Source: a virus. Taken from it: a stretch of DNA of 64,000 bases. The translations under genes and the position numbers were made by a program. The notes beneath the pieces were generated by a model, which saw nothing but the letters and a program-made list of their open reading frames with translations, did not search any database and was not told the origin of the DNA. The stretch spans positions 28,422-92,421 of the IMG/VR virus record IMGVR_UViG_3300030108_003057, one strand, 5' to 3'. Positions 1 to 64,000 of the stretch are shown one piece after another (position 1 is the stretch's first letter; each line of letters starts with the position of its first letter).

Positions 1-303
1 AAATACAACTCCCATTATACAATTTATTGATATTACCTGATACTTGCCAGACACTTTATATGTTTCAACTGAAGGACTTATTCCTTTCAACCTACTACTT
101 TCAAAAGATACTCTTTGAGCATTTTGTGTTATCCATTGTATAATATGTGGTTCTTGTACTTCAACCCATACATATCCATCTAGTTCCAATTCTCCAGTTC
201 GATTGCATACATTACATTCTTTACCATCACAGATTGGACATTTTATATACTGAACATTTACGGGAAATCTAACAGTATTTACTCTTCCTCCGATGTTAGA
301 CAT
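1..303 (-). CDS. Hypothetical protein with CxxCxGxxCxxCxxxG zinc finger (runs off the window edge)
   Basis: Manual translation from ATG at 303: MSNIGGRVNTVRFPVNVQYIKCPICDGKECNVCNRTG..., open to position 1; not in ORF track. Confidence 0.65.
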   Translation of the reverse strand, partial: MSNIGGRVNTVRFPVNVQYIKCPICDGKECNVCNRTGELELDGYVWVEVQEPHIIQWITQNAQRVSFESSRLKGISPSVETYKVSGKYQVISINCIMGVVF

Positions 304-752
304 ATATCCTCAGTCCTCGATAAATACTCTTCACCTTCTTGTATATACCAACGCATTCTTTGGTTTTTACCAAGTACAATTGCTTCATTAAGAATTGGTT
401 TTTGAGTATTAATTGTCTTCCAATCAGTCCCACTAAAATAAGCATGACCAAATGGATGAGTATGAATCCAACACCTAAGAGGTAGTTTCATACCCTTTAC
501 TTTTTCATTTTTGTAGTCTACGAAACTTCCTGTCCCTTTACTAATAAATAAATTAAAGTCAGCGTCAACAATTACACTTACCTCTAGTTCGGTAAGATAT
601 TCCGTTGATACTTCCCAAATCATATCTAAAAAGTACGGGTCATAAAAACTCGCGTCGCATAAATCAAAGGCTTCATTTATTAAAGCCTTACACATATCCC
701 AATCACAATTAGGGTGTACTATACCCCTATCCTTATATTCTAATTCTTCCAT
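279..752 (-). CDS. JAB/MPN+ (JAMM) metalloprotease, Ubl-processing/deconjugating type
   Basis: Upstream Glu (LEVS) plus HTHPFGHAYFSGTD = HxH-x7-S-x2-D JAMM motif. Confidence 0.85.
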   Translation of the reverse strand: MEELEYKDRGIVHPNCDWDMCKALINEAFDLCDASFYDPYFLDMIWEVSTEYLTELEVSVIVDADFNLFISKGTGSFVDYKNEKVKGMKLPLRCWIHTHPFGHAYFSGTDWKTINTQKPILNEAIVLGKNQRMRWYIQEGEEYLSRTEDICLTSEEE

Positions 753-821
753 TTATTCTTCCTCCTTATTATTTTCATAAAACTTAAACCCAAATTCTTC
801 TAATGTTGTTTGTCTATACAT
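753..821 (-). CDS. 22-aa micro-protein containing a PIP-box-like motif
   Basis: MYRQTTLEEFGFKFYENNKEEE*; GGTGG RBS upstream; stop abuts the JAB start; QTTLEEF fits QxxLxxF. Confidence 0.55.
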   Translation of the reverse strand: MYRQTTLEEFGFKFYENNKEEE

Positions 822-822
822 T

Positions 823-912
823 CTACCACCTACATTGACTACATTCATGTTTACTTGATGTTAAATCTAAATGTAGATAAAATGCACATACTCCACATAG
901 TCTTTCTTCCAT
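823..912 (-). CDS. 29-aa zinc-finger micro-protein
   Basis: MEERLCGVCAFYLHLDLTSSKHECSQCRW*; two CxxC pairs; fills the gap downstream of E1. Confidence 0.55.
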   Translation of the reverse strand: MEERLCGVCAFYLHLDLTSSKHECSQCRW

Positions 913-916
913 TTAA

Positions 917-1489
917 TCACCCATTATAAGTTGCGTGTTTCTTTACGTCTTCACCATTAAACCATCTTTGAGTCCATTGTGCTCCATATCCGGCTGCTAC
1001 TACTTGCATAAAGTGAACACCAGAACTATCTCCTTCCCATGCGTTACCTTGGCAACTAAAAGAACCTTCTGGTCCAGCAGTAAATGATGAATATAATTCT
1101 GCTCTTTCTAATGAAGAAATCATAGCGGCATTTCTACCTTGTGCTCTTAAATCTAACCACTTTATTTTATCAGAACTATATAGTGTTCTTCTAATTGCTA
1201 GATTATCAGCACAACATATAACTAAATCATATCCTTTAACCTGCTTACTTGTTAATACCTTGTATGGTTGTGCCTTTACTGAACTATATCTATCAGCCAT
1301 AACATCAACCTTTAACTTTTCAATATCACCTTCATCAAAATTTTGATAGGTTATATTTTTAATCTCTACTACATCAGGGTCGTATACTGTAATATTATAG
1401 AGACCTGTCTTATCTAAAAGTGGAATAAGAAAACTTCCAATTCCACCTGCTCCAATTATCATAATCTTTCTTTTACTTTTCTTTCCCAT
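917..1489 (-). CDS. ThiF/MoeB/E1-family ubiquitin-like activating enzyme
   Basis: IIGAGGIGS nucleotide-binding loop, DPDVVEIKNITYQNF, K(V)DV, DLVICCADNLAIRR; candidate catalytic Cys in SFSCQ. Confidence 0.88.
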   Translation of the reverse strand: MGKKSKRKIMIIGAGGIGSFLIPLLDKTGLYNITVYDPDVVEIKNITYQNFDEGDIEKLKVDVMADRYSSVKAQPYKVLTSKQVKGYDLVICCADNLAIRRTLYSSDKIKWLDLRAQGRNAAMISSLERAELYSSFTAGPEGSFSCQGNAWEGDSSGVHFMQVVAAGYGAQWTQRWFNGEDVKKHATYNG

Positions 1490-2123
1490 TTCTAATCACC
1501 TTTAAATGTCTTTTCAAGCGAGGGAGACTAACTCCCATTTTTTCACAGACTTGTGCTTGAGTCAAATCTGAATACTCATAAAGTATCGCTGCCATGATAC
1601 TTCTTGTAATAGTATAATTACTACCTAAACTATCTAAGAATAACTTACCTTCCTCAGATAATTCTGTAATATCCGGCAAACCAATACGGTAATTTTCTCT
1701 TCCAAAAATACCGACCTTATGATAATGTTGTTTAATTCTTTTATTTATTTTAAACATTTTATTTTTATTTACTCCCATAAATGCACATATCTTATGTATA
1801 TTATATTCAGCATTTGATTGTGATAAGGTATAGTAAGTTACCGCGCAAAAAGCAGTAATTTCATCTACTCTATTAAATACTAATGCAACTTTTAATGTAT
1901 TATAATTTCTAATAATATCATTACGATAATTACGTAAATTAAATTCATTTAATAATATATCGAGAGGTGCAAAATCACGATTTGCCGCAACTTGGTTTTC
2001 GTTCTTTTCCCCACGTATAGTTAATATTCGTGATACTGCAAGCAACCCACAATCCTCACATTCATGTAAGTTAATTTCATGTATATATTTTAGATTAGTA
2101 CTATTACAATTTTCGCATGGCAT
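1473..2123 (-). CDS. Transcription factor B (TFB/TFIIB)-like protein
   Basis: N-terminal Zn ribbon CENC...CEDCG, helical cyclin-like middle, C-terminal HTH LTQAQVCEKMGVS similar to the TFB BRE-binding HTH. Confidence 0.7.
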   Translation of the reverse strand: MPCENCNSTNLKYIHEINLHECEDCGLLAVSRILTIRGEKNENQVAANRDFAPLDILLNEFNLRNYRNDIIRNYNTLKVALVFNRVDEITAFCAVTYYTLSQSNAEYNIHKICAFMGVNKNKMFKINKRIKQHYHKVGIFGRENYRIGLPDITELSEEGKLFLDSLGSNYTITRSIMAAILYEYSDLTQAQVCEKMGVSLPRLKRHLKVIRNGKEK

Positions 2124-2124
2124 T

Positions 2125-3300
2125 TTATATCAACACTCTACCTGCATTTATGTTACCTGTATCTTTAGTAATGTGTTCTAGGTGCGTTCTTACAGTAGAA
2201 ACATATGTCCCTAATACATGGTCATTCATTACTGCCATAGCGCGAGCAGCATATTGGTCACCTTTAGAAGCACCACTCATCATATTATCAATACAAATTG
2301 GTCCTCTTAGTTGTAGGTTAGTCTTTTCTGCACTCTTTAGTTTATTTAACTTTACTAAATCATGATTTCCACCACTGTTCCCACCAGAATAAACCATATA
2401 TGTAGATACATCTTGATAGCCTCGCTTCATACCATTATCAGCAATAATCCAATCTGTTAATTTACCCTTAACAAGTAGAGCATCTTGTTCCTTATCTTCC
2501 TTTTTAGTCTTAAACTTAATAACTGATATTTGTTCATAGTTATCGGATAAGCCTTTCAACAATTGCATGGCTCTTTTCTCGACGGCATCAGATTGCCTAT
2601 TTTGAGTCATGAATGCTTTCATTACTTTTGCTTGGGAATCAGTAACTCTAGTTTCATTTAGAACGAATACTAATTCTTCAGGACTGATAGCATAAAATTT
2701 ACCTCTACGATTGTCTTTTAGATAACTATTAGTAAAGTGTCTTAAGTCCTTTAGGGATATATCATACCAATAAGCATCATTAAGTTCTAAGGCAAAATCT
2801 TCTGGACCAATCTGAGCAACATTTAATCTACAAGTCTTGAGTTTATTATCATCGTCTATAAACTTATAAGGTACTCTATTTTCTAACACGTAAGATAATT
2901 CTGCTGGCATCTTAACACATCTATGAAAATAATCCCATAATTGTTTGTGACCTTCGGCATCATTATTAATATATATTGACCGAAGTAATACCCTTGTAAT
3001 ATTATTTAATATATCATTTATTGTTAAAGTAATATTATTTAATTCATATCTTCTACTGTTTCTAGAAATCAACATACCAAACCCCTTTACAAAAAATAAT
3101 AATTGACCGTCACCTTGATTTTTTGCTGGCATTAATATTCTTCTATTTACGACTTCTCTAAGTGCTACAAAGGTAGAATCAAGTCCAGTGCTAGTACTTC
3201 TTCTATTAGCATAAACAGTAAAAGTTCCATCTAGCCCTTCGATTTCAATATTAACATGACTCATACTATCACTAGCATGTCTAATTCTTATCGTCATCAT
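2125..3300 (-). CDS. Hypothetical protein (391 aa) with C-terminal GPICID...GDQ motif
   Basis: Long ORF tightly packed in the operon with TFB/E1/JAB. Confidence 0.75.
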   Translation of the reverse strand: MMTIRIRHASDSMSHVNIEIEGLDGTFTVYANRRSTSTGLDSTFVALREVVNRRILMPAKNQGDGQLLFFVKGFGMLISRNSRRYELNNITLTINDILNNITRVLLRSIYINNDAEGHKQLWDYFHRCVKMPAELSYVLENRVPYKFIDDDNKLKTCRLNVAQIGPEDFALELNDAYWYDISLKDLRHFTNSYLKDNRRGKFYAISPEELVFVLNETRVTDSQAKVMKAFMTQNRQSDAVEKRAMQLLKGLSDNYEQISVIKFKTKKEDKEQDALLVKGKLTDWIIADNGMKRGYQDVSTYMVYSGGNSGGNHDLVKLNKLKSAEKTNLQLRGPICIDNMMSGASKGDQYAARAMAVMNDHVLGTYVSTVRTHLEHITKDTGNINAGRVLI

Positions 3301-3551
3301 TATATATTTTCCTCCATAGTTATCTGCTCCATTAGAACACCGTCACATAAATCATTTAACTTCTCAGCCAAACTCTCACATATTCCGGGAATAGTTTTTC
3401 TTTGTAGACCTAACCAAACTTTATGTTGTACATTTAACACTACAACAGGATTAAGTCCTTCACCCTCATCATACTTGATAATTATAGGTGGTAGTTCTTC
3501 ATCATTTACCATTCTGAATTCTACCATCTTTTTAGTTCTTGGAGACATCAT
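3300..3551 (-). CDS. Hypothetical protein
   Basis: 83-aa ORF, start and stop overlap neighbours. Confidence 0.65.
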   Translation of the reverse strand: MMSPRTKKMVEFRMVNDEELPPIIIKYDEGEGLNPVVVLNVQHKVWLGLQRKTIPGICESLAEKLNDLCDGVLMEQITMEENI

Positions 3552-3835
3552 TCTTTCACTTCCGGCTTTGGACCCATTTTGATAACTTGTCTACTAACAA
3601 TAACATGAGGAAACTTCTCAATCAACAAAGGCATAATCTCATTCCAATTAATATCTCCTTCGTATTGTTTAGTCCACACACTACCGTTTGTCTTTAGAGA
3701 AGTCATACGAACTACAACTTTTTCATCAGTTACTGTTCCTACGTCTTTCAATACCGCCAAACTATCTGCGTCTATATTCAATCCACCGTTCTGCATTTTC
3801 ATCATTTCTTCTATATTCATTTTTTTCACTTCCAA
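3548..3835 (-). CDS. Hypothetical protein
   Basis: 95-aa ORF in operon; ATGA overlap. Confidence 0.6.
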   Translation of the reverse strand: MEVKKMNIEEMMKMQNGGLNIDADSLAVLKDVGTVTDEKVVVRMTSLKTNGSVWTKQYEGDINWNEIMPLLIEKFPHVIVSRQVIKMGPKPEVKE

Positions 3836-3850
3836 TTTTTTTGCAGGTTA

Positions 3851-5710
3851 TTATATTTCACAAGCCCCACCTGCACAAGCGATTTCACCGCTTAGGTCTG
3901 TGTTGTCCTTTTGTTCGACTACATTTCTTAAGTCTACCGATTTTAATGACTCCATCATCTCACGAAATTTAAGGACATTCGTGGACTCAAAAGGAGCCTG
4001 TATATATGTTCCACCATCATAAGGTAAAACTGAAAGACCGTTATACGACTTTCTATTATTCCACATCCATTCACCAACATCCTCCCATTCATTTTCACGA
4101 ATAGAAACTGTTGCTGAAACATTATGAGTATTCATACCATCTCGGTGTCCAGTATTAACCCAATTTTCTGCGAACCATTTTACTCTTTCTAATAAAGAAA
4201 TAGCAGGTTCAGTTCTTAGTGTTGCACCATCTGGTGCGCGTTGAGGAATACTAATAACTGCTTCAAGATGTGGCTTGAAGTGGTCATCCTCAATTAATTC
4301 TTTATGGTTTCTAGCCAAATAATCATAAATGGCTTCACTCTTTCCTACTCTAACTCTTCTAATATAGTGTTTATCATGCCATGCGTGAATACCGCTACTT
4401 GTACCTAATACAAGTGAAGTAGTTCCCGCAGGTTTAACACAAGTTAGTCTGGCGGCTTTATTAATTCCTATTTCTTCTGCAACTCTTATATTTACTGCTT
4501 TAACATGTTTTGCCGCCATTTTTACATCTAAACTCTTTAATTTATTAGATGCAATCCCCGTCATTGATACGCCAACTAACGCATCCTTTTCTGTTGTTTG
4601 CTTCCATACATCTCTAAGATAATGGAAATCTGTATACCCTGCTTGTAATGTTCCAACAAATGCTGCCGCTTTAACTCTATTGTTTAGGTCATGTTGACTT
4701 TCTACATTTGAAACATTTACTTCTGTTAGATTACAGAACTGATAAGGTCTTAACGCAATCTCGCAACATGGGTTAGTTCCCCAATCCTTATCATTTGAAA
4801 AGTATAATCCCGGTTCACCCGAACCTGAATCTTGTATTTTTTGCCATAGTTCTTTAAAAAATGCCTTTCTAACTCTACTACGAATTAGAACTGCACTATT
4901 ATTTGCTCGGCCTCTTTGTGGGTTTTGTTCCCACCATGCTCCACTCTTACATGAAATCATATCATCATCATCAGCACTAAATAAACTAATTAATGCTGCT
5001 CTACGAATTCCACCTGCTAATACTGAATCAGCAATGAGACACATAATATCATGTGCTTCAATGGTGGATAATTTACTACCATGTTCCTTTTCAGATAAAA
5101 TGTTCTCTATTTTTACAAGACATTCTCTTAAAGGAGTTGGACCGGGTGCTCGACCACCAGATGTTTTAAGTAATTCACCCTTTGGTCTAATATCTGAATA
5201 ATCAAACACTGGAGTTGTTTTATATCCTCCAAAATATGACTTCATCAATGCTTTAATTGAATCAGCCCAACCTTCTATACTATCACCAATTAAATATCTT
5301 CTAGTTCTTTTAGAAGGTTTTGATATTTCAGGTAATTGTGCTACATGATGTTTTTGTACTGAATAACCGACTCCGGTTCCTCCTAACAATAAAAACATAG
5401 CCTCCCAAAAAGAATCAATACAATCAATCGGCATATATGCACAATTGTAAACTCTATTTGGACTAACTTCAATTGGTTTACCTGCAAATTGCATACTTCG
5501 CATTGAAGGTAATACTTTCTTAGTTAATACAAACTGAGTGTATACATCTTTTATCTCATCTTTCAATTGAGGATATTTTTTCATATGCATTTCACAATTT
5601 CTATTACAAATCTCCTCCCATGTTTCTCTCCTAAACTTATCTGGCTTAAACTTGGCATATTTCATATGCACAATTATATCACTTAATATTTCTTGACTTA
5701 TTTCCATCAT
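3851..5710 (-). CDS. nrdJ: Class II (adenosylcobalamin-dependent) ribonucleotide reductase
   Basis: YNCAY, GGTGVGY, TNPCCEI thiyl-radical motif, CNLTEVN, VKPAGTTS, C-terminal CAGGACEI redox pair. Confidence 0.93.
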   Translation of the reverse strand: MMEISQEILSDIIVHMKYAKFKPDKFRRETWEEICNRNCEMHMKKYPQLKDEIKDVYTQFVLTKKVLPSMRSMQFAGKPIEVSPNRVYNCAYMPIDCIDSFWEAMFLLLGGTGVGYSVQKHHVAQLPEISKPSKRTRRYLIGDSIEGWADSIKALMKSYFGGYKTTPVFDYSDIRPKGELLKTSGGRAPGPTPLRECLVKIENILSEKEHGSKLSTIEAHDIMCLIADSVLAGGIRRAALISLFSADDDDMISCKSGAWWEQNPQRGRANNSAVLIRSRVRKAFFKELWQKIQDSGSGEPGLYFSNDKDWGTNPCCEIALRPYQFCNLTEVNVSNVESQHDLNNRVKAAAFVGTLQAGYTDFHYLRDVWKQTTEKDALVGVSMTGIASNKLKSLDVKMAAKHVKAVNIRVAEEIGINKAARLTCVKPAGTTSLVLGTSSGIHAWHDKHYIRRVRVGKSEAIYDYLARNHKELIEDDHFKPHLEAVISIPQRAPDGATLRTEPAISLLERVKWFAENWVNTGHRDGMNTHNVSATVSIRENEWEDVGEWMWNNRKSYNGLSVLPYDGGTYIQAPFESTNVLKFREMMESLKSVDLRNVVEQKDNTDLSGEIACAGGACEI

Positions 5711-6129
5711 AATTCCCCCATCAGGTTATCAATCTCTTTAATAAGATTGCCATTTTGTACTAATATCCAAGACCTTACTTCAATCCATTCAAAATCTTTC
5801 CAGTCTTTTAGTATTTCCCATCCATTTTTATTTATACAATTCCAAATACTATTATATTCTACCTTCTTGTAGGTAAAAACTAAGTCTCCACAACTTACCA
5901 ATTCTTTGTTTTTAGTACCGCGACCTATTATTATTCCCTCGTCATAAAAGTTAGGGTCAAGGGTTACTAGGTCGGTACCATTAAAATGATTATGAAACTC
6001 ATAAAGTTTTCTATAACCAACTGGTCTAAGTTTATAAAGTTTGATTAGTTCATCTGCTACATAATCAGTAGTAATATAATTTTTTAGGTGTTCCAAATCA
6101 TTTTCTTTAAGATATTCACTTATTAACAT
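5707..6129 (-). CDS. Hypothetical protein
   Basis: ORF-track 5707..6216; likely start is ATG 6129 (MLISEYLK), avoiding a long overlap. Confidence 0.55.
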   Translation of the reverse strand: MLISEYLKENDLEHLKNYITTDYVADELIKLYKLRPVGYRKLYEFHNHFNGTDLVTLDPNFYDEGIIIGRGTKNKELVSCGDLVFTYKKVEYNSIWNCINKNGWEILKDWKDFEWIEVRSWILVQNGNLIKEIDNLMGEL

Positions 6130-6676
6130 ATATTTTCTCCGTAAATAGTTGATGTGTTGTTGGCATCCAATCCGGTCTACCGTCATTTCTCCACGTTGCG
6201 AATTTCCATTTATCAATTCTATAATATTCTTTGTATGCTTCTATCGTACAGGGAAATAATTCCTCGTCTAATAGATGCGGATATATATTTTTCTTGATTG
6301 CTCTAACAAATGGTGTTAGACCTTGCTTTGGAAAGTCTGCTTCTTCTAACCAATCAAACACATCTTTTGATAATTCAGTCATTAGTCTTTCGACCTTGTG
6401 TTGTTTTTTGTATCTATCTGTATATTCCTCACAAATTGTCCAAGTATTTTTCCATGTCCAAATAAAATTGTCTTTGGATTCTCTAGCCCAAATAGTGGAA
6501 GGGTGTTTAGCCATACCTCTACTCATTCTTTTCCAAGGAATATTTTTTTGATAATTTAACTCATGCAAATTGTGGCAGATAATTTGTAATCCCTCAGTTG
6601 GCATCTTAACTACGTGTTTATCACATAGTTGTCTAGCCGCTAATACTGGGTCTTCATGTAAAAAGAATATATTCAT
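6116..6676 (-). CDS. Pyrimidine-dimer DNA glycosylase (DenV/endonuclease V-like family)
   Basis: MNIFFLHEDPVLAA..LCDKHVVKMPTE, HPSTIWARES..NFIW, EYTDRYKKQH, AYKEYY signature. Confidence 0.75.
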   Translation of the reverse strand: MNIFFLHEDPVLAARQLCDKHVVKMPTEGLQIICHNLHELNYQKNIPWKRMSRGMAKHPSTIWARESKDNFIWTWKNTWTICEEYTDRYKKQHKVERLMTELSKDVFDWLEEADFPKQGLTPFVRAIKKNIYPHLLDEELFPCTIEAYKEYYRIDKWKFATWRNDGRPDWMPTTHQLFTEKIYVNK

Positions 6677-6753
6677 TCTTCACACCTCTTACAATTACCA
6701 ATTCTATACCAGTGTCCGCATTTTTCGCATTGACTAGGTATTGCTCCACACAT
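6673..6753 (-). CDS. 26-aa zinc-finger micro-protein
   Basis: MCGAIPSQCEKCGHWYRIGNCKRCEE*; GGAGG RBS; ATGA overlap with the next gene. Confidence 0.55.
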   Translation of the reverse strand: MCGAIPSQCEKCGHWYRIGNCKRCEE

Positions 6754-6843
6754 TTAACCCATCCTCCTTGAACAAGTTATACAGTAATCACTGTAAGTAC
6801 TAAATCTTGGGTTCATACAGTTTTTTCTTCTACAAATCTTCAT
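6754..6843 (-). CDS. 29-aa Cys-rich micro-protein
   Basis: MKICRRKNCMNPRFSTYSDYCITCSRRMG*; stop abuts the next start. Confidence 0.45.
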   Translation of the reverse strand: MKICRRKNCMNPRFSTYSDYCITCSRRMG

Positions 6844-7015
6844 CTGTAAAACCATCCTTTGTAAATCCACTAATCATTTCTTCGCTTGCCTCCTTAACTT
6901 TAGTATTTCGCTCTACTTGTTTCATCCATAAAACAAATGCTCTTGAGTGAAATCGCCAAATAAAGAATAATAATACTTTATATAATAATTTATAATCCAT
7001 AAGTATCATCCTCAC
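6830..7015 (-). CDS. Hypothetical protein
   Basis: ORF track; probable start MDYKLL. Confidence 0.5.
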   Translation of the reverse strand: MRMILMDYKLLYKVLLFFIWRFHSRAFVLWMKQVERNTKVKEASEEMISGFTKDGFTDEDL

Positions 7016-7277
7016 ATGATTTATCTCTCCATTCTTGAAGTATGTCTAGTAACTGCTCAGAAGTTAAACAATAATCATCTAATAGTTCTTCAGTTCCAAA
7101 CCTTCCAGTGTTGGAGTAAAATTCTAACCACAATTTATTATCATCACGAGATATTTCACAAACAATCTCTTCTTTTTCTGAATGTGGGAAATTACAATCA
7201 GAGTTAGTGCATTCAACACCATCATCTTCTGCTCTAACTAATTTCCATTCACATCTAGGACATTCCATGTATGCCAT
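6990..7277 (-). CDS. Zinc-ribbon protein
   Basis: CPRC...CTNSDC at the N-terminus. Confidence 0.6.
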   Translation of the reverse strand: MAYMECPRCEWKLVRAEDDGVECTNSDCNFPHSEKEEIVCEISRDDNKLWLEFYSNTGRFGTEELLDDYCLTSEQLLDILQEWRDKSCEDDTYGL

Positions 7278-7427
7278 TTACTTTTCCTCCTGTATTTTAC
7301 TAATTACGAATCCACATTTAGGACACGCAATTCCTCTTTCTGCTGCTTCTTGACTATGTTTAACAGTGCAAGCCAGCCATTTTGTATAGTTTTCATATAA
7401 ATTATTCCATCGTTCTTCTGCATTCAT
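7278..7427 (-). CDS. 49-aa CPxCG micro-protein
   Basis: MNAEERWNNLYENYTKWLACTVKHSQEAAERGIACPKCGFVISKIQEEK*; exactly fills the gap between neighbours. Confidence 0.6.
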   Translation of the reverse strand: MNAEERWNNLYENYTKWLACTVKHSQEAAERGIACPKCGFVISKIQEEK

Positions 7428-7732
7428 TCTATTTTCCTCCACATTAATTGTCTTGAGCCACTATCAACTCTTGATACCCAACCGCCATCTTTCTTTAAGG
7501 CTCTTGAGATAAATTGACTCATGGCTAAAGTGTTTCCTCTATATTTAGCAACGTGTCTATTTACCGCAGCGGTTCTTGTTGTTTTACAAAGTAGTTTGTA
7601 ATATTCATCTAATACTTCATCCATTATTAAATTAGTACATACTTCTTCGTGTCTATTTGATACTGTAAGTACTGCTTCTACCATTACTTTCCAGTCTGCA
7701 CTTGTTCTTCTTTTTTGTTTTCTTTTTCTCAT
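7424..7732 (-). CDS. Basic hypothetical protein, possible winged-helix DNA binder
   Basis: 102 aa, basic, ends in a beta-hairpin-like wing (WVSRVDSGSRQLMWRK). Confidence 0.55.
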   Translation of the reverse strand: MRKRKQKRRTSADWKVMVEAVLTVSNRHEEVCTNLIMDEVLDEYYKLLCKTTRTAAVNRHVAKYRGNTLAMSQFISRALKKDGGWVSRVDSGSRQLMWRKIE

Positions 7733-7935
7733 TACAGAATCCTCCTACTTACACTATCTGCTTTTTCATAAGAATATCCCTGTTCTCGCAAACTTTTAAA
7801 TAATTTTATTCGGGATAATTCTTTTCCGACAGTTCTATCTAAGTATACTTTAGTATAAACTCTTAAATCATTAGCAGTAGCATGTTTTCTAATAGTATCT
7901 GTTTTTGGTAATTTTTTAAGTTTTTCTAAATTCAT
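7732..7935 (-). CDS. Hypothetical protein
   Basis: 67-aa ORF coupled to neighbours. Confidence 0.55.
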   Translation of the reverse strand: MNLEKLKKLPKTDTIRKHATANDLRVYTKVYLDRTVGKELSRIKLFKSLREQGYSYEKADSVSRRIL

Positions 7936-8267
7936 CTATCATCACCTTCACCTTTCAGTGTATTGTTTTCCATTCTTTTCTGAATCTTCTCTATGTTTAA
8001 CCTAGCCACTTTATCTAACTTAACATTAAGTTCGTTTGCTAGATTAGCAAGATACCATAATACATCACCTAATTCACGAATCAACGCTTCTTTATAATGT
8101 ATTGGGTATGTATTCTGTAATGACCCAGAATCCCTTATGTGCTTCTTTATCTTTTCAGCAACTTCTCCTGCTTCGCCACATAAACCTAAAGTAAGATACA
8201 ATAGGCTATTATCAGTGGGGAATATAGCAGTTTTGCTTGCTGTTCTTTGATAATGGTTCATATCCAT
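7932..8267 (-). CDS. mazG: MazG-like nucleotide pyrophosphohydrolase
   Basis: GLCGEAGEVAEKIKK and ELGDVLWYLANLA motifs; likely start MDMNHYQ at 8267. Confidence 0.88.
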   Translation of the reverse strand: MDMNHYQRTASKTAIFPTDNSLLYLTLGLCGEAGEVAEKIKKHIRDSGSLQNTYPIHYKEALIRELGDVLWYLANLANELNVKLDKVARLNIEKIQKRMENNTLKGEGDDR

Positions 8268-8560
8268 TATTCTTCCTCCGATAAATATACTAAGTCCGCC
8301 AATGCCAACGCCGCACTTATTGGCATACAATCTGGGTCACTAAGATATAAATTCATAGAAAATGTTCTTTCTACATATTCACATATAGAACCAGTTTGCA
8401 TATCGGTATATTGTATTGTATTTTCATAGTAATATCTACCGTTTCTATACTTAATATAGAATTGACTACCATCAACTAGATTTCCTTCAATCTGAGTTGG
8501 TGCTGCTTCACTTGTTACTTTAAAACTTTTTATTTTTATTTCTTTCTTCATTTTTTTCAC
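8267..8560 (-). CDS. Hypothetical protein
   Basis: 97-aa ORF with PTQIEG..DG..FYIKYRNG. Confidence 0.6.
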   Translation of the reverse strand: MKKMKKEIKIKSFKVTSEAAPTQIEGNLVDGSQFYIKYRNGRYYYENTIQYTDMQTGSICEYVERTFSMNLYLSDPDCMPISAALALADLVYLSEEE

Positions 8561-8605
8561 TTCCTTTTGAGTTTTTTACAGAGAACTCTAACTCTATTTA
8601 ATAGG

Positions 8606-8687
8606 TGCAGGTAGTAGGATTTGAACCTACGAAACATTATGTAATGGGACTTAAGCCCATCGCCTTTGACCACTCGGCTATACCTGC
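8606..8687 (-). tRNA. tRNA-Leu (anticodon TAA)
   Basis: Reverse complement folds: acceptor GCAGGTA/TACCTGC, D-arm GCCGAGTGGTCAAAGGC, anticodon stem ATGGG-CTTAAGT-CCCAT, long variable arm, T-arm GTAGG-TTCAAAT-CCTAC; CCA not fully encoded (CCT). Confidence 0.93.
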
Positions 8688-8849
8688 TTATTTTTTTAAT
8701 TCTTTTTTTATCCAGACAACTATTCTATGTCCGATAACAAATATAACAAAATATACCGCTAATTCTACTGCTAAAGCCGCCAATAAATATTTATCTGAAA
8801 CACATTCGGTATTACCCAAAACTGTCGTACAGACTTCAATGGTAGCCAC
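8688..8849 (-). CDS. 53-aa single-TM membrane micro-protein
   Basis: GTG start, ...YLLAALAVELAVYFVIFVIGHRIVVWIKKELKK*; stop directly abuts the tRNA 5' end; TATA-like sequence about 25 nt upstream. Confidence 0.5.
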   Translation of the reverse strand: MATIEVCTTVLGNTECVSDKYLLAALAVELAVYFVIFVIGHRIVVWIKKELKK

Positions 8850-8880
8850 ACAGTAGATTAACTATGCGTTATATTTTAAG

Positions 8881-9258
8881 TTATTCTTTTTGGGAATCCC
8901 AGACAACATTGTAATGTTCACAATAGTTAACTAAGGTTTGCCAATCTTCATCCATATCGATTCTATATTCATATCTCAATATTGGTAATGCGCCATTTAC
9001 AAAATCATCTAGTATGTATCTAGCACCTTCATCAGAAATATTATTAGCGATTGCTGATTCAAACTGATACACAAACGCACCCAATAATCCATATTTATTT
9101 ACTAAATCATCAGTATATTTCTCTATTTTACGCACAAATCTTCTTTCCTTGAAACCTTTCGATGCGTCAACGGTAATTGCTTTTAATATGTCTAATATAA
9201 GTTTAAACATATTATTCACCTTTAAATTCTTTAAATCGCTTTCTATATAAAAAAGCAA
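8881..9258 (-). CDS. Hypothetical protein
   Basis: ORF track; probable start MFKLIL after GGTGA. Confidence 0.6.
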   Translation of the reverse strand: MLFYIESDLKNLKVNNMFKLILDILKAITVDASKGFKERRFVRKIEKYTDDLVNKYGLLGAFVYQFESAIANNISDEGARYILDDFVNGALPILRYEYRIDMDEDWQTLVNYCEHYNVVWDSQKE

Positions 9259-9619
9259 ACATGTGTTTTTTAAACTTAGTCGTTGGTGCGTGCATTTGTT
9301 GTTTAATCCAAGAATTCATTTTTGCTACTTTAGTTTCGTCATTTATTAATGCCAACTTAGGGATAGCCTCACCTCTTTTATTTAATATAATAGTTCCATC
9401 CTTTTCCTTATGAACAATTAAACGACCATCTTCACCATATTGTCTATCAACACCATTTTCTAATTCGGTAATCTTATCTTTAATTCTTTGTGGTGAATCT
9501 GCTCCACCTACATATCTTCTTAATCTATAATCATATCTTTGCTGGCATTCTTCATGAATGTCGCTTAATAATAAAAATTCTTTATATCCATTCCAATCTT
9601 GTTTTTTTCTCCAAGTCAT
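9212..9619 (-). CDS. Hypothetical protein
   Basis: 135-aa ORF with GGAG RBS. Confidence 0.65.
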   Translation of the reverse strand: MTWRKKQDWNGYKEFLLLSDIHEECQQRYDYRLRRYVGGADSPQRIKDKITELENGVDRQYGEDGRLIVHKEKDGTIILNKRGEAIPKLALINDETKVAKMNSWIKQQMHAPTTKFKKHMFAFLYRKRFKEFKGE

Positions 9620-9749
9620 TTTATCTCTCCATTTAAAATAATTAAATCTTATGTGTAAAACCCGGTTCTTGCCGCTTGGTTCTACATGAATTTCCAGTTT
9701 TGTTCACCCAGACTGGAAACTGGGCCAAAATGTTAACTTAATTTTAGTC

Positions 9750-9962
9750 CTAACAACCGCCAACGATGGCTTGCGTTAGAACTACTTCATTTACATCATT
9801 AAAGTTGATGTTCGCAATTTCTTCACGGGAAACAAGTTCACCGTCAATGTATGCCCAATGAGTAGGATGCTCAATAATTTGCTCCAATGCCCCTTCAGCA
9901 CTCATTGATAGTTCGGTATGACCTGTTTCATTTAGTATTGTTACCTTTACCATTTTACTCAC
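9750..9962 (-). CDS. Ubiquitin-like (beta-grasp, ThiS/SAMP-like) protein ending -VGG-C
   Basis: 70 aa; strand-strand-helix-strand pattern (MVKVTIL..TELSM..ALEQII..WAYIDGELV..EVVLTQAIVGGC); di-glycine at the penultimate positions. Confidence 0.75.
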   Translation of the reverse strand: MSKMVKVTILNETGHTELSMSAEGALEQIIEHPTHWAYIDGELVSREEIANINFNDVNEVVLTQAIVGGC

Positions 9963-10126
9963 TCTCCATAATCTCTACTTTTCCTAATTGTACTCTTAGT
10001 TCTGATATATTCATCTTCTTCACTTCCTTTTTTACGTAAGCCCGTCGGCAATATTAACAACGACTATGTTCTATATAACCGTTGTTGGATTAGTTTTTCA
10101 TTAACATTTTGGGTATGTTATTTGAG

Positions 10127-10366
10127 TCATATTGGGTCATTTCTTTTACTTCGCCAATGCCAAGTCTCCCGACCCCTCAATATAAAAATATCATCGAATT
10201 TTACTTCATTTTTCTTATAATTATATTGTGCTTCGCCTACTTCGTAAGCCCAGTCATCCCAATCTTTAATTAATCGCTTTACAATAGCAAGTCTTTTCCG
10301 ATTGTGGATATTTTCGATTATCTCCCCTTTTTTAAATTTAGGTTCTTTCATTTGTATCTCTCCCAA
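10127..10366 (-). CDS. Hypothetical protein (SH3-like, PKFKKGE start)
   Basis: ORF track; probable start MKEPKFKKG. Confidence 0.5.
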   Translation of the reverse strand: MGEIQMKEPKFKKGEIIENIHNRKRLAIVKRLIKDWDDWAYEVGEAQYNYKKNEVKFDDIFILRGRETWHWRSKRNDPI

Positions 10367-10590
10367 CGTCTTTTCTGTATTTCCTTCTGTAAATTATCAG
10401 AAGTTGCGAGTAGCACCAATGCGAAGGGTAGTCCCAACATTGCGAACAATAATAGATTCGTATTAAAAGATACCCCTAAAAGTAGCCCTGCAAAACCTAA
10501 TATTATACATATTCTATGCAATAATCGCAAATATTCGTATGTTTCCTTTAATTCGCCGTCACTTAATTTTTCTACATTAATTTTCATCAT
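10348..10590 (-). CDS. Small two-TM membrane protein
   Basis: Hydrophobic ICIILGFAGLLLGVSF and LLLFAMLGLPFALVLL. Confidence 0.6.
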   Translation of the reverse strand: MMKINVEKLSDGELKETYEYLRLLHRICIILGFAGLLLGVSFNTNLLLFAMLGLPFALVLLATSDNLQKEIQKRRWERYK

Positions 10591-10859
10591 TCTTCATCCC
10601 TATGTGCTACCAACCATAATACACAATATCCTGCCAAGTCCAAATATATATCTTCATCACTTTCAATTGTTTCATTACCTGTTGCTAATCTTGAAATCTT
10701 ATCATCCATTCTAACAGCAATCAATTCCTTCGCGCTCCCATTCGCAAATATCCCAATTGGGTTCAACGCTGAGTCTCCATACTGTTCATTCTTCATTAAT
10801 AACATTTCGGTTAATTCTTTCATAATATCTTTTATTTTCTTTGCTGTATTTTTGGTCAT
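10587..10859 (-). CDS. DUF1599 / nucleotide-modification-associated (all-alpha NTP-PPase-like) protein
   Basis: KNEQYGDS...IAVRMDDKISRL...DIYLDLAGYCVL signature. Confidence 0.75.
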   Translation of the reverse strand: MTKNTAKKIKDIMKELTEMLLMKNEQYGDSALNPIGIFANGSAKELIAVRMDDKISRLATGNETIESDEDIYLDLAGYCVLWLVAHRDEE

Positions 10860-10986
10860 TTTATCACCTTTTATATTTCTTTTACAAAATGTACTAGAAA
10901 AAGAGTTTCCTACACATTTTGTTCACTATTCCTATTTAGGAAATCATTTTGCATTAGATAATGCTATTTTCTCATACAAAATGACG

Positions 10987-11123
10987 TTTTACTACTTTTA
11001 CTACTTTTACTACCCCCTCTCATATAATAATAATAATATAAATTAAGAATCATATACAAAATGATATATATAATCTATCTTATAGATATATAGTATATAG
11101 TAAAAGTAGTAAAAGTAGAAATA
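10987..11123. repeat. Inverted iteron set: 3x TTTTACTAC, AT-rich spacer, then 2-3x GTAGTAAAA (origin-like)
   Basis: Exact 9-mers at 10987, 10996, 11005; reverse-complement copies at 11097 (1 mismatch), 11106 (exact), 11115 (degenerate). Confidence 0.75.
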
Positions 11124-11457
11124 GTTACAATATGTAACTGATATTCCAATTTTCTTGGACATAATGATTTACTACGAATAGTAAATGTGAGAAGGTGTTA
11201 CATAATGCTTGAGAAAATGTGCTTTAGAAAAGTAAGCCTCATTATGTAACCGAAAATAGTAATTAGTTATTCAAAATAACTATAATAATATTGTTAGTTT
11301 GAAAGTTATAGTTTATATAATAACTAGGTCAAACTTACAAATGTAATCTGATTATCATGTGCGAACCAAAATCATGATGATTCACATACAATAGGAGAAC
11401 CCCGAATCAGTATATAAAGCCCTGAAGTCCAAAAAGTCATTATGTATAGGTTATTTC

Positions 11458-11500
11458 AAATACCTTATTTGTAATACCTTATCAATAATACCTTATTAAA
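11458..11500 (+). repeat. Three tandem AATACCTTAT units with 14-bp period
   Basis: aaTACCTTATttgt-aaTACCTTATcaat-aaTACCTTATtaaa, immediately before the first palindrome. Confidence 0.6.
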
Positions 11501-12603
11501 ATACTTACCATATGGTCCTTAACTGTGATTAAGGTAATCCCCAAAATGTAAGGTAGCGGCTAAAGTAAATTTAACTACCCTAAAGGCGTTTTTTTAAATA
11601 AAAACGGTTAAAGTTTACTTTTTTGCAACCATATGGTAATAAATTCTTTTATACCTCGCTGCGGTATTGCGACAAGCCACAAGGGTTCATTAAACCGTCT
11701 TCGCTATTTAAAATTCTACTTTTACCTGATTAAGAGAGAAGATAGATTAATAAAGATAGAATTTATAAATTTTAATAAATCGCAAACCATATGGTCCGGT
11801 TTACGTGATACGGATGTATATGGTTTCTGCTGAGAGCAGATACTACTAAATATACTCCGTATTCGATAAACCAATAGACCGCAGCGTGCTGTCCTCTCTC
11901 CGGGGACCGCATATAAAGTAATTATAATTGCTTTTCCTCTTCAATAGTTTTATTCAATCCAATAAAACAATTTCATCGTTACCATATGGTCCATGCGTTA
12001 GCATACTATGGACCGCGAGGGGGTGAACAGGAATGCTTAGTGTACATTATGATTATGATGATGAAATCATTGAAGATGTTTGTGAATAAGCATTCTACAT
12101 CTGTTACCATATGGAACATTATAATATGTCCTCAAAAATAATGGGGTATCCCTCAAGTCCCAAAAAGTCTGCGCCTCCTAGGAAACACCACTTGCGTTAT
12201 TTTAAAATTTCTCACTATAAAGAATTTATTAGCAGCGAACCATTTCATTATTTTAAAATCGTTTCCTTGAGCCACACACTGTTCAGTTTAGTTATCGGGT
12301 ACCATATGGTTTGAATTTGCATAATTTGTAAAGCAAATGCGTTTTGAATACTTGGAAAAACCAAACCCCAAAAAATAAAAAATAAAAAAACAACAGTTTT
12401 TGATAACGGAGAACTATTAAAAACTCCGGTAATTAAAGCCGTTTCGACTTGTAAATACTAACTTTTTGGAATACAATCGTTTTTATTCCAAAGGATGCAC
12501 CAAAAGCACCTACTTTTGCAGGCACTTTTACCGTCCAATATTTTCTCTAACCATTCTTGATTAATTAGAGGGTCATCCCTTAATTCTTGAATCAAATCTT
12601 TAC

Positions 12604-12813
12604 TCATTCATTCATCTCCTTAAGTCGTTCTTGGATGATTTCTGTAATGCGTTTCATTGATACTACTAATTCCTGTTCAGAACTAGCAGGTATTCTCAAC
12701 GATTCCAGAACCCAATTTTGATAACGGTCCTGTTTGAACTTTACGACATATTCAGCCTTCTTAAAAAATTTAAACATGTCCAACACCCACACAATTATCA
12801 CACTTATAATCAT
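12604..12813 (-). CDS. Hypothetical protein
   Basis: ORF track 69 aa; plausible start MFKFFKK. Confidence 0.45.
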   Translation of the reverse strand: MIISVIIVWVLDMFKFFKKAEYVVKFKQDRYQNWVLESLRIPASSEQELVVSMKRITEIIQERLKEMNE

Positions 12814-12836
12814 AACTTAACTCCATATCACAAATT

Positions 12837-13040
12837 TCACATTTCATCTTTTAACACCCACTGAATCATACCTTTTTTGTGCATCTGTACGCCAATCCCA
12901 ATTAGGATAACGTTCTTGAAGCCAATTAGGGTTTTCTTGAACCATTTCTCGTCTTTCATGTCTGGCACGTAATTGCTTAATTCTGTATCTACGCCATAAT
13001 GGATTAGACCAACTATAATTACCACCAAATCTTCTTTCAT
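12837..13040 (-). CDS. Hypothetical protein (possibly membrane-associated)
   Basis: 67 aa, protein-like composition; preferred over the overlapping 12844..13065 frame. Confidence 0.4.
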   Translation of the reverse strand: MKEDLVVIIVGLIHYGVDTELSNYVPDMKDEKWFKKTLIGFKNVILIGIGVQMHKKGMIQWVLKDEM

Positions 13041-13311
13041 ATCTTTGATTAAAACTACTACTCATCTTTTTCTACTTCCTTAATTACATTGATTTGACTT
13101 TTTTGATGTCGTAGAAAGTCATAACTACGCCTGTTTCTAAATTCACGATTTTTACAGGTTTATTTTGTTCGTACTATGCCCGAACATTGGCGGGTTGGGT
13201 TTTTTTGATGCGGGAAGTTGCCCATTAACTCCCGGCGAATTAGCATAATTATGCTTCTTCGTCTAAACGGAAAGAACTACCTTCCGCCTCATCAATGTAA
13301 TGGACACTCAT

Positions 13312-13914
13312 TTAAGCATCCACTCCATCTTGAGTTTCGACCTTTGTTTCTCCTGAATCAACAGTAAAAGTTAGGTCTGCATTACCGTCCCATGCACCGG
13401 AACGGTGTTTCGACATAAGATTCTGCTTTTCAGCATTCACTTTTGTTGAAATAAAACTATCCCTGTCTTCTATTACTGCATAAGGTGACTCTGTATCTCT
13501 ACCAGATAGTCTCAAAATTGATAGGCGATTAGCACCTTCAATTTCTTGGGCTGAATCGAATACTTGTCCCCAAAAAGTAGTGGCTACTTCTAGGTGGTTA
13601 TCCAATACTGCCTGTACTGCTGGAGCAAGGTTACTACCTTTTCCTCTAGTAAAGGGCCAGTTCCCAATAGGGAAGTTTCTACCGATTCTTTGGATTAATT
13701 GCTTTAGTTCTAGTTCAGCACTATCAGCCATTTGTCCAAGGTAATTACCAATAACCATCATATTAAACTCAGCAACGTTGCGTTGCTTTTTGTCTTCTAT
13801 GCTGGATATTAGAGGGGTAGTTTCCTCTATCCATTCGTTCACTTTATGCTGATAAACAGCATAGTCTTCTGCGTTCATTATTTTTGTGTTTTCTTCTGCA
13901 CTCATTTTTCTCAC
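13312..13914 (-). CDS. Hypothetical protein, paralogue of 14052..14564
   Basis: 200-aa ORF with its own TATA box (13951-13960, minus strand). Confidence 0.75.
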   Translation of the reverse strand: MRKMSAEENTKIMNAEDYAVYQHKVNEWIEETTPLISSIEDKKQRNVAEFNMMVIGNYLGQMADSAELELKQLIQRIGRNFPIGNWPFTRGKGSNLAPAVQAVLDNHLEVATTFWGQVFDSAQEIEGANRLSILRLSGRDTESPYAVIEDRDSFISTKVNAEKQNLMSKHRSGAWDGNADLTFTVDSGETKVETQDGVDA

Positions 13915-13950
13915 TTTCTGCCTGTTAAGGCAATAGTTAGAACAGATTTG

Positions 13951-14030
13951 AGTATATAAGGTACTAGGAGCAAAGCGCCCGTACCATATGGTAGTTAATT
14001 TACGAACACTTTGTAATAGTAATTTAAGTA
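13951..14030. promoter_or_regulatory. Divergent archaeal promoter pair flanking an ACCATATGGT palindrome
   Basis: CTTATATA on minus (13953-13960), TTTAAGTA on plus (14023-14030), palindrome 13983-13992 between them. Confidence 0.55.
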
Positions 14031-14051
14031 CCTCAAAATATGCAATATATC

Positions 14052-14564
14052 ATGACGCAAGACGCTGATAACACCATAACTGAAAAGTGGAACAATTTGG
14101 TAGTTAGAGTAACCGCATGGTTATTACTACCTTTTTGGTCCGAGAACGCCGAGGATAAGAAACATGCCTTTAACATGGGTACAATCCGTAACTATGTAGA
14201 TTGGGGTAATGAGGGAACCGATGAAGATAAGAAATCTTACATGAGTTCTATCAATGCTCTAGCACGTAGATACAAAGATTTGTGTGCTTTACCTTCTTCA
14301 TCCAAACCAAAAGACCCAACAGTAGGTCAAATTTGGGAGGGAATGATGGAGAACCCAAATAGACTATTGGCTCTATTTACTCTAAGAGAAGGTAACATCA
14401 AAACGTACAGTGACGCTTCTAAGATTGGACATAGGAGAATTAAGGCTCTTTTGAAAGATGAAGAAGGTCCGATTGATGTATCAGAATTTATCAATAATTT
14501 TGATGCTTCTTTAGTAGCATATCCAGCAATGAAGGAGGAATCATCAATGGATGAAGAGGCATAA
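14052..14564 (+). CDS. Hypothetical protein, paralogue of 13312..13914
   Basis: ORF 14040..14564; ATG 14052 lies about 22 nt after a TATA-like box (leaderless). Confidence 0.75.
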   Translation: MTQDADNTITEKWNNLVVRVTAWLLLPFWSENAEDKKHAFNMGTIRNYVDWGNEGTDEDKKSYMSSINALARRYKDLCALPSSSKPKDPTVGQIWEGMMENPNRLLALFTLREGNIKTYSDASKIGHRRIKALLKDEEGPIDVSEFINNFDASLVAYPAMKEESSMDEEA

Positions 14565-14573
14565 TCTTCATTC

Positions 14574-14620
14574 GGGGTAGGGGGTAAAACCCCTATCCCA
14601 CCCCTTCGGGGTTCTTTTTT
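14574..14620 (+). terminator. Double hairpin plus T-tract terminator
   Basis: GGGGTAGGGG-GTAAAA-CCCCTATCCC, then ACCCC-TTCG-GGGT followed by TCTTTTTT, directly after the stop codon. Confidence 0.7.
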
Positions 14621-14850
14621 ACTTGTTTAGTATAACACTAAAACTCAGAAAGTTCTATTTTAGACATTACATTTGTTACACCAAACTGCGTATAACAAAA
14701 GAACCATATGGGTCTACTTCTTCCAGAAGTTAAATTATTCTTGCTCGTCAAACACTATAATCACCCCCGATGCGGCTTGCTTCTTCCCACTTCGGAGAAG
14801 CAATCCATATGGTACGAATAATATATAAGATTTAATATTTAATATAAAAG

Positions 14851-14965
14851 GAGTAATATTTGTCTTCGATTAGAATGAGGCAAATATGTACGACTGTTCT
14901 TTCTGTATAAATCTTATAAATTAAGAGTCCCCAGACGCTACGCGCGGCAGCCACGCGAGGACTTT
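14851..14965 (+). ncRNA. Candidate structured small RNA
   Basis: TATATAA at about 14822; stems ATATTTGTCTT/GAGGCAAATAT and AGAGTCC/GGACTTT contain G-U pairs on the plus strand; no ORF. Confidence 0.35.
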
Positions 14966-15181
14966 CGGTAAAACTTTAGTAAATATTCATTCAATAAAAC
15001 ATATTTATTAACATAAATATTTCACTAGGATTTATGTGAATGTAATGGTAAACCATTCCATTTCACTAAACCCACAGTTTTACCACCGTACCATATGGAA
15101 CATCGTGATATGTCCCCGACGGGGTTTCTCAGCATTAAGATAACATTTCTTAAGTCTTATTAATTATATCACTCGTCGTAC

Positions 15182-15282
15182 GGGAAGACGCACTCTGTTG
15201 CCATTGGTACGTCATATAATAATAATTATACTTACTAAAAATGTTCCATTTTTCCCTACTGGCAACAAGTCGCGTCCTTCCC
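15182..15282. ncRNA. Candidate ncRNA with a long bulged terminal stem
   Basis: GGGAAGACGCACTCTGTTGCCA (15182-15203) pairs with TGGCAACAAGTCGCGTCCTTCCC (15260-15282) around an AT-rich loop. Confidence 0.45.
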
Positions 15283-16257
15283 TTCACTCCTCGTTCATCC
15301 TGAAAAAGCCTTAAGAACTTTTAAATAAAAGAGCATCGAACCATATGGTAATAATTTGTATTACCTCAAAAATTAAAAAAAATAAAAAAAAGGCGGGGGA
15401 AAGAACAGGTTTTCACCATTTACATCTTTATTAATTTCCAAAACCCCATATTTTTTAGGTGTGCAGTAAGATTATCGCTGTTACGAGACACTTACAAATT
15501 TAATCGTGATACAGTACGTTTGGTTGCGCTTTGTACTTGACGACTACTTTTACTTATCCATAAAGGGCTTGTACTCCCAATATTTACCATCTGATTCCGC
15601 TAAGAATTGCGCTATTAAATCGCCCACAAACCAACCTTTGATTATTACGTTGTCTTCTCATCGGTGGAGAAACAAATTGCATTTAAGTCACTATAACTAA
15701 ACTCAGTAGATAATGCATTATTACTTCACAGTAATTATTCTGCCATGCACTATATCATTTAAGTCCCTATTGGGACACCCAGCGACTGGCTGATACAGTT
15801 TATAGCACAAAATAGAGTATATAAGGTACTTACCAAAGTGTCGTACCATATGGTGACGAAGGAACCTTAAATTAAGGTATTCACTACGTCAGAACATGCG
15901 GATATTAACTTGACTCTTTTCCAGCGTTGTAAATTAATTACTAACAGCAACAAAAAAGAGCCGGCGTTAATACCGTTTCTGTACCATATGGAGTGCTCAT
16001 TATGAGCAAGAGAAACGTATTTAATTTATTTAAATGAATGTTGAACGTCTCCTCGCGGGCTACTTCATAAAACACATTTTTCATTAACTTCGTACCATAA
16101 ATAATCTATTTTATTCGTACCATATGGTTCCGCTTTGCGTGAACTTGTTTTGTTATTTAAATAACGAAATCAAATAACCTATTTAATATAGTATATTTCA
16201 AATAACCATATCTTTATAGGTAACCCGAAACTTTTCTTTACTTGGAGGGAAATTATA

Positions 16258-16614
16258 ATGTACACATTTAATTTTAACTTAGGCGGCGGGCAAAATACCC
16301 CTGCAAATCATGATTTTGAACCAATAGTAACAGCAATAAAACACTTAGTTGAGGACTGGCATTCTTTTTATAACTTATACAAAAAATTTGCGCCGCCTCC
16401 ATTGGAGAACCAAATACAAATACAAGAATGGTTTAATGAAATTAAAAATAAGTTAGATGAACTCATAGAACTATACAATGAAATACCAGATTCGCCGGAA
16501 TTAGCAGATATACGTACTGATAATGACGCTGAAGAGTTATTAAAACACTTTGCCGAGTTAAATAATTTGTTTAATATACCGAAAAAAGATACAGATGAAC
16601 TGATGTACAATTAA
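16258..16614 (+). CDS. Hypothetical protein
   Basis: 118 aa, GGAGG RBS, TTTATA upstream. Confidence 0.6.
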   Translation: MYTFNFNLGGGQNTPANHDFEPIVTAIKHLVEDWHSFYNLYKKFAPPPLENQIQIQEWFNEIKNKLDELIELYNEIPDSPELADIRTDNDAEELLKHFAELNNLFNIPKKDTDELMYN

Positions 16615-16809
16615 ATACTCTATTTTATTCACGCTATTTAGAATATTTTAAGTAAACCTTGGAAATGTAATGAAAAAAATAAAAAAAATTTTGCTAGTGG
16701 CAAAAAAATTTCCGGCCATTTTTTGAAAAAGTAATTTAAATGAAAACATTGTGGTCGCGGGTAATAATAAACTTTATATGTATCATAACTGGTGATGCAA
16801 ATGAAAAAT

Positions 16810-19194
16810 ATGTCTTGGCGTAATATTTTAAAGGATGAAGCAGTAGAAAATTTTGGTTCATCCAGTAGTAATATTATAGAAGATGTAGATAAAATTCTAT
16901 ATGATATTCTTGATGAACAAGTAAAAGAAATTAAAGATAAGTCTAAAGATTTTGAAAAACAATGGGATTCTGCTACTGCAAAGATACCCGGAGTCAAAGG
17001 AAATGTCGGTGGAAAATTTATATCAGAAATATATGAACAGACACTAATGAATTCGATGAATTATTTTATAAATAAAAGAAGGTCAGACGTTTATATGGGT
17101 ATATATAACGCTATAAAAAGTAATACTGCTATTCCACTAGTTAATGATTTCGATAATGAAACATTTAAAGCAAATGTAAGTGTTTCACCGTTAGATTATT
17201 TTAGTGCTTTAATGCTTAAACCAGAATCTGACGATGATAGTGGGTTAGGTAACCTATTCGATAGGATGAAAGTAGATAGTTCGTCTTGGGATAGTACAAG
17301 AAGTATATTTAGGAGTAGATTAATAAAAATTATAGATAAAAATACAGCGAATCATAAAATGAAAATATTTGAACCCAGTGAAAAAGGACCGTCAGAAAGC
17401 ACACTTTTACCAAACGCCTCTATGTTTATGAATTTAGAAGGTAGAGATAGAAATATACTCTATGCTAAAGTTCCAATTGACGGCGCCCCTCCCGCTACTT
17501 TTAAAATATCCTTACGAGAATTCTTAGTAATGCTAATAAATGTAAATAAAAACGAGATTGTTGAAACATATCGACTCTTTCTAAATTTAGTTAGTAGGGT
17601 TAATGAAAAACTTAAGTCTTTTTGGGGAGTAGATAAAGATTATATGCTAAGTGGTGGAAGAGATATAGAATATGAAGAAGCGAACACTTTCTTTGGATTT
17701 TCTCCAGAAGAATTAGGTGAAGGTATTGAAAGAACATTGGTAAGCGGAGTAGTAAGGGCGCAAAAAAATATTAATGATACTGTTAAAAATCTAAAGCAGA
17801 TAGAAGTTGTTGGTGAATCCACCGCAAAATATGATAAAAGATTATACACATATGGGGAACTTGGGGCAACTCCACCAGAAGGTAAAACTGCAAAAGATAT
17901 TGTTGAAACATTTACTGATAAGACTAAAAAATTAACACAGCGAGAAATAAAACAACGAGATGACGTTGATTTAACAGGTTTAAATATAATGCAGGGCGAC
18001 AAGAAAATAGGAATATTACTTTATAAAATAGTAATTCCAGTTAAAAGAGGGGAAGATATATCAAAGTTCTTATCGAGTAAGGAAAGGCAAATGATAGATT
18101 ATCCTAGTCTATATGCGAGTGCATTCATGGAGCGAGTGTCGGGTCTACGTGGCGGTAGAGCAGGTCGAGTAATGCCTGTTATATTTATTGGTACCGTGGC
18201 AGAAGACAGCAACAAACGTAATAGAACTATAGAGTCTTATGTTGAAGCACCTTCTATTAAAACAATTGGTAGAATTTTTACAGAACCAGAATCCTATAAT
18301 TATCCTACTCCATCAGAATTAGTCGCTACGGGTTTTGCATCAGATACTGTAACAGATTTCTTACCTAGCGTAACGTCCAGTGAATTTGCTAGATTAGTAT
18401 ATCATGAACCTTCTGAAAGAAACTTTATAGAATATAAATTTACTATACCGTTGATAGAGTTTGGAAATGCAAAGATTAATTATAGAACCCTAGAAGATAC
18501 GATGGAAGATGGTCTTATATCATTTAAAAATTATTTAATCCAAAATAATTTACTAAAACAAGAAAATGCCTTCAGAATAACTGAGGATATAACGGTGGAT
18601 TTTATGAGATACTATAGAGGAACAATTAACAATTTATCAGGTGTCGGTACCATTTATAATCATGTAAACCACTATCTAGGGTGGCAAAATCGTAGTTTTG
18701 AAGGAACAGAAACTTTATTTCAGATGGGTGATAAGTATAATATAGACATTGTAAAATTACTTACCTTATCAGGACTCAAAGTAAAGAAATTTGAATGTAA
18801 AATTTTCTTAGATGTGTTTGGTGCTATGAGGTCAAGGGGAGAAAAAGGACAACGTACTAGGAGTTCACAATATGGTGATTATACAGTATCTTTAGGTCAA
18901 CCACATCTTTGTTTTTATAGCGACTTAAAAAGTGGTAAGATTTATCCAGAAACAGGCGGCGGAGATGTATGTATAGTTTTATCGTCTAATGTACCTGTTG
19001 CTGATGCAGTAGGCCCCATAAGTTTACAATTATTACAGTTAGTTAATATATTAGAAGATTTTTCAAAAGAATTTGATATTAGAAAATTTACACAATTAAA
19101 ACCGATGGGTATACAAAGTGACTTGTCTGGAAAATTTGCTAGTATAATAGGTAATTCTGAAGTGAAACCAGTTGGTGACGTTAAGGTGGTTTAA
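16810..19194 (+). CDS. Large hypothetical protein with N-terminal MSWRNILK tag
   Basis: ORF 16792..19194; CTTTATAT TATA at about 16772; tag start at 16810. Confidence 0.8.
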   Translation: MSWRNILKDEAVENFGSSSSNIIEDVDKILYDILDEQVKEIKDKSKDFEKQWDSATAKIPGVKGNVGGKFISEIYEQTLMNSMNYFINKRRSDVYMGIYNAIKSNTAIPLVNDFDNETFKANVSVSPLDYFSALMLKPESDDDSGLGNLFDRMKVDSSSWDSTRSIFRSRLIKIIDKNTANHKMKIFEPSEKGPSESTLLPNASMFMNLEGRDRNILYAKVPIDGAPPATFKISLREFLVMLINVNKNEIVETYRLFLNLVSRVNEKLKSFWGVDKDYMLSGGRDIEYEEANTFFGFSPEELGEGIERTLVSGVVRAQKNINDTVKNLKQIEVVGESTAKYDKRLYTYGELGATPPEGKTAKDIVETFTDKTKKLTQREIKQRDDVDLTGLNIMQGDKKIGILLYKIVIPVKRGEDISKFLSSKERQMIDYPSLYASAFMERVSGLRGGRAGRVMPVIFIGTVAEDSNKRNRTIESYVEAPSIKTIGRIFTEPESYNYPTPSELVATGFASDTVTDFLPSVTSSEFARLVYHEPSERNFIEYKFTIPLIEFGNAKINYRTLEDTMEDGLISFKNYLIQNNLLKQENAFRITEDITVDFMRYYRGTINNLSGVGTIYNHVNHYLGWQNRSFEGTETLFQMGDKYNIDIVKLLTLSGLKVKKFECKIFLDVFGAMRSRGEKGQRTRSSQYGDYTVSLGQPHLCFYSDLKSGKIYPETGGGDVCIVLSSNVPVADAVGPISLQLLQLVNILEDFSKEFDIRKFTQLKPMGIQSDLSGKFASIIGNSEVKPVGDVKVV

Positions 19195-19195
19195 T

Positions 19196-19747
19196 ATGTG
19201 GTGGGATATAATTAAGTCGGATGACCTGCATAAAGATTTTAAATTTAGACAAGGTAAACCTTGGAGAGTAAGATTTTTAATGTGGGCGGGTAATAAAATT
19301 AATCATCTTCTTGGTGGTCCACCTAAACAATTTCTTATGTTAGGTGGTTATCAACCAAAAACCGGAGAGGCAGATGCATATTTAGATGATATAAAAGAGT
19401 ATCGTAAAAGATATGGTGGGACATATACAGAAATAATAACAGACATATTAACTCACGAATATGTTCATAAAGTATTAACCGAAGACCCCGAAATAAATAA
19501 ACTATTAAAACCATATAGAAAACATAGATTTGACCCTTTGGCTGTTTCTGCTCAAGAATGGGCAGCAAACCAAATGTCTACTACTAGTGAATTACAAGCA
19601 TTATATAATTTATTACAACACCCAGCAGTTCCACAATCTACAAAAATCAGGGCTGAAGAAAAAATAGACAGGGTATATACAATTAAAGAAAAAGTAGAAG
19701 ATGAGGTAGAGACATTCCTACAAGAAAACCCAGTGGAGGAACAATAA
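19196..19747 (+). CDS. Tagged (MWWDIIK) HExxH zincin-like protein
   Basis: LTHEYVH plus downstream AQEWAAN third-ligand-like Glu. Confidence 0.6.
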   Translation: MWWDIIKSDDLHKDFKFRQGKPWRVRFLMWAGNKINHLLGGPPKQFLMLGGYQPKTGEADAYLDDIKEYRKRYGGTYTEIITDILTHEYVHKVLTEDPEINKLLKPYRKHRFDPLAVSAQEWAANQMSTTSELQALYNLLQHPAVPQSTKIRAEEKIDRVYTIKEKVEDEVETFLQENPVEEQ

Positions 19748-20586
19748 TGTGGTGGGATATAATTAAATCAAAATGGGTAGATAATCTATCCGAGAAAAAG
19801 AAAAAGATATTAGAACATAAACCATCTTTTGAAGTAGATGTTCCTAAAATGTCTTACCCTGATGATGAAAAGGAAATAAAGGAAGTCATTAAAATTATGA
19901 AAGATAAACCAGTCCCTAAAAAAATAATGGATAAAAATGATAAGGATGCCGATACATTGATGTATGGTATTGTAGGTGCGAAAGCCGCAGACTATAAAGA
20001 TTTTAAAATGGATTTAGACTCTTATGTTATGCAAGAGAAAATGAAATATGAAAGACCTAGACCAAATGAAAGTTCTAAGTTAAGTGAAACTAAAACCAAA
20101 ACAGATGATACTCCGGCTTTTCCGTCGGGTCATGCTACTTTAGTATATGCTTTAGAAAAAATATTGGGTGCAAAACATCCTAATAAATCTGATGAATTAA
20201 GTAAGATGGCGGAAATGTTAGCATTGGCTAGAGTTCAAATGGGTTCTCATTATCCTTCTGATATTGAGGCAGGTAAAAAATTAGGTTATCTTATTGCTAA
20301 AGAATATTTAAAAATTAATAAGGCTAAAATAAAAGCACATATGCCCACACTAAGACAGGCTCTAAAAGAAATAGACCTACCTGAAAGATTTACCTTAGCG
20401 GAAATTAAACAACCGTTAAGAGAAAAATATATTGAGTTAAGACAAGATGAGGTAGACGGCTATCAATTAAGAAGAGAATTAGCAAAATTAGATAGAAGTC
20501 ATGTTTCTATTGTTCCTAGAATTCTAAATAGTATGCGTATTTATTCTAATGAAACTCGTGGCGGTCTTGCATTATTTAGAAGGTGA
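19747..20586 (+). CDS. Tagged (MWWDIIK) PAP2/haloperoxidase-superfamily phosphatase with a C-terminal helical (possible wHTH) domain
   Basis: K.KYERPRP, PAFPSGHA, ARVQMGSHYPSDI = the three PAP2 motifs. Confidence 0.8.
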   Translation: MWWDIIKSKWVDNLSEKKKKILEHKPSFEVDVPKMSYPDDEKEIKEVIKIMKDKPVPKKIMDKNDKDADTLMYGIVGAKAADYKDFKMDLDSYVMQEKMKYERPRPNESSKLSETKTKTDDTPAFPSGHATLVYALEKILGAKHPNKSDELSKMAEMLALARVQMGSHYPSDIEAGKKLGYLIAKEYLKINKAKIKAHMPTLRQALKEIDLPERFTLAEIKQPLREKYIELRQDEVDGYQLRRELAKLDRSHVSIVPRILNSMRIYSNETRGGLALFRR

Positions 20587-20590
20587 AGTA

Positions 20591-21820
20591 ATGAATTGGA
20601 AAAATATTATATCTAAGGACGAGGACACAGAAGTTTTAGATGAAGGGTTGGTTAATAAAATAAAAACTGAAATACTACCTAACTTAAAAGAAATGATTGA
20701 CGTCCTAGGTATATCAAAAGATTTAATAACATTACATAGGATTATTAATTCTGCCGAGGCTACAATTAGTAATATTCAAGGTAAAACTGAACAGGAAATT
20801 GATGAAATGTCTAAAAGCGGATATTTTCAGTTTTTAAAAACTTTACCAACTAATTATATGTATAATACATTTGTAAACGCAGATGCTGTAATAACTAATG
20901 CTTTACTTCAATATGAAGAACTACGGCCAAATTCTATTGATAGAATAGCAAATGCGTTAGAAAGAAATATAGATATGGCTAAAAAATTTATAAATTTAGC
21001 GGCTGCTATGCAAATTAAAGTTGATTGGGTGGATAATCAATTTAGACTATCGGTAGGTGATTATTTTAAGGACGTGAGTATAGAAACAATATTTGATGAA
21101 TCAGGGCCAGAATTTGTATACGAATGTAATCTTATTCGTGTTCGTGATAGACCAAGAGACGTAATCTGTTTACAGCAAGGTTCGGAAAGTAGAGCAACCG
21201 GTTTTGATATGGAGTTAAGTTCGATGGCAACAATCTCAGCAGCACTTAAAACAAACTTGGGTAATACTTTAGGTGATATTGGACACTGGATAGATTACTG
21301 GATTTATTTAACCAGTAAAGGATTTCAAGTAGATGCTTGGGAACAAGAAGATAATCCGGATATTACAAGACTAATTTTTGATAAGTCAATTGATGCAGAA
21401 AGATTTAGAAGATGGAAAATGGAACCCTTTCATAAAAAATATGATAAATCATCTAGACCTTTTAATAGAAGAAGAGGCCAAACAAATGACGTAATATTTC
21501 CTAAAGCAATAGAATATTATGATGATAAAATGTATATTCCATATGCGCGAGATTATAATGAAATAGATGTAAGTAATTGGGGTCTAAGTGTTAAAGAACA
21601 TGTTGCTAAATTTGGAGACATAGATAGTAATGAATATAAAGATTTTAGTAATTTTAAACTTTGGAGAGAACCAGAGCCTGAACCAGAAATAGTAGACGCA
21701 GAAATAGTAGACGAAGACGATGAAAGAATTAATCAAGAAGTAGATGAATTAATAGATGTCTATAATAGACGAAGAGATGATGATGATAATGATTTTAACC
21801 CAGCAGCGGCAAACGCATAA
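20591..21820 (+). CDS. Tagged (MNWKNIISK) hypothetical protein
   Basis: ORF 20549..21820; GGTGA RBS before ATG 20591. Confidence 0.75.
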   Translation: MNWKNIISKDEDTEVLDEGLVNKIKTEILPNLKEMIDVLGISKDLITLHRIINSAEATISNIQGKTEQEIDEMSKSGYFQFLKTLPTNYMYNTFVNADAVITNALLQYEELRPNSIDRIANALERNIDMAKKFINLAAAMQIKVDWVDNQFRLSVGDYFKDVSIETIFDESGPEFVYECNLIRVRDRPRDVICLQQGSESRATGFDMELSSMATISAALKTNLGNTLGDIGHWIDYWIYLTSKGFQVDAWEQEDNPDITRLIFDKSIDAERFRRWKMEPFHKKYDKSSRPFNRRRGQTNDVIFPKAIEYYDDKMYIPYARDYNEIDVSNWGLSVKEHVAKFGDIDSNEYKDFSNFKLWREPEPEPEIVDAEIVDEDDERINQEVDELIDVYNRRRDDDDNDFNPAAANA

Positions 21821-21877
21821 TTAGAAATGTTTATTAATAAATAAGCATTACATTAGTAATGTTAATAAGACTATGAA

Positions 21878-23536
21878 GTGTTTAACATGGCTAAGAAAAA
21901 AGATGATTTAGATGACCTTGTAGAAAAAGCAAAGGTTTTAGCAGAAGCAACCGGTAGAGAGGAAGCAGATATATTAGCCGATTTAATGGATGATGGCGTA
22001 TTAAATGATTCACATAAAGAAACTGAAAAAACAGATTTAGTAACACAACTAAAAGAAGCAGCAGAATTAATTAATACAGTTCAAGCAATTAATCAAGAAG
22101 TTTCTGAAAATAAAGTGCTTAACGGTAATGGTAATAGTACTAAGGTTGAAGTAGATACAACTCTTGAAGGAGATATTGTAGATAGAGCAATTGAATCCGT
22201 ACAACGTAAAGCAGAAAATATTAAAAAGATTATTATTCTTGTTGCTCCTTTATTCTTATTAGTAGGTGGCGGCGGTTCTTTAGAAATGTTTGGAATTACT
22301 GACTTTGTTGGTGATGATGAACCTGATGATTATTACCCTGATGATACTTTTTATGAGATTTGGGGATGCACCGATTATAATGCAGATAATTACGACGAAT
22401 ATGCTAACATGGATGACGGTTCTTGTTCTTATCCTGTATATGGTTGTATGAATAATGCTGCCCCAAATTATAATCCCAATGCAACAGTAGAAGATGGTTC
22501 ATGTACTCGCGGTGGTTGTACTGACCCCGAAGCAGAAAACTATGATAATAATGCTAATGAAGATGATGGAAGTTGCGAATATTATGTAGAACCTATTTAT
22601 GGTTGTACTGATTCAGAAGCAAATAATTATCAAAGTGAAGCAGAAGAAGATGACGGTTCATGTACTTATGACCCAGAACCAGTTTATGGTTGTACTGATG
22701 ATTCTGCTAATAACTATAATCCCGAAGCAACAGAAGATGATAATACTTGTGATTACGACCCTGAACCTATTTATGGTTGTATGGATGATAGCGCAAATAA
22801 TTATAATTCAGATGCTACCGTAGATGATGAGTCATGTGAATATGACCCAGAACTAGAATGCGAAGTAGAAATTACTAATCATTATAGAGGTCATGTTCAA
22901 TCAGATGCAGAACAAGATGCAATATTAATTGCTTTTAGAATTGTTCCAACAAATTGTGAAGAAGAAATTTTAGAAATAGATATAGATATGCACCCACCCG
23001 GAGAAGATGACGAAGTAGATTATACTCACTTTGTACAAGTTAATGGTAGTGAACCAACAGATGTTTCTCATACTTTTGATAACGTAGCAGTAGGTGTTTG
23101 GGTTCCTAGAATTACTGCGGCAATTGATGATGAACAAATAGAAAGAATTTGGATGTGGTCAATAGAGGTAGTGGAGCAGGTTTGTGAAATTAATTTATAT
23201 GGTATTAATTTTGGAACAAACAATACTTCGGCAGTTGTGTTTTATGACCTTGATTGTGGAACAGAAGAAAATGACTTAGACGGGTATAACGTATCTGTGC
23301 AGTTTCTTGTGTATTCTGTAAACTCAACAAATAATACTAACCCTCCTATTGAATTTAATACCACAACACATTATATTCAGGGTTATGCAGATGACCCACG
23401 TATGCTTAGGTTAAGTAATTTTACTGACGGGAATACTACTATATACGACTTTTATTGGTATGTTACTTGGGAAGATGCTGATGGCGAAGTACAATATATT
23501 GAACGTACTTGGTTAAATAGGGAATTAGTTGCGTGA
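21878..23536 (+). CDS. Membrane-anchored acidic protein with six GCTDxxAxNY...DDGSC repeats
   Basis: TM segment IIILVAPLFLLVGGGG; six Cys/Asp-rich repeats at about 22360-22845. Confidence 0.8.
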   Translation: MFNMAKKKDDLDDLVEKAKVLAEATGREEADILADLMDDGVLNDSHKETEKTDLVTQLKEAAELINTVQAINQEVSENKVLNGNGNSTKVEVDTTLEGDIVDRAIESVQRKAENIKKIIILVAPLFLLVGGGGSLEMFGITDFVGDDEPDDYYPDDTFYEIWGCTDYNADNYDEYANMDDGSCSYPVYGCMNNAAPNYNPNATVEDGSCTRGGCTDPEAENYDNNANEDDGSCEYYVEPIYGCTDSEANNYQSEAEEDDGSCTYDPEPVYGCTDDSANNYNPEATEDDNTCDYDPEPIYGCMDDSANNYNSDATVDDESCEYDPELECEVEITNHYRGHVQSDAEQDAILIAFRIVPTNCEEEILEIDIDMHPPGEDDEVDYTHFVQVNGSEPTDVSHTFDNVAVGVWVPRITAAIDDEQIERIWMWSIEVVEQVCEINLYGINFGTNNTSAVVFYDLDCGTEENDLDGYNVSVQFLVYSVNSTNNTNPPIEFNTTTHYIQGYADDPRMLRLSNFTDGNTTIYDFYWYVTWEDADGEVQYIERTWLNRELVA

Positions 23537-23541
23537 TTAAT

Positions 23542-24090
23542 ATGGGATGGTTTGATATATTAAAGAAATTAACTCGTGATGAAATGGGTCAAGTTAGACC
23601 ATATATTAAGGATGAGTTAGAAGAAGGTAAAAAGAGAATAAGAAGTGTCCGTAATCGGTATCGCTATAAATTAGGTAGGGAGCCAACAGAAGAGGAATTA
23701 CGAGAAGAATTATCTAAACCTCCTAAAGTTAAAAGACCGAGAGGCGGGCAGCGTAAAATGCGACCTAAGATTAGGGACCACCCCGCATATAGAAGATTAA
23801 TAGCACGGTTTAGACGAGAGGGCCAAAACAGAGTACCCACCGAAGAAGAATTACGACAAGAAATATCTAATCCAACAAAACTTTTAGCAGGAAGACAAAA
23901 AAGAGTGCCGCCACAACGAGCAGAAAGATTTGAATTATTTGATAATATTAAATTATATTTAGAATCTCAAAATATAACCCCTACTGTTATGAACATTTTA
24001 GAAGAACTTAGTGATTCCGATAAAACTAATCGTGAAAAAGATATAAATGATATTGGTGAATATTTAAGAACACAGAGGATGAGTGATTAA
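23542..24090 (+). CDS. Tagged (MGWFDILK) basic protein with two PTEEELRxE repeats
   Basis: REPTEEELREELSKP and RVPTEEELRQEISNP. Confidence 0.7.
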   Translation: MGWFDILKKLTRDEMGQVRPYIKDELEEGKKRIRSVRNRYRYKLGREPTEEELREELSKPPKVKRPRGGQRKMRPKIRDHPAYRRLIARFRREGQNRVPTEEELRQEISNPTKLLAGRQKRVPPQRAERFELFDNIKLYLESQNITPTVMNILEELSDSDKTNREKDINDIGEYLRTQRMSD

Positions 24091-24091
24091 T

Positions 24092-24388
24092 ATGCCAATA
24101 AGAAAAGTTAAAGGTGGATATAAGTGGGGCAAATCTGGTAAAGTTTATCCTACTCGCAAACAAGCAGAAAAACAAGCAGCCGCTGCCTATGCTTCTGGTT
24201 ATAAAAAATCAGAAGAACGTGGTGAATGGTTTAATACTCTTAAAGCAAAAAAGAAGAAAACAAAAAAGGATGCTTGTTATCATAAAGTAAGAAGTAGATA
24301 TGATGTTTGGCCTTCTGCTTATGCTTCTGGTGCTTTAGTTCAATGTCGAAAAGTCGGCGCAAAAAACTGGGGGAAGAATAAGAAATGA
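24092..24388 (+). CDS. Basic two-module protein with an internal tag (EWFNTLK)
   Basis: MPIRKVKGGYKWG... module plus DACYHKVRSRYDVWPSAYASGALVQCRK module. Confidence 0.7.
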   Translation: MPIRKVKGGYKWGKSGKVYPTRKQAEKQAAAAYASGYKKSEERGEWFNTLKAKKKKTKKDACYHKVRSRYDVWPSAYASGALVQCRKVGAKNWGKNKK

Positions 24389-24582
24389 GTTGGCGCGATG
24401 AAATTAAAAGGTACGAAGGTGATAATGAACTAGTTACTATTTTAGGACAGTTTGCTTTTAATATAGAAGAAGTAATCAAAGAACTAAAGAAACCTAAACC
24501 AAATGTTAGAGAACTAATTAATAAATTAGAGTACGATTTAGATATTACTGTAACAGAACTAAGGTCTGAAATGGAGAAATAA
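24385..24582 (+). CDS. Tagged (MSWRDEIK) small protein
   Basis: ATGA overlap; tag. Confidence 0.65.
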   Translation: MSWRDEIKRYEGDNELVTILGQFAFNIEEVIKELKKPKPNVRELINKLEYDLDITVTELRSEMEK

Positions 24583-24584
24583 AT

Positions 24585-24839
24585 ATGACTTGGGAAGATA
24601 TTTTAATTAAAGATTGGGTATCTTGTGCTTCATGTACTGATGATAAACCCGGAACAGAACCTTGTGGGAGAAAAGATGCTTCTAAAGGAACTAAACGTAG
24701 ATGCCGACCAACTTGTTCTGCTTGTAAAGATTATAAACGTAGAGCAGGTAAAAGAGGTAAATCAAAAAGAAGAAAAGCCGGAACGTTTAAATTAGAACAA
24801 GACCAAGGGTTACACGGTTGGTTTAAGAGGAGAGGATAA
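24585..24839 (+). CDS. Tagged (MTWEDILIK) Cys-rich basic protein
   Basis: CASC, PCGR, CRPTCSAC. Confidence 0.65.
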   Translation: MTWEDILIKDWVSCASCTDDKPGTEPCGRKDASKGTKRRCRPTCSACKDYKRRAGKRGKSKRRKAGTFKLEQDQGLHGWFKRRG

Positions 24840-24840
24840 T

Positions 24841-25041
24841 ATGAGTTGGTTCGACGTTATTAAATCTGATAAAGTAATTGAAGATAAAATTATTGCTGAG
24901 TTCAAAAAAGAAGGAGGTGCTTTAGGTATGAAAAATCTCAAAGCAATTGCACCACCTAAAGAACTTAATAGAGTATTAGATGCTATGAAGCGCAGAAAAT
25001 TAATTTATGTACATGAGCATGGCGACTTAATTATGAGGTGA
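24841..25041 (+). CDS. Tagged (MSWFDVIK) small possible wHTH protein
   Basis: Tag; helix-helix-wing pattern. Confidence 0.65.
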   Translation: MSWFDVIKSDKVIEDKIIAEFKKEGGALGMKNLKAIAPPKELNRVLDAMKRRKLIYVHEHGDLIMR

Positions 25042-25045
25042 ATAA

Positions 25046-25333
25046 ATGAGTTGGTTTACTGTTCTTAAAAAGGACAAAAAAGATATGCGTGTAGGTCGCG
25101 TATATCCCAGTGATAGAGCAGGTAAAAAAATTATGATGTTAACTCATGAAGGTAAAAAGATTCACGCCGGAGCAAAAGGTTATGGTAACTATAAACGTTC
25201 TGGTAAAAATAGAGGCGGTGGAACTCATCGTAGTAAAAAACGACGTAAGAGTTTTAGAGCAAGACATAAATGCCATGAGTGTAAAGGACGCATTACTACA
25301 CCACGTTGTTTAGCCTGTAAAAAGTTGTGGTGA
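25046..25333 (+). CDS. Tagged (MSWFTVLK) very basic protein with RRKSFRARHKC motif
   Basis: Tag; K/R-rich; C-terminal Cys cluster. Confidence 0.7.
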   Translation: MSWFTVLKKDKKDMRVGRVYPSDRAGKKIMMLTHEGKKIHAGAKGYGNYKRSGKNRGGGTHRSKKRRKSFRARHKCHECKGRITTPRCLACKKLW

Positions 25334-25337
25334 TAAT

Positions 25338-25676
25338 TTGTGGAAAAATATTCTTAAGGCAGAACCGGCAAAAGGTACGGGTAAAAAACCAAAAGGTTCT
25401 AGCAGAAGATTATACACTGATGAAAACCCAAAAGATACAGTACCTGTAAAATTTAGAACTGCTGAAGATGTTAGAAATACTTTTGCCAGTGCAGCGTTTA
25501 AATCTAAACCACATAAAAGACAATCACAAATAATTAATTTAGTTGAACAACGCGCAAGAGTTGCGGCGAGAAGGGCTAAAGACCCAGAAGCAAAAAAACG
25601 TTTACGTTCAGCACACAAAGTCGCATTGGCTAGAAAAGAATCAAGTAAAAGAAAAACTGAGAGGATGAATAAATGA
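25338..25676 (+). CDS. Tagged (MWKNILK) basic protein with GTGKKPKGSSRRLYTDENP motif
   Basis: TTG start after GGTGA; tag. Confidence 0.7.
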   Translation: MWKNILKAEPAKGTGKKPKGSSRRLYTDENPKDTVPVKFRTAEDVRNTFASAAFKSKPHKRQSQIINLVEQRARVAARRAKDPEAKKRLRSAHKVALARKESSKRKTERMNK

Positions 25677-26146
25677 CTTGGCAAAATATTATTAAACAAT
25701 CTTTTATTGTTAAGATAAATTTTCCAGAAGCAGACTTTTGGCTACAGACAAGAGGTACAGAAGATAATGTCGGCAAACCTTTAAAACAATTTTCTCCAGT
25801 TCAAGGTAAATATAATTTTGGAATTAAAGTTCCAGAAGGAATGAATAAAGCCTATGTGTATAAACAATTAGCGGACTTATATAGAAACGGTTATTGGAAA
25901 ATTAATTCTTATGGTACTTTAAATTTACAACACATACGTAAGAATGATATTATTAAAGTATTAGATAATATGGAAGATAAAAAAGATTATAAAGATGAAA
26001 CATCTGATAAATTTCAAGACCTATATAACAATTGGTTAAATCAATCAAAAAATATAGGTATGTTATTAGAAGGTCACAGTTCAGAATTAGTTCGTGAAGG
26101 TAGAGAGATAAGAAGATTTATTAAAAAATTGGAGGACATGAGATGA
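25673..26146 (+). CDS. Tagged (MTWQNIIK) hypothetical protein
   Basis: Tag; ADFWLQTRG...GTLNLQHI core. Confidence 0.7.
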   Translation: MTWQNIIKQSFIVKINFPEADFWLQTRGTEDNVGKPLKQFSPVQGKYNFGIKVPEGMNKAYVYKQLADLYRNGYWKINSYGTLNLQHIRKNDIIKVLDNMEDKKDYKDETSDKFQDLYNNWLNQSKNIGMLLEGHSSELVREGREIRRFIKKLEDMR

Positions 26147-26952
26147 GTTGGTTTTACGGTATTATTAGAAAGGCTGAAGAAGTTGTATTGGCAACAAGAT
26201 TAGCACAATTACCAGATGAATTACAACAAATGATAAGAACTAGAGAAGGTGAAGGTTATCATCTTGGGGCTTATGTTCCAGCAGAAGATACAACATACAT
26301 ATATTTACCTGATTTTAAACGCGCGATTGATGAGAAAAGAGAGGGAGTTATGCGAGGAAGACTAGGTGAAGATGCGAGTTTCGCTCAGATGTCTGATGAA
26401 AGATTTGAGAGAATATTTATGAATAAATTTCTTGATACATTAGAGCACGAAAGTCTACACAGTGCTATGGATAAAGAAATTAAAGAATGGGTTAAAGGAG
26501 AGGTAGACAGTTTTAACGAACAAATAACGATGAGAGTTTTACGCAGATTCGTAGAAAGAAGTGATAACCCAGATAGTTTATTTAATAGAACAAATTTACG
26601 AAATATAGCAATACCTAGACTAACAGAAATATTAACGGTGTCTGCAACAAACTTAGTACACGAAATATTAGTTAGGATGCTATTACAAAGAGATTCTGCG
26701 CTAAGTTCAAATCAATTAAAAGAATATGTTATGATGTATTCTAAAGTTATAGTAAATGAAATAAGAGATATGGTTACGAACTTACCGGCAAATGCTTCAA
26801 TAGAAGATGATGTAAACCAATTTTATCAAATGGTATTATCACTAATGAGTGGATTTTGGTCGGAATATATGAAAGTATATTATGATTTTAGTTTAGACTA
26901 TACTTCAGGGGTTATAGTAGAGACTATAAACGAAGCGTTAGATGAACTATAA
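26143..26952 (+). CDS. Tagged (MSWFYGIIRK) HExxH zincin-like protein
   Basis: LGAYVP..DTTYIYL strand plus LEHESLH. Confidence 0.6.
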   Translation: MSWFYGIIRKAEEVVLATRLAQLPDELQQMIRTREGEGYHLGAYVPAEDTTYIYLPDFKRAIDEKREGVMRGRLGEDASFAQMSDERFERIFMNKFLDTLEHESLHSAMDKEIKEWVKGEVDSFNEQITMRVLRRFVERSDNPDSLFNRTNLRNIAIPRLTEILTVSATNLVHEILVRMLLQRDSALSSNQLKEYVMMYSKVIVNEIRDMVTNLPANASIEDDVNQFYQMVLSLMSGFWSEYMKVYYDFSLDYTSGVIVETINEALDEL

Positions 26953-27397
26953 GAGGAAGACAATGAACTTTAACATATTAAATGAATACGAAATACGCGC
27001 TATCTTATCTGATTTTACAAGTTCGACAGACAAAGGTTATCCTGAATTAGTTACACCTCTAACATATTATACTAGAGTGGATGGTGAACAAATTCTAGCC
27101 TATTCGTCTTTTTCTGATATGGGTAATTTTTATTTCGTAGGCAATACATATGTTATGCCAAATAGTAGAGGTAAAGGAGTGTATACTAACTTACTAACTA
27201 ATAGAAATAATCATCTAAAGGATAAACCTAAGATAACATTAGTTAACCCAATAGAGGGTACAGATATTTCTCAATTACTGTATCAAGTAGCAAAACAAGG
27301 CGGAAAGGTAGTAAATAGTTATGAAGAAGTGGCAGATATTATGTCGGAAGATATTTATACCTCTTTATCGAAACTACCCATGTACATATACAGGTGA
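26942..27397 (+). CDS. GNAT-family acetyltransferase
   Basis: TYVMPNSRGKGVYTNL = acetyl-CoA binding motif A. Confidence 0.7.
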   Translation: MNYKRKTMNFNILNEYEIRAILSDFTSSTDKGYPELVTPLTYYTRVDGEQILAYSSFSDMGNFYFVGNTYVMPNSRGKGVYTNLLTNRNNHLKDKPKITLVNPIEGTDISQLLYQVAKQGGKVVNSYEEVADIMSEDIYTSLSKLPMYIYR

Positions 27398-27588
27398 TAA
27401 GAATGCCCCGCACTGAATGGTTTAATCGTTGGTTAGATGAAAACTTCCCAGATGAAGAAGTAGAAGATGTTTTTGAAAAGACTTTAGAATATATTGATAA
27501 TAGTGAAAATGATACTAGAACACTACAAAAAATTAAGGCTTATATATTACAGGCTTTTAGTATGTCTAAGGGAGATGAAGAGGAATGA
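27394..27588 (+). CDS. Hypothetical acidic protein
   Basis: 64-aa ORF coupled to neighbours. Confidence 0.55.
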   Translation: MIRMPRTEWFNRWLDENFPDEEVEDVFEKTLEYIDNSENDTRTLQKIKAYILQAFSMSKGDEEE

Positions 27589-27842
27589 GTTGGGAACTCT
27601 ACCTTAAATCCATTGACCAAAAAGAAATTGATAGTTGGACAGAAGCATTAAAGGCTTTTATTAAACAAGGTAGAGAACTAGGAATTCCATTAGATATAAT
27701 GTCTGAATTAGAAAATGCAAATAAAGCAGTTGGCGCAACAGTTACTACTTCGCCGGGATTTACTCCCTCAATTCATAATATAGTTTATGGTTCATGCCCC
27801 AAGTGTAAAGATAAAAAATCTCCTTGTGGGTGTGATAAATAA
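27585..27842 (+). CDS. Tagged (MSWELYLK) protein with C-terminal CPKC..CGC
   Basis: Tag; internal ANKAV site; Cys cluster. Confidence 0.65.
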   Translation: MSWELYLKSIDQKEIDSWTEALKAFIKQGRELGIPLDIMSELENANKAVGATVTTSPGFTPSIHNIVYGSCPKCKDKKSPCGCDK

Positions 27843-29245
27843 TGAGTGAATATAAAGCATTAGAAAATATTTCTGATGATATTCAGGAAATAATTAAAAA
27901 CGCAACAACAAGATGTATTAGGGCAATTGAAGCAAGAGTGCCTAACACTGGTGTAGCGGGTGAAGGTAATAGACCTAAAAAAATTATAGAAATAATGAGA
28001 AGACACGGTGAAGGCCAATTTGCTAGAAGTACAGTAAATCTGTTCGATGGAATGGGTAGAGCCTTAGATTTAATAGAGATATTACAAAATAAAGATGAAA
28101 TACTAGTAGAAGATATACAAAATCTAAGAGAAGCACAAGAAATATTAAAAACAATATTAGCAGATAAAACTCATAAAAAGAAAGCAGGAGGCACAAACCC
28201 TAGAAATATTAGATTTAGAGTAGTTACTAAATTTAAATTAGAAGATGGTAAACCAGTTGTTGTCGATAGAGGTGATGTTTTTGGTCACTATAAAACACCA
28301 ACTGTAATAAGATATTTAGATGCTAGAAAGGAGTATGCTAGACAACAAGGTGAAGAATATACTGGGCCGAACTATAAAGAAAGTTCAGAAGATGTTAGGT
28401 TTTGGGCTAGTGATAAACCAAATACTAGCAAACCACCATTGTTTGTTGCTCTCCAAACATTTGAAGCAGAATTAAGAAAAATCCTTAAAGAAATAAAAAC
28501 GCCACCAGAACCAGCAGACCCAATAGTAATAAATATAGATAAAGGTGTTAAGTTAGAACCGTTTTCTAAATTAGCATCATTAAAGGAAGGATTTCGTGAG
28601 ATAGTAAGTAATCCAGAAATATATCCCAAAATACCAACACGTAGAGATGGTAAAAAGGTATTAGGTTCAAATAAACCAATAATTGTAAGTTATGATAAAA
28701 GTCAAAGAGCAGGTCAAAAAACCTTTACATCTGAAGTAACTGAATATATTTTTAGAATAACAAGTAACGCTGATAGAAAAATATTAGATGAGGCAGTTCC
28801 GGGTTGGGGAGAAGAAGGTAAAGATTTGGCTCAAACAAGTTCTTTAGAAGAATTTAGACTTAAAGTTAATAGCACAAGACGCACAAAGACATTAGTTAGA
28901 TTAACATTGGGTGGAGAACTATCAACCATTAGAATACCGGATAGAACACCGGGAGTAGTATTGAAAGCACAAGAATTTTTAGAAGAAATAAATAAAAGTA
29001 GATATAGCGATAAAAATAGACAATCAAAAAAATTAGAAATAATAGATAAAATATTGACTAACTCTTCTGAGCCTTTAACTGTTAGAGAAATTTTAGAGCG
29101 TTGGAGAGGTTTAACAAATTATGCTGGTAGACCATATAAAAATATTCCAACTACTAATGAATTAAGTATGATACTAAAACGACACGGTTATAAGATAGTT
29201 AACACAGTAAGAAAAATATCATATTGGGGACCGAGGAAGGAATAA
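27842..29245 (+). CDS. Hypothetical protein with a C-terminal winged-helix-like domain
   Basis: EPLTVREILERW...IPTTNELSMILKRHGY. Confidence 0.75.
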   Translation: MSEYKALENISDDIQEIIKNATTRCIRAIEARVPNTGVAGEGNRPKKIIEIMRRHGEGQFARSTVNLFDGMGRALDLIEILQNKDEILVEDIQNLREAQEILKTILADKTHKKKAGGTNPRNIRFRVVTKFKLEDGKPVVVDRGDVFGHYKTPTVIRYLDARKEYARQQGEEYTGPNYKESSEDVRFWASDKPNTSKPPLFVALQTFEAELRKILKEIKTPPEPADPIVINIDKGVKLEPFSKLASLKEGFREIVSNPEIYPKIPTRRDGKKVLGSNKPIIVSYDKSQRAGQKTFTSEVTEYIFRITSNADRKILDEAVPGWGEEGKDLAQTSSLEEFRLKVNSTRRTKTLVRLTLGGELSTIRIPDRTPGVVLKAQEFLEEINKSRYSDKNRQSKKLEIIDKILTNSSEPLTVREILERWRGLTNYAGRPYKNIPTTNELSMILKRHGYKIVNTVRKISYWGPRKE

Positions 29246-29247
29246 TT

Positions 29248-29529
29248 ATGTCTTGGGAAAATATTGTTAAAAGAAAAAAGATGAAACCTTTGTATAAAAA
29301 ATTAATTGATGATGTAGTAGAAGAATTATATAGCCCTGCATCTGCTCAAGAAATATATTCGCTGATGCGTGATAAATTTGAAAAAGAAATACAATTCTCC
29401 GGTCGTAAAGTTTTAACTGGAAGATATTTCCCAGATATAGGTGCTGTTAGACAGTATCTTAAAGTTAATCACAAATCTACGGGTATGTTTAAACAAAGAA
29501 AATTATACGGTGGTAATCAGAATGACTAG
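29248..29529 (+). CDS. Tagged (MSWENIVK) winged-helix-like protein
   Basis: SPASAQEIYSLM...FPDIGAVRQYLK, similar in pattern to the C-terminal domain of the upstream gene. Confidence 0.65.
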   Translation: MSWENIVKRKKMKPLYKKLIDDVVEELYSPASAQEIYSLMRDKFEKEIQFSGRKVLTGRYFPDIGAVRQYLKVNHKSTGMFKQRKLYGGNQND

Positions 29530-30184
29530 AGTAACCCGTAAAACCTGCCCAGTATGTAATCACGAAGAACGTGATATAATAGAACAAGGAGTTCTTGACG
29601 GAAGTATTGACCCATCAGTATTAGATAAAGATAATGGTTGGTGGAATGGAACTACCCGTAAACATATGCAAAACCACACAGACAATTATGTTTCACATTC
29701 AAACGACAATTGTAAGTTATGTACACATCAGTCAAGGGCTGATATTGAAGCAGGTCTTTCAGATGGCCGCACCAAAGTTAGCGAAATAGCAGAACAATTA
29801 GAAATGTCTGAGGATGCCGTACAATTACATTTAAGAAAGCATCTAAAACCTATGATACAAAAGAGCGCGGCTATGGAATTAGCACGTATTGATTTTAATG
29901 AAATGGACGTGCTTTCTAACAATATTGCTATACTACAAAATAAAGTAAATGGTTTAGCGGATAACGAAAACCTTAACTTTAAGGAAATAGATTCTTTAAC
30001 TAGATTAGCAAAGGAAATAAGGGAATCCCTTAAATATATGTTAGAATTTAAAGGACAATTAGTACACAAGAGAGAAGAAACTATTGTGGTCCAGCAGGTT
30101 GAGGTTATTCAAAGAGTATTAATTGAAAAATACCCCGAAGTATGGACAGACATAAGAGATGCAGTTGCGGAGAAATTACAATGA
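29522..30184 (+). CDS. Putative terminase small subunit (two CxxCxH + HTH repeats, coiled-coil C-terminus)
   Basis: CPVCNH...HMQNH and CKLCTH...VSEIAEQLEMSEDAVQLHLRKH; start MTRVTRK at 29522. Confidence 0.55.
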   Translation: MTRVTRKTCPVCNHEERDIIEQGVLDGSIDPSVLDKDNGWWNGTTRKHMQNHTDNYVSHSNDNCKLCTHQSRADIEAGLSDGRTKVSEIAEQLEMSEDAVQLHLRKHLKPMIQKSAAMELARIDFNEMDVLSNNIAILQNKVNGLADNENLNFKEIDSLTRLAKEIRESLKYMLEFKGQLVHKREETIVVQQVEVIQRVLIEKYPEVWTDIRDAVAEKLQ

Positions 30185-30378
30185 GTTGGGAAAATATATT
30201 CAAAAAAGAACCCGTTAGGATTGATTTTACGAGCAGTAAGAAACTAATGGCTTGGGTAAGTGATGAATACGGTACTGGGAGAGGCCCATTTACAATAGAA
30301 TCTATTTATGCTCAGTTAAAGAAAGATGGGACTTTTGAAGATAGAATGGAATTTATTGATGATAAAAGAATTAGGTGA
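30181..30378 (+). CDS. Tagged (MSWENIFK) small protein
   Basis: ATG 30181 overlaps the upstream stop. Confidence 0.6.
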   Translation: MSWENIFKKEPVRIDFTSSKKLMAWVSDEYGTGRGPFTIESIYAQLKKDGTFEDRMEFIDDKRIR

Positions 30379-30383
30379 TTAAA

Positions 30384-30587
30384 ATGAGTTGGTATGAAGT
30401 AATAAAAGTAAAACTTGCAGGTTTACCGGCTTATTCTGGTACATGTCCTAGATGTAAAAAATTTATTAGAACTGGTGACCCTTGCCCATTAAATTTACCG
30501 GCTCCTAGTGCTGAAGATTCTCCAGAAGATATTATGTTAGAATCATGCCCTATGAAAGTAGATGATGACGCAATACATCTGGAGTAA
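30384..30587 (+). CDS. Tagged (MSWYEVIK) small Cys-containing protein
   Basis: GGTGA RBS; CPRC..CP..CP. Confidence 0.6.
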   Translation: MSWYEVIKVKLAGLPAYSGTCPRCKKFIRTGDPCPLNLPAPSAEDSPEDIMLESCPMKVDDDAIHLE

Positions 30588-30592
30588 TTCAT

Positions 30593-30793
30593 ATGACCTT
30601 ACAGGGTATTATTAATACCATAAATAATTCTATACGTAGTTTAGAGGAATATAAAAAAACCTCACCACGAAATATAGAAACTACCATAAATAAAACAATA
30701 AGTTTATTAAAGACATTGAGAAGTCAGTATACGGAGTACCTAACTACTCAAACTAAATTGGGGGATTACGATGGGCAAGCATCCAAAAGATAA
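30593..30793 (+). CDS. Small helical protein with C-terminal PIP-like QTKLGDY
   Basis: 66-aa ORF. Confidence 0.55.
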   Translation: MTLQGIINTINNSIRSLEEYKKTSPRNIETTINKTISLLKTLRSQYTEYLTTQTKLGDYDGQASKR

Positions 30794-31124
30794 AAGTTTT
30801 AATGATAAACTTATGATTTTGATGGGAGTGCCTATTGTACTAACATGGTTAGGTTTAGCCGCATATGTTATTTATATGGCTACTAAAGACCCTGACGTAG
30901 TTCTACAAAACTTAGATGGGTTTACTGCTGTATTAGGATTAATTGGTGGTCCCGCTTTACTAATTATTACTAGTATGTTAGACCTATGGAAGAACGAACA
31001 GGCTAACGAAATTAATGAGATTCCTTCTGAATTAGCGCATCGTCGCACTCTTCAAGAAATGGAGCAAAAACACGCTCTATCTATGGATGCCTTTTTAACA
31101 AAAACGGAGGGTAAAAAAGAATGA
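30771..31124 (+). CDS. Two-TM membrane protein (possible holin-like)
   Basis: LMILMGVPIVLTWLGLAAYVIY and FTAVLGLIGGPALLIITSML. Confidence 0.6.
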   Translation: MGKHPKDKSFNDKLMILMGVPIVLTWLGLAAYVIYMATKDPDVVLQNLDGFTAVLGLIGGPALLIITSMLDLWKNEQANEINEIPSELAHRRTLQEMEQKHALSMDAFLTKTEGKKE

Positions 31125-31246
31125 GTTGGTTTAATATTATTAAGAAGTTAAGTGGTAAACAATATAAGATTGATGCTAATAAAGATGGAAAAATTACGGA
31201 AGAAGATTTTAAACAGTTAAGAGAGAAAAAAGCAAAAGAGGAATAA
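31121..31246 (+). CDS. Tagged (MSWFNIIK) 41-aa EF-hand micro-protein
   Basis: MSWFNIIKKLSGKQYKIDANKDGKITEEDFKQLREKKAKEE*; DxNxDGxIxxxD loop; not in ORF track. Confidence 0.7.
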   Translation: MSWFNIIKKLSGKQYKIDANKDGKITEEDFKQLREKKAKEE

Positions 31247-31248
31247 AT

Positions 31249-31452
31249 ATGACGACAGAAAAAGAAGTTACAGATAAGGTTGAAAAGGCCGAAGATTTAG
31301 TTGAAGAAGTTTTAGAAGAATTAGAAGATTTAGGATTAGTTGATGAGGCTACCACGAATAAAATTTTAGCGAAGGTGGCTTTATATAAACGCTATATTCT
31401 AATAGCAGTTCCTGTTGTTATTGCTCTTGTAGCCGCTATTAGCGCGCTATAA
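31249..31452 (+). CDS. Small tail-anchored membrane protein
   Basis: Acidic N-terminus, C-terminal ILIAVPVVIALVAAISAL. Confidence 0.6.
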   Translation: MTTEKEVTDKVEKAEDLVEEVLEELEDLGLVDEATTNKILAKVALYKRYILIAVPVVIALVAAISAL

Positions 31453-31462
31453 GGGTGATAAT

Positions 31463-33265
31463 TTGATAGACTGGAAAGACCTGTTGATTAGAGAAAATGC
31501 TACACCCGGCAGTATTGCTAGACAAAGTATAAAGACACCAAGGGAAGCAAGCGCCGTTAAGTCATTTATAGATGATTTTGAAAGTGCTGAAAAAGATGTC
31601 GCTGCTAATAATGAAATTACTAATCCAAATGTATCGAGACTAGTAAGATATGGTAGTATTGATTTAGAAAACATTTCTAGAATATTACAAGCCCTAAAAG
31701 ATAAATACGAAGAATCTCCATTGATAGTTCTTAGTAAACAATTTAATAATTTACTAGACGCATTTACACAAGACCCCGACCAGTATGATAGATTGTCTAA
31801 ATTCGTAACTGAGACATTATATCCTGATGATAGTTATGAACCAGTTATTACTAATTTAGCGGAGTTTAGAGATAGAATAGTATATAGTGATAAAGAAGAA
31901 TTATTAGATTCCTTAGAGGCAGTAATGTTAAATGAAGAGATTCGTAGTGAACCATTCGATAAATTAATTAAACTATTACCCAATATCACTCGCACACTAA
32001 TTCTTAGCGATAGAGAAAATAGAGCAGATATTAAAACTGAGTATACATATACAGTTGCTCCACTAGTAAGATTTACAGATGTTCTTAAAGGTAATAAAAC
32101 TACTCTAGAAAAGTTCAATGATTTATTTAGATATTTAGTTAATGAAAACTGGTTAAAGGATAATATCTACAAATTTTATACTGGTGGGGTTCGTCAAGGA
32201 GAATTTGATGTTAGGTCACCTATGTATACTTTATTTAAAATATTAAAATTTACAGAAAGAGAAGATATATTTTCTGACCCCGCTATGGGTGCAGTAATGG
32301 GTAGAAGAGAACAATTGACCAGCCGTAGACCAACACTATTTAGATTATTTATTACTGAATATTTATCTGGAAAAATTTCAGGTGTTACTAAAGAAGAGGC
32401 AGACGAGTATAACAGATTAAGTTATGAAGATAAAACTACAAGAGAAGATGAAGAAATAGAAAGAATAACATTACCCAAAACAGCAGCAAATTCATTAAAA
32501 CCCAACTACGACGAGTGGTTAGTGAATCATAGAGCGTTTATGGGAGAGTATGCTAAAACCGAAAAGTCATTTGAGCAATTATATCGAAATACATTTCAAG
32601 GTGATATAGATAAGGGTAGTATATTTAGCCTATGCATTCCGAGAAAGGAAAATGAAGGTACAGTAGAACTTACTAATTTCTTAACTGATGATAGTTGGCC
32701 CTCCAATATATCGGAAGCCGACGCTAAAATTATCCTAAAGGCATACTTACGCATAATTGGAGATTTTAGTAAACTAGGATTTAGCAATATAGATACTAAT
32801 AAATTATTACAAAATCTAAGAAACATTACTAGTGATATAAGAGAACTAGAGTATACAGTGACTCGTCGTGGTGAAACTGAAACTAGAAAATTATTTACAT
32901 ATAATAAAGATACTGGTAACTTAAATCCCCCAACGGCACGTAGTCTTGATAATATTAAAGGCATGGAAAATATAAATAAGTTAATAGAAGCCTTTATTAC
33001 TGATTTCAAACAAGCACTCGATGAAACTAGCGAAGCCATATGCAAAAGCATACATTCGGCAGTTGTTGATAACATTGATAAAAGGTCAATAAAAAGATAT
33101 AATATTTTAGTTAGAAGAGAAAAGAAGTTAGATAAGAGAGGTAAACAAATGAAAGATACGTCTGGTAATGTAGAATATATATCTAGAAAGGAAGGAACAA
33201 TCCAAGAATGGATTCAAGACTTCGGCGGCAAAGATGAACCGTTAATAACTGCAAGGAGGGAGTAA
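31463..33265 (+). CDS. Large hypothetical protein with tag variant (MIDWKDLLIR)
   Basis: 600-aa ORF after GGTGA. Confidence 0.8.
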   Translation: MIDWKDLLIRENATPGSIARQSIKTPREASAVKSFIDDFESAEKDVAANNEITNPNVSRLVRYGSIDLENISRILQALKDKYEESPLIVLSKQFNNLLDAFTQDPDQYDRLSKFVTETLYPDDSYEPVITNLAEFRDRIVYSDKEELLDSLEAVMLNEEIRSEPFDKLIKLLPNITRTLILSDRENRADIKTEYTYTVAPLVRFTDVLKGNKTTLEKFNDLFRYLVNENWLKDNIYKFYTGGVRQGEFDVRSPMYTLFKILKFTEREDIFSDPAMGAVMGRREQLTSRRPTLFRLFITEYLSGKISGVTKEEADEYNRLSYEDKTTREDEEIERITLPKTAANSLKPNYDEWLVNHRAFMGEYAKTEKSFEQLYRNTFQGDIDKGSIFSLCIPRKENEGTVELTNFLTDDSWPSNISEADAKIILKAYLRIIGDFSKLGFSNIDTNKLLQNLRNITSDIRELEYTVTRRGETETRKLFTYNKDTGNLNPPTARSLDNIKGMENINKLIEAFITDFKQALDETSEAICKSIHSAVVDNIDKRSIKRYNILVRREKKLDKRGKQMKDTSGNVEYISRKEGTIQEWIQDFGGKDEPLITARRE

Positions 33266-33266
33266 A

Positions 33267-35801
33267 ATGGATGAAAAAATTAAACAAATAGTTAGCGGAA
33301 TTTTAGAGGACCTTACTTTAGAATTAGATATTACTAAAGATATTGAATATCTTATTAGACAAATTTCTGGAGAGAAATTAGACGAAGTAGCAGTAGGCAA
33401 CGAGTATGATACTTATGATGGTCTATTAAGAAATATATTTGAAATAAGAAATACATTTTTTGAAAACTTTTCCAATAGAATAATTTATAATAATGCTCCC
33501 CTAAATCATTTAGGTAGCGAAATAGAATATGATTGGTATGAAAGATTAGAGAAAAATATTGATGAATACGACTTATCTAATCCTGAGTTACGACAAGTGG
33601 TACAAGAACAAAGACAGGTCTTATATAGAAACAGCGATTTAATAGTAGCAGATATACCAATTCTTACTTTTACAGAAGACGAAATACAATTTTTTGGTAA
33701 CTTGTTAGACGCAGTATCTTCTGTATCTCCCGCTAAAGTAATGGATGCTTTTGATTTTGTTGAGGATATTACAACAACTTCCGCTACTAATCTTAAAGCC
33801 AGAGAAAAAACATATAAGTTCTGGGAACAGGTCGATAACCAATTTATTAACTTAGTAAATGAATTAAATAATAGTATTGAACTAATTGAATCATTAAAGG
33901 TTGAAGGCGAAGGTGGAGAAACTGTTTATAGAAATATCGAAGTACCAAGTTATATTGTAAAGATGGGAAGAATTAAATTAAAGAGGGGCATAAAACCAAA
34001 TCATCCTGTTGTTGTTGATATTTTAGAAGCAAAATATATTAAAGAAGAAATAGATGATGCTTTAGATAGAGAACAAGTAGCAGAATATCGGGGAGACCAG
34101 ATAGTGGGCTACTCGGCAGGTATTGGTAGAGAAGATAAAGATTACATAAGTTCTTTAGACGATGTAAGACAAAAACTAGACGATGTAGAAGATGATAGTT
34201 TTATTAGCGAAAATATAATTATAGACCCATTACTATCTATTATAATACAACAGGAAGAATTTCCAGTTATGTTAAATGAAGAAGAAATTAAACAAAATAT
34301 AGAGAAAGTAATTTCTAAACAAAGAAAAAATATTCCTAAAGAAAATTTAGAATTTAATATCGATTCACTAGAAGCAGCAGAAAAACATATGCAAGAAAAT
34401 CTAAGGTTGTATAAACCAATAATACAAAATGAATATAAATTTGCTATTATGGATGGGCCAGAAATATCATTAGAACAAGTAAAGTTTGATGATGTGGCGC
34501 AACCACAATTTACTATACAGGTAGCAAAGTTTGATAGTGGTGAATTTAAAATAAAAGATATGAATTTTAGTAACTATTCAGAATTAGTATCTTACATAAA
34601 CGATAACACTAATGAATTTTTTAATCTATTAGTCGATAAAATATATAATGTAGAATCATGGTTAAAGACAGGAGATGATGAAAAAGCATTTAAAGTCCCA
34701 CAGCCTAAAAGAACTGGTGGAGGAACGCGTGGAGAATTTTTAGGAAGAATAACAGGTGAAGGGGTTGCTACTATACCTTATAAAAGAGTAGAAGCAACTG
34801 AGGTTCCTAAAAATCTCAGTAGATTATCGGATGCTATTGAATCATTTTATTATAAAGTATTAAAAACACAAAGAGTTATGTTCAAAGACCAACCTAATTT
34901 TGTTAAGACTGAAAGATATAGAGCACTACAAAGAAAAATTGATAGTGATGAAGTACTGGGAGTAGCAAGAGAAATAGCATCAGGTCGCTCAAAACCACAA
35001 TTTACTAAAGAATTATTTTTAGATATTAATTCATTTGTAAAACAACTAAATAGAGCAAATTTTAGTAAATATAAATCATCATTAAAAGATGAATCCACAG
35101 ACTTTATTACAGGAGTAACTAGTTTATTTAAGCCGTTAGGTAGAAGAAAACAAAAACAAATTCAAAGAAATCTTTCAGCCAAGTTAGGAACAATCTTGTA
35201 TGGTTTGTGGTTGGATTCTCAAACAGATAAAGAATCAAAGCCACCAAGATTTATGTATAGAAATTTAGATTACTGGGCTAAATTATCAGAGCGAATAAGA
35301 GAAGAGGGCGAAGAAGAAAAGTTATCTTTAGTAAATTTAGCAAGATTTTTTGAAGACCCAGATATTAAAGAATACTTACAAAGCGATGAAATAATAGGTG
35401 AACCCAAAATTACTACTGATAAAAGGGGAGAAAAAACAATAAATGTTAACACTGCTAAAGATAAAAGAGAAATAAATACTATAATCTATGGTGATAATGG
35501 AATTACTGGTAACTTGGTTAGAGCAGAGACACAACTTAAACCACTAGCGAAAGCAATATTAGATTCCGTTGATTTATTAAGAAAAATAAATAATCAACCA
35601 ATACATTACGGACAATTAGATGTTACTTGTTATAATGATAATGCATATACTATTTCACACGTAAATGCACTATATAATGTAGACATTTATGCTACTGATA
35701 TAGATACTATCGTTAAATCAGAAAACACTATTAATGAATTAAAAAATACACTAGGTTTGCCTAAGCATGTTATTTACCATGTAAAGGGGTTGTATAGATG
35801 A
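33267..35801 (+). CDS. Large hypothetical protein (844 aa)
   Basis: Long ORF, GGAGG RBS. Confidence 0.8.
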   Translation: MDEKIKQIVSGILEDLTLELDITKDIEYLIRQISGEKLDEVAVGNEYDTYDGLLRNIFEIRNTFFENFSNRIIYNNAPLNHLGSEIEYDWYERLEKNIDEYDLSNPELRQVVQEQRQVLYRNSDLIVADIPILTFTEDEIQFFGNLLDAVSSVSPAKVMDAFDFVEDITTTSATNLKAREKTYKFWEQVDNQFINLVNELNNSIELIESLKVEGEGGETVYRNIEVPSYIVKMGRIKLKRGIKPNHPVVVDILEAKYIKEEIDDALDREQVAEYRGDQIVGYSAGIGREDKDYISSLDDVRQKLDDVEDDSFISENIIIDPLLSIIIQQEEFPVMLNEEEIKQNIEKVISKQRKNIPKENLEFNIDSLEAAEKHMQENLRLYKPIIQNEYKFAIMDGPEISLEQVKFDDVAQPQFTIQVAKFDSGEFKIKDMNFSNYSELVSYINDNTNEFFNLLVDKIYNVESWLKTGDDEKAFKVPQPKRTGGGTRGEFLGRITGEGVATIPYKRVEATEVPKNLSRLSDAIESFYYKVLKTQRVMFKDQPNFVKTERYRALQRKIDSDEVLGVAREIASGRSKPQFTKELFLDINSFVKQLNRANFSKYKSSLKDESTDFITGVTSLFKPLGRRKQKQIQRNLSAKLGTILYGLWLDSQTDKESKPPRFMYRNLDYWAKLSERIREEGEEEKLSLVNLARFFEDPDIKEYLQSDEIIGEPKITTDKRGEKTINVNTAKDKREINTIIYGDNGITGNLVRAETQLKPLAKAILDSVDLLRKINNQPIHYGQLDVTCYNDNAYTISHVNALYNVDIYATDIDTIVKSENTINELKNTLGLPKHVIYHVKGLYR

Positions 35802-36364
35802 TAACTTTTCCCGATAAAATATATTCAGAAGCAGAATTAATAGAGATGTATAATAATTCTTATTCTAAATGGATAAATAAGAATAAACAAGACGGCACTC
35901 CTTTATCAAAAACTAGAGTTCCTAGAACACAACAAACATTATTTGCACCATTTACAAGAAAAACTCCTGATGGATATTATGTTGCTATGGATGGTGATAT
36001 TTTAGCCGGTTGGGTAGGTTGGGGAAAAGTATCTGATGGATTATTCTTAACTATGGGTTCATTTACTGCTCCTGATTATAGACGACAAGGTATTCAACCT
36101 AAACTTTGGGGTAAAAGAGAGAAAATATTTGCTAATTCCGCAGTTATGACCATTACAAATAAAAAGGAAAAAGGGTGGGTTGACTATGTTAGTAGATATT
36201 ACAATAAAGTTAGTGTTGATGAACTTCCTAAAAATTTACAGAAACCAGTACAAGAAGCATTAGATTTTTATGATAAGCAAGGTAATAACCCGTTTGTTTT
36301 TTATAGGGGTCCAACCGAAGATAATGCTATGGAAAAGGCATGGGGCATCATCAAGATGAGGTGA
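35798..36364 (+). CDS. GNAT-family acetyltransferase with a C-terminal tag-like AWGIIK
   Basis: YYVAMDGDILAGW...SFTAPDYRRQGIQPKL motif A. Confidence 0.7.
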   Translation: MITFPDKIYSEAELIEMYNNSYSKWINKNKQDGTPLSKTRVPRTQQTLFAPFTRKTPDGYYVAMDGDILAGWVGWGKVSDGLFLTMGSFTAPDYRRQGIQPKLWGKREKIFANSAVMTITNKKEKGWVDYVSRYYNKVSVDELPKNLQKPVQEALDFYDKQGNNPFVFYRGPTEDNAMEKAWGIIKMR

Positions 36365-36380
36365 TGATATAACTAACTTA

Positions 36381-37790
36381 ATGCACGAAATGGACTTAAA
36401 GATGTCCAAGGGAAATTTTGAATATTTTTTTACTAAAGTATTGGGATATGAAATGGCTCCCTTTCATAGACAATGGTTAGAGGAAGTTCAAAGTGGAAAT
36501 CGCACAGTTATTATTTGTAGTCGTGACCACGGAAAATCTGTTTTCTTTCATTCATGGTGCGTTTATCAATTAATATTCCAAGAACCTCCTTATCAGATGC
36601 TTTACATTTCTTCTAACCATAAACAAACAATGGTGCATATGAAAGATATTGATAGAATGTTTACTAATAATGAAGTAATAAAAAAATTTAAGCCCCGCGC
36701 TGGTTGGGCCGTTGGTGCTATGCGCTTAACAAACGGAAATGAAATACTTGAGCGTTCCGTTGGTTCACAGATTCGTGGACTTCACCCTCAAGAAATTATT
36801 ATTGACGACCCATTAAAAGAGTTTTCAATGAATGCTATTCAACGCGTAACTGATTGGTTTTGGGGAGATATGATTCCTACATTACATCATACAGCCGCCC
36901 TTAGAATGGTTGGTACACCTTTTACTTATACAGATATATTTGCACAATTATCTGAAAATCCTGCATACGAAGTTAAAAGATACCCTGCTATTAATCAAGC
37001 CGGAGACGCTTTATGGCCGGGAAGATGGGATAAAGATAAACTAGAACAACGTAAATTAGAAATTGGTTCTAGTAAATTTACAAGAGAATATTTATGTATT
37101 CCTATTAGTACCAATACAATGTTATTTGACCCTGAACATGTAGAGGCTTGTAAGGATAGAGATGCTGTTTTAACTCCTACCCGTACATCAGATGATTTAA
37201 CTTATTTTATTGGTTATGACCCTGCAATATCAGCGAATGGTGATTGGACAGTAATGACCGTATTAGAGGTAGATGGCGAAATGAATAAAAAAATAGTACA
37301 AATATTTAGGGCGCAGGGATTAGACTTTAGAGAACATATTATGCACATTATGGATTTGTGTAGAAGATACCAGCCTGAAACAGTTATGATTGAGACAAAT
37401 ACATTTGCTAAAGCATTTGCTATGGAACTCAAAAATATCAGTGATTTTCCAGTAAAAGAATTTACTATGAGTCGTAAGAAAAAGCAGGAAATTATTCTTA
37501 ACCTTCAAATGAACATTGATAATCATAAAATAGTATTCCCTTATGGTAATGAAGAATCTAGAAATGTATGTCGTCAATTAATACAGGAGTTAGAAGCCTT
37601 TGGTATTAATCATAATGGAAAAATTGAAGGAGTTGGAGCGCACGATGATATGGTTATATCCTTAGCGTTGGCTAATTATGCAACCAAAAAGTTTTCCGAT
37701 GTCTTTACATTACTTGATGATGAGGGAATCTTTAATAATGGGTCATCAACTATGCCATATATAGGAGGCGGTATTCGTGGTATTAATTAA
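36381..37790 (+). CDS. terL: Terminase large subunit
   Basis: Walker A SRDHGKS, IRGLHP, Walker B IIIDDP, VGTP coupling motif, RNase H-like IGYDPA and HDDMVISLALA. Confidence 0.93.
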   Translation: MHEMDLKMSKGNFEYFFTKVLGYEMAPFHRQWLEEVQSGNRTVIICSRDHGKSVFFHSWCVYQLIFQEPPYQMLYISSNHKQTMVHMKDIDRMFTNNEVIKKFKPRAGWAVGAMRLTNGNEILERSVGSQIRGLHPQEIIIDDPLKEFSMNAIQRVTDWFWGDMIPTLHHTAALRMVGTPFTYTDIFAQLSENPAYEVKRYPAINQAGDALWPGRWDKDKLEQRKLEIGSSKFTREYLCIPISTNTMLFDPEHVEACKDRDAVLTPTRTSDDLTYFIGYDPAISANGDWTVMTVLEVDGEMNKKIVQIFRAQGLDFREHIMHIMDLCRRYQPETVMIETNTFAKAFAMELKNISDFPVKEFTMSRKKKQEIILNLQMNIDNHKIVFPYGNEESRNVCRQLIQELEAFGINHNGKIEGVGAHDDMVISLALANYATKKFSDVFTLLDDEGIFNNGSSTMPYIGGGIRGIN

Positions 37791-39159
37791 ATTTGATTCC
37801 GAGGCTCTAAGAGAGGAATTAGACGAATTAGAAGAAGTAGAAGAAGAAATACAGCAAACTACAATACAACCCATAAAAAATAAAATTATTCAAACTGTTA
37901 TGGCTAAATCAGATATTAATTCTTGGTTAGACATGCAATCTAATTCAGAAATAGATATTGTTAAATCTATCTCTATAAATTGTAATGTTAACTTAACGGA
38001 GGCTATGGAACTATTACCTAAATATCCTGATTCCCCTGTTGTTGGAGAAAAATATTTACCGGACCTAGTAAAAGAAATGAGAATGATACGTCGAGGACTA
38101 AAAGGCTCACATAGAGATAGTATTGCTAAGGGTATAGACCACTTAATTACTGCTTACCAAGAATATATTGCTAAGTGTCTAGATTCTGTATATTGGTTAA
38201 GACCTTACACTAGTCCACTAAAGGATATAAGTATAAATGAAAGTAAAATTAAGAAATTATATTCTATTAAAGATGGTGAGCGTAGAGAGGTTATTATTGA
38301 TAACTTGTGTAAAATGTGGAATGCTAAACTTGACCGTAATAATGTAGATTATGGTAGAGAATATTCTAGATTAACAAAAGAATTTAATGATGCTAAGAAA
38401 GAAATATCTACGCTACTTCGACAAATTAAACATCAAGATGTTCGTAAATCTAGAAAAGAAAATATAGAAATAGAAATTACTGAAATAATTAATACTAATC
38501 CCGGCATTACCTCTAGCACAATATTTGAAAAAATGAGTGATAAACACTCCAAGTATTCAACACCTTCTACTATTGCTAAGATGGCAAAATCTATTGGTGC
38601 GACTAGAGTGGATGATGAATACTATTTAATTAAAGAGGCAATTAAGAAAGACCTTTATTCGTATGTAGCAGGATTTATTGATTCTGATGGGTACATAACA
38701 ATGGATAGTAAATTTTCTCCAAGGGTTGGTATGATAGCAACAGGTAATAGAGGTAGGGCGTTCTTCACAGAATTAGAAAATGAACTAAAATGTGGAAGAT
38801 TACATTTAGACCAAAAGGTAGGAGAAAATAATAGAAGTCAACATAGACTTAATTTTTATAGTGCTAATGATATTGGTACTATTTTGGATAAGTGTATTCC
38901 GCATCTTAGAATGAAAAAGAGTCAAGGTAAATTAGTGAAAGAAGCATTAAGAATAAAAAAGAACCACAAAAATCAACCGTGGGCCAAAGAAAGATTAAAT
39001 GAAATTTTTCAACTTATTAAGTACGAAAACTGGAAAGATGCAAGAAATACACATGAATTAGATAAATATGGTGTTAATCCAGAAACAGTTGTAAAATATT
39101 TTGATAACAATAAAAATTCTATGATGGATGAATTAGAGTCCATTGCTAAGGAGGAATAA
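37777..39159 (+). CDS. Protein with a C-terminal LAGLIDADG endonuclease-like domain
   Basis: YVAGFIDSDGYI motif, then CG.LH and ILDKCIPHLRMKKSQ typical of single-motif LAGLIDADG. Confidence 0.8.
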   Translation: MVLIKFDSEALREELDELEEVEEEIQQTTIQPIKNKIIQTVMAKSDINSWLDMQSNSEIDIVKSISINCNVNLTEAMELLPKYPDSPVVGEKYLPDLVKEMRMIRRGLKGSHRDSIAKGIDHLITAYQEYIAKCLDSVYWLRPYTSPLKDISINESKIKKLYSIKDGERREVIIDNLCKMWNAKLDRNNVDYGREYSRLTKEFNDAKKEISTLLRQIKHQDVRKSRKENIEIEITEIINTNPGITSSTIFEKMSDKHSKYSTPSTIAKMAKSIGATRVDDEYYLIKEAIKKDLYSYVAGFIDSDGYITMDSKFSPRVGMIATGNRGRAFFTELENELKCGRLHLDQKVGENNRSQHRLNFYSANDIGTILDKCIPHLRMKKSQGKLVKEALRIKKNHKNQPWAKERLNEIFQLIKYENWKDARNTHELDKYGVNPETVVKYFDNNKNSMMDELESIAKEE

Positions 39160-39161
39160 TA

Positions 39162-40793
39162 ATGGGTATAAGAGATAGATTTAATAATTTAATTAGACGT
39201 AGGACACCAACTCCTGCTCACAAAGAAGTTTATAATTTGGGTATTCAAGAAATGAAGCACCCTCAACATGTTTTAGGACCAGTTCTATATAATGTAGCAG
39301 ACCAATCTGTTGTAGTTAGAACCTGTATTACACAATTAAAAACAGAAATTTTTCGTAGAGGCTACATGTGGGAAAAAGCATTTGTAAAAAAGTGTGTTAG
39401 TTGTGGAGAGGAATTCCAAAGTTCAGATGTAGAACAATGCCCTTCATGTGGTGGAATAGAATTTGTGACTCCAGACCCTAAGCAGAAAAAATATGCTGAA
39501 AAAATGGTTGAAGGCTATGTTAATAAATCAGACCAATTATTTATAGACATTCTAAAAGAATTAGAGACCGATTTAAATATTGCAGATGACGCATATTTAA
39601 TATTTGTTAAAGAATATTATTTAGACGAATTAGGTAATATTAAATTACATAAGGTAAAAGAATTGTATCGTGGTGACCCATTGACTATGTTTATTGATGT
39701 TGATGAAGATGGAGATAGAGGAACTTCACATTATACTTGTGTTACTCATAGAGATGTTTATACTGATGACCCACATGAACAATGTCCTGAATGTGGTGCT
39801 GGTTTGCACCCAGTAGTTTATATTAATAGAGTACATGGTAAAGAACAATATTATATCGAGGGTGAAGTGGTACATATTAGTAAATTTAGTCCTAGTAGGT
39901 TATATGGAAAACCACCTATTCTAACTCTATGGACCCATGTTACAACTCTTATTGCTATGGAGAACTATATTAATACATCATATAGTAAGGCTAGAACACC
40001 TAAAGGTATATTAGCAGTACAAACTAATAATATGGATTCTTTAGTTCGTTATTGGAGAGGTGTAAAAGAGAAGTTAGAAAAAGACCCACATTATATTCCT
40101 ATTATGGGTATTGAAACTGAGGCCGGTGGACGTGGTGGAGTTAATTGGGTTCCCTTTATGCAAAGTCTAAAAGAGATGGATTACTCAGCAGTTAAAGATG
40201 ATTTGCGTTTAAGGATAGGTGCATTTTATGGAGTTTCTCCTATATTTCAAGCGGACAATACGACTGGTGGTGGATTAAATAATGAAGGACTACAAGTTAC
40301 AGTTACTAATAGAACAGTAGAGTTAGCACAAAGCGTATATAATAAGTATTTATTTCCATTTATGGAAAAGCAATTTGGTATTACGGATTGGAAAATTAGA
40401 TTATTACGCTCCGAAGAAGAGGACGATACTCATGCTTTGAGAAGAAGAGAAGTGGAAGTTAATCTTGCTGGACAAATGAAGAACTTAGGTTTTGATGTAG
40501 ATATGGATGAAGATGGTAATTTCATATATAAGAAAATTGTAGAAGTAGATAAACAAATACAACAAGCAAAACAAAGTGGTGATTTTAAAGTCGACCCATT
40601 TGCTGGAACCGATGTTGATGCAGCATACTTAGGACAAATGCAAGCACAGTCATTACAACAAGCAAATCAACCAGTTCAAACACAAGGTAGAGGAAATCAA
40701 AGTAGTTCTGCTTTACAATTAGCAAATAGAAATACTGGTTCTCCTGCTGGAACAGCAAATGAAAATGTAGATAGGAGAACTGAAACAAGATGA
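39162..40793 (+). CDS. Portal protein with inserted zinc ribbons
   Basis: Position after terL; DLNIADDAY, EVVH, LYGKPPI, IGAFYGVSP motifs; CVSC..CPSC and CVTH..CPEC insertions. Confidence 0.85.
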   Translation: MGIRDRFNNLIRRRTPTPAHKEVYNLGIQEMKHPQHVLGPVLYNVADQSVVVRTCITQLKTEIFRRGYMWEKAFVKKCVSCGEEFQSSDVEQCPSCGGIEFVTPDPKQKKYAEKMVEGYVNKSDQLFIDILKELETDLNIADDAYLIFVKEYYLDELGNIKLHKVKELYRGDPLTMFIDVDEDGDRGTSHYTCVTHRDVYTDDPHEQCPECGAGLHPVVYINRVHGKEQYYIEGEVVHISKFSPSRLYGKPPILTLWTHVTTLIAMENYINTSYSKARTPKGILAVQTNNMDSLVRYWRGVKEKLEKDPHYIPIMGIETEAGGRGGVNWVPFMQSLKEMDYSAVKDDLRLRIGAFYGVSPIFQADNTTGGGLNNEGLQVTVTNRTVELAQSVYNKYLFPFMEKQFGITDWKIRLLRSEEEDDTHALRRREVEVNLAGQMKNLGFDVDMDEDGNFIYKKIVEVDKQIQQAKQSGDFKVDPFAGTDVDAAYLGQMQAQSLQQANQPVQTQGRGNQSSSALQLANRNTGSPAGTANENVDRRTETR

Positions 40794-40954
40794 ACTGGCA
40801 AGATATATTAAAAAGTAAATATAGAAGTTACGATAATATAGGTCTTAAAAGTTTATATGATAATTTAAGAAGAGGCCCAAAAAATAAAATGGATATGGAA
40901 GAATTAAAAGCAATTATGGAAGAATTAAAAAGAAGAGGTGTAAAATATGAGTGA
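40790..40954 (+). CDS. Tagged (MNWQDILK) 54-aa protein
   Basis: MNWQDILKSKYRSYDN...ELKRRGVKYE*; ATGA overlap with the portal stop; not in ORF track. Confidence 0.65.
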   Translation: MNWQDILKSKYRSYDNIGLKSLYDNLRRGPKNKMDMEELKAIMEELKRRGVKYE

Positions 40955-41165
40955 TATGATACAAAGAAAATTAAACGCAATGAAACAAGAATTAAGTCAA
41001 ATTGAGAATAAGATAAACAAACCAGAACCAGTACAGAAAACTACTACTAATTTAGTGCCTGCTGGAGTTCCAGAAGTAACAGAACCAAAGAAAGAGGCAG
41101 AACCTTCTGTTCCCGGTGTTATAACTGGTGGTCCAAGAATGAGTAAAAAAATGAAAGAAGTTTAA
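40947..41165 (+). CDS. Hypothetical protein
   Basis: 72 aa, GAGGTG RBS. Confidence 0.65.
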   Translation: MSDMIQRKLNAMKQELSQIENKINKPEPVQKTTTNLVPAGVPEVTEPKKEAEPSVPGVITGGPRMSKKMKEV

Positions 41166-41174
41166 GGTGATAAA

Positions 41175-42779
41175 ATGGGTTTGGATAATGTCTCTAAAAA
41201 TGAGCCTAAAAAAAGTAAGGCAAAAATAGAGGCAGAAAAAAGAGTAAAAGAAATGATGAGACAACGTGGAATAAAAGAAAGAGGCGAAGAGGGAAGAAGT
41301 AAAGAATTTGATTTTTTAGAAGGAGAAAAACCCAAAGAAGAAGAAGGGGTTCCAAGAAGAGAAGAAATTGCTCCAGTTCGTGCTACTAAAGTTAAAATTA
41401 ATTTTAATACTTTATACGGCTCATTATTAGAAGGAAATCCGAGATATACTTTAGGAGAAAGAAATATAAGAGTTCCTAAATTAACTAATTACATAAGTAA
41501 TAAAGAAATAAGTGATGCGGGTGTAAGTGCTTTTGAAACAATGGTGCTTGATTTAATTGATGAAAATACAATCCCTAAAGTGCATAAGTCGAAATTTAAT
41601 ACGCTTCGTAAAAGTATTAGAAGAATATATGCGTCAGTTGATTATTTTTTTAGTGAACTAGTTAGATATATAAATAGCACTGAAAATCAATATAGATTAA
41701 TAATTCCCGACGTAGAATTAAGTATGTTAAGAATACTTAATAAAATTTGGCTTAAAAAATATAAGAGCGCAGGGATAATAAATTTTGTAGATAAAATAAA
41801 TAAACGTATAGGTGGACGTAGACCCGATACAAGAGTAAGAATTCAAACAGAAGAAACAGCAGAAGGTTTTGAAGGAAAGCGTAGTCCAACATTTGCTGTT
41901 GCTCCTAAGAAGGTAACTACTAGAAAGATACCTAAAAGTGAAGCAAAAATAGTTATAGAATTTGCTGGTAGAAAGTATGATATTGATAACCCTAGTGATG
42001 TAAAACTGTTACAAGAAGTAGCAAGTTCTGAGGAAGGAAGACAAAAACATGAGGCTCTTAGTCAAGAAGCAAAAGAAGAAAAAGCAAAACAAGAAATTAG
42101 AATTGTAGAACTTATGGATGAACTTAAAGAGTTAGGTGAGAAAAAACGCAATCCATCAGAAGATATGCAAGTGAGTAATCTTGCTGATAGACTTAGTAAT
42201 ATGGGGAATGTTAAAAATCTTAACTTGAATGATGAAAAACATACTCCGGGTCAAGATATAGATGAAAGAATTAAAGAGATTCGCATAGAATTAAAAGAAT
42301 TAAACTTTAGAAGCCCAATGATAAGAGCATATGCAGAAGGCACATTTTCTACCAGTAGAGCGCAAGAAAGAGCACAAGAGTTATCAGATATACTTTCTAG
42401 AACAGATATGGCAAAGGCCGTAGATGATTTATTAAATGAACTAGGAGTAGAATCAGATACAATCATTAAAGAAGATACTGGTATTATATTAGAAGAATTA
42501 AATAAAAGAGATAAGAGATTAATTAAAACTTTATTACAGTTAGCGAACCCAACAGAATATTTTAATGAGGACGTATTAAAGTTGGGAGAATTGATTACTG
42601 CTATGAAATCTTTAGGTGTAGTCAATAAAAATAAAAACTTAAAGAAGCAAATCCTTAAGTACGAGGACGAGAATCTAAAAGTTGTAAAGCGCGCAGTTAG
42701 GTTGCGTCGTGAGTATGAAAAACTATATAAATCAATTAGAGAAGTCATATATCCAAAGTCAGGTGATGAAGATGAGTGA
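41175..42779 (+). CDS. Hypothetical head-module protein
   Basis: 534-aa ORF after GGTGA. Confidence 0.8.
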   Translation: MGLDNVSKNEPKKSKAKIEAEKRVKEMMRQRGIKERGEEGRSKEFDFLEGEKPKEEEGVPRREEIAPVRATKVKINFNTLYGSLLEGNPRYTLGERNIRVPKLTNYISNKEISDAGVSAFETMVLDLIDENTIPKVHKSKFNTLRKSIRRIYASVDYFFSELVRYINSTENQYRLIIPDVELSMLRILNKIWLKKYKSAGIINFVDKINKRIGGRRPDTRVRIQTEETAEGFEGKRSPTFAVAPKKVTTRKIPKSEAKIVIEFAGRKYDIDNPSDVKLLQEVASSEEGRQKHEALSQEAKEEKAKQEIRIVELMDELKELGEKKRNPSEDMQVSNLADRLSNMGNVKNLNLNDEKHTPGQDIDERIKEIRIELKELNFRSPMIRAYAEGTFSTSRAQERAQELSDILSRTDMAKAVDDLLNELGVESDTIIKEDTGIILEELNKRDKRLIKTLLQLANPTEYFNEDVLKLGELITAMKSLGVVNKNKNLKKQILKYEDENLKVVKRAVRLRREYEKLYKSIREVIYPKSGDEDE

Positions 42780-43017
42780 AGAATTAAATCAACAAGAAGA
42801 ATTACAATTACTTTTGAAAAGTCTAGTAGACCGTGTTAAAAATTTAGAGGCTATGGTTTACAGCACTGATAATATACTTATGAAATCCGGTTTAGTTAGA
42901 GCCGAAACAAGTAGACCAACTATTCAAACTAATAATGGAGTTCCAGATGCAGATGTTATTGCTAAGATGGACTGGTCAGAATTAGATGATATGGTAAAAA
43001 AATTTAATGGTGAATAA
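42772..43017 (+). CDS. Small coiled-coil head-module protein ending MDWSELDDMVKKF
   Basis: Start MSEELNQQ after GGTGA. Confidence 0.65.
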   Translation: MSEELNQQEELQLLLKSLVDRVKNLEAMVYSTDNILMKSGLVRAETSRPTIQTNNGVPDADVIAKMDWSELDDMVKKFNGE

Positions 43018-43627
43018 AATGGATTATACAAACTTAGGTGAAGGAGAAAATTTATCGGCTCATAGAGAGGGCCAAAGCGATGCTGAGAAAAAGGCTACAA
43101 TGGCACTTTCTCAATTAAGAGAGTTAACATATTTAATTAGTAATCATTTGGCTAGTCCAGTGGACCCAGATTTACACGCAGAAGATGTTAAAATACAAAA
43201 GCCAGCATCTAAAAAGTTAGATGTTTTTGGTGTTCAATTTGATGATGGTCCATTAGGCCCACGTTCTATTCCTCGCGGTGCAGCAAAACCAAATAAGCCA
43301 CAAACCATGAAAAAAGCATATGGTAGAAATACTATGGAAAGAGATTTAACTGGTGCTAAGTATGAAAAGCGTGGTGGCGATAGAGAACCTATGGAAGATG
43401 ATGCCGGTCCAATGAGTAGAGGTAAAAGATTAGGAGGAAAAGAACCTAAGTCAGTAAAACAAAGTCTACCAGAAATGGCTGCATCCTTTGCTGCTATTGC
43501 ACAACAAGTACAATCAGTAAATAAACTTCTAGGAAAATTAGTCGAACAAGAAGGTTCTACAGAAGTTTCTGCAAAGAAAGTAAATAGACCTGCCGATGAC
43601 GATAAACCAACAGAAGAGTTATACTAG
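43007..43627 (+). CDS. Hypothetical low-complexity head-module protein
   Basis: 206-aa ORF. Confidence 0.7.
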   Translation: MVNKMDYTNLGEGENLSAHREGQSDAEKKATMALSQLRELTYLISNHLASPVDPDLHAEDVKIQKPASKKLDVFGVQFDDGPLGPRSIPRGAAKPNKPQTMKKAYGRNTMERDLTGAKYEKRGGDREPMEDDAGPMSRGKRLGGKEPKSVKQSLPEMAASFAAIAQQVQSVNKLLGKLVEQEGSTEVSAKKVNRPADDDKPTEELY

Positions 43628-43637
43628 GTGGTTTAAT

Positions 43638-44009
43638 GTGGACTGGAAACTTATTCTAAAAAGAAGATTAAGTAATTCTGAGTTCATGAAAGTTATAACT
43701 ATACTAGGTAAAGAATTACAAGAAGCGGGCTTAATGTTAGAACACGCAGGGGTACAAACTTCTGAATTTAGCACAGGGCGAGATGCAATAACATTTCCTA
43801 GAAACTTTAAAGTTAGTGTTGAAGGAATTAGTGCTACCTTTGCTTTAGATTTTGAATTACCAAATATGTCTGTTAATATTAGACATATTAAAGGAGATAA
43901 AGATTTAACTGATTTAGTTCAAGAATACCTATCGACTGAGCAAGATTTAATTAATAGAATGATAAGAGCCATTTCACCAGATGCATCAGGAGATATTGCT
44001 TATGGGTAA
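43638..44009 (+). CDS. Tagged (MDWKLILK) hypothetical protein
   Basis: GTG start after GGTGG RBS within ORF 43596..44009. Confidence 0.65.
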   Translation: MDWKLILKRRLSNSEFMKVITILGKELQEAGLMLEHAGVQTSEFSTGRDAITFPRNFKVSVEGISATFALDFELPNMSVNIRHIKGDKDLTDLVQEYLSTEQDLINRMIRAISPDASGDIAYG

Positions 44010-46095
44010 TATGAAATATATGCCAAAATATAACCACTGTCGAGTATTATATTTAACCGCTAAAGAAGACCCAAAATCTTACGGTGGTGAATGGGCTAAT
44101 CTAATTAATGAGTTAGTAGATACTATGGAAGAAGACTCTAATTTAAAATCTTATATGGAATTAAGAATATCTCCTATCAGAATGCAACAAGCAAAAAATG
44201 TTACTACTAGTCATGCTAAGTTAGTATTAGATGTACTAAGAGATATTGCTCAGTCTGCACCCGTACTTAAAGAAGACCAAACTAAACTAAATACATTTAT
44301 TATGCCAAATAAACCAATGTACAGAATTTTCGATATTGAAGATTTAAAAGAACTACGTGGGTTTACTGGTGAGTGGATAGTTCAAGAAAAGTTTGATGGT
44401 CTACGCATTCAAATTCACAAACTTAAAACTGTTAAAATATTTTCATTTAATGGTAGAGATATTACAGATAAGTTTCCAAAACAAGTAAAACGGTTAGAAC
44501 AAGATGCTTTTCCAAAATGTATTTTAGATGCAGAAGCAGTATTATATAAAGAAAACGAGCCACTTCATAGAGCAGATACTATTGCTTATATTAATAAAAA
44601 AGATAGTGAGGGGGACATCAAAATACATGTATTTGATATTCTTAGACATCAAGGAGAGGACTTATATTCTAAAAAACTAGAAGAAAGAATTATGGCTCTA
44701 TTTAGAGAATACAGCGCTTTAAGTGATGATGAAATACAATTTCCTTCTAAAAGAGATACACGTTCAGCAGATTCATTAGAAGAAATAGAATCATATGCAA
44801 AAGAAATAATGCAAAATCCCACATCGGAGGGAGTAGTAATTAAAGATGCTAAATCTTCCTATATTATAGGAAAGAAAAAGAATCCTAAATGGATTAAATG
44901 GAAAAAATTTATAGATTTAGATTTAATAGTATTAGAATCTAGAGAAAATAAAAATGGTACTTTTAGTTATACTTTAGGTGCTGGGCCTGTTGATGACGAC
45001 GATGAGTATAAACCATTAGTAGAACATGCTGATAAAAAATACCTAAGTGTTGGTAAAGCACTTAATACTAAAGAAAAAGTAGAAGTAGGTAAAATTATTA
45101 GAGTAAAGGTAGATGAAGTACAAGCAAATAAAAAAGGATTTTCTATCTATTCTGCAAAGTTTGTAGAGATACCCGAAGTTGACGAAGCAGAAAAAATAAT
45201 AACATTAAAGTTTTTATCAGAAGATAATAAGAAAAGATTATCAGATTATACAATAGAAGCACTAACTAAATCATATAAAATTACAGACAATATTCACGGT
45301 GATGCGATTATAAAAGGTGAATTATCTATGGAGGGATTTGTATTTCATGGATTTGAAAATAATAACCTAATGGCTAAAAATGCTTTAGTAGATTTAGATT
45401 TATGGAAAGAAGCATTAGGTGAAAAATATCACAAAGATAGTTCTATTTTAATGACTCTTGTTAGTAATATGACTCAAGAATTTAGCAAGGTAACTGTTAA
45501 AGATATTATAGAAAGAGCAGAAAATCTTAATAATATTTTAACTAGATTATTTAAAAGTAAAGGTGAAGAGTTAGAAAAAGAAGTAACTAATTTTATTAGA
45601 GAAAGAGGTATGGCTTACGGTATTTTATATGATAAGTCATCCAAATTATTTAGTAATGATGATAAGGTTGAACTAAAAGCAGAACCTACAAAATTTGAAT
45701 TATGGCGTAGAGAAGATGATAATTTAAATCTTATTATAATACACAAAGGAAAGGAATATATTTGGAGAATAGAACAAAATGAAAAAGTAGACTTATATAA
45801 TTTATTTGGTAAGTCAGATAAGTTTTTGGCACAAATAGATGACGATGCAGATAAGGTTAAATTAATATCAGAGGGCGGTGCAATAATTGGTAGTCAAAGA
45901 GATGGTTACCACGAATATATATTAGATTCTAAGATGTATGATGGTAAAATACATTTTAGAGTCGTACCCATTAAAGACGAAAGAAAGTGGATAGCCTTTA
46001 CTGGTTTTAAAACCAAACCGACACCTAAATCAAGTGATGAAGGGCTACTAAATATCTATGACGATAAGTATAAAAAACTTAAGTTTTCTAATTAA
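43981..46095 (+). CDS. lig: ATP-dependent DNA ligase with a C-terminal extension
   Basis: Motif I QEKFDGLR, III ILDAEAV, IIIa HVFDIL, IV SEGVVIK, V WIKWKK; true start probably about 44002-44020. Confidence 0.9.
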   Translation: MHQEILLMGNMKYMPKYNHCRVLYLTAKEDPKSYGGEWANLINELVDTMEEDSNLKSYMELRISPIRMQQAKNVTTSHAKLVLDVLRDIAQSAPVLKEDQTKLNTFIMPNKPMYRIFDIEDLKELRGFTGEWIVQEKFDGLRIQIHKLKTVKIFSFNGRDITDKFPKQVKRLEQDAFPKCILDAEAVLYKENEPLHRADTIAYINKKDSEGDIKIHVFDILRHQGEDLYSKKLEERIMALFREYSALSDDEIQFPSKRDTRSADSLEEIESYAKEIMQNPTSEGVVIKDAKSSYIIGKKKNPKWIKWKKFIDLDLIVLESRENKNGTFSYTLGAGPVDDDDEYKPLVEHADKKYLSVGKALNTKEKVEVGKIIRVKVDEVQANKKGFSIYSAKFVEIPEVDEAEKIITLKFLSEDNKKRLSDYTIEALTKSYKITDNIHGDAIIKGELSMEGFVFHGFENNNLMAKNALVDLDLWKEALGEKYHKDSSILMTLVSNMTQEFSKVTVKDIIERAENLNNILTRLFKSKGEELEKEVTNFIRERGMAYGILYDKSSKLFSNDDKVELKAEPTKFELWRREDDNLNLIIIHKGKEYIWRIEQNEKVDLYNLFGKSDKFLAQIDDDADKVKLISEGGAIIGSQRDGYHEYILDSKMYDGKIHFRVVPIKDERKWIAFTGFKTKPTPKSSDEGLLNIYDDKYKKLKFSN

Positions 46096-46104
46096 CTTTA
46101 TATA
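46096..46104 (+). promoter_or_regulatory. TATA box for the capsid operon
   Basis: CTTTATATA about 24 nt upstream of the protease ATG (leaderless geometry). Confidence 0.55.
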
Positions 46105-46127
46105 GTATAATGTATACATGACTAACA

Positions 46128-47399
46128 ATGGCTCTTAGCACAACTATGTTAGGTTCACATTATGGGGCGGGTAGCGAATTAGTTATTCTAAAGTCTCTTA
46201 AAAATGAACCATTAGTTATTGCCGGATATGCGTCTGTTGATGTGGTTGATAAACAAAATGATTTAATCACATTAGATGCATTAAAGGATGCATCGAGTAA
46301 ATTTATGAAAGGTGACTACAAAAATGTTATGATAACCCATTCAAATGTTCAAGTGGGTGAAGTTATTGATTCTTGGACAGATTCAAAGGGTAATGTATTA
46401 AAAACAAATGTTGATGATACCGGACTATTTGTAGTTATTAAGTTAAGAGATGATATAGAAAAGGCAAGAGAAGTAGGGCGTGAAATTCGTAGGGGGAATT
46501 TGCGCTCTTTTAGTATCGGGGGACAAGCACTTCACAAGTCCAACCGATATGACCCCGACATAGGAACGTATAAAGAAATAGATAAGTTGGAGTTACATGA
46601 AGTGACGATTTGTGAAGAAGGAATAAACCCCGAAGCGAAATTCGATATAGTAAAAGAATTAAAAAAGGAAGATGATAAAATGTCTGAAGAAATAGCAAAA
46701 GCATTAGAAGAATTTAATGAAGTTGTATCTGCTTTAAGAGAGCAGGTAGAAATTAGGAAAGATGATTCTCTAGAAGACATGAAAGAAGATGATATGGAAT
46801 CTATGGAAGTAGAGGACATGGCAATGGAAAACATGGAAGAAGATGAAGAGAATCTTATGTATAATAAGGCCGAAGACGATGATGAAGAAAACATGGACGA
46901 TGAGGAAATGAAGGCCGAATCTGTCGTTTATGGACATAACGAAACAGGACAGTCTGTTATTGAAGGCAAACTAACTGGTCGTTATACTGGAGACTTTAAG
47001 GACTTTATCGCAAGAAAGTCTGATTCAGTTTCTAGTCTAGATTTGACGGAAGAAACTCTAGCAAAGGCTTACGAGCAATTTAAGTTAGAGAAGGAAGAAG
47101 CAAGAACATATGATGTAATTAAGGAACAATTTGAAGCAATTTATGCTAACGAATTGGCAGCAGAACAGGCTGAAATTGAAAAGGCTAGTTACGATGCAGC
47201 ATCAGAAGTTGCTTCTTTGAAACAAGAGTTCGCAGAATTGCGTAAGTCTCTTGAAACAAATAACGAAGTTATTACTAAGCAGGTTGATGCTGCTGTAGCA
47301 GGACCACAACTTAGTGAAGAAATGGTTATTAAGATGCAGAATGTAGGAGAATTATCATGGGAAGAAGTTAACCAACTTTTCCATGATTTACAGGGGTGA
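46128..47399 (+). CDS. Prohead (HK97-type) protease fused to an acidic scaffold
   Basis: IAGYAS..VDKQND, ITHSNVQVG (His), RSFSIGG (Ser), LHEVTIC..GINPEA; acidic coiled-coil C-terminal half. Confidence 0.9.
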   Translation: MALSTTMLGSHYGAGSELVILKSLKNEPLVIAGYASVDVVDKQNDLITLDALKDASSKFMKGDYKNVMITHSNVQVGEVIDSWTDSKGNVLKTNVDDTGLFVVIKLRDDIEKAREVGREIRRGNLRSFSIGGQALHKSNRYDPDIGTYKEIDKLELHEVTICEEGINPEAKFDIVKELKKEDDKMSEEIAKALEEFNEVVSALREQVEIRKDDSLEDMKEDDMESMEVEDMAMENMEEDEENLMYNKAEDDDEENMDDEEMKAESVVYGHNETGQSVIEGKLTGRYTGDFKDFIARKSDSVSSLDLTEETLAKAYEQFKLEKEEARTYDVIKEQFEAIYANELAAEQAEIEKASYDAASEVASLKQEFAELRKSLETNNEVITKQVDAAVAGPQLSEEMVIKMQNVGELSWEEVNQLFHDLQG

Positions 47400-47404
47400 A
47401 TTAA

Positions 47405-48700
47405 ATGAGTGTAAATACAATTAGAACAATACAAGATTTAGAAAGAGCCACCTATGGCGGAGCAGGTTACGGTCTATTAAAGGCTGCTGGTGTAGAATCA
47501 GGAATTCATTCAGTTCACGATACTACTTTGGCATCTGCGGCTGCTGGTAGTGGTTTATATAACTTAATTTATGGACAAAAAGTTTGGTCAATGCTTAACC
47601 GCGAAATTAACGCATTAAGTGTTTTACCTAAGAAACCTTGGAGTTCCTCCGGTTGGCGTATTCTAAAAGAACGCGCTCTCGGTGGTGCTGGTGATGTTTT
47701 TAGTACAACAGGAGGAACCGGTCACGGTTCTTTAACAGAAGCAAATATTGGTGGTGTAGCAGAAAACGCATCATTTACTACAAGCGCAACAGATGGATTA
47801 AGTCCTCTAAAGCCAGTATATGATGTAATGTATGCAAGTCCAAAAACTGTCGCACATCAGTTTGAGATTTCTGAACTTGCTGCTGCTATGGCAAAGATTG
47901 ATGACGGTATAGGAGATATTATGGCTGCTTACCGTGAAGAAGTCGGTGTTTCTCACGCAGAAGTAATGAATCATATGGCTTTAATGCCATTAGAATCTCA
48001 TCTTAGTGGTGGTTCATCAATTAGCGGAATTGGAAATAACTTAACATCTTTGTATAAGATTGTTTCATCATTTAGTGAAATTGATGCTATGGACGGTGGA
48101 GTAATTCTAACCGGTACACAAACAAGTAACGCACAATTAATTAATTTGTATGGTCATGCAAGAGCATCTTCTGGTGCTGATTGGCTAAACGCATTTGTAG
48201 ATTTTGGGTCAAGTTATGCTGCCAGAAGGCCATTAACTTTGAATATCCTAAATACTACTCTACGTGAGTTACAGATTAGAGGCGGTTCTCCGAAAGTTAT
48301 TCTAACAGGGTATGATACAATTCAAGCCCTCGGTGAATTACTACAATCCCAAGAAAGATTCATGGGACGAACTGAAATTATGCCAAGTCATAACGGAGTT
48401 CGCGGAGTTAAAGGTAGAGAAGTTGGTTTTAAGGTTGCTACTTATCACGATATTCCTATTATTCCTTGTAAGGATATGGGAAGTACTGGTTCTGGAAGCG
48501 GTCTATCGGATATTTTTATCCTAGATACTGACCATCTTTTCCTATGTACTCTAAAACCTACTGAATACTTTGAAGGTGGAATTGATTCTGGCGACCCATT
48601 CGGTGTCGGAAAACTAGGAAACCGTGGAATGTATAGAACGATTGCTGAATTAGTTTGTACCTATTTCAAGGGACAAGGTAAAATCACAAACCTTTCGTGA
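47405..48700 (+). CDS. Major capsid protein (HK97 fold)
   Basis: Follows the protease-scaffold; 431 aa; PKTVAHQFEIS, GGSPKVILTG, YHDIPII, IFILDTDHL. Confidence 0.88.
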   Translation: MSVNTIRTIQDLERATYGGAGYGLLKAAGVESGIHSVHDTTLASAAAGSGLYNLIYGQKVWSMLNREINALSVLPKKPWSSSGWRILKERALGGAGDVFSTTGGTGHGSLTEANIGGVAENASFTTSATDGLSPLKPVYDVMYASPKTVAHQFEISELAAAMAKIDDGIGDIMAAYREEVGVSHAEVMNHMALMPLESHLSGGSSISGIGNNLTSLYKIVSSFSEIDAMDGGVILTGTQTSNAQLINLYGHARASSGADWLNAFVDFGSSYAARRPLTLNILNTTLRELQIRGGSPKVILTGYDTIQALGELLQSQERFMGRTEIMPSHNGVRGVKGREVGFKVATYHDIPIIPCKDMGSTGSGSGLSDIFILDTDHLFLCTLKPTEYFEGGIDSGDPFGVGKLGNRGMYRTIAELVCTYFKGQGKITNLS

Positions 48701-48712
48701 GTGTGATATAAA

Positions 48713-49078
48713 ATGACTCATACAGTAACACTGATTAGTGACCATTTAGGTTCTGATAAACCTAGAGTTGTAGGTAATGAATATGTTGTAGATGCTAGTA
48801 TTGATATTACTTCATATACTGCTAACGGAGAAACAATTACTGCCTCTAGTTTAGGTTTAAGTGAAATTTCTTGTGTAGTAGTATCTGGTATTTCAGTAGA
48901 TACTATTTCTGGTGGATATGCAGTATCTATGATTAGTGCAGAAGTAGCATCTGGAGCAGCCGATGGTGGTAAATACCAAACTGGTGCAAACAGAAATGAA
49001 TTTCAAATTCATGCTGCTGCTGCATCTAATACTGATAACATTGGTGAAATTAGAGTAAGAGTATGGGGATTAATTTAA
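48713..49078 (+). CDS. Putative capsid decoration/minor head protein
   Basis: Beta-rich 121 aa directly after the MCP (SYTANGE..TASSLGL). Confidence 0.55.
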   Translation: MTHTVTLISDHLGSDKPRVVGNEYVVDASIDITSYTANGETITASSLGLSEISCVVVSGISVDTISGGYAVSMISAEVASGAADGGKYQTGANRNEFQIHAAAASNTDNIGEIRVRVWGLI

Positions 49079-49088
49079 GGTGATTAAT

Positions 49089-49439
49089 ATGGTTCGAGTA
49101 CGATATGTAAAAGGATTTTGTCGAGTTTACGGCAGAGAATTTTATCCTAATGTTTGGACAGAAGTACCCGACGATTGGTTGCCTAGATTAAGTAACGATA
49201 CAGGTTGGGAAATTGAAGGTGAAACAACAGAAGAAACTACTGAAACAGTAGAAGAAACTGTTGAAGAAACTGTTGTGGTGGAGGAAGAAGAATCTTCTGA
49301 TGAAGCCCAACAGGAACCTTCTCTTTCTATGACTAAAAGTGAATTACAGTCTCTATGCGATGAACGCGGATTGGAATATTCTAAATTAGATACGAAATCA
49401 ACCTTACTAGGTTTATTATCGTCTGAAGAGGAAGAATAA
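49089..49439 (+). CDS. Acidic protein with a C-terminal HeH/SAP-like motif
   Basis: SMTKSELQSLCDERGLEYSKLDTKSTLLGLL. Confidence 0.65.
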   Translation: MVRVRYVKGFCRVYGREFYPNVWTEVPDDWLPRLSNDTGWEIEGETTEETTETVEETVEETVVVEEEESSDEAQQEPSLSMTKSELQSLCDERGLEYSKLDTKSTLLGLLSSEEEE

Positions 49440-49526
49440 TAACATTTATGTCTACTATCTGTAAGCCTACTTACATTAAGTTTATAAGTGGGTTTACAGG
49501 TAGTGGTAATTAAGTCGGTGGATAAT

Positions 49527-50123
49527 ATGGCAAGAACTAGAAGTATTAGATGTACTGGAAACACCAATGTAGTTAAGATTTTAAATAAATTCAATGATGC
49601 AAATAGGGGAACACATCAGAACCCTTGCACTTTTAGGGGAATTATAATCAATGTATTAAATGCAGGGTCTAACGGCCAAGGCGCATTTAAAATATATGAT
49701 AACAATATCGGTACAGGTTTTACTGTTCCGGCTGCTGTTGCTTTAGCGGCAACTGCTAATACAATTACACTAAGTAGCGGAACATGGGAAGATAAAGGAT
49801 TATTTATCGGTCAAAAAATTGCTACTTCAGGTGCTGATGAATCAGATAATGATATAGCATCTATGACTATTACTAATTTAACTTCAAATGTAATTACTGT
49901 TGATGAGGATTTAACAACTGATTCTTCTGATGCAGGATTAGTTATTGATAGTGCTGGCGGAGATAACGATGGTTTGATTGCTCAGTTTACAATTAATTAT
50001 GGTGCTGGTGGTAATACTGGATTAACATTAGTTCATGAAGTAGACGGTATTATGTGCCATAACGGTCTAAGAATTGAATCAGCATCATGGACTAATTTAG
50101 AGGTTTTCGTCCTAGTGGGGTGA
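49527..50123 (+). CDS. Putative virion structural protein (beta-rich)
   Basis: Start MARTRSIRC; TTTATAA upstream. Confidence 0.65.
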   Translation: MARTRSIRCTGNTNVVKILNKFNDANRGTHQNPCTFRGIIINVLNAGSNGQGAFKIYDNNIGTGFTVPAAVALAATANTITLSSGTWEDKGLFIGQKIATSGADESDNDIASMTITNLTSNVITVDEDLTTDSSDAGLVIDSAGGDNDGLIAQFTINYGAGGNTGLTLVHEVDGIMCHNGLRIESASWTNLEVFVLVG

Positions 50124-50130
50124 ACCTTTT

Positions 50131-53100
50131 TTGAGCGATAAAACTAATGTTGATAGAATACAAGGTTATGATGGTCTTAGCCAAAATGACGCGTACGATG
50201 AAGCGGTAGCAATAGAGGTATTAAGTAATTTTATTTTTCCTAAAACTGCCTATACTACAACAATAGATGACGAAGTAAACCCTAGCATTATTGTAGAAAA
50301 TACCACAACTATTAGTAATATAAGAGCAATAAAAAGAAACCTTTCTGGGTGGCTATTTTCTCATGATGAAGAATTAGAGCGACTAGGAGATATTAGAGGT
50401 TTTAATAGTAAATTATTTGATGAGATAAATAATAACTCATTTGAAAAATTATTAAATTTATCCATCAAAGACTACTTAGAAGGCATTGAAACATCTTCAT
50501 TATCATCTTTACTGGTTAATGGAGAAGACATTGAAGTAGATGAAAGATTAAAGGGTAAAGCGTTTTTAGAAGAACTAGAGAAAAAAATAGGAGATGGACA
50601 ATATCTTAATCCTAATATTACTTTAAGGGATATTAGAAATCAGACTCCAGACAGTAAATATTTTTATAAATTTGCTCCTACTGAAATAGACGACCCAATA
50701 GTACAAGAACTATTAGAAGAAATGAAAGAGGACGAAGAAACATTTGTTGAGCCTACTCCAAAAAGAGATAAATTTAAATCATTAGGTATAAACAAAGAAG
50801 AATTTATTAATAAATGGGGTTCGGTGATTAACCGTCCATCAGAAATAAAAGCATACATAGATTATACAAAAAAATATGTAGAAGATTATTTTGGTGGTAA
50901 AAAGGGATTTGAAAAATATAATCTAAATTTTGAAGAAACAGTTGGTGAATTTTTACAACAGTTACATAGGAGTATTATAGATGATAATATTCAGTTATAT
51001 AGGGTTACAGAAAAAGAACTACAAGAGAACCCTTTATTTTCAGAATTAACATTAGATGATTTAATAGCAAAGGCAGTAGCAATATCAATTACTAGAAGAC
51101 CACACGCAGAAGAAACGCTTATGGATTATAGATTATTATACGCTTTTACAGCAGACCCTGCCTATGATAAAGAAGTAAAAGAACCATTAGAAAAAATAAA
51201 GACTCAATTTAGACGTTTGTTAGATAATATTAGAGATTCTGAACAAGCAACAATAGAAGAACAACTAGAGGCTAGTACCGAAAAAGAACGAAAAGAATCA
51301 GCAAAATATTTTGCCGAATTACAGGAAGGTATGAGAGAAGATAAAGGTTTTCTTAATTGGAGTCCTTCGTTTGAGACAGATAAAGATGTAGATGATTTTT
51401 TACAAATGATAGAAGGTATAGAAATACATAATGCGAATGTGGAAAAATATAAATATAAAACTGATAAAGGTGAATTGAAAAAGGTTCCCGGACACAAAGA
51501 AATAGATAATATAATTTCAAGATACTTAGAAAAGGTAATCAATAAACTAAGTAGTCTATTAGGTGGTATTGAATTTCAAACAGTAGGCGTAGAGAAAAAA
51601 GAAGTAGATGATGACGAGTTTGCTATTAAAGTTATATCCGGAACTGCACCTATATCACAACAAAAATTAACCGAATTATTAGAAAAGAATAACAAAAATT
51701 TTGGAATGCTTACTGGTAATAAAAGTGAAGGGGAAGTAAAAACCGCGCTAAAAGATATTATAGCCGAAAAGGGTAAACAATCAGACATAAAAAAAATAAC
51801 GATTGCACCTACCTCCGATACCTTACTTAAATTAACATTTCAGTTAAAACCAATATTATTAGATTTAACCAAAGCATCTCCTATTCCCAGTAAAGCGAAA
51901 AGCGACATTAGTAATATTAAAGTAGGTGCAAATAAGTCTACCGTTTCCTCTAGATTTGAAGTTAAAGATTATAGAGGAACAGCCCCTAAAGATGATGAAA
52001 CTAAATTAACAGAACAACAAATATTTTCTGATAAGATAGATTTATCTGTAAATAGTCTAATAGACCTAGAAAATCAATTAGCAAAAATAGGAGTTTTAGC
52101 ATCTAATGACCCTACGGTAATATTAGATGAATCAGATATTCCACAATTAGTAGATACATTAAATGCTATTATAGATGATGAAGAAAACTTATCTGAGATG
52201 ACTGTTAATGATGAAAAATTACCCGATGCAATTTCTTCAATCGTAGAAACTTTAAGTGATGAAATAGATATAGAAATGTTAAAAGATACCATTAATAAAT
52301 TACTTAGAGTCGCTAACACCGTGTTAAGTGTATATGAAAATATAGAAGAACAAGAAAATAAAAATAATGAAGATGAAGAATTTGTATCTGATGAAGAGGG
52401 TAGTGGAATACAAGGTATAACACAGAATATACCAGAATATATGTTATCGGACCTTAAGCGCGAAACTGATAAAAGTAACCCCATGTCTTTAGCCTTTATA
52501 CAAAATGGTTTACAAGAGGAAGATTTACAAGAAGCAATACAAAATGATTTAGATGAAGAGATACAAGAATTAACTGAGTTAATTACATCTGCTAAGTTTC
52601 TTAAATTTGCATCTGATGAAGATGATTTACAAGCCAAATATACTCAATCTATACAAGAATTAGTTAATCAAGATGGTTTGCCTGCAAGTTCTCTTGTAAG
52701 AAATACACACAAAAATCTAAGTAGACTCCAAAGAACATTTAAGAAAAAATATAATGTTAGTCTTGATGATTATGATAGAGTATATGAATTTACAAAGAAT
52801 GTTAATTTATTAGCAATAATAAGAGATTTTATATTAAGAAATACTAAATATAGTATTACGAACATTAGTGATTTAAGTGTTAATATGGATATAACTTATG
52901 TAAAAAACTATGGTAAATCAGATGATTATATTAAGGTTGATGGAGTATTAGATTATACCAGTATTAAAAAATTAGAAACTACTGTTGGTTCATATGATTT
53001 TCAACCTAGAACAATAGGAATTAAACCAGTTTCAAGAAAATTTATACCAACACAACAAAACCTAATAAGACCTAGAGGTTCTCGAAAAGGTCAAATAGAA

Positions 53101-53184
53101 GATAAGTTTAAAGCAAAGATATATAATGAACTTTATGTTAATATAATAGAGTTAGAAGCCCTACTAGGGGAGGCCGACCAATGA
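50131..53184 (+). CDS. Very large acidic hypothetical protein (1017 aa)
   Basis: Long ORF, TTG start after GGTGA. Confidence 0.8.
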   Translation: MSDKTNVDRIQGYDGLSQNDAYDEAVAIEVLSNFIFPKTAYTTTIDDEVNPSIIVENTTTISNIRAIKRNLSGWLFSHDEELERLGDIRGFNSKLFDEINNNSFEKLLNLSIKDYLEGIETSSLSSLLVNGEDIEVDERLKGKAFLEELEKKIGDGQYLNPNITLRDIRNQTPDSKYFYKFAPTEIDDPIVQELLEEMKEDEETFVEPTPKRDKFKSLGINKEEFINKWGSVINRPSEIKAYIDYTKKYVEDYFGGKKGFEKYNLNFEETVGEFLQQLHRSIIDDNIQLYRVTEKELQENPLFSELTLDDLIAKAVAISITRRPHAEETLMDYRLLYAFTADPAYDKEVKEPLEKIKTQFRRLLDNIRDSEQATIEEQLEASTEKERKESAKYFAELQEGMREDKGFLNWSPSFETDKDVDDFLQMIEGIEIHNANVEKYKYKTDKGELKKVPGHKEIDNIISRYLEKVINKLSSLLGGIEFQTVGVEKKEVDDDEFAIKVISGTAPISQQKLTELLEKNNKNFGMLTGNKSEGEVKTALKDIIAEKGKQSDIKKITIAPTSDTLLKLTFQLKPILLDLTKASPIPSKAKSDISNIKVGANKSTVSSRFEVKDYRGTAPKDDETKLTEQQIFSDKIDLSVNSLIDLENQLAKIGVLASNDPTVILDESDIPQLVDTLNAIIDDEENLSEMTVNDEKLPDAISSIVETLSDEIDIEMLKDTINKLLRVANTVLSVYENIEEQENKNNEDEEFVSDEEGSGIQGITQNIPEYMLSDLKRETDKSNPMSLAFIQNGLQEEDLQEAIQNDLDEEIQELTELITSAKFLKFASDEDDLQAKYTQSIQELVNQDGLPASSLVRNTHKNLSRLQRTFKKKYNVSLDDYDRVYEFTKNVNLLAIIRDFILRNTKYSITNISDLSVNMDITYVKNYGKSDDYIKVDGVLDYTSIKKLETTVGSYDFQPRTIGIKPVSRKFIPTQQNLIRPRGSRKGQIEDKFKAKIYNELYVNIIELEALLGEADQ

Positions 53185-54275
53185 TTCATAGACCATCAGA
53201 TACTTCAATTAGTCAAGCAGACTATGCAAATGGTATAGGTTTCTATACAGATGTTACAAGAATTTCTAACTTACTTAGTATTCCTGAATTTGATGATTCT
53301 TCATATCCGACAGAAGGACATGTTGGGGAATTAATTAGATACGCAGAAGATTATATAGATGAATATACTAAAGATTCTTGGAGACCTATATTAGTAGAAA
53401 ATGAATATCATGATTTTGATTATGATTTTTTTAGAATGTTTCGTTCTTCTTCTATGTACTATAATAAATATACAGATTATGTAGGATTTGTTAGACTAAA
53501 CTCAGAAAATATTAGAAAAATAGTAAGATTGGCCGCTTGGAAAGGAAACGAGTGGGAAGAATTAGCAGGTGCTACTGCTTCTGTTACTATTTCAGATTTT
53601 AGTAATGCTACAAATATTACATTACAGTTGCCGAATAGTGGCACAACATTTACATTAACAGCAGGAACTTCTACGGCCCAATGGAATAAAAACTATGGTA
53701 ATAGAACGGCTGCATACGAACTTGCTTATTTAATTAATGAGCAACTACCTGTTATGACTAGTGGATTTACTGGGTCAAGCGGTAGAAAAAGTTTAACACA
53801 AGGTTCAGATTCAATTAGTGATTTCTTTTACGCATCAGTAGAACAAGATAATAAAGTTGTTATATCTTCTAAATTATTAGGGGATGATGGTAAAAATTGC
53901 ACTATTACAGTTTCAGGTTCTGGTTTATCTAAAGAAGATTTTGCAGATACGGAAGCAAGAGGTAGAGACGAAACGTGGTGGGATATTAGACATGATGGAA
54001 CTATATTCTTTAGAACTAATTATCCATATAATCAAAAACACTCAGTAAGAATTACATATATTACCGGTGCAGCGGCAGTTCCAGCAGTTATTACAGAAGC
54101 AGCAACTAAGATTGTTGCTTGTGAATTAATGGCAGAAGATGATTCAACTATGTTATTAGGAGAAAATGGTGCTGCTGGTTTAGATTTATCAGTTAAATTT
54201 GATAAATATAAAGAAGAAATAGATAAGATTCTAGGTATGAAAAAGAGATTACTATACTTTTTGGACAATGATTAA
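53181..54275 (+). CDS. Head-tail connector/adaptor (gp6/gp15-like) with an insertion
   Basis: LIRYAEDYIDEYT N-terminal helix; VRITYITG...VPAVITEAATKIVA C-terminal motif. Confidence 0.65.
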   Translation: MIHRPSDTSISQADYANGIGFYTDVTRISNLLSIPEFDDSSYPTEGHVGELIRYAEDYIDEYTKDSWRPILVENEYHDFDYDFFRMFRSSSMYYNKYTDYVGFVRLNSENIRKIVRLAAWKGNEWEELAGATASVTISDFSNATNITLQLPNSGTTFTLTAGTSTAQWNKNYGNRTAAYELAYLINEQLPVMTSGFTGSSGRKSLTQGSDSISDFFYASVEQDNKVVISSKLLGDDGKNCTITVSGSGLSKEDFADTEARGRDETWWDIRHDGTIFFRTNYPYNQKHSVRITYITGAAAVPAVITEAATKIVACELMAEDDSTMLLGENGAAGLDLSVKFDKYKEEIDKILGMKKRLLYFLDND

Positions 54276-54276
54276 T

Positions 54277-54978
54277 ATGTGGTATAATATAATTAAACAG
54301 GAGGAAAATTACTATTTACCACTTTCGGTATATGGTGATGAAATTAACGTTGCTATTAGTAATTATTCTATGGGTCTTTCCGACACATTAGATTTATTGG
54401 AAATAATTAGAAGTCCTGATGGTAAACGTAAATCAAAAAAAGCATTTGAAAAATTAGTTAGAACAATATTCTTAAAGATTTATTCAGAAATATTTAATGA
54501 TATGGATATGAATACAGTAATTGAAAAAGAAAAATTTTATGATATAGTTGAATCACGACTCGATAATATTTATATAAATAAAGAACAGGTAGACCCAAGA
54601 ACTGGTAAAATATATAATAAACGTATAGACCTTAGAAAATTTATTAGCACTGGCGGAATGAGGCAAAAATATGAAATTTATTATAAATATTCTAGAAGAA
54701 AACTACCCCTTCCTATAAGACAAATATTAGTACAAGAAGGTTATATTGAATCTGTTTTTGCTAGAGATTTAGCAGAAAATCAACAACCTTTTGGACCAAA
54801 GGAATCTCAAGACACCATGCAGCGTCGCGCCGCTGGTCTATACATACCATTTGAAAGGAGAGCAGATAATAGTTTTATTAAAAGACGAGATATTCCACCT
54901 ATTCGATACTTAAGTGAATTAGCACCTTTTATGCAAAAATCACCAGTACCTAGGGATAGAAGTAGAACTAGAATGTAA
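54277..54978 (+). CDS. Tagged (MWYNIIK) hypothetical protein
   Basis: ORF 54268..54978; tag start at 54277. Confidence 0.7.
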   Translation: MWYNIIKQEENYYLPLSVYGDEINVAISNYSMGLSDTLDLLEIIRSPDGKRKSKKAFEKLVRTIFLKIYSEIFNDMDMNTVIEKEKFYDIVESRLDNIYINKEQVDPRTGKIYNKRIDLRKFISTGGMRQKYEIYYKYSRRKLPLPIRQILVQEGYIESVFARDLAENQQPFGPKESQDTMQRRAAGLYIPFERRADNSFIKRRDIPPIRYLSELAPFMQKSPVPRDRSRTRM

Positions 54979-54985
54979 ATAGGTT

Positions 54986-55186
54986 GTGAATACTATGAAT
55001 GATAAATTAGATACATTAATAAAGAATATACCGGATATAAAGGAAATAATTATACAACAAAATCAAGATATAGAGGATATGAGTAAAGAACTACTAGGTG
55101 TTAAAATGTCTGATACTATTGTAAATAAAGTAATAGAACAAGAATTAACTAAGGAAGTTATTAAAAGAATAATGGAGGCTTTTTAA
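54986..55186 (+). CDS. Hypothetical protein
   Basis: 66-aa ORF. Confidence 0.55.
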   Translation: MNTMNDKLDTLIKNIPDIKEIIIQQNQDIEDMSKELLGVKMSDTIVNKVIEQELTKEVIKRIMEAF

Positions 55187-55500
55187 TGAGTTGGGATAAA
55201 ATATTAAAAAAGAAAAAGATAGAAGTTCCTAACTTTAAAAAGGCAATTAAGATAGCAGGAGATGCGTTTTCTGTCGATACAGTTCTTAATTTTACTGAGC
55301 CAGATGAAGATGTAAGAAAATTTATTAATTTAGCAAGACAAGCATATGCTAGTTTAACTAATAATGGACAACACGCAAATAAAACATTTGAGCCTCGTTC
55401 ATTTAGAGGTAGACTTAGATTTGTTATCAGTATATTATCAAATCATGGTTGGGAAGTAAAAGCACATCATAAAAATAGAATTATGGTTAAGGTGAAATAA
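55186..55500 (+). CDS. Tagged (MSWDKILK) basic protein
   Basis: GGAGG RBS; tag. Confidence 0.7.
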   Translation: MSWDKILKKKKIEVPNFKKAIKIAGDAFSVDTVLNFTEPDEDVRKFINLARQAYASLTNNGQHANKTFEPRSFRGRLRFVISILSNHGWEVKAHHKNRIMVKVK

Positions 55501-56132
55501 TGACGGTAGATGAAACAACTGCATTAATCACAATACTTTCTGATAATTGGGCAGCAGCCTGTACTGCTTTAGATACCACAAATGGTAATGGTTCTATATT
55601 AGATATTCATGCTGTTACTCCACAAATATTAGATATTAGAAATATGAATTCTGCTAAAAATGTTGATGCCCAAGGTAGGTCTCGCGGAGGTAATAGAATA
55701 AATATGGCTAAAATAGAAACAGGAGATAGAACTGCTGCAACACCTGAACCTATTTTTTCTAATGATTTAATTATAATATCACAAACTTCACAAACTGTAA
55801 CTTATCCTACTGTTTTTTGGGATAGTAGAGATGAAGAACACTCAATGCAAATATGGATTAGAACTAGACAAGACGATAGAACTCTAACAAATGGGAATAA
55901 AGTTTCTCCTAATAGTGGAACTTTTGGAATAGATAGAATCCGAAGCCTTTATATTATAGTTAGATATATTATTGAGCAGAAGCGTAAAGGCTATATTAAG
56001 GATGGCGCGTTATACGAAGGAATAAATCATTTGATTTTAGGCGGAAGGACAGAAAGTAACGATAAACGCAATAAATTATTTGGATATAAAATAAATATTA
56101 CGATGAGAAAATTGGCAAAAGCCGTAAGTTAA
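55500..56132 (+). CDS. Putative tail terminator/completion protein
   Basis: Position just upstream of the tail tube; alpha/beta pattern. Confidence 0.5.
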   Translation: MTVDETTALITILSDNWAAACTALDTTNGNGSILDIHAVTPQILDIRNMNSAKNVDAQGRSRGGNRINMAKIETGDRTAATPEPIFSNDLIIISQTSQTVTYPTVFWDSRDEEHSMQIWIRTRQDDRTLTNGNKVSPNSGTFGIDRIRSLYIIVRYIIEQKRKGYIKDGALYEGINHLILGGRTESNDKRNKLFGYKINITMRKLAKAVS

Positions 56133-56151
56133 ATGTAAGTAGGTAAATAAC

Positions 56152-58485
56152 ATGTCGTCAGATGTATGGATGGGAAGTGGTCTAACAATGACTATGGCTC
56201 CCGAATCAAAATTATTTTTAGGATATATGCCGTATGGCCCAACGTTAGGTAGAGTAAGTTCAAACAAAGCAAACTTAATTAAATATAGTTTAGGTTATGC
56301 TGTTGATGGAGCAAGTGTATTAATTGAGAATTCAGATGGTGAAGGTTCAAACGATGTAAAACATTTTACAGATTATTACCATTTAGTTCCAGATTTGTAT
56401 ACTGGTTGTATTGCTGAATTTTATACTAAAAGTGATGAATTAGATTCTTATGCATTAGAATTTACTGCTATGGTAGCAGGTAACGACGCTGATGCTATTT
56501 ACTTTGCTGGTAACCTTGCTGATTTTCCAACACTATATGTCGATACTGATGTAGCAGTTACTTCTTCAAGAAAGAGAGGATATATTTGTTTACAACAACA
56601 TGGGGCAGTAGTACCTGCGCCTATTAGTTTAGAGAAAAGAAATTCTGCTGCTACTAATACTTTCAATGCAGATAACTTACATTTAACTGTAGATTCCGGC
56701 ACTGATGGAAGTGTAGAACATCTAAAAGTAGGAGATTTATTATATACTGATGACCAAGTTTTAATCGGTAAAGTTTGGGGTTTTAGTGTTGATAGTACTG
56801 CACTAACTAAGGCTAATTATCCAGAAGAACATGATGGAACCACAACAGATGATACAATTCATATTCTATCCGATACATTAGGAACATTAGCCAGTGGTTC
56901 AACCCAATCTAACGGTATTGGCACTATTACTGTTCCTGCTGATTTAACAGGTTATCTTACTGCTGGTGATTATATTTCTAATCATGCTAGTGCTAGAGCA
57001 TCTGTTGAAATATTGGGGAAGGTTATTACTCTAAGTAGTGATGGTTTAACGGTCACTTACGCACAAAGCGGTTCAGCAACCGCATCTGCTAGTGATGAAA
57101 TTTATTGGGGTAGAAGAGTTCCTAATGTTGTATCATCAGAAACTGCAATTCATACAGTAAGTCCAAGAGTTCTTTCAGATAACTGGTTAGGATTAGTAGA
57201 TTCTGCTAGTCCTGCAACAACCGATATTACAATGGAGCAAAAAAATCTTGCATTAGGTGGTAGTAGAAACTTTACTTATCAATATAAAGGCATGGAAACT
57301 GCTGGTTCTGCATCATTAGATGTTACATTAAATCAGGGAACTTGGCTACATTATGCTTTAGGAGTAAGTTCAATTAGTTCAAGTACGCCTTCTGCACATG
57401 ATGGAACAAACGCTTTCCAAGTTTCTGATTCTGTTGATAGTGCGGGACATAACGTTTATGCTGGTATTACTACTGATGCTGATGACTATAATACAACAGG
57501 TCATACAACTGCTACTAATGGTAAATTTCATAGAGTGTTAAAGGGTACACAAACTTTATGCCCACCACTATTACCATTTACGGGTGCTGGTAAAATAACT
57601 TTACCTAGTGTTAATGCTTCTACAAAACTTATCGACAATGCAATTACTTATACATTTACTGAAAGTAATGATAGTACATTACCTTCTTTTGCTTTTGAGT
57701 TAGTTGCAGAAAAAGCAGCAAATCTTGAATCATCACCGATGGTAGATAGAGGGACAACTTCAAGACAAGATGGAACTACTTTTGATACAAAAGATAACGT
57801 ATATGCACAAATTCATCCGGGCGCAACAATGGAAAATTTCACTTTAACTGCCGCTGCTGATTCTGCTGCTACTGCTAATATGTCTTTTAATATTAAAAGA
57901 ACTTTTGAATGCCCTACAGGGTATGTTGGTAGAGCATATGACGCAACAAATAATATAACCACTGGGGCTAATTTACCTAGAGTTCTAAATAACTTTGGAC
58001 AAAATACTGGTGTTAGCACTGCTGTTAAACAAGAATTCTTAACTCCTTATTATTTCAGTGATGGTACTGTTAGTTTATTCGGTAGTGAGTTTATGAGGGT
58101 AACTAACTTTAGTTTAACTATTGATAACGGACTAACTGATAAAAGATATATTGGTCAATATAATAAACAAATTAAAAATGTTGTTACAGGTCAAAGAACT
58201 TACAGTATTGATATAACAGCATTAGTGACTGATAGAAGATTATTTGCAGAACTTAGAAATGAGACCGCATTCCGTAGTGCTATGAGTAATTCTAATGTAC
58301 AATTACTATTAGAAAAATCAACTGGAGAACGCATTAAATTACAATTTGATGATTTCATGCTTTCTGTTGTTGGTTTCCCCGGACCTACTGATGAGCGAGG
58401 CCCATTAGAAGTTACATTTAGCATCATGCCTATACGAAAAGGTACAACTGTTGATGCAAAAACTTCTTGGGTAATGCAAGGATAG
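56152..58485 (+). CDS. Major tail (tube) protein with inserted domains
   Basis: TWLHYALG, LPSFAFE, VTNFSLTIDNGL, GQRTYSIDIT tube-protein-like segments; upstream of chaperone and tape measure. Confidence 0.7.
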   Translation: MSSDVWMGSGLTMTMAPESKLFLGYMPYGPTLGRVSSNKANLIKYSLGYAVDGASVLIENSDGEGSNDVKHFTDYYHLVPDLYTGCIAEFYTKSDELDSYALEFTAMVAGNDADAIYFAGNLADFPTLYVDTDVAVTSSRKRGYICLQQHGAVVPAPISLEKRNSAATNTFNADNLHLTVDSGTDGSVEHLKVGDLLYTDDQVLIGKVWGFSVDSTALTKANYPEEHDGTTTDDTIHILSDTLGTLASGSTQSNGIGTITVPADLTGYLTAGDYISNHASARASVEILGKVITLSSDGLTVTYAQSGSATASASDEIYWGRRVPNVVSSETAIHTVSPRVLSDNWLGLVDSASPATTDITMEQKNLALGGSRNFTYQYKGMETAGSASLDVTLNQGTWLHYALGVSSISSSTPSAHDGTNAFQVSDSVDSAGHNVYAGITTDADDYNTTGHTTATNGKFHRVLKGTQTLCPPLLPFTGAGKITLPSVNASTKLIDNAITYTFTESNDSTLPSFAFELVAEKAANLESSPMVDRGTTSRQDGTTFDTKDNVYAQIHPGATMENFTLTAAADSAATANMSFNIKRTFECPTGYVGRAYDATNNITTGANLPRVLNNFGQNTGVSTAVKQEFLTPYYFSDGTVSLFGSEFMRVTNFSLTIDNGLTDKRYIGQYNKQIKNVVTGQRTYSIDITALVTDRRLFAELRNETAFRSAMSNSNVQLLLEKSTGERIKLQFDDFMLSVVGFPGPTDERGPLEVTFSIMPIRKGTTVDAKTSWVMQG

Positions 58486-58535
58486 GCATAAGGTTTATTA
58501 AGAAACTAATGTTTGCTTATATTAAGTGATACAAT

Positions 58536-58913
58536 ATGAATCACAAGATAGCCACAGATAAAAGCAAGTTATTGGTTACGCGCCAATCAACTGAGCATTA
58601 TGTTAGAATCGCTCCCGGTAGCGACGAGTACCTGAAAGTTTGGATTAAGGAACCTACATTCCTTCAACTAGAACAAGCACAGATGAAGTTATTCGACTTC
58701 AATTCTGGTTCGCAAGAAATAAACCTAGATATGTCTGAAGTATACAGATATTTATGGGATGCTTTTGTGGAAAAGACTGAGCCTGCTCTTAGTGCTATGG
58801 ACGTTTTAGGACTTAACCCTTACATCGGTAACCAACTAAAAGAGATTTTACCAAATCCTTTTACTATAATGGAGACTGATGAAGATTTAAAAGTGCCTAC
58901 CGTCGAGCAATAA
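58536..58913 (+). CDS. Tail assembly chaperone (G-like)
   Basis: Between tube and tape measure; slippery TTTAAAA near the 3' end. Confidence 0.7.
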   Translation: MNHKIATDKSKLLVTRQSTEHYVRIAPGSDEYLKVWIKEPTFLQLEQAQMKLFDFNSGSQEINLDMSEVYRYLWDAFVEKTEPALSAMDVLGLNPYIGNQLKEILPNPFTIMETDEDLKVPTVEQ

Positions 58914-59152
58914 GAACAGGAAAAATAGATAATCCACAAATTGCATCGAGGGTAGTCATGTATACATTAGCAAAAGAACTAAATATTCCGCCACATGAGT
59001 TGGTAAACTATCCTATTAGTTTAGTTACAGACTTAATGACTATTTTTGGTGAAGTTAAATCATATGAATCAGAAATGTTAAATAAGGCAACTAAAAATAC
59101 GTCAAATGCATCTCCTAATATTTCTAGTAAGGATGGTGTAAATTTTGGCTGA
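58886..59152 (+). CDS. -1 frameshift extension (GT-like chaperone)
   Basis: T-TTA-AAA at 58886-58892; -1 frame is open (KSAYRRAIRTGKIDNPQIASRVV) into ORF 58958..59152. Confidence 0.75.
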   Translation, partial: FKSAYRRAIRTGKIDNPQIASRVVMYTLAKELNIPPHELVNYPISLVTDLMTIFGEVKSYESEMLNKATKNTSNASPNISSKDGVNFG

Positions 59153-60734
59153 TGAAAAATTTGATATATTTGCTGATAGGATGATAGACCTTGTAAAAGA
59201 GTTACGGGGTGAAACCACTCAATTAAATAAAGAGATGGAAGGTGCTAAAAAACAAACAAAAGGAATGCTTGATTTCTTAACAAAAACTGATAGCCGTTTC
59301 GTTAAATTTAGTAAATTAGCAACAACAGCACAAGCAGACGCTTCTCTAAAACAAAAGGCTTTTGCTCAAACATGGTTAGCAGTTAGACGTATTAGTGCTA
59401 AGGTTAGTTATGACGCATATGCTTTACAAAGTACAATAGTTGGTGCTTTCGATACTATGAAAGCAGTTAGCGATACTGCTAGACTAATTCAAGGAGTTTC
59501 TGCTGAAAAGGCAAAAGAGGAAAAAGAGGCCGAAAAAACTAAATTAGAATTAATTGAAGAACAACGTCAAGCATTAATAAAAATGAAAGACGAAAAAATG
59601 GAAGAAATAGAAGCAGCAAGAGCAGAAAGAGTAGAACAAATAAATTATTTAAAAGAGAAACAACAATATGAGGGGGGTTTAGTTTTTGATGATTATAAAC
59701 TACTTGAAGCACTTGAAGCCAGAGATAGAGATACAGATGAAGAAAAAGAATTATTACAAGAATTTAATAGACTCATGGACGAACTAAATGAAGAAACAAA
59801 AGAAGAAAGAGAGAAGCAAAATAAAAGTAGACTTATAAGTACAAAATTTTATGAGGGTTATAAAAAAATATTTGCGAAAATAAGTCCAAATAAAATAGCA
59901 AAGGTTATACAAAACGTAGGTAAAATGGCAGTAAATTTTATTAGATTTGTAGCCACATTTGTCGCCGTTGCTGCTGCTTTCTATCTTTTTGCTAAACAGG
60001 TAAATCTAAAAGAAATATTACTTTCTATATGGGATGGATTACAAGCGGCGTTTGTTTTTATTAAGCAAGGAATTCTTGCCTTTATTGACGGGTTAGGTAT
60101 GGTTATAACTGGAGTTGTTGGTGTATTTACTGCGATAGATAGACTTTTAGATGGAGATTTTGAAGGATTCTTAGATGCAATATTACCGGCATTAGGACAA
60201 ATACTATTTGGTGTATTACTAGCAGCAGGGGGTTTAATTAGTGCTGTAATAGTTGGAGCAGTAGAATTTCTTTCTGTAATGGTAGATTCATACCTTAGTA
60301 GAATGGCAAGTACTGGTCAAGGAATACTAAGTTCAATACTTAATATAGTAATTGCTGTAACAACGATTGCTTTTGCTATTGGGTTTATTGCTTCAGGTGC
60401 TTGGTTATATACTGCTGCTACTTTCTTAGTAGGTGCAATAGCCGCAGCATTAACAAGAGGAATAATTCCTTTTGCTAACGGTGGAATAGTATCAAATAGA
60501 GGTATGCAATTAGTAGGAGAAAGAGGACCAGAATTAGTATCTTTACCTGTTGGTTCTAGAGTTCATAGTAATAGAGAATCTAGGGCTATGGGTAGTACAA
60601 CAAATATTACAGTAAATGTTCAAGGTCGCATTGGGGCATCTGATGCAGAATTAAGAGATATTGCTCAAAAGATTGGACGTATGGTTAATATGGAAGTTAA
60701 TAGAACAACAGCAAGTAGAACGAGGGGAGCATAA
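59145..60734 (+). CDS. Tape measure protein
   Basis: Coiled-coil then Ala/Gly/hydrophobic helical repeats; C-terminal FANGGIV...LVGERGPELV. Confidence 0.8.
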   Translation: MADEKFDIFADRMIDLVKELRGETTQLNKEMEGAKKQTKGMLDFLTKTDSRFVKFSKLATTAQADASLKQKAFAQTWLAVRRISAKVSYDAYALQSTIVGAFDTMKAVSDTARLIQGVSAEKAKEEKEAEKTKLELIEEQRQALIKMKDEKMEEIEAARAERVEQINYLKEKQQYEGGLVFDDYKLLEALEARDRDTDEEKELLQEFNRLMDELNEETKEEREKQNKSRLISTKFYEGYKKIFAKISPNKIAKVIQNVGKMAVNFIRFVATFVAVAAAFYLFAKQVNLKEILLSIWDGLQAAFVFIKQGILAFIDGLGMVITGVVGVFTAIDRLLDGDFEGFLDAILPALGQILFGVLLAAGGLISAVIVGAVEFLSVMVDSYLSRMASTGQGILSSILNIVIAVTTIAFAIGFIASGAWLYTAATFLVGAIAAALTRGIIPFANGGIVSNRGMQLVGERGPELVSLPVGSRVHSNRESRAMGSTTNITVNVQGRIGASDAELRDIAQKIGRMVNMEVNRTTASRTRGA

Positions 60735-61804
60735 TGGGGAGTAGCGGAATTATTAATGTAACTATTACCAATAGTGGCGAAGTTAGTACTGTAACTTGTG
60801 CAGGTGCTGGAACTTTAGATGATTTTAGTGTAGGTAGTTTAATTAGAATTATTGGTTCTACTAGTAATGCAGGAACTTATAGAATAGCAACAATTGATAA
60901 AGCCCCAACTGGTTCAGAATCAACTCCAATATTTACAACAGTTGAATTATTAGTCGCTGAAGGTTCTGCTTCTAGGGCTATTGTAGATTATGTTTTATAC
61001 AATACAGATGCAATTTCTGATATTAGACAAACTACACAAACACATGGTATGTCCTATCATGTATTTTTAGATTTTGCTGCTAGAGAGGAAAATGATGGTC
61101 AATCCCCTCTTACAAATAGAATTGGTTTATTGGCTGAATCTTTTAATGTGCAAACAAATAAATCAAGACCAACATTTCCTGTGCCGGGAACTGCAATAGT
61201 TACTGGTGAATCTAAAACTTTATCTATTGATTTAGCAGCAGCAAGTAAAACATTTAGTATAAGTGGCGTTATTACTGACCAATTATTAGTTAGAAAATTT
61301 CCATCGAATGTAAGTAAAATGCAAGCAACAAACCCATTATCTGCATCTGGTTATCCGGGAAAAGATGGTGAAGAAGTTGCTAGAATGTTTACGGCACAAG
61401 AAATTGCACAACTATTACATTCATCTTTAGATTCTTCAATCGCACAACCTTATCAAAATATAACAAAAATGGCTGTTCTTATCCCTACAAGAGTAGGTTA
61501 TGATTATAATTATCATGCTGGTGTTGACGCAAATACACCAGTAGAACACTTACCATTAATACCCTTTTCATTCAAAGCGAGGTATCAAGATAATCTAAGA
61601 ACTATTACTTTAGACCAATCGCCTTTCTTTACTCCTTCTCATTCATCTTCTACTGTTTCTCACGCAATTGTTTTACAAAGTATAACTACTGATTTTGTTC
61701 CGGGTCAACCATTTATGACTTTTAGTATGAATGGAGAATTTATATTCGATACGCTTGGAACAGCAAGAGATGTATTTGACGATATAGAGGGAAGCACAAC
61801 ATGA
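60734..61804 (+). CDS. Putative distal tail/baseplate protein
   Basis: Directly after the tape measure; beta-rich. Confidence 0.55.
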   Translation: MGSSGIINVTITNSGEVSTVTCAGAGTLDDFSVGSLIRIIGSTSNAGTYRIATIDKAPTGSESTPIFTTVELLVAEGSASRAIVDYVLYNTDAISDIRQTTQTHGMSYHVFLDFAAREENDGQSPLTNRIGLLAESFNVQTNKSRPTFPVPGTAIVTGESKTLSIDLAAASKTFSISGVITDQLLVRKFPSNVSKMQATNPLSASGYPGKDGEEVARMFTAQEIAQLLHSSLDSSIAQPYQNITKMAVLIPTRVGYDYNYHAGVDANTPVEHLPLIPFSFKARYQDNLRTITLDQSPFFTPSHSSSTVSHAIVLQSITTDFVPGQPFMTFSMNGEFIFDTLGTARDVFDDIEGSTT

Positions 61805-62937
61805 ATTTAATACCATACGCAGGACGACAATACGGTTTACAATTTCCTGTTATGTGTGATGGTTACGTTAGTGTAGATTATTCAGATAATATTGCTAGTG
61901 AAGGTAGAGGTATTTGGGACCACGAAGGAAGTTTTACAGTAGAAGTATTGTTTTGTCCATATGATGTAAATGGTTATGGTTCTAATTCAACCGGAACAAC
62001 CACTAGTGGTTCAAGACCTTTAGATACTTTTTGTAATGGTGGTTTTGGTAATCAAACTAGTCAAAAAACTATGCCTTCTAGGGCAGCAAATATTAGCACA
62101 AATACTGATGATATTTTATACATGCCTGTCGCAAATAGACTTAATCATAGAATGTGTTTATTTTCTAGTACAAACTTTAAATTATATATTATAAATAAAA
62201 CAAGTACTTCTGTTAATCAACCAGCAGAATATTATATAGAAGTACAATTAACAACTGGTTCCACTACTACAACAGTTAGAAGTGGTAAAGTTTTTAATGC
62301 GTTAGATACACATAATATGAGTCATGGTGACCCCACACTTTTTTCTTATACTAAAGGAGCAGTTAATTTATTTAAAACTAATTTTACTGGAGCGCAAAGT
62401 GTTGCTAATGATAAACTATTAGTTAGTGATGCAGATAGCAATAGATTACAAATGAGATTAGAAAACGGTCAAACTTTATTTAAATCGGATGGAACAGTCA
62501 TAGGTGTTGTTGAATCTGTATCTGCTACTTCCGCTACTAATATTTTATTTGAAATGGATAGAGATGTTCATGAAACTTGTGCGAGTTCTACTGATATTTA
62601 CCTTAATGCTCCAAAGGAAATTACTTATCCTTTATCTGCACATCATGTAGGAGTATCTTATCATAGCCCATCAAATACAATTAATATATTTTTTAATGGT
62701 ACTAAAATTGTTAATGGTAAACATACTGATACTACTGTCTTTACATTTGGTGCTGCTGATATTACATTAGGTCAAGATAGAACTAGTACTTCTAATAAAT
62801 ACTCACAATTCATGGGTGAATTACACGAAGTTGCTGTTCTTAAAGGGTCTAAATCTTCTATGAATACTACAACTACATTACTTCCCCAATATAGCGAAAC
62901 ACTACTTTATATCGATTTTGAAGAGGCAGATATATGA
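61801..62937 (+). CDS. Tail protein with a LamG/concanavalin-like domain
   Basis: SFTVEVLF...HHVGVSY...IFFNG...TLGQ...FMGELHEVAV. Confidence 0.65.
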   Translation: MNLIPYAGRQYGLQFPVMCDGYVSVDYSDNIASEGRGIWDHEGSFTVEVLFCPYDVNGYGSNSTGTTTSGSRPLDTFCNGGFGNQTSQKTMPSRAANISTNTDDILYMPVANRLNHRMCLFSSTNFKLYIINKTSTSVNQPAEYYIEVQLTTGSTTTTVRSGKVFNALDTHNMSHGDPTLFSYTKGAVNLFKTNFTGAQSVANDKLLVSDADSNRLQMRLENGQTLFKSDGTVIGVVESVSATSATNILFEMDRDVHETCASSTDIYLNAPKEITYPLSAHHVGVSYHSPSNTINIFFNGTKIVNGKHTDTTVFTFGAADITLGQDRTSTSNKYSQFMGELHEVAVLKGSKSSMNTTTTLLPQYSETLLYIDFEEADI

Positions 62938-64000
62938 CTACTGGTATATACGTATTAAATGCTGGTGACGCTATTCCTACTGGTAGTATTACTAGCGGTG
63001 CTTCTAATAAAGGATTAACTGCACCTACTAACCCAACTATAATTGAGTTTGATTCAGGTGGAGCACAAACTAATGATTTAAATTGTTTTGAAATTTGGGA
63101 CACAAGGGGTTCTGCTAATGCAAATACTATTAATGGTGTATCATCCTCGGCACTTAATAGAGAATATCCCATAAGCACTGATACACTAAGTCATCAAACA
63201 ACTCTAAGTACAACTCCGGGATATAAAATACATTCTAATGTTACACTTTCAACTATAATATCTGGTGGTGTTTTAAAAACTGATAATGATTATTTTGTAT
63301 TAGTTCATTCAGATAATGGTAATAAACATCATTTTGCTAAAATTACTGAGGTAATTAAATACGATACTATGGGAGATGGTTTTGAGTTTGAACCTAGATT
63401 AAAAGAAGATATTCCGGCAGGTACTAAGTTTGCTATATTTAGAGGGCCAGATACTACTGATGCTAGTTATAATGATTTAGTGGCGGTAGGTTACGGTTTA
63501 ACAAGTACAGGTAATAAACATAACCACGTTGTAAATGTTAGTCGCCCAACATTTTATTTTTATAACGACCACATAGATAACCCAATAGATAACGAGTTAG
63601 CACATAGCACAAAATATGAAGTAGTAAAAAGTAGATATGTTAGTTCATCTACTACGGAAAATAATAATATATGTTTTTTAACTACTCCTTCTTTTGGTCC
63701 TAGATTATTAGATAAAAGCCCCTATAAACAAACTGTAAAAATTGTAGATACTGCTTATAATAATGATATATCAACTGATGCTTCTAAACCTCATTTTACT
63801 CGTTATAATACTACAACAGTAGAAACATATACCAACGACCAAACAACATGGGATGATTGTTTTAGAAATTCTAGTAGGTCTGTTTATGCTGCTACTGTTC
63901 CCGGTGCAGTTAGTTCTACTACTAGGTCCGGACCATCAACTCATTTAAGATTTGTTGAGTCTCCAGAAATTACTAAAATTTTAGAAAATGTAGATTCTGT
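62934..64000 (+). CDS. Tail/receptor-binding protein, truncated by the window end
   Basis: ATG 62934 (MTTGIYVLNAGDAIPTG...) overlaps the upstream stop; T/S/N-rich; appears open to the end. Confidence 0.65.
   Translation, partial: MTTGIYVLNAGDAIPTGSITSGASNKGLTAPTNPTIIEFDSGGAQTNDLNCFEIWDTRGSANANTINGVSSSALNREYPISTDTLSHQTTLSTTPGYKIHSNVTLSTIISGGVLKTDNDYFVLVHSDNGNKHHFAKITEVIKYDTMGDGFEFEPRLKEDIPAGTKFAIFRGPDTTDASYNDLVAVGYGLTSTGNKHNHVVNVSRPTFYFYNDHIDNPIDNELAHSTKYEVVKSRYVSSSTTENNNICFLTTPSFGPRLLDKSPYKQTVKIVDTAYNNDISTDASKPHFTRYNTTTVETYTNDQTTWDDCFRNSSRSVYAATVPGAVSSTTRSGPSTHLRFVESPEITKILENVDS

Follow-up and report, generated by a model that had tools for sequence, protein, structure and literature searches.

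Prokaryotic cells are known to conjugate ubiquitin-like (Ubl) proteins, by sampylation in archaea and by the phage-fighting Bil, Bub and CBASS systems in bacteria. Sampylation in Haloferax volcanii employs SAMP1-3, the E1 enzyme UbaA and the protease HvJAMM1, and TBP2 is among its targets (PMC4443979, PMC4895103). In the bacterial BilABCD system, for which conjugation is proven, the JAB protease BilC trims one residue after the BilA glycine (PMC10557695). In type II CBASS, with Cap2 an E1-E2 fusion and Cap3 a JAB protease, the conjugated moiety is the cyclase itself and not a free Ubl (PMC10097602). A Ub-E1-E2-RING-Rpn11 operon has been described in the archaeon Caldiarchaeum subterraneum (PMC5654768, PMC3082918).

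The gene set considered here is viral. The window, that is, the whole 64-kb stretch of DNA that was analyzed, is AT-rich (32% GC) and carries terminase, portal, protease and ATP-dependent ligase genes, RNR, and its own tRNA-Leu(TAA) gene. Matches of its capsid protein are confined to archaeal tailed viruses, and a megablast search of 12 kb against phage records gave no match. Related genomes measure 86-96 kb and include a thermosome subunit. Magroviruses are tailed viruses that infect Marine Group II archaea, with genomes of 65-100 kb, a capsid closest to that of haloarchaeal tailed viruses, archaeal-type replication genes and, in some groups, chaperonin, RNR and tRNA-Leu (PMC5434244). The traits of the window virus fit this description; judged from its gene content, it is a marine archaeal tailed virus of the magrovirus type. 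A sequence-only reading had proposed Ubl, E1 and JAB genes in this DNA, and all three open reading frames are there, on the minus strand (Table 1). From the sequence comparisons described below, the virus carries a conserved, apparently functional Ubl, E1 and JAB set.

Table 1. Members of the putative tagging gene set and their positions in the window
Feature	Position	Strand	Basis or remark
JAMM/MPN+ metalloprotease (JAB), 157 aa	279..752	-	JAMM motif
Minimal E1-like adenylating enzyme (E1), ThiF superfamily, 190 aa	917..1489	-	Pfam ThiF, hhalign
TFB/TFIIB-like factor (zinc ribbon and HTH)	1473..2123	-	Weak HTH matches; between p391 and E1
391-aa protein (p391), virus-only family	2125..3300	-	C-terminal domain at residues 232-391, window 2128-2607
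83-aa conserved protein (p83)	3300..3551	-	Travels with the set
Ubl precursor	9750..9962	-	Beta-grasp model; ends AIVGG, then one Cys

The small protein had been taken for a beta-grasp-like protein, and its model is indeed a beta-grasp fold (pLDDT 87), the top structural matches of which are all Ubl or sulfur-carrier beta-grasps. In fold and identity together it is most like ThiS, MoaD and SAMP1 (22-23% identity); the BilA Ubl (8tyz_B) is also among the matches, and ubiquitin is among the weak ones. The window protein matched no Pfam family at E 0.1, and Pfam ThiS/MoaD (PF02597) had no match to the Ubl genes of five related genomes, searched singly, even at E 10. A PDB sequence-profile search found nothing, and tblastn against phage records gave no match. 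The reading frame encodes 70 aa from a GTG at 9962; because relatives begin MVKV, translation more probably starts at the ATG at 9953, for a product of 67 aa. An alignment of 24 homologues shows the Gly-Gly without exception, as do all of 80 related IMG/VR loci, which were chosen by Ubl alone, and the AIVGG end is invariant as well. What follows the glycines varies in length and sequence, with no residue in 8 loci, one in 15, two in 52 and four to nine in 5; proteins from metagenomes have up to 9 more residues, and many tails have a Cys at their start or within them (C, CY, SC, HC, NC). An invariant Gly-Gly with a variable tail is what one expects of a precursor that undergoes processing. Lysine is scarce in the family (median of 1.5% versus 8.3% over 60 conserved families), but E. 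coli ThiS has no Lys, so this property does not discriminate.

The proposed ThiF/E1 identity is borne out: the protein matches Pfam ThiF (PF00899) at 65 bits (cut-off, 28), with the profile covered in its N-terminal half only, and hhalign pairs residues 7-107 with residues 29-139 of E. coli MoeB at 96% probability. The adenylation core is kept. GxGGIGS, D37xD39, K60, D95-N96, R100 and C146 are all invariant; D95 corresponds to MoeB D130, the Mg-binding Asp, and K60 to MoeB K86. At the position of MoeB Arg73, in the SNLxRQ motif, the family has an invariant Tyr48, and an invariant Lys44 is nearby. Residues 108-190 aligned to no known E1, and the zinc-binding CxxC pairs are absent from them. The family exceeds 1252 clusters, all about 185 aa. 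Against the UbaA model (NF047750) the protein scores 32.5 bits, compared with an equivalog cut-off of 450, and on this score it is not a UbaA ortholog; with the PADLOC E1-E2 models, only its Rossmann half matches.

The E1 profile also matches MccB and TcdA, and the C-terminal half, which binds Ubl in known E1s, is unrecognizable. One can envision, then, that these genes are neighbors in separate pathways, E1 adenylating some other substrate (a peptide or nucleotide, as with MccB and TcdA) and the small protein being a non-conjugated beta-grasp adaptor; the 8 kb between Ubl and E1 in the window would be in keeping with this. We consider such a separation very unlikely. It leaves the invariant Gly-Gly and variable tail unexplained, it is at odds with near-universal co-occurrence and with the grouping of these genes within 3-6 kb in more distant relatives, and complex prediction gave weak support for a pairing of E1 and Ubl, not none. 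The predicted complex scored 0.35 (best control, 0.13). This mark was attained for 58 of 80 solved complexes and for 2 of 110 mismatched pairs; with scores of 0.60 or less, the numbers were just 7 of the 80 and both mismatches. At least 95% of contacts agreed between runs, and the pLDDT of the partners was at least 83. E1-Ubl complexes have already been solved, and the pass may reflect known structures that the predictor reproduces.

Across the 80 loci, all with Ubl, p391 is found in 77, the TFB family in 75, E1 in 74, p83 in 73 and JAB in 71, in a constant order on a single strand, and nearly all of the missing genes belong to loci that end before the gene. Given that the loci were picked by Ubl and that E1 (74/80), JAB (71/80), strand and order are kept, the same-strand association of Ubl, E1 and JAB is far above chance. 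The suggestion of a single operon is plausible for p83-p391-TFB-E1, the genes of which overlap or abut; TFB, always between p391 and E1, overlaps the start of E1 by 17 nt. JAB follows E1 after 164 nt holding two micro-ORFs, and Ubl is 8.3 kb upstream on the same strand. A TFIIB zinc ribbon was recognized in a longer relative of the TFB-like protein, and p83 had no family match. The neighbors of the set are proteostasis genes, one for a thermosome subunit and another for a zinc-finger protein of the DnaJ type. RNR was considered as a functional partner, since Ubl is often just upstream of it, but it is absent from about one-third of the loci. A zinc-finger family that adjoins p391 in distant relatives was considered as an E3, but with a single C2HC site it is too small for a RING; no RING E3 was recognized. 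Among five related genomes, no proteasome family was found, and an AAA search returned a single match, a protein of about 310 aa.

The JAMM signature of the protease (E57...H97xH99-x7-S107-xx-D110) is intact, and all five residues are invariant in 24 sequences, in agreement with its earlier assignment, although the score against Pfam Prok-JAB (18 bits) is under the cut-off of 25. Weak profile matches are to AMSH-LP (E 1e-4, motif region only), STAMBP, Sst2 and a Caldiarchaeum Rpn11-like protein. The sequence-only reading had assigned to it removal of the residue after Gly-Gly. The variable tail after an invariant Gly-Gly is consistent with that role, but all 8 viruses with a tail-less Ubl retain JAB, E1 and p391, and thus trimming cannot be the sole job of JAB.

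Retention of JAB without a tail to trim would also suit interference with a host SAMP network or Ubl-based defense, the viral Ubl, E1 and JAB acting as decoy, competitor or deconjugase and not building tags of their own. Bacterial Ubl systems (Bil and CBASS Cap2/Cap3) are antiviral, which makes a viral counter-system conceivable (PMC10557695, PMC10097602). Cellular genomes, moreover, are virtually devoid of the Ubl family; among 185,579 species, it was found on two short contigs from one Altibacter MAG, most simply explained as mis-binned viral DNA. However, a lone deconjugase needs no strictly co-conserved Ubl with an invariant Gly-Gly, E1 and p391, and the PADLOC models match neither JAB nor Ubl nor p391. 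Interference therefore seems unlikely to us.

The most consistent companion of Ubl, p391, has a C-terminal domain with a predicted UBC (E2/UEV)-like fold. Its structural matches to the UBC fold are each weak taken singly, with none at E <0.05 in a Foldseek search of the p391 model against the PDB. An invariant cysteine, Cys336, lies in a GPICIDN motif; in the model, it sits between strand 4 and helix 2, where E2 enzymes have their catalytic Cys, and is a candidate counterpart of that Cys. No HPN motif is conserved in the family. A PDB sequence-profile search with p391 found nothing, ESM Atlas gave no usable match, and Pfam UQ_con matched neither p391 nor any protein of the five related genomes. 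An HMM of the C-terminal domain run against 1.84 billion proteins recovered the viral family only, with no link to E2. Still, a predicted E2/UEV-like domain in so conserved a partner strengthens the interpretation of the set as a tagging system.

How, then, does the locus compare with the described systems? With sampylation it shares an archaeal setting, a ThiS/MoaD-like Gly-Gly beta-grasp and just one E1, of ThiF type, together with a JAMM protease, and both are tied to proteostasis and transcription factors, the viral set holding a TFB gene. It differs in an E1 of 190 aa that falls far under the UbaA cut-off, in a Ubl made with a tail, in a predicted E2/UEV-like partner, where sampylation uses no E2, and in being encoded by a virus, where sampylation is encoded by cells. 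Because the viral E1 is not a UbaA ortholog, the likeness of the viral machinery to sampylation is one of analogy and not of membership. All four parts of BilABCD (Ubl, E1, E2 and JAB) have counterparts, the E2 being a candidate in the virus. BilD, however, is a two-domain E1 (inactive and active adenylation domains, CYS insertion), whereas the viral E1 is a single short domain; the predicted E2-like domain of the virus forms the C-terminal part of p391; and Bil is a host-side, antiviral system. Compared with type II CBASS, the viral set has no CD-NTase and no E1-E2 fusion. The Caldiarchaeum operon has in common with it the archaeal setting, Ubl, E1, E2 (again a candidate in the virus) and JAMM, but the Caldiarchaeum proteins are clearly eukaryote-like by sequence, and the viral set gave no match to families of that kind.

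The main rival is a sulfur-carrier system with host partners. E1 would adenylate Ubl, host enzymes would form the thiocarboxylate, and sulfur would go to tRNA s2U34, a cofactor or a small molecule; JAB would only mature the carrier or free a Cys adduct, in the manner of Mec+ and QbsD. The proteins nearest to Ubl in shape and C-terminal pattern (ThiS, MoaD and SAMP) carry sulfur or have a dual function, archaeal SAMPs perform both roles with one E1, and JGI names some Ubl homologues "sulfur carrier protein ThiS." QbsE ends GG-CF, Mec+ cuts a GG-Cys bond, and the Cys-containing viral tails recall both; at least one sulfur carrier is known to have its precursor trimmed by a JAMM protease (QbsE/QbsD). 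With QbsE/QbsC/QbsD and CysO/MoeZ/Mec+, the viral set shares a ThiS-like Gly-Gly with a short Cys tail or a JAMM-cut GG-Cys bond, and a ThiF-type E1. In addition, s2U34 helps read AAA, GAA and CAA codons, which a virus of 32% GC should use heavily, and the AT-rich genome with its own tRNA-Leu(TAA) would accord with such a need. However, the Qbs and CysO E1s have rhodanese domains and reside in operons with sulfur-acceptor enzymes, and neither kind of gene was found in the window or in the five related genomes. The observation that sulfur-relay genes are absent from the window could be extended: ThiS-family, rhodanese, PP-loop thiolase, MoaE, cysteine desulfurase and PALP genes were all absent from the five related genomes, four of which are at least 92% complete. 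Also arguing against a sulfur carrier are the failure of Ubl to match Pfam ThiS, the predicted E2/UEV-like protein with its invariant Cys always beside E1, the keeping of JAB where Ubl has no tail, and a neighborhood of transcription-factor and chaperone genes in place of metabolic ones. On balance, sulfur transfer seems to us less likely than conjugation.

We favor, with a probability of roughly 0.55, a virus-owned Ubl conjugation system outside all named families. Genes, motifs, predicted folds and co-occurrence are established here, and from them we infer every chemical step. We imagine that Ubl is first synthesized in a precursor form, which extends 0-9 residues past the invariant Gly-Gly, and that the JAMM protease cuts off the tail and probably reverses conjugates too. 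The minimal ThiF-type E1 would adenylate the exposed Gly, and the Ubl thioester would pass to a Cys, the candidates being C146 of E1 and then C336 of the p391 E2-like domain, before Ubl is finally attached to lysine residues in proteins of the virus or the host. About 20 late/structural-block proteins share an N-terminal leader, M-x-W-x-x-[ILV]-[ILV]-K. A far bolder proposal, to which we give little credence, is a complete magroviral E1-E2-deconjugase pathway of families without counterparts in cells, a new E2-like family among them, with these leader proteins as substrates and the conserved Lys8 as acceptor; in that event, Ubl would serve to mark or sort proteins of the virion or its cargo, together with the viral chaperonin.

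The main text of the magrovirus papers searched makes no mention of ubiquitin, ThiF, JAB or SAMP (PMC5434244, PMC10160649, PMC11706807, PMC8651126), and in that literature the conserved, putative tagging gene set is undescribed. A ThiF gene alone is mentioned, in passing, in one paper. Here the machinery is on the side of the virus, in a group that ranks among the most abundant archaeal viruses of the ocean, and its parts are reduced and divergent, with an E1 of 185-190 aa and with a Ubl and an E2-like protein that belong to no named families. Should the set move sulfur instead, it would represent a new kind of viral auxiliary metabolism. If it does conjugate, mechanistic studies would gain an E1/E2/DUB set that is both minimal and tractable, this would be the first archaeal virus with its own protein-tagging system, and it would give a handle on how these uncultured viruses reprogram Marine Group II archaea.

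The gene set around the ubiquitin-like protein (Ubl) is real and strongly conserved. An IMG/VR scan with Ubl alone found 176 loci, and among the 80 that were kept, tblastn detected the 391-aa protein p391 in 77, the ThiF-type enzyme E1 in 74, the conserved 83-aa protein p83 in 73 and the JAMM protease JAB in 71; nearly all of the missing genes belong to loci that end too early. These genes always lie on the Ubl strand, in identical order. ORF clustering gave the core order p83, (c7), Ubl, (ribonucleotide reductase, RNR), p391, a TFIIB-like factor (TFB), E1 and JAB; in every genome p391 immediately precedes TFB-E1, and in distant relatives Ubl and E1 are only 3 to 6 kb apart. The sequence-only reading had placed the Ubl, E1 and JAB ORFs correctly, all three on the minus strand.

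In many genomes, the core is followed by a small protein that looks GroES-like, a thermosome subunit and a DnaJ-type zinc-finger protein, a small chaperone cluster adjoining the Ubl set. The zinc-finger protein next to JAB in the window is of the same family as the 133-aa protein that follows the thermosome gene in relatives, where the GroES-like-looking protein (72 aa) precedes the thermosome. More distant relatives (L024-L080) also carry two proteins between Ubl/RNR and p391, one of 53 aa that has a C2HC zinc site and one of 117 aa; both are missing from the window. A protein weakly resembling PHROG 624 lies near the Ubl set in 68 of the 80 loci.

Features of the window, and of one related locus, discussed in the text
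Feature	Position	Strand	Remark
DnaJ-type CxxCxGxxCxxC zinc-finger protein	1-303	-	cut by window end; directly after JAB
JAB (JAMM protease)	279-752	-	157 aa
22-aa micro-ORF	753-821	-	abuts JAB start
29-aa micro-ORF	823-912	-	between E1 and JAB
E1 (ThiF-type enzyme)	917-1489	-	190 aa
TFB (TFIIB-like factor)	1473-2123	-	
p391	2125-3300	-	391 aa
p83	3300-3551	-	83 aa
PHROG 624-like protein	6116-6676	-	weak similarity to pyrimidine-dimer glycosylase
MazG-type nucleotide pyrophosphohydrolase	7932-8330	-	
tRNA-Leu, anticodon TAA	8604-8687	-	within early gene block
Ubl	9750-9962	-	70 aa; probable ATG start at 9953
20 proteins with common leader	16810-55500	+	late/structural block
site of the C2HC and 117-aa proteins	L033:12881-13048		example from a related locus; just upstream of p391

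The 64-kb window has a GC content of 29-37%. Its genes from 1 to about 11 kb form a minus-strand block, which faces a plus-strand block that begins at about 16 kb and has genes for terminase, portal, prohead protease, HK97-type capsid protein, tail tube and ATP-dependent DNA ligase. Matches of the capsid protein are confined to archaeal tailed viruses (HCTV-1, HVTV-1 and viruses of methanogens). The IMG/VR relatives, contigs 86-96 kb long, encode a thermosome subunit, a UvrD helicase and an ATP-dependent ligase, and the RNR in the window is of class II. The tRNA-Leu(TAA) is consistent with an AT-rich virus and with reports of a tRNA-Leu in group B magroviruses. Together, the capsid, relatives, RNR and tRNA-Leu agree with how magroviruses, a group of uncultured tailed viruses attributed to Marine Group II archaea, have been described (PMC5434244).

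Ubl itself has 79 homologues in marine metagenomes and fits no named family by sequence. The 70-aa protein does end in IVGG-C as first described; its start, though, is probably the ATG at 9953, since relatives begin at MVKV. The confident AlphaFold2 model built from the alignment (pLDDT 87) and the Foldseek scores establish a predicted beta-grasp fold: the top rows are ubiquitin-family proteins throughout, with probabilities of 0.97-0.99 but E only 3e-3, scores that cannot tell modifiers and sulfur carriers apart. AIVGG is invariant in relatives, and what follows the GG varies in length and sequence; of the 80 loci, 8 have no tail, 15 a single residue, 52 two residues and 5 four to nine, with Cys frequent, not constant. 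The last Arg or Lys of Ubl is far from the GG, so that trypsin would leave a long remnant on a conjugate. Two further invariant motifs, one at the first hairpin (NETGHTEL) and one ahead of strand 3 (HPTHW), are placed where ubiquitin carries its Leu8-Ile44 recognition patch, and we infer that they form a docking surface. Lysine is strikingly scarce in the family (median 1.5%, versus 8.3% for 60 conserved families of the same loci); because ThiS proteins can be lysine-free too, this does not settle the choice between modifier and carrier.

JAB scores slightly below the Prok-JAB threshold. The full JAMM signature is present, with E57, H97, H99, S107 and D110 invariant in 24 relatives. JAB, E1 and p391 are retained by all eight viruses in which GG is the very end of Ubl, so tail trimming is not the sole reason for keeping JAB. 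Of the two micro-ORFs beside JAB, the 29-aa one has its cysteines arranged as a mini zinc ribbon (CxxC-x14-CxxC), and the 22-aa one contains QTTLEEFGF, which resembles a PCNA-binding box but is without the second adjacent aromatic residue.

E1 scores well above the Pfam ThiF threshold, in a match limited to the profile's N-terminal half, and far under all curated ThiF, MoeB, UbaA, Cap2 and PRTRC models. Its residues 7-107 align to the E. coli adenylating enzyme MoeB with 96% probability, and the Gly loop, D-x-D, K60 (MoeB K86), D95-N96 (MoeB D130-N131) and R100 are invariant; at the position of MoeB Arg73 there is an invariant Tyr48, beside an invariant Lys44. Residues 108-190 show no match to known E1s and have no zinc CxxC pairs; they carry invariant WLDLR and SFSCQG motifs, with C146 as a candidate for the catalytic Cys. 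E1 is genuinely short: over 1252 clusters have a length of about 185 aa, on contigs that reach 98 kb. Complex prediction for E1 with trimmed Ubl scored 0.35, versus 0.13 for the best control; of 80 solved complexes, 58 attained the mark used, as did 2 of 110 mismatches, and at 0.60 or under only 7 of the same 80 and both mismatches did so. Contacts agreed at 95% or better between runs, with partner pLDDT at least 83. The modeling lends weak support to an E1-Ubl pairing, and the prediction model may be reproducing solved E1-Ubl structures.

The putative E2-like partner is p391. In its model (pLDDT 81.7), residues 238-391 begin with a helix followed by four strands, from which a long loop runs to GPICIDN, and end with three helices; C336 is invariant. 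Foldseek of the model against PDB gave no match at E below 0.05. Among the top 1000 Foldseek matches, up to 123 residues aligned with whole E2 cores, each match being weak on its own. There was no match of UQ_con to p391, and the C-domain lacks an HPN motif. With an HMM of this domain, 1.84 billion proteins yielded 154, almost all of 390-480 aa with the same architecture or fragments, which leaves the domain an orphan at the sequence level.

We consider it probable that JAB processes Ubl, which E1 would then activate. Protein conjugation is the best, though putative, reading of the output, with a probability of 0.55. It is favored by the predicted E2/UEV-like partner p391, by the retention of JAB even where Ubl has no tail, by the nature of its neighbors (a transcription factor and chaperones), and by proven precedent, in that BilC, the JAB of bacterial Bil systems, trims the Ubl BilA (PMC10557695). 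The earlier preference for tagging over cofactor synthesis gains from this partner and from the lack of sulfur-relay genes in Pfam scans of the window ORFs, and loses from the greatest likeness of Ubl being to ThiS, MoaD and SAMP. That likeness is also what speaks for sulfur transfer, which we regard as rather unlikely. The sulfur carrier QbsE has its GG-CF tail trimmed by a JAMM protease, host enzymes could provide the missing steps, and an AT-rich virus could benefit from more tRNA 2-thiolation. Beyond the window, five related genomes, of which four are at least 92% complete, were searched with targeted HMMs; no gene for a rhodanese, PP-loop thiolase, MoaE, cysteine desulfurase, PALP enzyme or ThiS-family protein turned up.

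A separate observation concerns the late/structural block, where 20 proteins begin M-x-W-x-x-[ILV]-[ILV]-K (such as MSWRNILK, MWWDIIK and MSWFDVIK), versus 0-1 in 20 shuffles; 19 proteins do so in the related complete genome G002 (L081-L082). These proteins share an N-terminal leader in which a Lys is conserved. The leader could serve in capsid targeting or as a signal for the protease, and might possibly be where a tag is attached.

A host-prediction paper ranks a MoeB/ThiF gene with the commonest auxiliary genes that archaeal viruses carry and speculates about ubiquitination, without any account of a Ubl, a JAB or an E2-like partner (PMC8276007); in the magrovirus literature we searched, we found no mention of the Ubl-set genes. 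The gene set is a variation on the Ubl-E1-(E2)-JAB theme, located on the virus side.

Follow-up and report, generated by a model that had tools for sequence, protein, structure and literature searches.

Three described systems come close to the locus analysed here. T4-type PeSL (promoter-early stem-loop) cassettes (PMC2839356, PMC4122927) combine a short stem-loop with a promoter where small accessory genes of a hyperplastic region adjoin, and insertion, deletion and replacement breakpoints between close relatives fall at the element. Halovirus HF2 and the haloferacalesviruses carry intergenic repeats with BRE/TATA promoters that start transcription at a fixed distance, some of them in both directions; these are directional blocks of 58 and 29 bp, present in low number in each genome, which keep their position and orientation among relatives and were tested experimentally (PMC8707807). 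In integron attC arrays and in shufflons, unrelated units are separated by a structured repeat, at which units are gained, lost and reordered.

In a 64-kb stretch of viral DNA (the window) and five relatives, a conserved short element recurs at small accessory gene boundaries in a hypervariable region, and gains and losses of units fall exactly at its palindromic core, much as at PeSLs, as do inversions here. The PeSL promoters are of the sigma-70 early type, whereas those predicted here are archaeal TATA/Inr promoters with leaderless starts, and where PeSLs share a homologous ~50-bp block, the only sequence shared here is an exact palindrome of 10 bp, flanked by stems that vary and co-vary. 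Unlike PeSLs, the element is symmetric, which permits bidirectional promoters and inversions, and there is one array per genome. We found no sequence homology with T4-type PeSLs; by this comparison the element appears to work like a PeSL and not to be a member by descent. The HF2 repeats are likewise virus-specific, conserved intergenic repeats of tailed archaeal viruses, and the predicted promoter geometry would fit. Our element differs from them in having a palindrome upstream of a TATA box, with a hairpin, and in occurring as 8-23 copies in one shuffled block, where units and elements are inverted or relocated between relatives and neither position nor orientation is conserved. Compared with integrons and shufflons, the searches turned up neither integrase nor invertase, the symmetric core has no direction, the units carry their own promoters, and the repeat measures 10 bp against 57-141 bp in attC. 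On balance, and with moderate confidence, we read the palindromes as the invariant centre of a composite element that joins the palindrome to a stem-loop and to a promoter or terminator, and that bounds the units of a hypervariable array of accessory genes.

The virus and its relatives

From its gene content we assign the window to a marine, magrovirus-like tailed archaeal virus. Magroviruses (viruses of Marine Group II / Poseidoniales) have a halovirus-like MCP, an ATP-dependent ligase in the structural module, PolB (split in group B) and genomes of ~90-100 kb (PMC5434244), and these traits were matched. The MCP matched haloarchaeal and methanogen tailed viruses only, PolB was found in four of five related IMG/VR records (G001-G005; split in G002 and G004), and homologues came from Tara and other marine sources. 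The Pfam models for PCNA and RadA gave no match; their detection in magroviruses requires profile-profile searches (PMC5434244).

Each of the five records holds its cores in one 3-6 kb cluster (9, 8, 8, 23 and 16 cores, with one more elsewhere in the fourth), compared to 0-1 matches for a reversed-pattern control. The complete 96,094-bp genome G002 is related to the window (TerL 61%, MCP 53%) and has its array at the syntenic position that matches the window's, the point from which the two arms of the genome diverge. The composite pattern CAAAG-N-ACCATATGGT-N-CTTTG was recovered from more than 120 IMG/VR stretches, many of them on 92-97 kb contigs. A search of 596 Gb of prokaryote genomes gave 27 matches, about chance level; a 14.8-kb contig that holds 5 sites accounts for one of them and probably comes from a virus. 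The IMG/VR loci were chosen for at least one two-sided element, so some of the fractions reported below are inflated.

The core palindrome

Around the cores we observed a recurring anatomy, a fixed geometry, conservation among relatives and breaks in homology. The first-pass annotation had counted 14 cores in 4.6 kb and noticed none elsewhere by eye, with fewer than one expected in the whole window. An exact count bore this out: all 14 copies of CCATATGG lie at 11508-16127 (Table 1), with none in the remainder of the window, a chance expectation of 0.74 and a maximum of 3 among 100 shuffles. The spacings listed earlier agree with the exact positions; distances of 100-800 nt predominate, and each genome has a single cluster. 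Outside the array the inner CATATG shows no avoidance (24 copies, against ~19 expected for the whole window). A search of the array region of the window for one-mismatch copies found none; within arrays generally such copies stay at background level, and two-sided elements have 322 exact cores compared to 2 with one mismatch. Taken over 200 flanks, the window and its relatives give a symmetric consensus with A at -1 in 84% and A/T at -2, extending the dyad symmetry to 2 nt on either side of the 8-mer. The proposed longer form, (C)GTA-CCATATGG-T/A, which had been attributed to many sites, is present at about half of those in the window. The annotation had named a high motif frequency in coding regions or poor conservation as evidence against its reading; neither was observed, as the motif is missing from coding regions and the relatives conserve it.

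Table 1. Features of the array and of the ligase gene in the window.
Feature	Position	Strand	Remarks
Core 1, array left edge	11508-11515	.	exact match; unit U1 (11508-11636) follows
Core 2	11629-11636	.	both flanks fold into hairpins from the core's GG or CC
Core 3	11787-11794	.	exact match
Core 4, hairpin and micro-ORF	11982-12089	+	core 11982-11989; hairpin 11988-12014 (GGTCCAT...ATGGACC), -13.1 kcal/mol
GAGGGGGTGA in core 4 unit	12017-12026	+	
Acidic micro-ORF, 18 aa	12033-12089	+	
Core 5 and hairpin	12107-12131	.	hairpin 12113-12131 (GGAACAT...ATGTCC); unit collinear with L004:2391
Core 6 and A-runs	12302-12396	.	core 12302-12309; A-runs 12356-12396
Three small ORFs (49, 69, 73 aa) inside array	12458-13065	-	
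200-aa gene, array cargo, no assigned family	13312-13914	-	homologues in marine metagenomes only
Divergent promoter module (predicted)	13953-14032	.	conserved in L003 and L004
TATATAAG, putative TATA box for 200-aa gene	13953-13960	-	
Left hairpin of module	13960-13985		CAAAG loop
Core 7	13984-13991	.	
Right hairpin of module	13990-14032		ACTTTGT 14008-14014 in loop
TATA-like AATTTAAG	14021-14028		31 nt before ATG 14052; equal distance in L004
174-aa gene	14040-14564	+	51-53% identity in L003, L004
Core 8	14704-14711	.	right side: unrelated units in window, L003, L004 (three of three differ)
Core 9	14805-14812	.	GTA extension on right side; 30-nt inverted match to 16098-16127
Core 10 and hairpin	15091-15115	.	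hairpin 15097-15115
Core 11, hairpin and A-runs	15341-15402	.	core 15341-15348; hairpin 15347-15365 (GGTAATA-ATTTG-TATTACC)
TATATAAG, predicted promoter	15818-15825	-	
Hairpin (CTTTG loop) and core 12	15825-15853	.	hairpin 15825-15847; core 15846-15853
Core 13	15984-15991	.	
Core 14 and hairpin, array right edge	16120-16145	.	hairpin 16126-16145 (CTTTG loop)
First right-arm gene, 118 aa	16258-16614		GGAGGG precedes
ATP-dependent ligase	43981-46095		between portal and protease/MCP genes

Stem-loops and predicted promoters

A stem-loop opens exactly at the core's GG, carries YTTTG in its loop and has variable, co-varying arms; its closing CC abuts a TATA box or an A/T run. Perfect stems of at least 5 bp start at the first G in 325 of 1328 flanks, compared to 7-44 at other offsets, a peak of roughly 10-fold; 300 of the 325 have TTTG in the loop, on 40 different arm sequences. 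The distance from core to CTTTG varies by 4-10 nt. The three CCTCAAAA strings that had been noticed near 12130, 14031 and 15364 are real, each being the closing CC of a hairpin that opens with the core's GG; an A-rich run comes next. A G-U wobble test of the stems gave no information. The co-varying stem suggests a single-stranded or cruciform state, which a plain operator model does not need.

For outward ORFs of at least 60 aa, start positions peak sharply at 45-59 nt beyond the end of the core (173 of 549 starts), placing a dyad-symmetric site at a defined position, with the stem-loop immediately upstream of the predicted promoter. When these ORFs were aligned at the ATG, positions -25 to -22 were 77-88% A/T, -32 to -28 were C-rich and -1 was a pyrimidine in 88%. 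Shine-Dalgarno-like strings preceded 22% of the 45-59-nt ORFs compared to 70% of those starting 85-125 nt away. The order core, stem-loop, TATA and ATG matches, by sequence, the geometry of an archaeal leaderless promoter. A bacterial sigma-70 type promoter was considered and rejected, the TTTG-to-TATA distance of 12-13 nt misfitting -35/-10 spacing and the layout being of archaeal TATA/Inr type. The predicted promoter role is based on geometry and statistics drawn mostly from relatives; within the window the full promoter form occurs at 13984, 15846 and 16120 only, and most other units are 100-250 nt long with no clear TATA box or ORF. The earlier suggestion of operators for early promoters is thus strongly supported in relatives as to the promoter link, by the fixed geometry, while the dimeric regulator on the core and the early timing would be additional assumptions.

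The stems could also act in RNA form, with the CC closing an upstream hairpin, the GG opening a downstream one and AUAU as hinge, as a twin-hairpin processing or stabilising signal that cuts multi-unit transcripts into hairpin-capped units. Stems that start exactly at the GG and co-vary would be expected of such a signal, as would tandem micro-ORF units (L022 7554-7842) that lie downstream of one promoter and have no obvious TATA box of their own yet carry a hairpin and GGAGG, and outward flanks in which a hairpin is followed by a T-run (L022 7554, left flank). We nevertheless consider it quite unlikely, given 63 predicted divergent promoter sites across loci that need no crossing transcript, conservation that is symmetric on DNA and includes A/T at +/-1, promoter-type hairpins that lie upstream of the predicted start site, and both unit orientations within one array.

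Contents of the array

The description of the region as gene-poor is roughly right: the 4.6 kb hold the 200-aa and 174-aa genes, three small ORFs and many 100-500-nt units without long ORFs. Iteron-like repeats and an AT-rich inverted repeat adjoin the array at 10987-11497, and the left flank of core 1 carries three to four tandem 14-nt ATAAGGTATT repeats. No ORF of at least 15 aa starts near the core in unit 11787-11989. The core 4 unit recurs at L022:7554, L024:7613 and L026:6975, and its stems compensate among these homologues and the window (TCCAT/ATGGA, TTCAT/ATGAA, TCAT/ATGA). The core 6 segment is 84% conserved in L004 and shares a repeat with 15366-15402; its A-runs, T-runs on the minus strand, are likely the terminator of the minus-strand small-gene operon 13065-12458. 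Homologues of the 69-aa ORF lie inside the arrays of L003, L004, L022, L024 and L026, and the ORF probably starts at an internal ATG, giving 57 aa. AlphaFold2 predicts a beta-beta-alpha fold for its product, and a ribbon-helix-helix assignment was rejected on this account.

The 174-aa gene likely starts at ATG 14052 on a leaderless mRNA, since L004 keeps the MT.D start and the TATA spacing. The 13-mer GTATATAAGGTAC has exact copies only at 13952 and 15817. The first 50 nt of the core 11 element are conserved in L026, L006, L063 and L073, and its A-runs (15366-15402) read as T-runs on the minus strand. Between these T-runs and the predicted promoter at 15818-15825, a ~390-nt non-coding minus-strand transcript is probable at 15400-15795, its strand and both ends being deduced from these signals; the segment has stops in all frames, no protein-level conservation and no excess folding (z = 0.31). 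RNA-library contigs fall on two window units, covering 13286-13436 and 13516-13768 over the 200-aa gene and matching 15462-15773 at 100% identity. In L022 and L024, homologues of the 118-aa gene likewise border the array on this edge.

As another possibility, the array might be a replication-origin, partition or packaging (pac) platform that binds many copies of one protein, such as a small-terminase-like HTH protein. The single cluster per genome, the adjoining iteron-like and inverted repeats, and a conserved protein of ~220 aa (window 29510-30181), in which two CxxC...HxxxH helix-turn-helix modules accompany a long coiled coil, would be in keeping with such a platform. This protein, one of several candidate core binders, had no significant fold match, the weak ones including small terminases, and may equally be the core reader or a small terminase. 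Each gene boundary has about one core, set at a constant distance from where genes start, and genomes differ freely in how many cores they hold (8 to 23) and in how these are spaced; we regard such a platform as very improbable. Nothing was found in favour of the packaging or nucleoprotein-organising sites that the first-pass annotation had listed, and the per-gene promoter geometry argues against packaging sites because it is not expected there.

Rearrangement of units at the cores

The comparison among relatives that had been proposed for whole-unit gain or loss revealed both, together with inversion and relocation, and homology breaks exactly at the cores. U1 matches L004:2814-2936 over its full length (83%, plus/plus, z=28), and it is inverted because the adjacent gene block matches on the minus strand. 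The start of U2 lies across the gene block in L004, beside the counterpart of core 14704 (z=8.6), and has thus been relocated. L022 and L024 are otherwise collinear, yet three units (A, B and C) differ between them by inversion or relocation, and B is 98% identical. Near-identical strains have an extra ~107-bp unit at core 15091, seen in contigs of two different studies (X5 record 16, X7 record 24) in which 15084/15088-15098 is present twice, 92-96 additional letters apart. Many Logan contigs terminate at a core.

These rearrangements raise the alternative that the cores are dedicated site-specific recombination sites, integron- or shufflon-like, cut by a recombinase or nuclease of virus or host that has escaped recognition, perhaps in the hairpin or cruciform state; units would be excised, inserted in either orientation and inverted, and promoters would travel with the cassettes. 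Breakpoints exactly at cores, involving unit and block inversion, relocation and single-unit insertions and deletions, are what such sites would leave. The core should stay invariant if it is restored at every event, its symmetry would abolish directionality and units do occur in both orientations, the hairpins abut the core as in attC sites and IS200/IS605 ends, and the contig ends at cores fit as well. We searched G001-G005, including the complete G002, for tyrosine recombinase (PF00589), serine recombinase (PF00239), Y1 transposase (PF01797) and TnpB (PF07282) and found no member of these families in the five relatives. The tight core-to-gene-start geometry is not required of recombination sites, and micro-homology acting over evolutionary time could produce the rearrangements. 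We judge dedicated sites unlikely, and it is rather improbable that the palindrome and hairpins are the substrate of a recombinase-family-independent, integron-like cassette exchange system, in which promoter-bearing gene or RNA cassettes are excised, inserted and inverted at the symmetric 10-bp site. Recombination sites delimiting small cassettes, an option in the first-pass annotation, hold up as far as delimitation and rearrangement exactly at cores go, but not as to a known recombinase.

A proposed composite boundary element

Under the reading that we prefer, a composite boundary element, the core ACCATATGGT would be joined on one or both sides by a stem-loop starting at its GG. Past the closing CC there would follow either a TATA box firing outward, with the start ~25 nt on, in many cases on the first letter of the ATG, or an A/T run serving as terminator for a converging unit, and the element would thereby give promoter and insulator functions to single-gene units. 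A dimeric protein of high specificity, encoded by virus or host, may recognise the core in its double-stranded form and act from ~50-60 nt upstream of the start. Four observations sit uneasily with this boundary element: operators seldom stay almost unchanged, as this 8-10 bp site does, through hundreds of copies; the variable core-CTTTG spacing is hard to square with a single rigid protein that touches the two; the co-varying stem hints at a single-stranded or cruciform state; and few cores in the window have the full promoter form.

The core could also be the joint where units are exchanged, deleted, inserted and flipped, because it is the only sequence common to all units, and flipping would be possible because the core is its own inverted repeat. 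The units would be early or accessory genes. Whatever the means of exchange, related archaeal viruses have gained, lost, moved and flipped such units exactly at the palindrome.

Palindrome clustering and its setting

The first-pass annotation had described 14 palindromes crowded into one gene-poor region, and an exact count over the whole window bore this out: all 14 exact copies of CCATATGG (the core) lie at 11508-16127. Counting the motif over all 64,000 nt gave no core outside that interval, against 0.74 expected and a maximum of 3 in 100 shuffles. One-mismatch copies were absent from the array region, the array being the core-bounded block of small accessory genes. The inner hexamer CATATG was not depleted across the rest of the window, which places the signal in the 8-10-mer itself; restriction avoidance or an NdeI-like target was rejected on the same ground. 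Base preferences mirrored each other on the two sides of the site: among 200 flanks of the window and its relatives, 84% had A at -1, and -2 was A or T. These symmetric preferences define the element as ACCATATGGT, plus weak preferences two bases further out.

The array is located at a GC-skew sign change, with minus-strand genes on its left and plus-strand genes on its right. The array region gave no match to the phage collection (blastn), nothing in an Rfam search and no tRNA. On the left of the array, the two arms of an inverted repeat of 24 nt (TTACTACTTTTACTACTTTTACTA with its complement; 96% complementarity) flank an 85-nt, very AT-rich spacer, and 14-nt ATAAGGTATT repeats, three to four in tandem, adjoin the first palindrome. 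Together, the inverted repeat and the tandem repeats look like a replication origin with iterons. That the array itself would be an origin or a packaging site we regard as highly improbable.

Conservation in related viruses

Conservation of the cores in relatives, on which the earlier reading depended, was also found: L004, a relative whose 200-aa gene has 77% amino-acid identity, contains nine cores in 3.3 kb. A three-core pattern search identified six more irregular arrays in IMG/VR, and the triple-motif matches at L005, L008, L010, L011, L013 and L015-L020 were rejected as coding tandem repeats unrelated to the element. Scans of five related whole records revealed one core cluster per genome in all five, with 9 cores (3.5 kb of 93.8 kb), 8 (3.4 kb of G002), 8, 23 (and a single one outside the cluster) and 16; scanning these records with the reversed pattern as a control gave 0-1 matches. 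The complete record G002 (96,094 bp) and the window have in common TerL (61%), MCP (53%) and about 30 other proteins, and in both the array is found where the structural arm meets the nucleotide-metabolism arm.

The composite element CAAAG-N4-9-ACCATATGGT-N3-8-CTTTG was recovered from more than 120 IMG/VR stretches among the matches listed, many of them on 92-97 kb contigs with several sites each. The same pattern produced 27 matches in 596 Gb of prokaryote genomes, approximately the number estimated by chance, and none of the 27 was from an archaeal genome. The cellular-genome scan gives no support to a borrowed host regulatory site, but few Poseidoniales genomes may carry any. Among these matches, five composite elements were observed within 2 kb on the contig L168 (NZ_NZTP01000027.1, 14,756 bp), which is filed in an 'Altibacter sp.' MAG and is probably a magrovirus-like sequence binned by mistake with a bacterial genome.

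The fetched loci (about 1 Mb) held 600 cores, compared to about 12 expected from composition. At two-sided elements, which have CAAAG/CTTTG on both flanks, 322 cores were exact and only 2 had one mismatch; this invariance is unusual for an operator. Protein-seeded locus searches returned nothing in IMG/VR or GTDB genomes, and IMG/VR had no match to the combination of TATA box and core that is typical of the lineage to which the window belongs.

Identity of the virus

Of the viruses of uncultured ocean archaea, magroviruses rank with the most abundant. The structural module of the window comprises genes for TerL, a portal protein, an S78 prohead protease, MCP and a tail-tube protein, with an ATP-dependent DNA ligase gene sitting among them. 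The MCP had matches only in haloarchaeal (HCTV/HVTV) and methanogen tailed viruses, and homologues were retrieved from marine metagenomes, Tara among them, where they lie on contigs about 92 kb long. PolB is encoded in four of the five related records; it is intact in G001 and G003 and split in two others (see the table), a split that is specific to magrovirus group B (PMC5434244). Features of this kind have been published as the hallmarks of magroviruses, which are viruses of Marine Group II archaea (PMC5434244). PCNA and RadA gave no match with Pfam models; magrovirus replication proteins of this type are detectable by profile-profile methods only (PMC5434244).

Stem-loop and predicted promoter geometry

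Of 1328 flanks, 325 had a perfect, non-extendable stem of at least 5 bp opening at the first G of the GG in the core; stems at neighbouring offsets numbered 7-44. TTTG lay in the loop of 300 of the 325 stems, and the arms had 40 different sequences; so many arm sequences on one stem position indicate that the stem is kept as structure and not as sequence. The closing CC was followed directly by a TATA-like box (TTATATAC, TCATATAT or TTAAATAC) or else by an A/T run.

For ORFs of at least 60 aa that point outward (away from the core), the distance between core and start peaked sharply at 45-59 nt, and a broad hump followed at 90-110 nt. When aligned at the ATG, the peak group (n=181) was 77-88% A/T at -25 to -22, with a pyrimidine at -1 in 88%, a C-rich stretch at -32 to -28 that is the closing arm, and TTTG at about -42 to -39. 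Shine-Dalgarno-like strings occurred in 22% of the peak group versus 70% of the distal group. The geometry is the layout of archaeal TATA/Inr promoters giving leaderless, or leadered Shine-Dalgarno-bearing, mRNAs. Peak-type genes lay on both sides of 63 interior sites, on one side of 255 and on neither side of 235 (n=553).

Transcription starting at the core, such that all RNAs begin ACCAUAUGG, was rejected, as A/T was not enriched at a set distance on the inward side and the outward geometry was sharp. A few ORFs fit a leaderless start on the core's own ATG (11633, 11986, 12111 and, on the minus strand, 15849). This possibility was also rejected: the fitting ORFs cross unit boundaries, and U1, the first segment between neighbouring cores, stops after 6 codons in both genomes. 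In the G001/G003 lineage, several units have the conserved string ATTATG(T/C)GGTAAT after the TATA box and ahead of the ATG (flanks at 5458, 6457 and 8241 of locus L022); it was not seen in the window.

The spacing from core to CTTTG varies by 4-10 nt, which is difficult to explain by a single rigid protein, and the selected hairpin speaks for a single-stranded or cruciform state. Together with the invariance of the core, these two observations keep two rival explanations alive. One, that the cores are an RNA twin-hairpin processing signal, we consider quite unlikely; the other concerns recombination and is taken up with the rearrangements.

Units and genes of the window

Three cores of the window have a full putative promoter module (see the table). 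The TATA-to-ATG distance at core 13984 is 31 nt, the same as in L004. The 13-mer GTATATAAGGTAC, TATA box and outer hairpin arm in one, has only two exact copies. The divergent genes around core 13984 belong to no Pfam/PHROG family and were found in marine metagenomes only.

Every frame of the stretch of about 390 nt between the predicted core-15846 promoter and T-runs is interrupted by stops, and a 312-nt RNA-library (metatranscriptome) contig covers the stretch at 100% identity. We found neither excess folding (z = 0.31) nor coding conservation in this probable transcript. An 80-nt piece of it is 78% conserved in two loci, L032 and L063. Near-identical A-run blocks, AAAAAATAAAAAATAAAAAAA, which are T-runs on the minus strand, adjoin cores and are conserved in L004 and L022; they probably serve as oligo-T terminators of the archaeal type.

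Five units, each 121-195 nt long, make up the left sub-array (11508-12309). Three further genomes contain the unit at 11982, with compensatory changes in the stem. Tiny acidic ORFs of 7-18 aa (e.g. MLSVHYDYDDEIIEDVCE) after a conserved hairpin and a strong GGAGG-type string were seen here and at L022:7554-7842, and such units occur one to three in tandem in several genomes.

Features of the window and split PolB genes of related records
Feature	Position	Strand	Remark
Inverted repeat with spacer	10987-11121		
Tandem 14-nt repeats	11446-11497		
Unit	11982		hairpin, then GAGGGGGTGA, then micro-ORF
Acidic micro-ORF	12033-12089	+	18 aa
A-run block	12356-12396		
A-run block	15366-15402		
Divergent gene	13312-13914	-	
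Divergent gene	14040-14564	+	
13-mer copies	13952; 15817		
Promoter module	core 13984	divergent	predicted to drive 200-aa and 174-aa genes
Promoter module	core 15846	- (predicted)	
Promoter module	core 16120		ahead of first right-arm gene
Probable transcript	15400-15795	- (predicted)	
Conserved 80-nt piece	about 15607-15686		
HTH coiled-coil protein	29510-30181	+	
Split PolB	G002:C1:11982-13631		two ORFs
Split PolB	G004:C1:61681-62725		two ORFs

Rearrangement at the cores

Between the window and L004 the gene block is reversed while U1 is forward, at 83% over its full length, with homology stopping at both cores; U1 was thus inverted in place. The start of U2, the next unit, lies on the opposite side of the gene block in L004 compared to the window, and one unit common to loci L003 and L004 occupies different positions. 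The flanks of L022 and L024 are collinear, but units A, B (98% identical) and C have changed both orientation and order. Gain or loss of whole inter-palindrome units among relatives, which the first-pass annotation had put forward as a check, was seen in near-identical strains (contigs from two different studies) as an extra 107-bp unit flanked by the core at 15091.

The cores could be dedicated site-specific recombination sites. Searches of the five related records turned up no tyrosine or serine recombinase, no Y1 transposase and no TnpB, and we consider this explanation unlikely. We favour, with modest confidence, a composite boundary element in which palindrome, stem-loop and promoter or terminator would meet at a unit boundary and supply each small unit with its own transcription signals. 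A dimeric protein of high specificity would recognise the core in double-stranded form, probably about 50-60 nt upstream of the start site. Being self-complementary and the one sequence that the units share, the core may also be the point at which they are exchanged and inverted.

One protein conserved across the lineage (more than 160 clusters, 92-96 kb marine viral contigs) is about 220 aa long and combines two CxxC...HxxxH helix-turn-helix modules with a long coiled coil. It could be the reader or regulator, or equally a small terminase subunit; a fold search with it gave no significant match. A wHTH candidate is encoded at 1473-2123 on the minus strand. The 90-aa gene adjoining the array, whose sequence may be MazG/DUF1599-like, was rejected by inspection as a DNA binder, and the conserved 57-aa array protein was rejected as a ribbon-helix-helix protein.

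Relation to known systems and significance

The predicted element is nearest in function to the promoter-early stem-loops (PeSLs) of T4-type phages (PMC2839356, PMC4122927) and the intergenic-repeat promoters of halovirus HF2 (PMC8707807), and is homologous to neither. The geometry measured for the HF2 promoters (PMC8707807) agrees with that predicted for the magrovirus element. In contrast to both systems, its conserved part is an exact 10-bp palindrome with a structure-only hairpin, its predicted promoters can be bidirectional, and its units invert. The founding magrovirus paper nowhere mentions repeats, palindromes, promoters or intergenic regions (PMC5434244), and a palindromic motif is apparently undiscussed in the magrovirus papers that the literature search found.

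The element offers a sequence-level handle on magrovirus gene regulation, predicting promoters, start sites and unit boundaries across hundreds of metagenomic genomes, and at 30 bp it is a simple diagnostic signature of the lineage. It is also a concrete bait in the search for the protein that reads the core. It flags a hypervariable block in which accessory genes, presumably serving host takeover, are exchanged, a probable archaeal-virus counterpart to PeSL-style promoter-mediated modular shuffling in which the self-complementary core would additionally permit inversion.

Follow-up and report, generated by a model that had tools for sequence, protein, structure and literature searches.

The question raised by this locus is why a short N-terminal peptide, M-x-W-x-x-[ILV]-[ILV]-K, stands at the head of many different proteins encoded in the window, the whole 64,000-nucleotide stretch of viral DNA analysed here. 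The virus is abundant in the ocean and infects archaea. The 22 tagged starts listed in the initial annotation all translate as noted there, 18 in a strict form, W-x-x-Φ-Φ(-Φ)-[KR] no more than three codons from the start codon, and four in a looser one (IISK at 20591, DEIK at 24385, YGIIRK at 26143 and LYLK at 27585). A ribosome-binding site of the GGAGG/GGTGA type lies 6-12 nt upstream of each of these ORFs, three of which have non-ATG starts. Together they code for 4,160 aa and constitute about one fifth of the viral genes. They are given below with two sites internal to untagged ORFs; the tags were read from translation of the start unless another basis is named.

16810..19194, +: tagged ORF, 794 aa, MSWRNILK; no Pfam or PHROG match
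19196..19747, +: tagged ORF, 183 aa, MWWDIIK; HExxH at residue 87; its first 20 nt the same as those of 19747
19747..20586, +: tagged ORF, 279 aa, MWWDIIK; soluble PAP2 / class A acid phosphatase-like (Pfam PF01569, 6.5e-10); no transmembrane segment
20591..21820, +: tagged ORF, 409 aa, MNWKNIISK (loose variant)
23542..24090, +: tagged ORF, 182 aa, MGWFDILK; pI 10
24227..24244, +: internal in-frame tag WFNTLK joining two modules of untagged ORF 24083-24388 (module comparison with relatives; the two are separate or otherwise fused in G002 and G003)
24385..24582, +: tagged ORF, 65 aa, MSWRDEIK (loose variant)
24585..24839, +: tagged ORF, 84 aa, MTWEDILIK; Cys-rich basic module with CxxC pairs, in relatives fused behind PAP2 with the tag still in frame
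24841..25041, +: tagged ORF, 66 aa, MSWFDVIK
25046..25333, +: tagged ORF, 95 aa, MSWFTVLK; basic, two CxxC; in G003 a C-terminal module after the internal tag KSWENIIK
25338..25676, +: tagged ORF, 112 aa, TTG start, (M)WKNILK; pI 11.2
25673..26146, +: tagged ORF, 157 aa, MTWQNIIK
26143..26952, +: tagged ORF, 269 aa, MSWFYGIIRK (loose variant); HExxH at residue 102
27585..27842, +: tagged ORF, 85 aa, MSWELYLK (loose variant)
28955..28972, +: conserved VVLKAQ site within untagged 467-aa ORF 27842-29245 (comparison with relatives, which have ILKQQ or VLKQQ here, in two of them followed by a tag, NWQNILK or ISWEGILR)
29248..29529, +: tagged ORF, 93 aa, MSWENIVK
30181..30378, +: tagged ORF, 65 aa, MSWENIFK
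30384..30587, +: tagged ORF, 67 aa, MSWYEVIK
31121..31246, +: tagged ORF, 41 aa, MSWFNIIK followed by an EF-hand-like loop
31463..33265, +: tagged ORF, 600 aa, TTG start, (M)IDWKDLLIR; start uncertain, as the Atlas record begins at residue 8
40790..40954, +: tagged ORF, 54 aa, MNWQDILK; directly 3' of the portal gene
43638..44009, +: tagged ORF, 123 aa, GTG start, (M)DWKLILK
54277..54978, +: tagged ORF, 233 aa, MWYNIIK; accessory insertion in the structural module (start translation and comparison with relatives)
55186..55500, +: tagged ORF, 104 aa, MSWDKILK; accessory insertion in the structural module (same basis)

That the bodies behind the tag are unrelated, as had been claimed, is confirmed by BLAST, which gave no paralogue pair at E≤1e-5 among 21 tagged window proteins; the earlier body annotations (PAP2, HExxH in 19196 and 26143, CxxC pairs in 24585 and 25046) also hold. 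Alignment of 47 tag-bearing N-termini limits the conserved columns to M1, W3 and K8, and a variety of residues (K, R, A, S, N, V) follow the tag Lys. A six-frame scan with the core pattern returned 34 + strand matches as opposed to 4 - strand matches, and no ORF starts at any of the latter. The tagged proteins display no transmembrane segments, 13 of 21 have a pI above 9, and both small membrane proteins of the tagged block are untagged.

The tag characterizes an entire clade of magrovirus-type tailed viruses from the sea, and none of the papers searched mentions it. A DNA-pattern scan of nine further related contigs (68-185 kb) recovered 6-20 strict copies per contig on the structural strand, with 0-1 matches on the opposite strand and 0-1 for a reversed-pattern control. 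In five genomes 92 of the 93 N-terminal copies lie on the structural strand, and 80 capsid-gene loci (826 kb) hold 89 tags on the capsid strand and none on the other. The tag density is 0.54 per kb in viral loci as compared to 0.04 per kb in cellular genomes, where 120 scattered single matches occur, 91 of them away from any ORF start. The statement of the initial annotation that the tag is confined to a virion arm stands as regards the strand, which is that of the terminase, portal, protease and capsid genes, but the name given to the 16.8-33 kb block is owed solely to the strand and tight packing that it has in common with the head genes. The tagged genes are accessory, for 4 of 21 are conserved in at least three of four relatives, whereas 24 of the 34 genes that lack a tag are (p=2.7e-4), and the products of tagged genes are a fast-changing set. 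In a sister clade the tag reads M-T-A-F-D-x-A-W-x-Φ-Φ-K, and the head proteins there carry ..DLLK followed by A (capsid protein) and ..DF[IL]LK followed by A or S (protease).

Module junctions across genomes always keep the tag, which either opens a gene or continues the reading frame with another residue in place of Met (KSWEGIIFK, KSWENIIK, ITWKDILK, GEWFNTLK), and the junction tag is conserved in at least six diverged PAP2 fusions. It is proposed that modules may occur either as separate genes or as in-frame fusions because the tag also serves as an internal junction. Nearly all of the approximately 79 viral PAP2 homologues begin with the tag, bar a few truncated or fused forms, whereas a Sec-type signal peptide stands at the N-terminus of 41 cellular class A acid phosphatases; the tag therefore occupies the position of a sorting signal. 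The head genes and their sites are as follows.

36381..37790, +: large terminase (Pfam Terminase_6C, 4.6e-9)
39162..40793, +: portal (Pfam Phage_portal, 1.4e-7, below cutoff; conserved in G001-G004)
42709..43017, +: small conserved head-module protein with the end VIAK-MDWSELDDM (motif 42967-42993; conserved in G001-G004)
46128..47399, +: S78 prohead protease fused to an acidic helical scaffold (Pfam Peptidase_S78, 2.7e-12)
46128-46193, 47325-47333 and 47352-47378, +: protease-scaffold sites, namely N-terminal ..SELVILK22, VIK402 and C-terminal LSWEEVNQL (termini of about 60 relatives)
47405..48700, +: major capsid protein with a putative 26-residue propeptide ending GLLK26 (47405-47482; about 60 N-termini compared)

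The tag had been described as absent from the core structural proteins, which is literally true, but parts of it recur in three of them. Its I-L-K matches conserved Φ-Φ-K sites at the capsid N-terminus (K26), at the protease N-terminus (K22) and in the scaffold tail, and at each of these three a small residue (A, S, G, Q, M) follows Lys. K26 is invariant in 37 sequences, the length just upstream of it being variable, and K22, which immediately precedes the GYAS protease core, is invariant along with W411 in 36. The scaffold [IL][ILA]K is placed 10-30 residues ahead of a C-terminal Trp motif, [ML]-[SDTEN]-W-[EDSA]-[ED]-[IVLA], which contains W411, and residues 308-422 are predicted as helices in the structure model (pLDDT 60-87). 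The small head protein family ends in ..IAK-M-[DE]-W-x-E-Φ, and among six-frame ORF C-termini of five genomes the Trp motif is limited to these two families. The nearest cultured relatives of the capsid protein are those of haloviruses, at 25% identity. An N-terminal capsid-protein propeptide is removed by all studied prohead proteases (PMC7411985), and in HK97, the type S78 system, the capsid protein is cut after Lys (K103/S104) (PMC10275583).

Sequence comparison thus supports a link of the tag to head assembly, as I-L-K is shared with the capsid protein, protease and scaffold, the scaffold has a Trp end, PAP2 exchanges its signal peptide for the tag, and junctions retain the tag in frame. 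The best explanation, to which we assign an even chance, is a two-part signal for capsid targeting and protease release, analogous to the capsid-targeting sequence (CTS) of T4, in an archaeal virus with an HK97-type (S78) protease. The Trp part, W-x-x-Φ, forming one face of a short amphipathic helix, would dock the protein inside the assembling procapsid, at the same kind of site as would receive the tag-like C-terminal helix of the protease-scaffold and the small conserved head protein. The terminal Φ-Φ-K would be the cleavage site of the prohead protease, as at the capsid and protease N-termini and in the scaffold, and a cut after Lys would release each protein body from its anchor. The freed proteins, which are soluble, often small and basic, in part enzymes, and replaced rapidly in evolution, would remain beside the DNA in the head and would probably pass into the next host cell.

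Certain observations count against individual parts of this explanation. Cleavage is weakened by the low information of Φ-Φ-K in a proteome rich in Ile, Leu and Lys, and by a conserved W-R-V-L-K within the folded capsid protein, so that cutting is impossible at some Φ-Φ-K sites. It is also weakened by the varied residues after the tag Lys, which differ from the small ones at the three head-protein sites. As regards targeting, the apparent likeness of tag to scaffold tail is short, and contig G013 combines tags of the A-F-D-x-A-W type with a scaffold end of the M-S-W-D-E-V type; tag and scaffold tail therefore do not strictly co-vary. As regards packaging, the load would be heavy, with 22 genes coding for 4,160 aa and two of the proteins as long as 794 and 600 aa; and the main tagged block is the start of the rightward arm, adjoining the control region, a place where early genes could also lie.

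It is possible, though unlikely, that the tag is instead a short linear motif docking to a hub other than the capsid, such as a viral ubiquitin-like protein, a chaperonin, a membrane, or a replication or assembly compartment. Atg8-type LIR motifs have W-x-x-[ILV] as their core too, and several kinds of docking motif would be compatible with W-x-x-Φ flanked by acidic residues and accompanied by a conserved Lys. This Lys might act as an acceptor; about 10 of the 22 tags contain Φ-K-x-[DE], and a ubiquitin-like kit lies on the opposite arm, its E1-like and JAB-like genes being conserved in G001-G004. Magroviruses also encode chaperonins (PMC5434244), and the tag appears to function at internal positions as well as at the N-terminus. 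However, hub docking leaves unexplained both the recurrence of I-L-K at conserved sites of the capsid protein, protease and scaffold and the confinement of the tag to the head-gene strand. Nor does it account for the restriction of the Trp motif, outside the tag, to two head-assembly proteins, and W-E-D-I-L-K, being net-acidic, would make a poor membrane anchor.

A signal for processing alone, that is, a pro-peptide or polyprotein junction cut in the cytoplasm by a viral or host protease to activate or separate modules, with no packaging, would agree with the in-frame internal tags at module junctions and with the Φ-Φ-K common to the tag and the likely protease sites. It is nevertheless quite improbable, because prohead proteases of this family act within the procapsid (PMC7411985), an 8-residue pro-peptide on separate small proteins would have no evident use unless it were an address, and the invariant Trp, five residues upstream of the putative cut, is matched in the scaffold tail.

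Selection on the tag acts at the peptide level, as had been claimed, since its Ile, Val, Lys and Thr codons approximate genome-wide usage (p>0.09) and the spacing from ATG to the TGG of Trp varies from 0 to 2 codons; six codons are used for its Leu. Conservation at the nucleic-acid level, with a translation-initiation or coupling element or a recombination cassette boundary being retained and the peptide incidental, would account for ATGA or TTGA overlapping the upstream stop at 14 of 22 window tag starts, for AGT as the codon-2 Ser in 23 of 30 cases (p=6e-7), for the identical first 20 nt of 19196 and 19747, and for the tags being points of module shuffling. Besides the background codon usage and unfixed spacing, it is rendered very improbable by in-frame internal copies, which retain the peptide in diverged relatives without a start codon, and by the sister clade, whose peptide differs but follows the same W...ΦΦK scheme; recombination at tags is more readily understood as a consequence.

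A new export or secretion signal taking proteins out of the cytoplasm is scarcely credible, for although the tagged proteins are soluble and the tag stands in for a Sec signal peptide in a normally secreted enzyme family, it has no hydrophobic core, occurs in internal copies and has no link to any secretion gene, and nucleic-acid binding is suggested for many of the tagged proteins by their small size, basic character and Cys-rich or helix-turn-helix-like make-up.

The proposed targeting and release signal can be compared with the T4 CTS, which is carried by IPI, IPII, IPIII and Alt and is removed by the prohead protease gp21 (PMC9026906, PMC7411985). The CTS is bipartite, residues 4 and 7 serving targeting and residues 8 and 10 processing, and the T4 protease has its own cleavage site close to its N-terminus (PMC9026906). 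Like the CTS, of 10-19 aa, the tag, of 8 aa, is a short N-terminal peptide on unrelated, often small basic proteins; the CTS consists, and the tag would consist, of a targeting part followed by a cleavage motif of the protease that recurs in the capsid protein, in the scaffold and near the protease N-terminus, and the cargo of T4 and the candidate cargo here are both variable sets. They lack sequence likeness, the T4 signal ending in [LI]-x-E and the magrovirus tag in Φ-Φ-K; the protease here is of the S78 (HK97) type and not of the gp21 family, the host is an archaeon, and about 15-20 genes per genome are tagged as compared to 4 in T4. The tag, whose role is read from sequence, also occurs in frame inside fused multi-module proteins, unlike the CTS.

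HK97 gp4/gp5 shares the protease family (Pfam Peptidase_S78) and cleavage of the capsid protein after Lys (PMC10275583). The HK97 capsid protein has a 103-residue scaffold domain, whereas here a propeptide of about 26 residues is accompanied by a scaffold fused to the protease. The HK97 protease is reportedly guided into the capsid by its C-terminal part (Duda, Oh and Hendrix, 2013), a precedent for the Trp motif that ends the protease-scaffold; HK97 is not known to have a tagged cargo family. In P1, DarB is an anti-defence protein that is delivered together with the DNA, and its N-terminal signal of fewer than 30 residues is sufficient for a large enzyme, and also for a reporter, to be loaded into the head (PMC9024508). 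The tag is a candidate for the same role, but the P1 Dar proteins have no consensus N-terminus, unlike the single consensus on every candidate cargo here (PMC9024508). In the giant phages SPN3US and phiKZ the prohead protease recognizes a single motif in numerous head proteins, and the ejected proteins make up a large mass (PMC7411985, PMC5694885), resembling the many proteins, one proposed protease motif and large proposed cargo of the present virus. Their propeptides are, however, long (about 110-130 aa) and mutually dissimilar, and the cleavage motif is different.

Encapsulin cargo-loading peptides and microcompartment encapsulation peptides are short terminal peptides that dock unrelated enzymes to the inner face of a shell, which in encapsulins has the HK97 fold. 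They differ from the present tailed virus in lacking a portal, a terminase and a protease, and their peptides are usually C-terminal and stay in place. At the herpesvirus M-site the protease, of another family and with another motif, cuts the scaffold shortly before its C-terminal capsid-binding tail and frees the scaffold body, and the scaffold [IL][ILA]K preceding the Trp motif here has the same layout.

The DNA is a portion of the genome of a tailed virus, in which the following genes were recognised:

36381-37790, + strand, large terminase (Pfam)
39162-40793, + strand, portal (Pfam)
42709-43017, + strand, small head-module protein with a Trp motif at its C-terminus (conserved in five genomes)
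46128-47399, + strand, S78 (HK97-type) prohead protease fused to an acidic helical scaffold, referred to as the protease-scaffold (Pfam Peptidase_S78, 2.7e-12)
47405-48700, + strand, capsid protein (Pfam)

To the left of about 14 kb the genes lie on the − strand. The part of the window that starts at 16.2 kb has its genes on the + strand, closely spaced at a median distance of 2 nt. An ATP-dependent DNA ligase (43981-46095; Pfam 1e-28) is encoded within the head module, after the portal and before the protease, a position kept in four related genomes, and a tape-measure-like protein (59145-60734; PHROG 1e-6) displays about five strongly hydrophobic segments. Among cultured viruses, the haloarchaeal siphoviruses HCTV-1 and HVTV-1 have the closest capsid proteins (∼25% identity), and the same capsid relation has been described for the magroviruses, a group associated with Marine Group II archaea (PMC5434244). 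Magroviruses were recognised here as marine contigs of ∼90-100 kb with a capsid protein related to that of haloarchaeal siphoviruses and with separate replication and structural modules. The present virus is marine, its DNA being contained in marine metagenomes, and exhibits both the capsid kinship and the separate modules; of the 598 relatives of its capsid protein in IMG/VR, many are encoded on contigs of 87-96 kb, and contigs of 87-111 kb are included.

The initial annotation had listed 22 ORFs opening with the peptide M-x-W-x-x-[ILV]-[ILV]-K, of about eight residues (the tag), and all 22 translate as claimed, each with a Shine-Dalgarno-like site upstream. The strict form W-x-x-Φ-Φ(-Φ)-[KR] (Φ, hydrophobic) within three codons of the start is present in 18, the other four being looser variants. 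A six-frame scan of the window for the core pattern returned 34 matches on the + strand and four on the − strand, none of the latter at an ORF start. The bodies behind the tag are indeed unrelated, as no BLAST pair was obtained among 21 tagged window proteins, and in 47 aligned tagged N-termini conservation is restricted to M1, W3 and K8. Nearly all tagged proteins are without annotation in Pfam and PHROGs; the 794-aa protein (16810..19194) gave no usable protein-atlas match, while the protein-atlas leads of the 600-aa protein (31463..33265) are all sub-threshold and no relatives of it were found in viral contigs.

Related viruses carry the tag above control levels. Nine whole related contigs, whose capsid proteins are all 57-80% identical to that of the window, gave 6-20 strict DNA-pattern matches on one strand, against 0-1 on the opposite strand and 0-1 with the reversed pattern. 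Five genomes contain 93 N-terminal copies, 92 of them on the structural strand, with the consensus M-[STN]-W-[EKF]-[DN]-I-L-K, and at 80 capsid loci 89 copies are found on the capsid strand and none on the opposite one. When the whole viral collection was scanned with the DNA pattern, at least 120 stretches matched; among the matches listed, 102 have proteins in common with the five reference genomes, and the remaining ones are mostly tag-dense or apparently single chance matches. Applied to 185,579 cellular species, the pattern gave isolated single matches across unrelated taxa, 91 of the 120 listed being away from any ORF start. The tag is a clade marker. One related IMG/VR contig (G005, behind L132; 184,733 bp) has two capsid genes ∼91 kb apart and two tag sets, and is probably an assembled dimer of a ∼92 kb genome. 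No common N-terminal tag was found in HVTV-1, the nearest cultured relative. In that genome (KC117377.1, 92608-100901; 40289-48582 in L343), about 15 consecutive small ORFs (36-87 aa) have a common C-terminal [FY]-W-[DENS]-x-[RY]-[LWMF], for example ..EQFWDARCPA, ..NEFWDRRMP and ..SEFWDGRLDA, and may represent a paralogue family or a terminal tag.

The Φ-Φ-K ending of the tag is also present at conserved positions of three head proteins. In the capsid protein, the first ∼26-33 residues form a conserved segment ending ..[LIM][LM]K, the next residue being A, S, G or Q. All 37 sequences compared have K26, and length varies immediately ahead of the motif. The protease opens with 15-22 residues ending ..[FL]-x-[IV]-[LI]-K, with K22 invariant, directly ahead of the GYAS core, and in the scaffold part [IL][ILA]K precedes the C-terminal motif by 10-30 residues. 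The capsid protein of HK97, which typifies the S78 family, is cleaved after Lys103 (PMC10275583), and removal of an N-terminal capsid propeptide is common to all studied prohead proteases (PMC7411985). The AlphaFold2 model of the capsid protein (37 sequences) has a mean pLDDT of 47.7, too poor to place K26 on the HK97 fold, and that of the protease domain a pLDDT of 30-45, too low to judge the I-L-K segment in the active site. A 460-aa protein encoded in the terminase-portal interval (37777-39159) has a conserved N-terminus, MVLIK, MVLIFK or MELIISK, and with it a further Φ-Φ-K close to a protein start.

The Trp part of the tag also has a counterpart in the head. The C-terminus of the protease-scaffold reads [ML]-[SDTEN]-W-[EDSA]-[ED]-[IVLA]-x-x-[LMF] in all ∼60 relatives, W411 being invariant, and the small head-module protein ends ..IAK-M-[DE]-W-x-E-Φ; a six-frame scan of ORF C-termini in five genomes confined the motif to these two families. 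The last 115 residues of the scaffold (308-422) were modelled by AlphaFold2 as helical, with a terminal helix spanning the Trp motif at pLDDT 60-87, and W, Φ and Φ at i, i+3 and i+4 would form one helix face. A variant tag, M-T-A-F-D-x-A-W-x-Φ-Φ-K, occurs in about 35 contigs with capsid proteins 43-48% identical to that of the window. Since the capsid protein (..DLLK, then ADSP) and the protease (..DF[IL]LK, then [AS]) of this sister clade keep Φ-Φ-K, the Φ-Φ-K logic is valid in both clades. Four of five sister scaffold tails read ..[DE]-G-W-[RL]-A-[AV]-E-x-L. A test for strict co-variation between the type of tag and the scaffold tail failed in contig G013, where variant tags go with the tail M-S-W-D-E-V-H; tag and tail resemble each other, therefore, without co-varying strictly.

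The tag may be interpreted as a two-part address and release signal, a functional analogue of the capsid targeting sequence (CTS) of phage T4 internal proteins. Confidence in this reading is evenly balanced, since each of its steps (docking, cutting, packaging, injection) is one that we infer. A Trp docking turn and a Φ-Φ-Lys cut site would constitute a simple two-part cargo code, the HK97-type prohead protease would cut the tag after Lys, and a soluble module would become cargo by gaining eight codons. The reading has its weak points: Φ-Φ-K is low in information, the residue behind the tag Lys is heterogeneous, the potential load is large (4,160 aa coding), and the main tagged block adjoins the control region. 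When the capsid protein (alignment A1) and the 54-aa tagged protein (40790..40954; alignment A2) were co-folded, the score was 0.13, the mark being 0.32, a value that speaks on neither side of the binding question. Docking of the tag to another hub, such as the viral ubiquitin-like protein, a chaperonin or the membrane, is the strongest of the alternatives but improbable. No membrane segment was found in the tagged proteins (Kyte-Doolittle window of 19), and the two small membrane proteins within the tagged block are both without the tag.

Modules are rearranged between genomes, with the tag retained at each junction. The gene at 24585 (MTWEDILIKDW..) is separate in the window; in at least six diverged proteins of relatives it forms an in-frame module behind PAP2, with ..KS-WEGIIFK-EW.. 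or ..KS-WQDILVK-DW.. at the junction. In the related genome G003, the body of 25046 is located after an internal ..KKS-WENIIK-RKK, and in the untagged window ORF 24083-24388 an internal GE-WFNTLK-AKKKK joins two modules that are separate elsewhere. The junction sequences fit an internal tag that is recognised in the protein and is probably cut there. That the tag is a processing signal without packaging is quite unlikely. Under the address-and-release reading, heads would be protein-delivery vehicles using the two-part code, with modules made singly or as polyproteins split by the head protease, a proposal that falls slightly short of even probability. Conservation in at least three of four relatives was recorded for 4 of 21 tagged genes versus 24 of 34 untagged genes of the same strand (p=2.7e-4); the tagged genes are the accessory fraction.

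Selection on the peptide had been deduced initially from varied codons. This stands for Ile, Val, Lys and Thr, which are at genome-wide usage (p>0.09), and six Leu codons are used inside the tag; it does not hold for Ser at codon 2, which is AGT in 23 of 30 cases, the sole strong nucleotide bias. As many as 14 of the 22 window tags open with ATGA or TTGA across the upstream stop codon. The AGT bias is compatible with ATGA start/stop overlaps, which may also explain the S/T/N preference at position 2, and together bias and overlaps suggest translational coupling along the tagged block (16810-33265). Apart from Ser at codon 2, codon usage indicates that selection is at the peptide level. A nucleic-acid-level signal, to which the AGT bias might point, is very unlikely, as internal tags persist without a start codon; the tag being so kept at in-frame junctions, it is not an initiation signal. 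The adjacent tagged genes 19196 and 19747 have unrelated bodies and identical first 20 nt (ATGTGGTGGGATATAATTAA), and tag DNA may act as microhomology for cassette exchange.

Two groups can be distinguished among homologues of the tagged PAP2 protein (19747..20586), about 79 of viral type and 41 distant cellular class A acid phosphatases. Nearly all of the former open with the tag or with a mis-called start beside it, the few exceptions being N-terminally truncated or fused forms, whereas the latter begin with a Sec-type signal peptide and carry the tag in none of 41. The tag thus takes the place of a sorting signal. Despite that position, an export signal is the least probable reading: a Sec/Tat signal peptide has a hydrophobic core of ∼10-20 residues behind a basic N-region, and such a core is present in the cellular PAP2 homologues and in no tagged protein. 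The pI exceeds 9 in 13 of 21 tagged proteins. Inside the tagged block, the untagged ORF 21878-23536 encodes a very acidic protein (552 aa, pI 4.1) with 16 Cys.

No mention of a common N-terminal motif was found in the magrovirus literature examined, and a literature search found nothing that connects archaeal viruses with a capsid targeting sequence. In the surface ocean magroviruses rank among the most abundant viruses, and the majority of their genes are without known function. If the address-and-release reading is true, 15-25% of magrovirus genes would be capsid cargo marked by the tag, and about a fifth would be packaged effectors. Hundreds of orphan gene families would thereby receive their first functional assignment, and the cargo proteins would be active as the virus enters its host, probably serving host takeover or counter-defence. 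The tag system would be the first of the capsid-targeting kind from an archaeal virus, with the largest known tagged cargo set, and would provide a minimal tag to load foreign proteins into HK97-fold shells.

Encapsulin systems have a shell gene of the HK97 fold and lack a portal, a terminase and a tail, and their cargo peptide docks to the shell; the presence of terminase, portal, protease and tape-measure genes places the tag outside the class of encapsulin cargo-loading peptides. In T4, CTS residues 4 and 7 serve targeting and residues 8 and 10 processing; a corresponding site lies close to the N-terminus of the protease itself, and the CTS is all that the unrelated internal proteins have in common (PMC9026906). 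One short N-terminal peptide is likewise common to unrelated proteins here. However, the protease is of the S78 (HK97) type and not of the gp21 family, which argues against homology to the T4 system, and the CTS ends with [LI]-x-E, unlike the M-[STN]-W-x-[DN]-I-L-K of this tag. As judged from sequence, the tag system is an analogue of the T4 CTS system and not a member of it. The packaging signal of P1 DarB (PMC9024508) and, in giant phages, the head proteins that bear propeptides (PMC7411985) are also among the closest by function, and by ancestry the tag lies outside all three systems. If the reading is true, archaeal viruses would have evolved the T4 strategy of an address plus a protease cut on their own, with a protease of the HK97 type.
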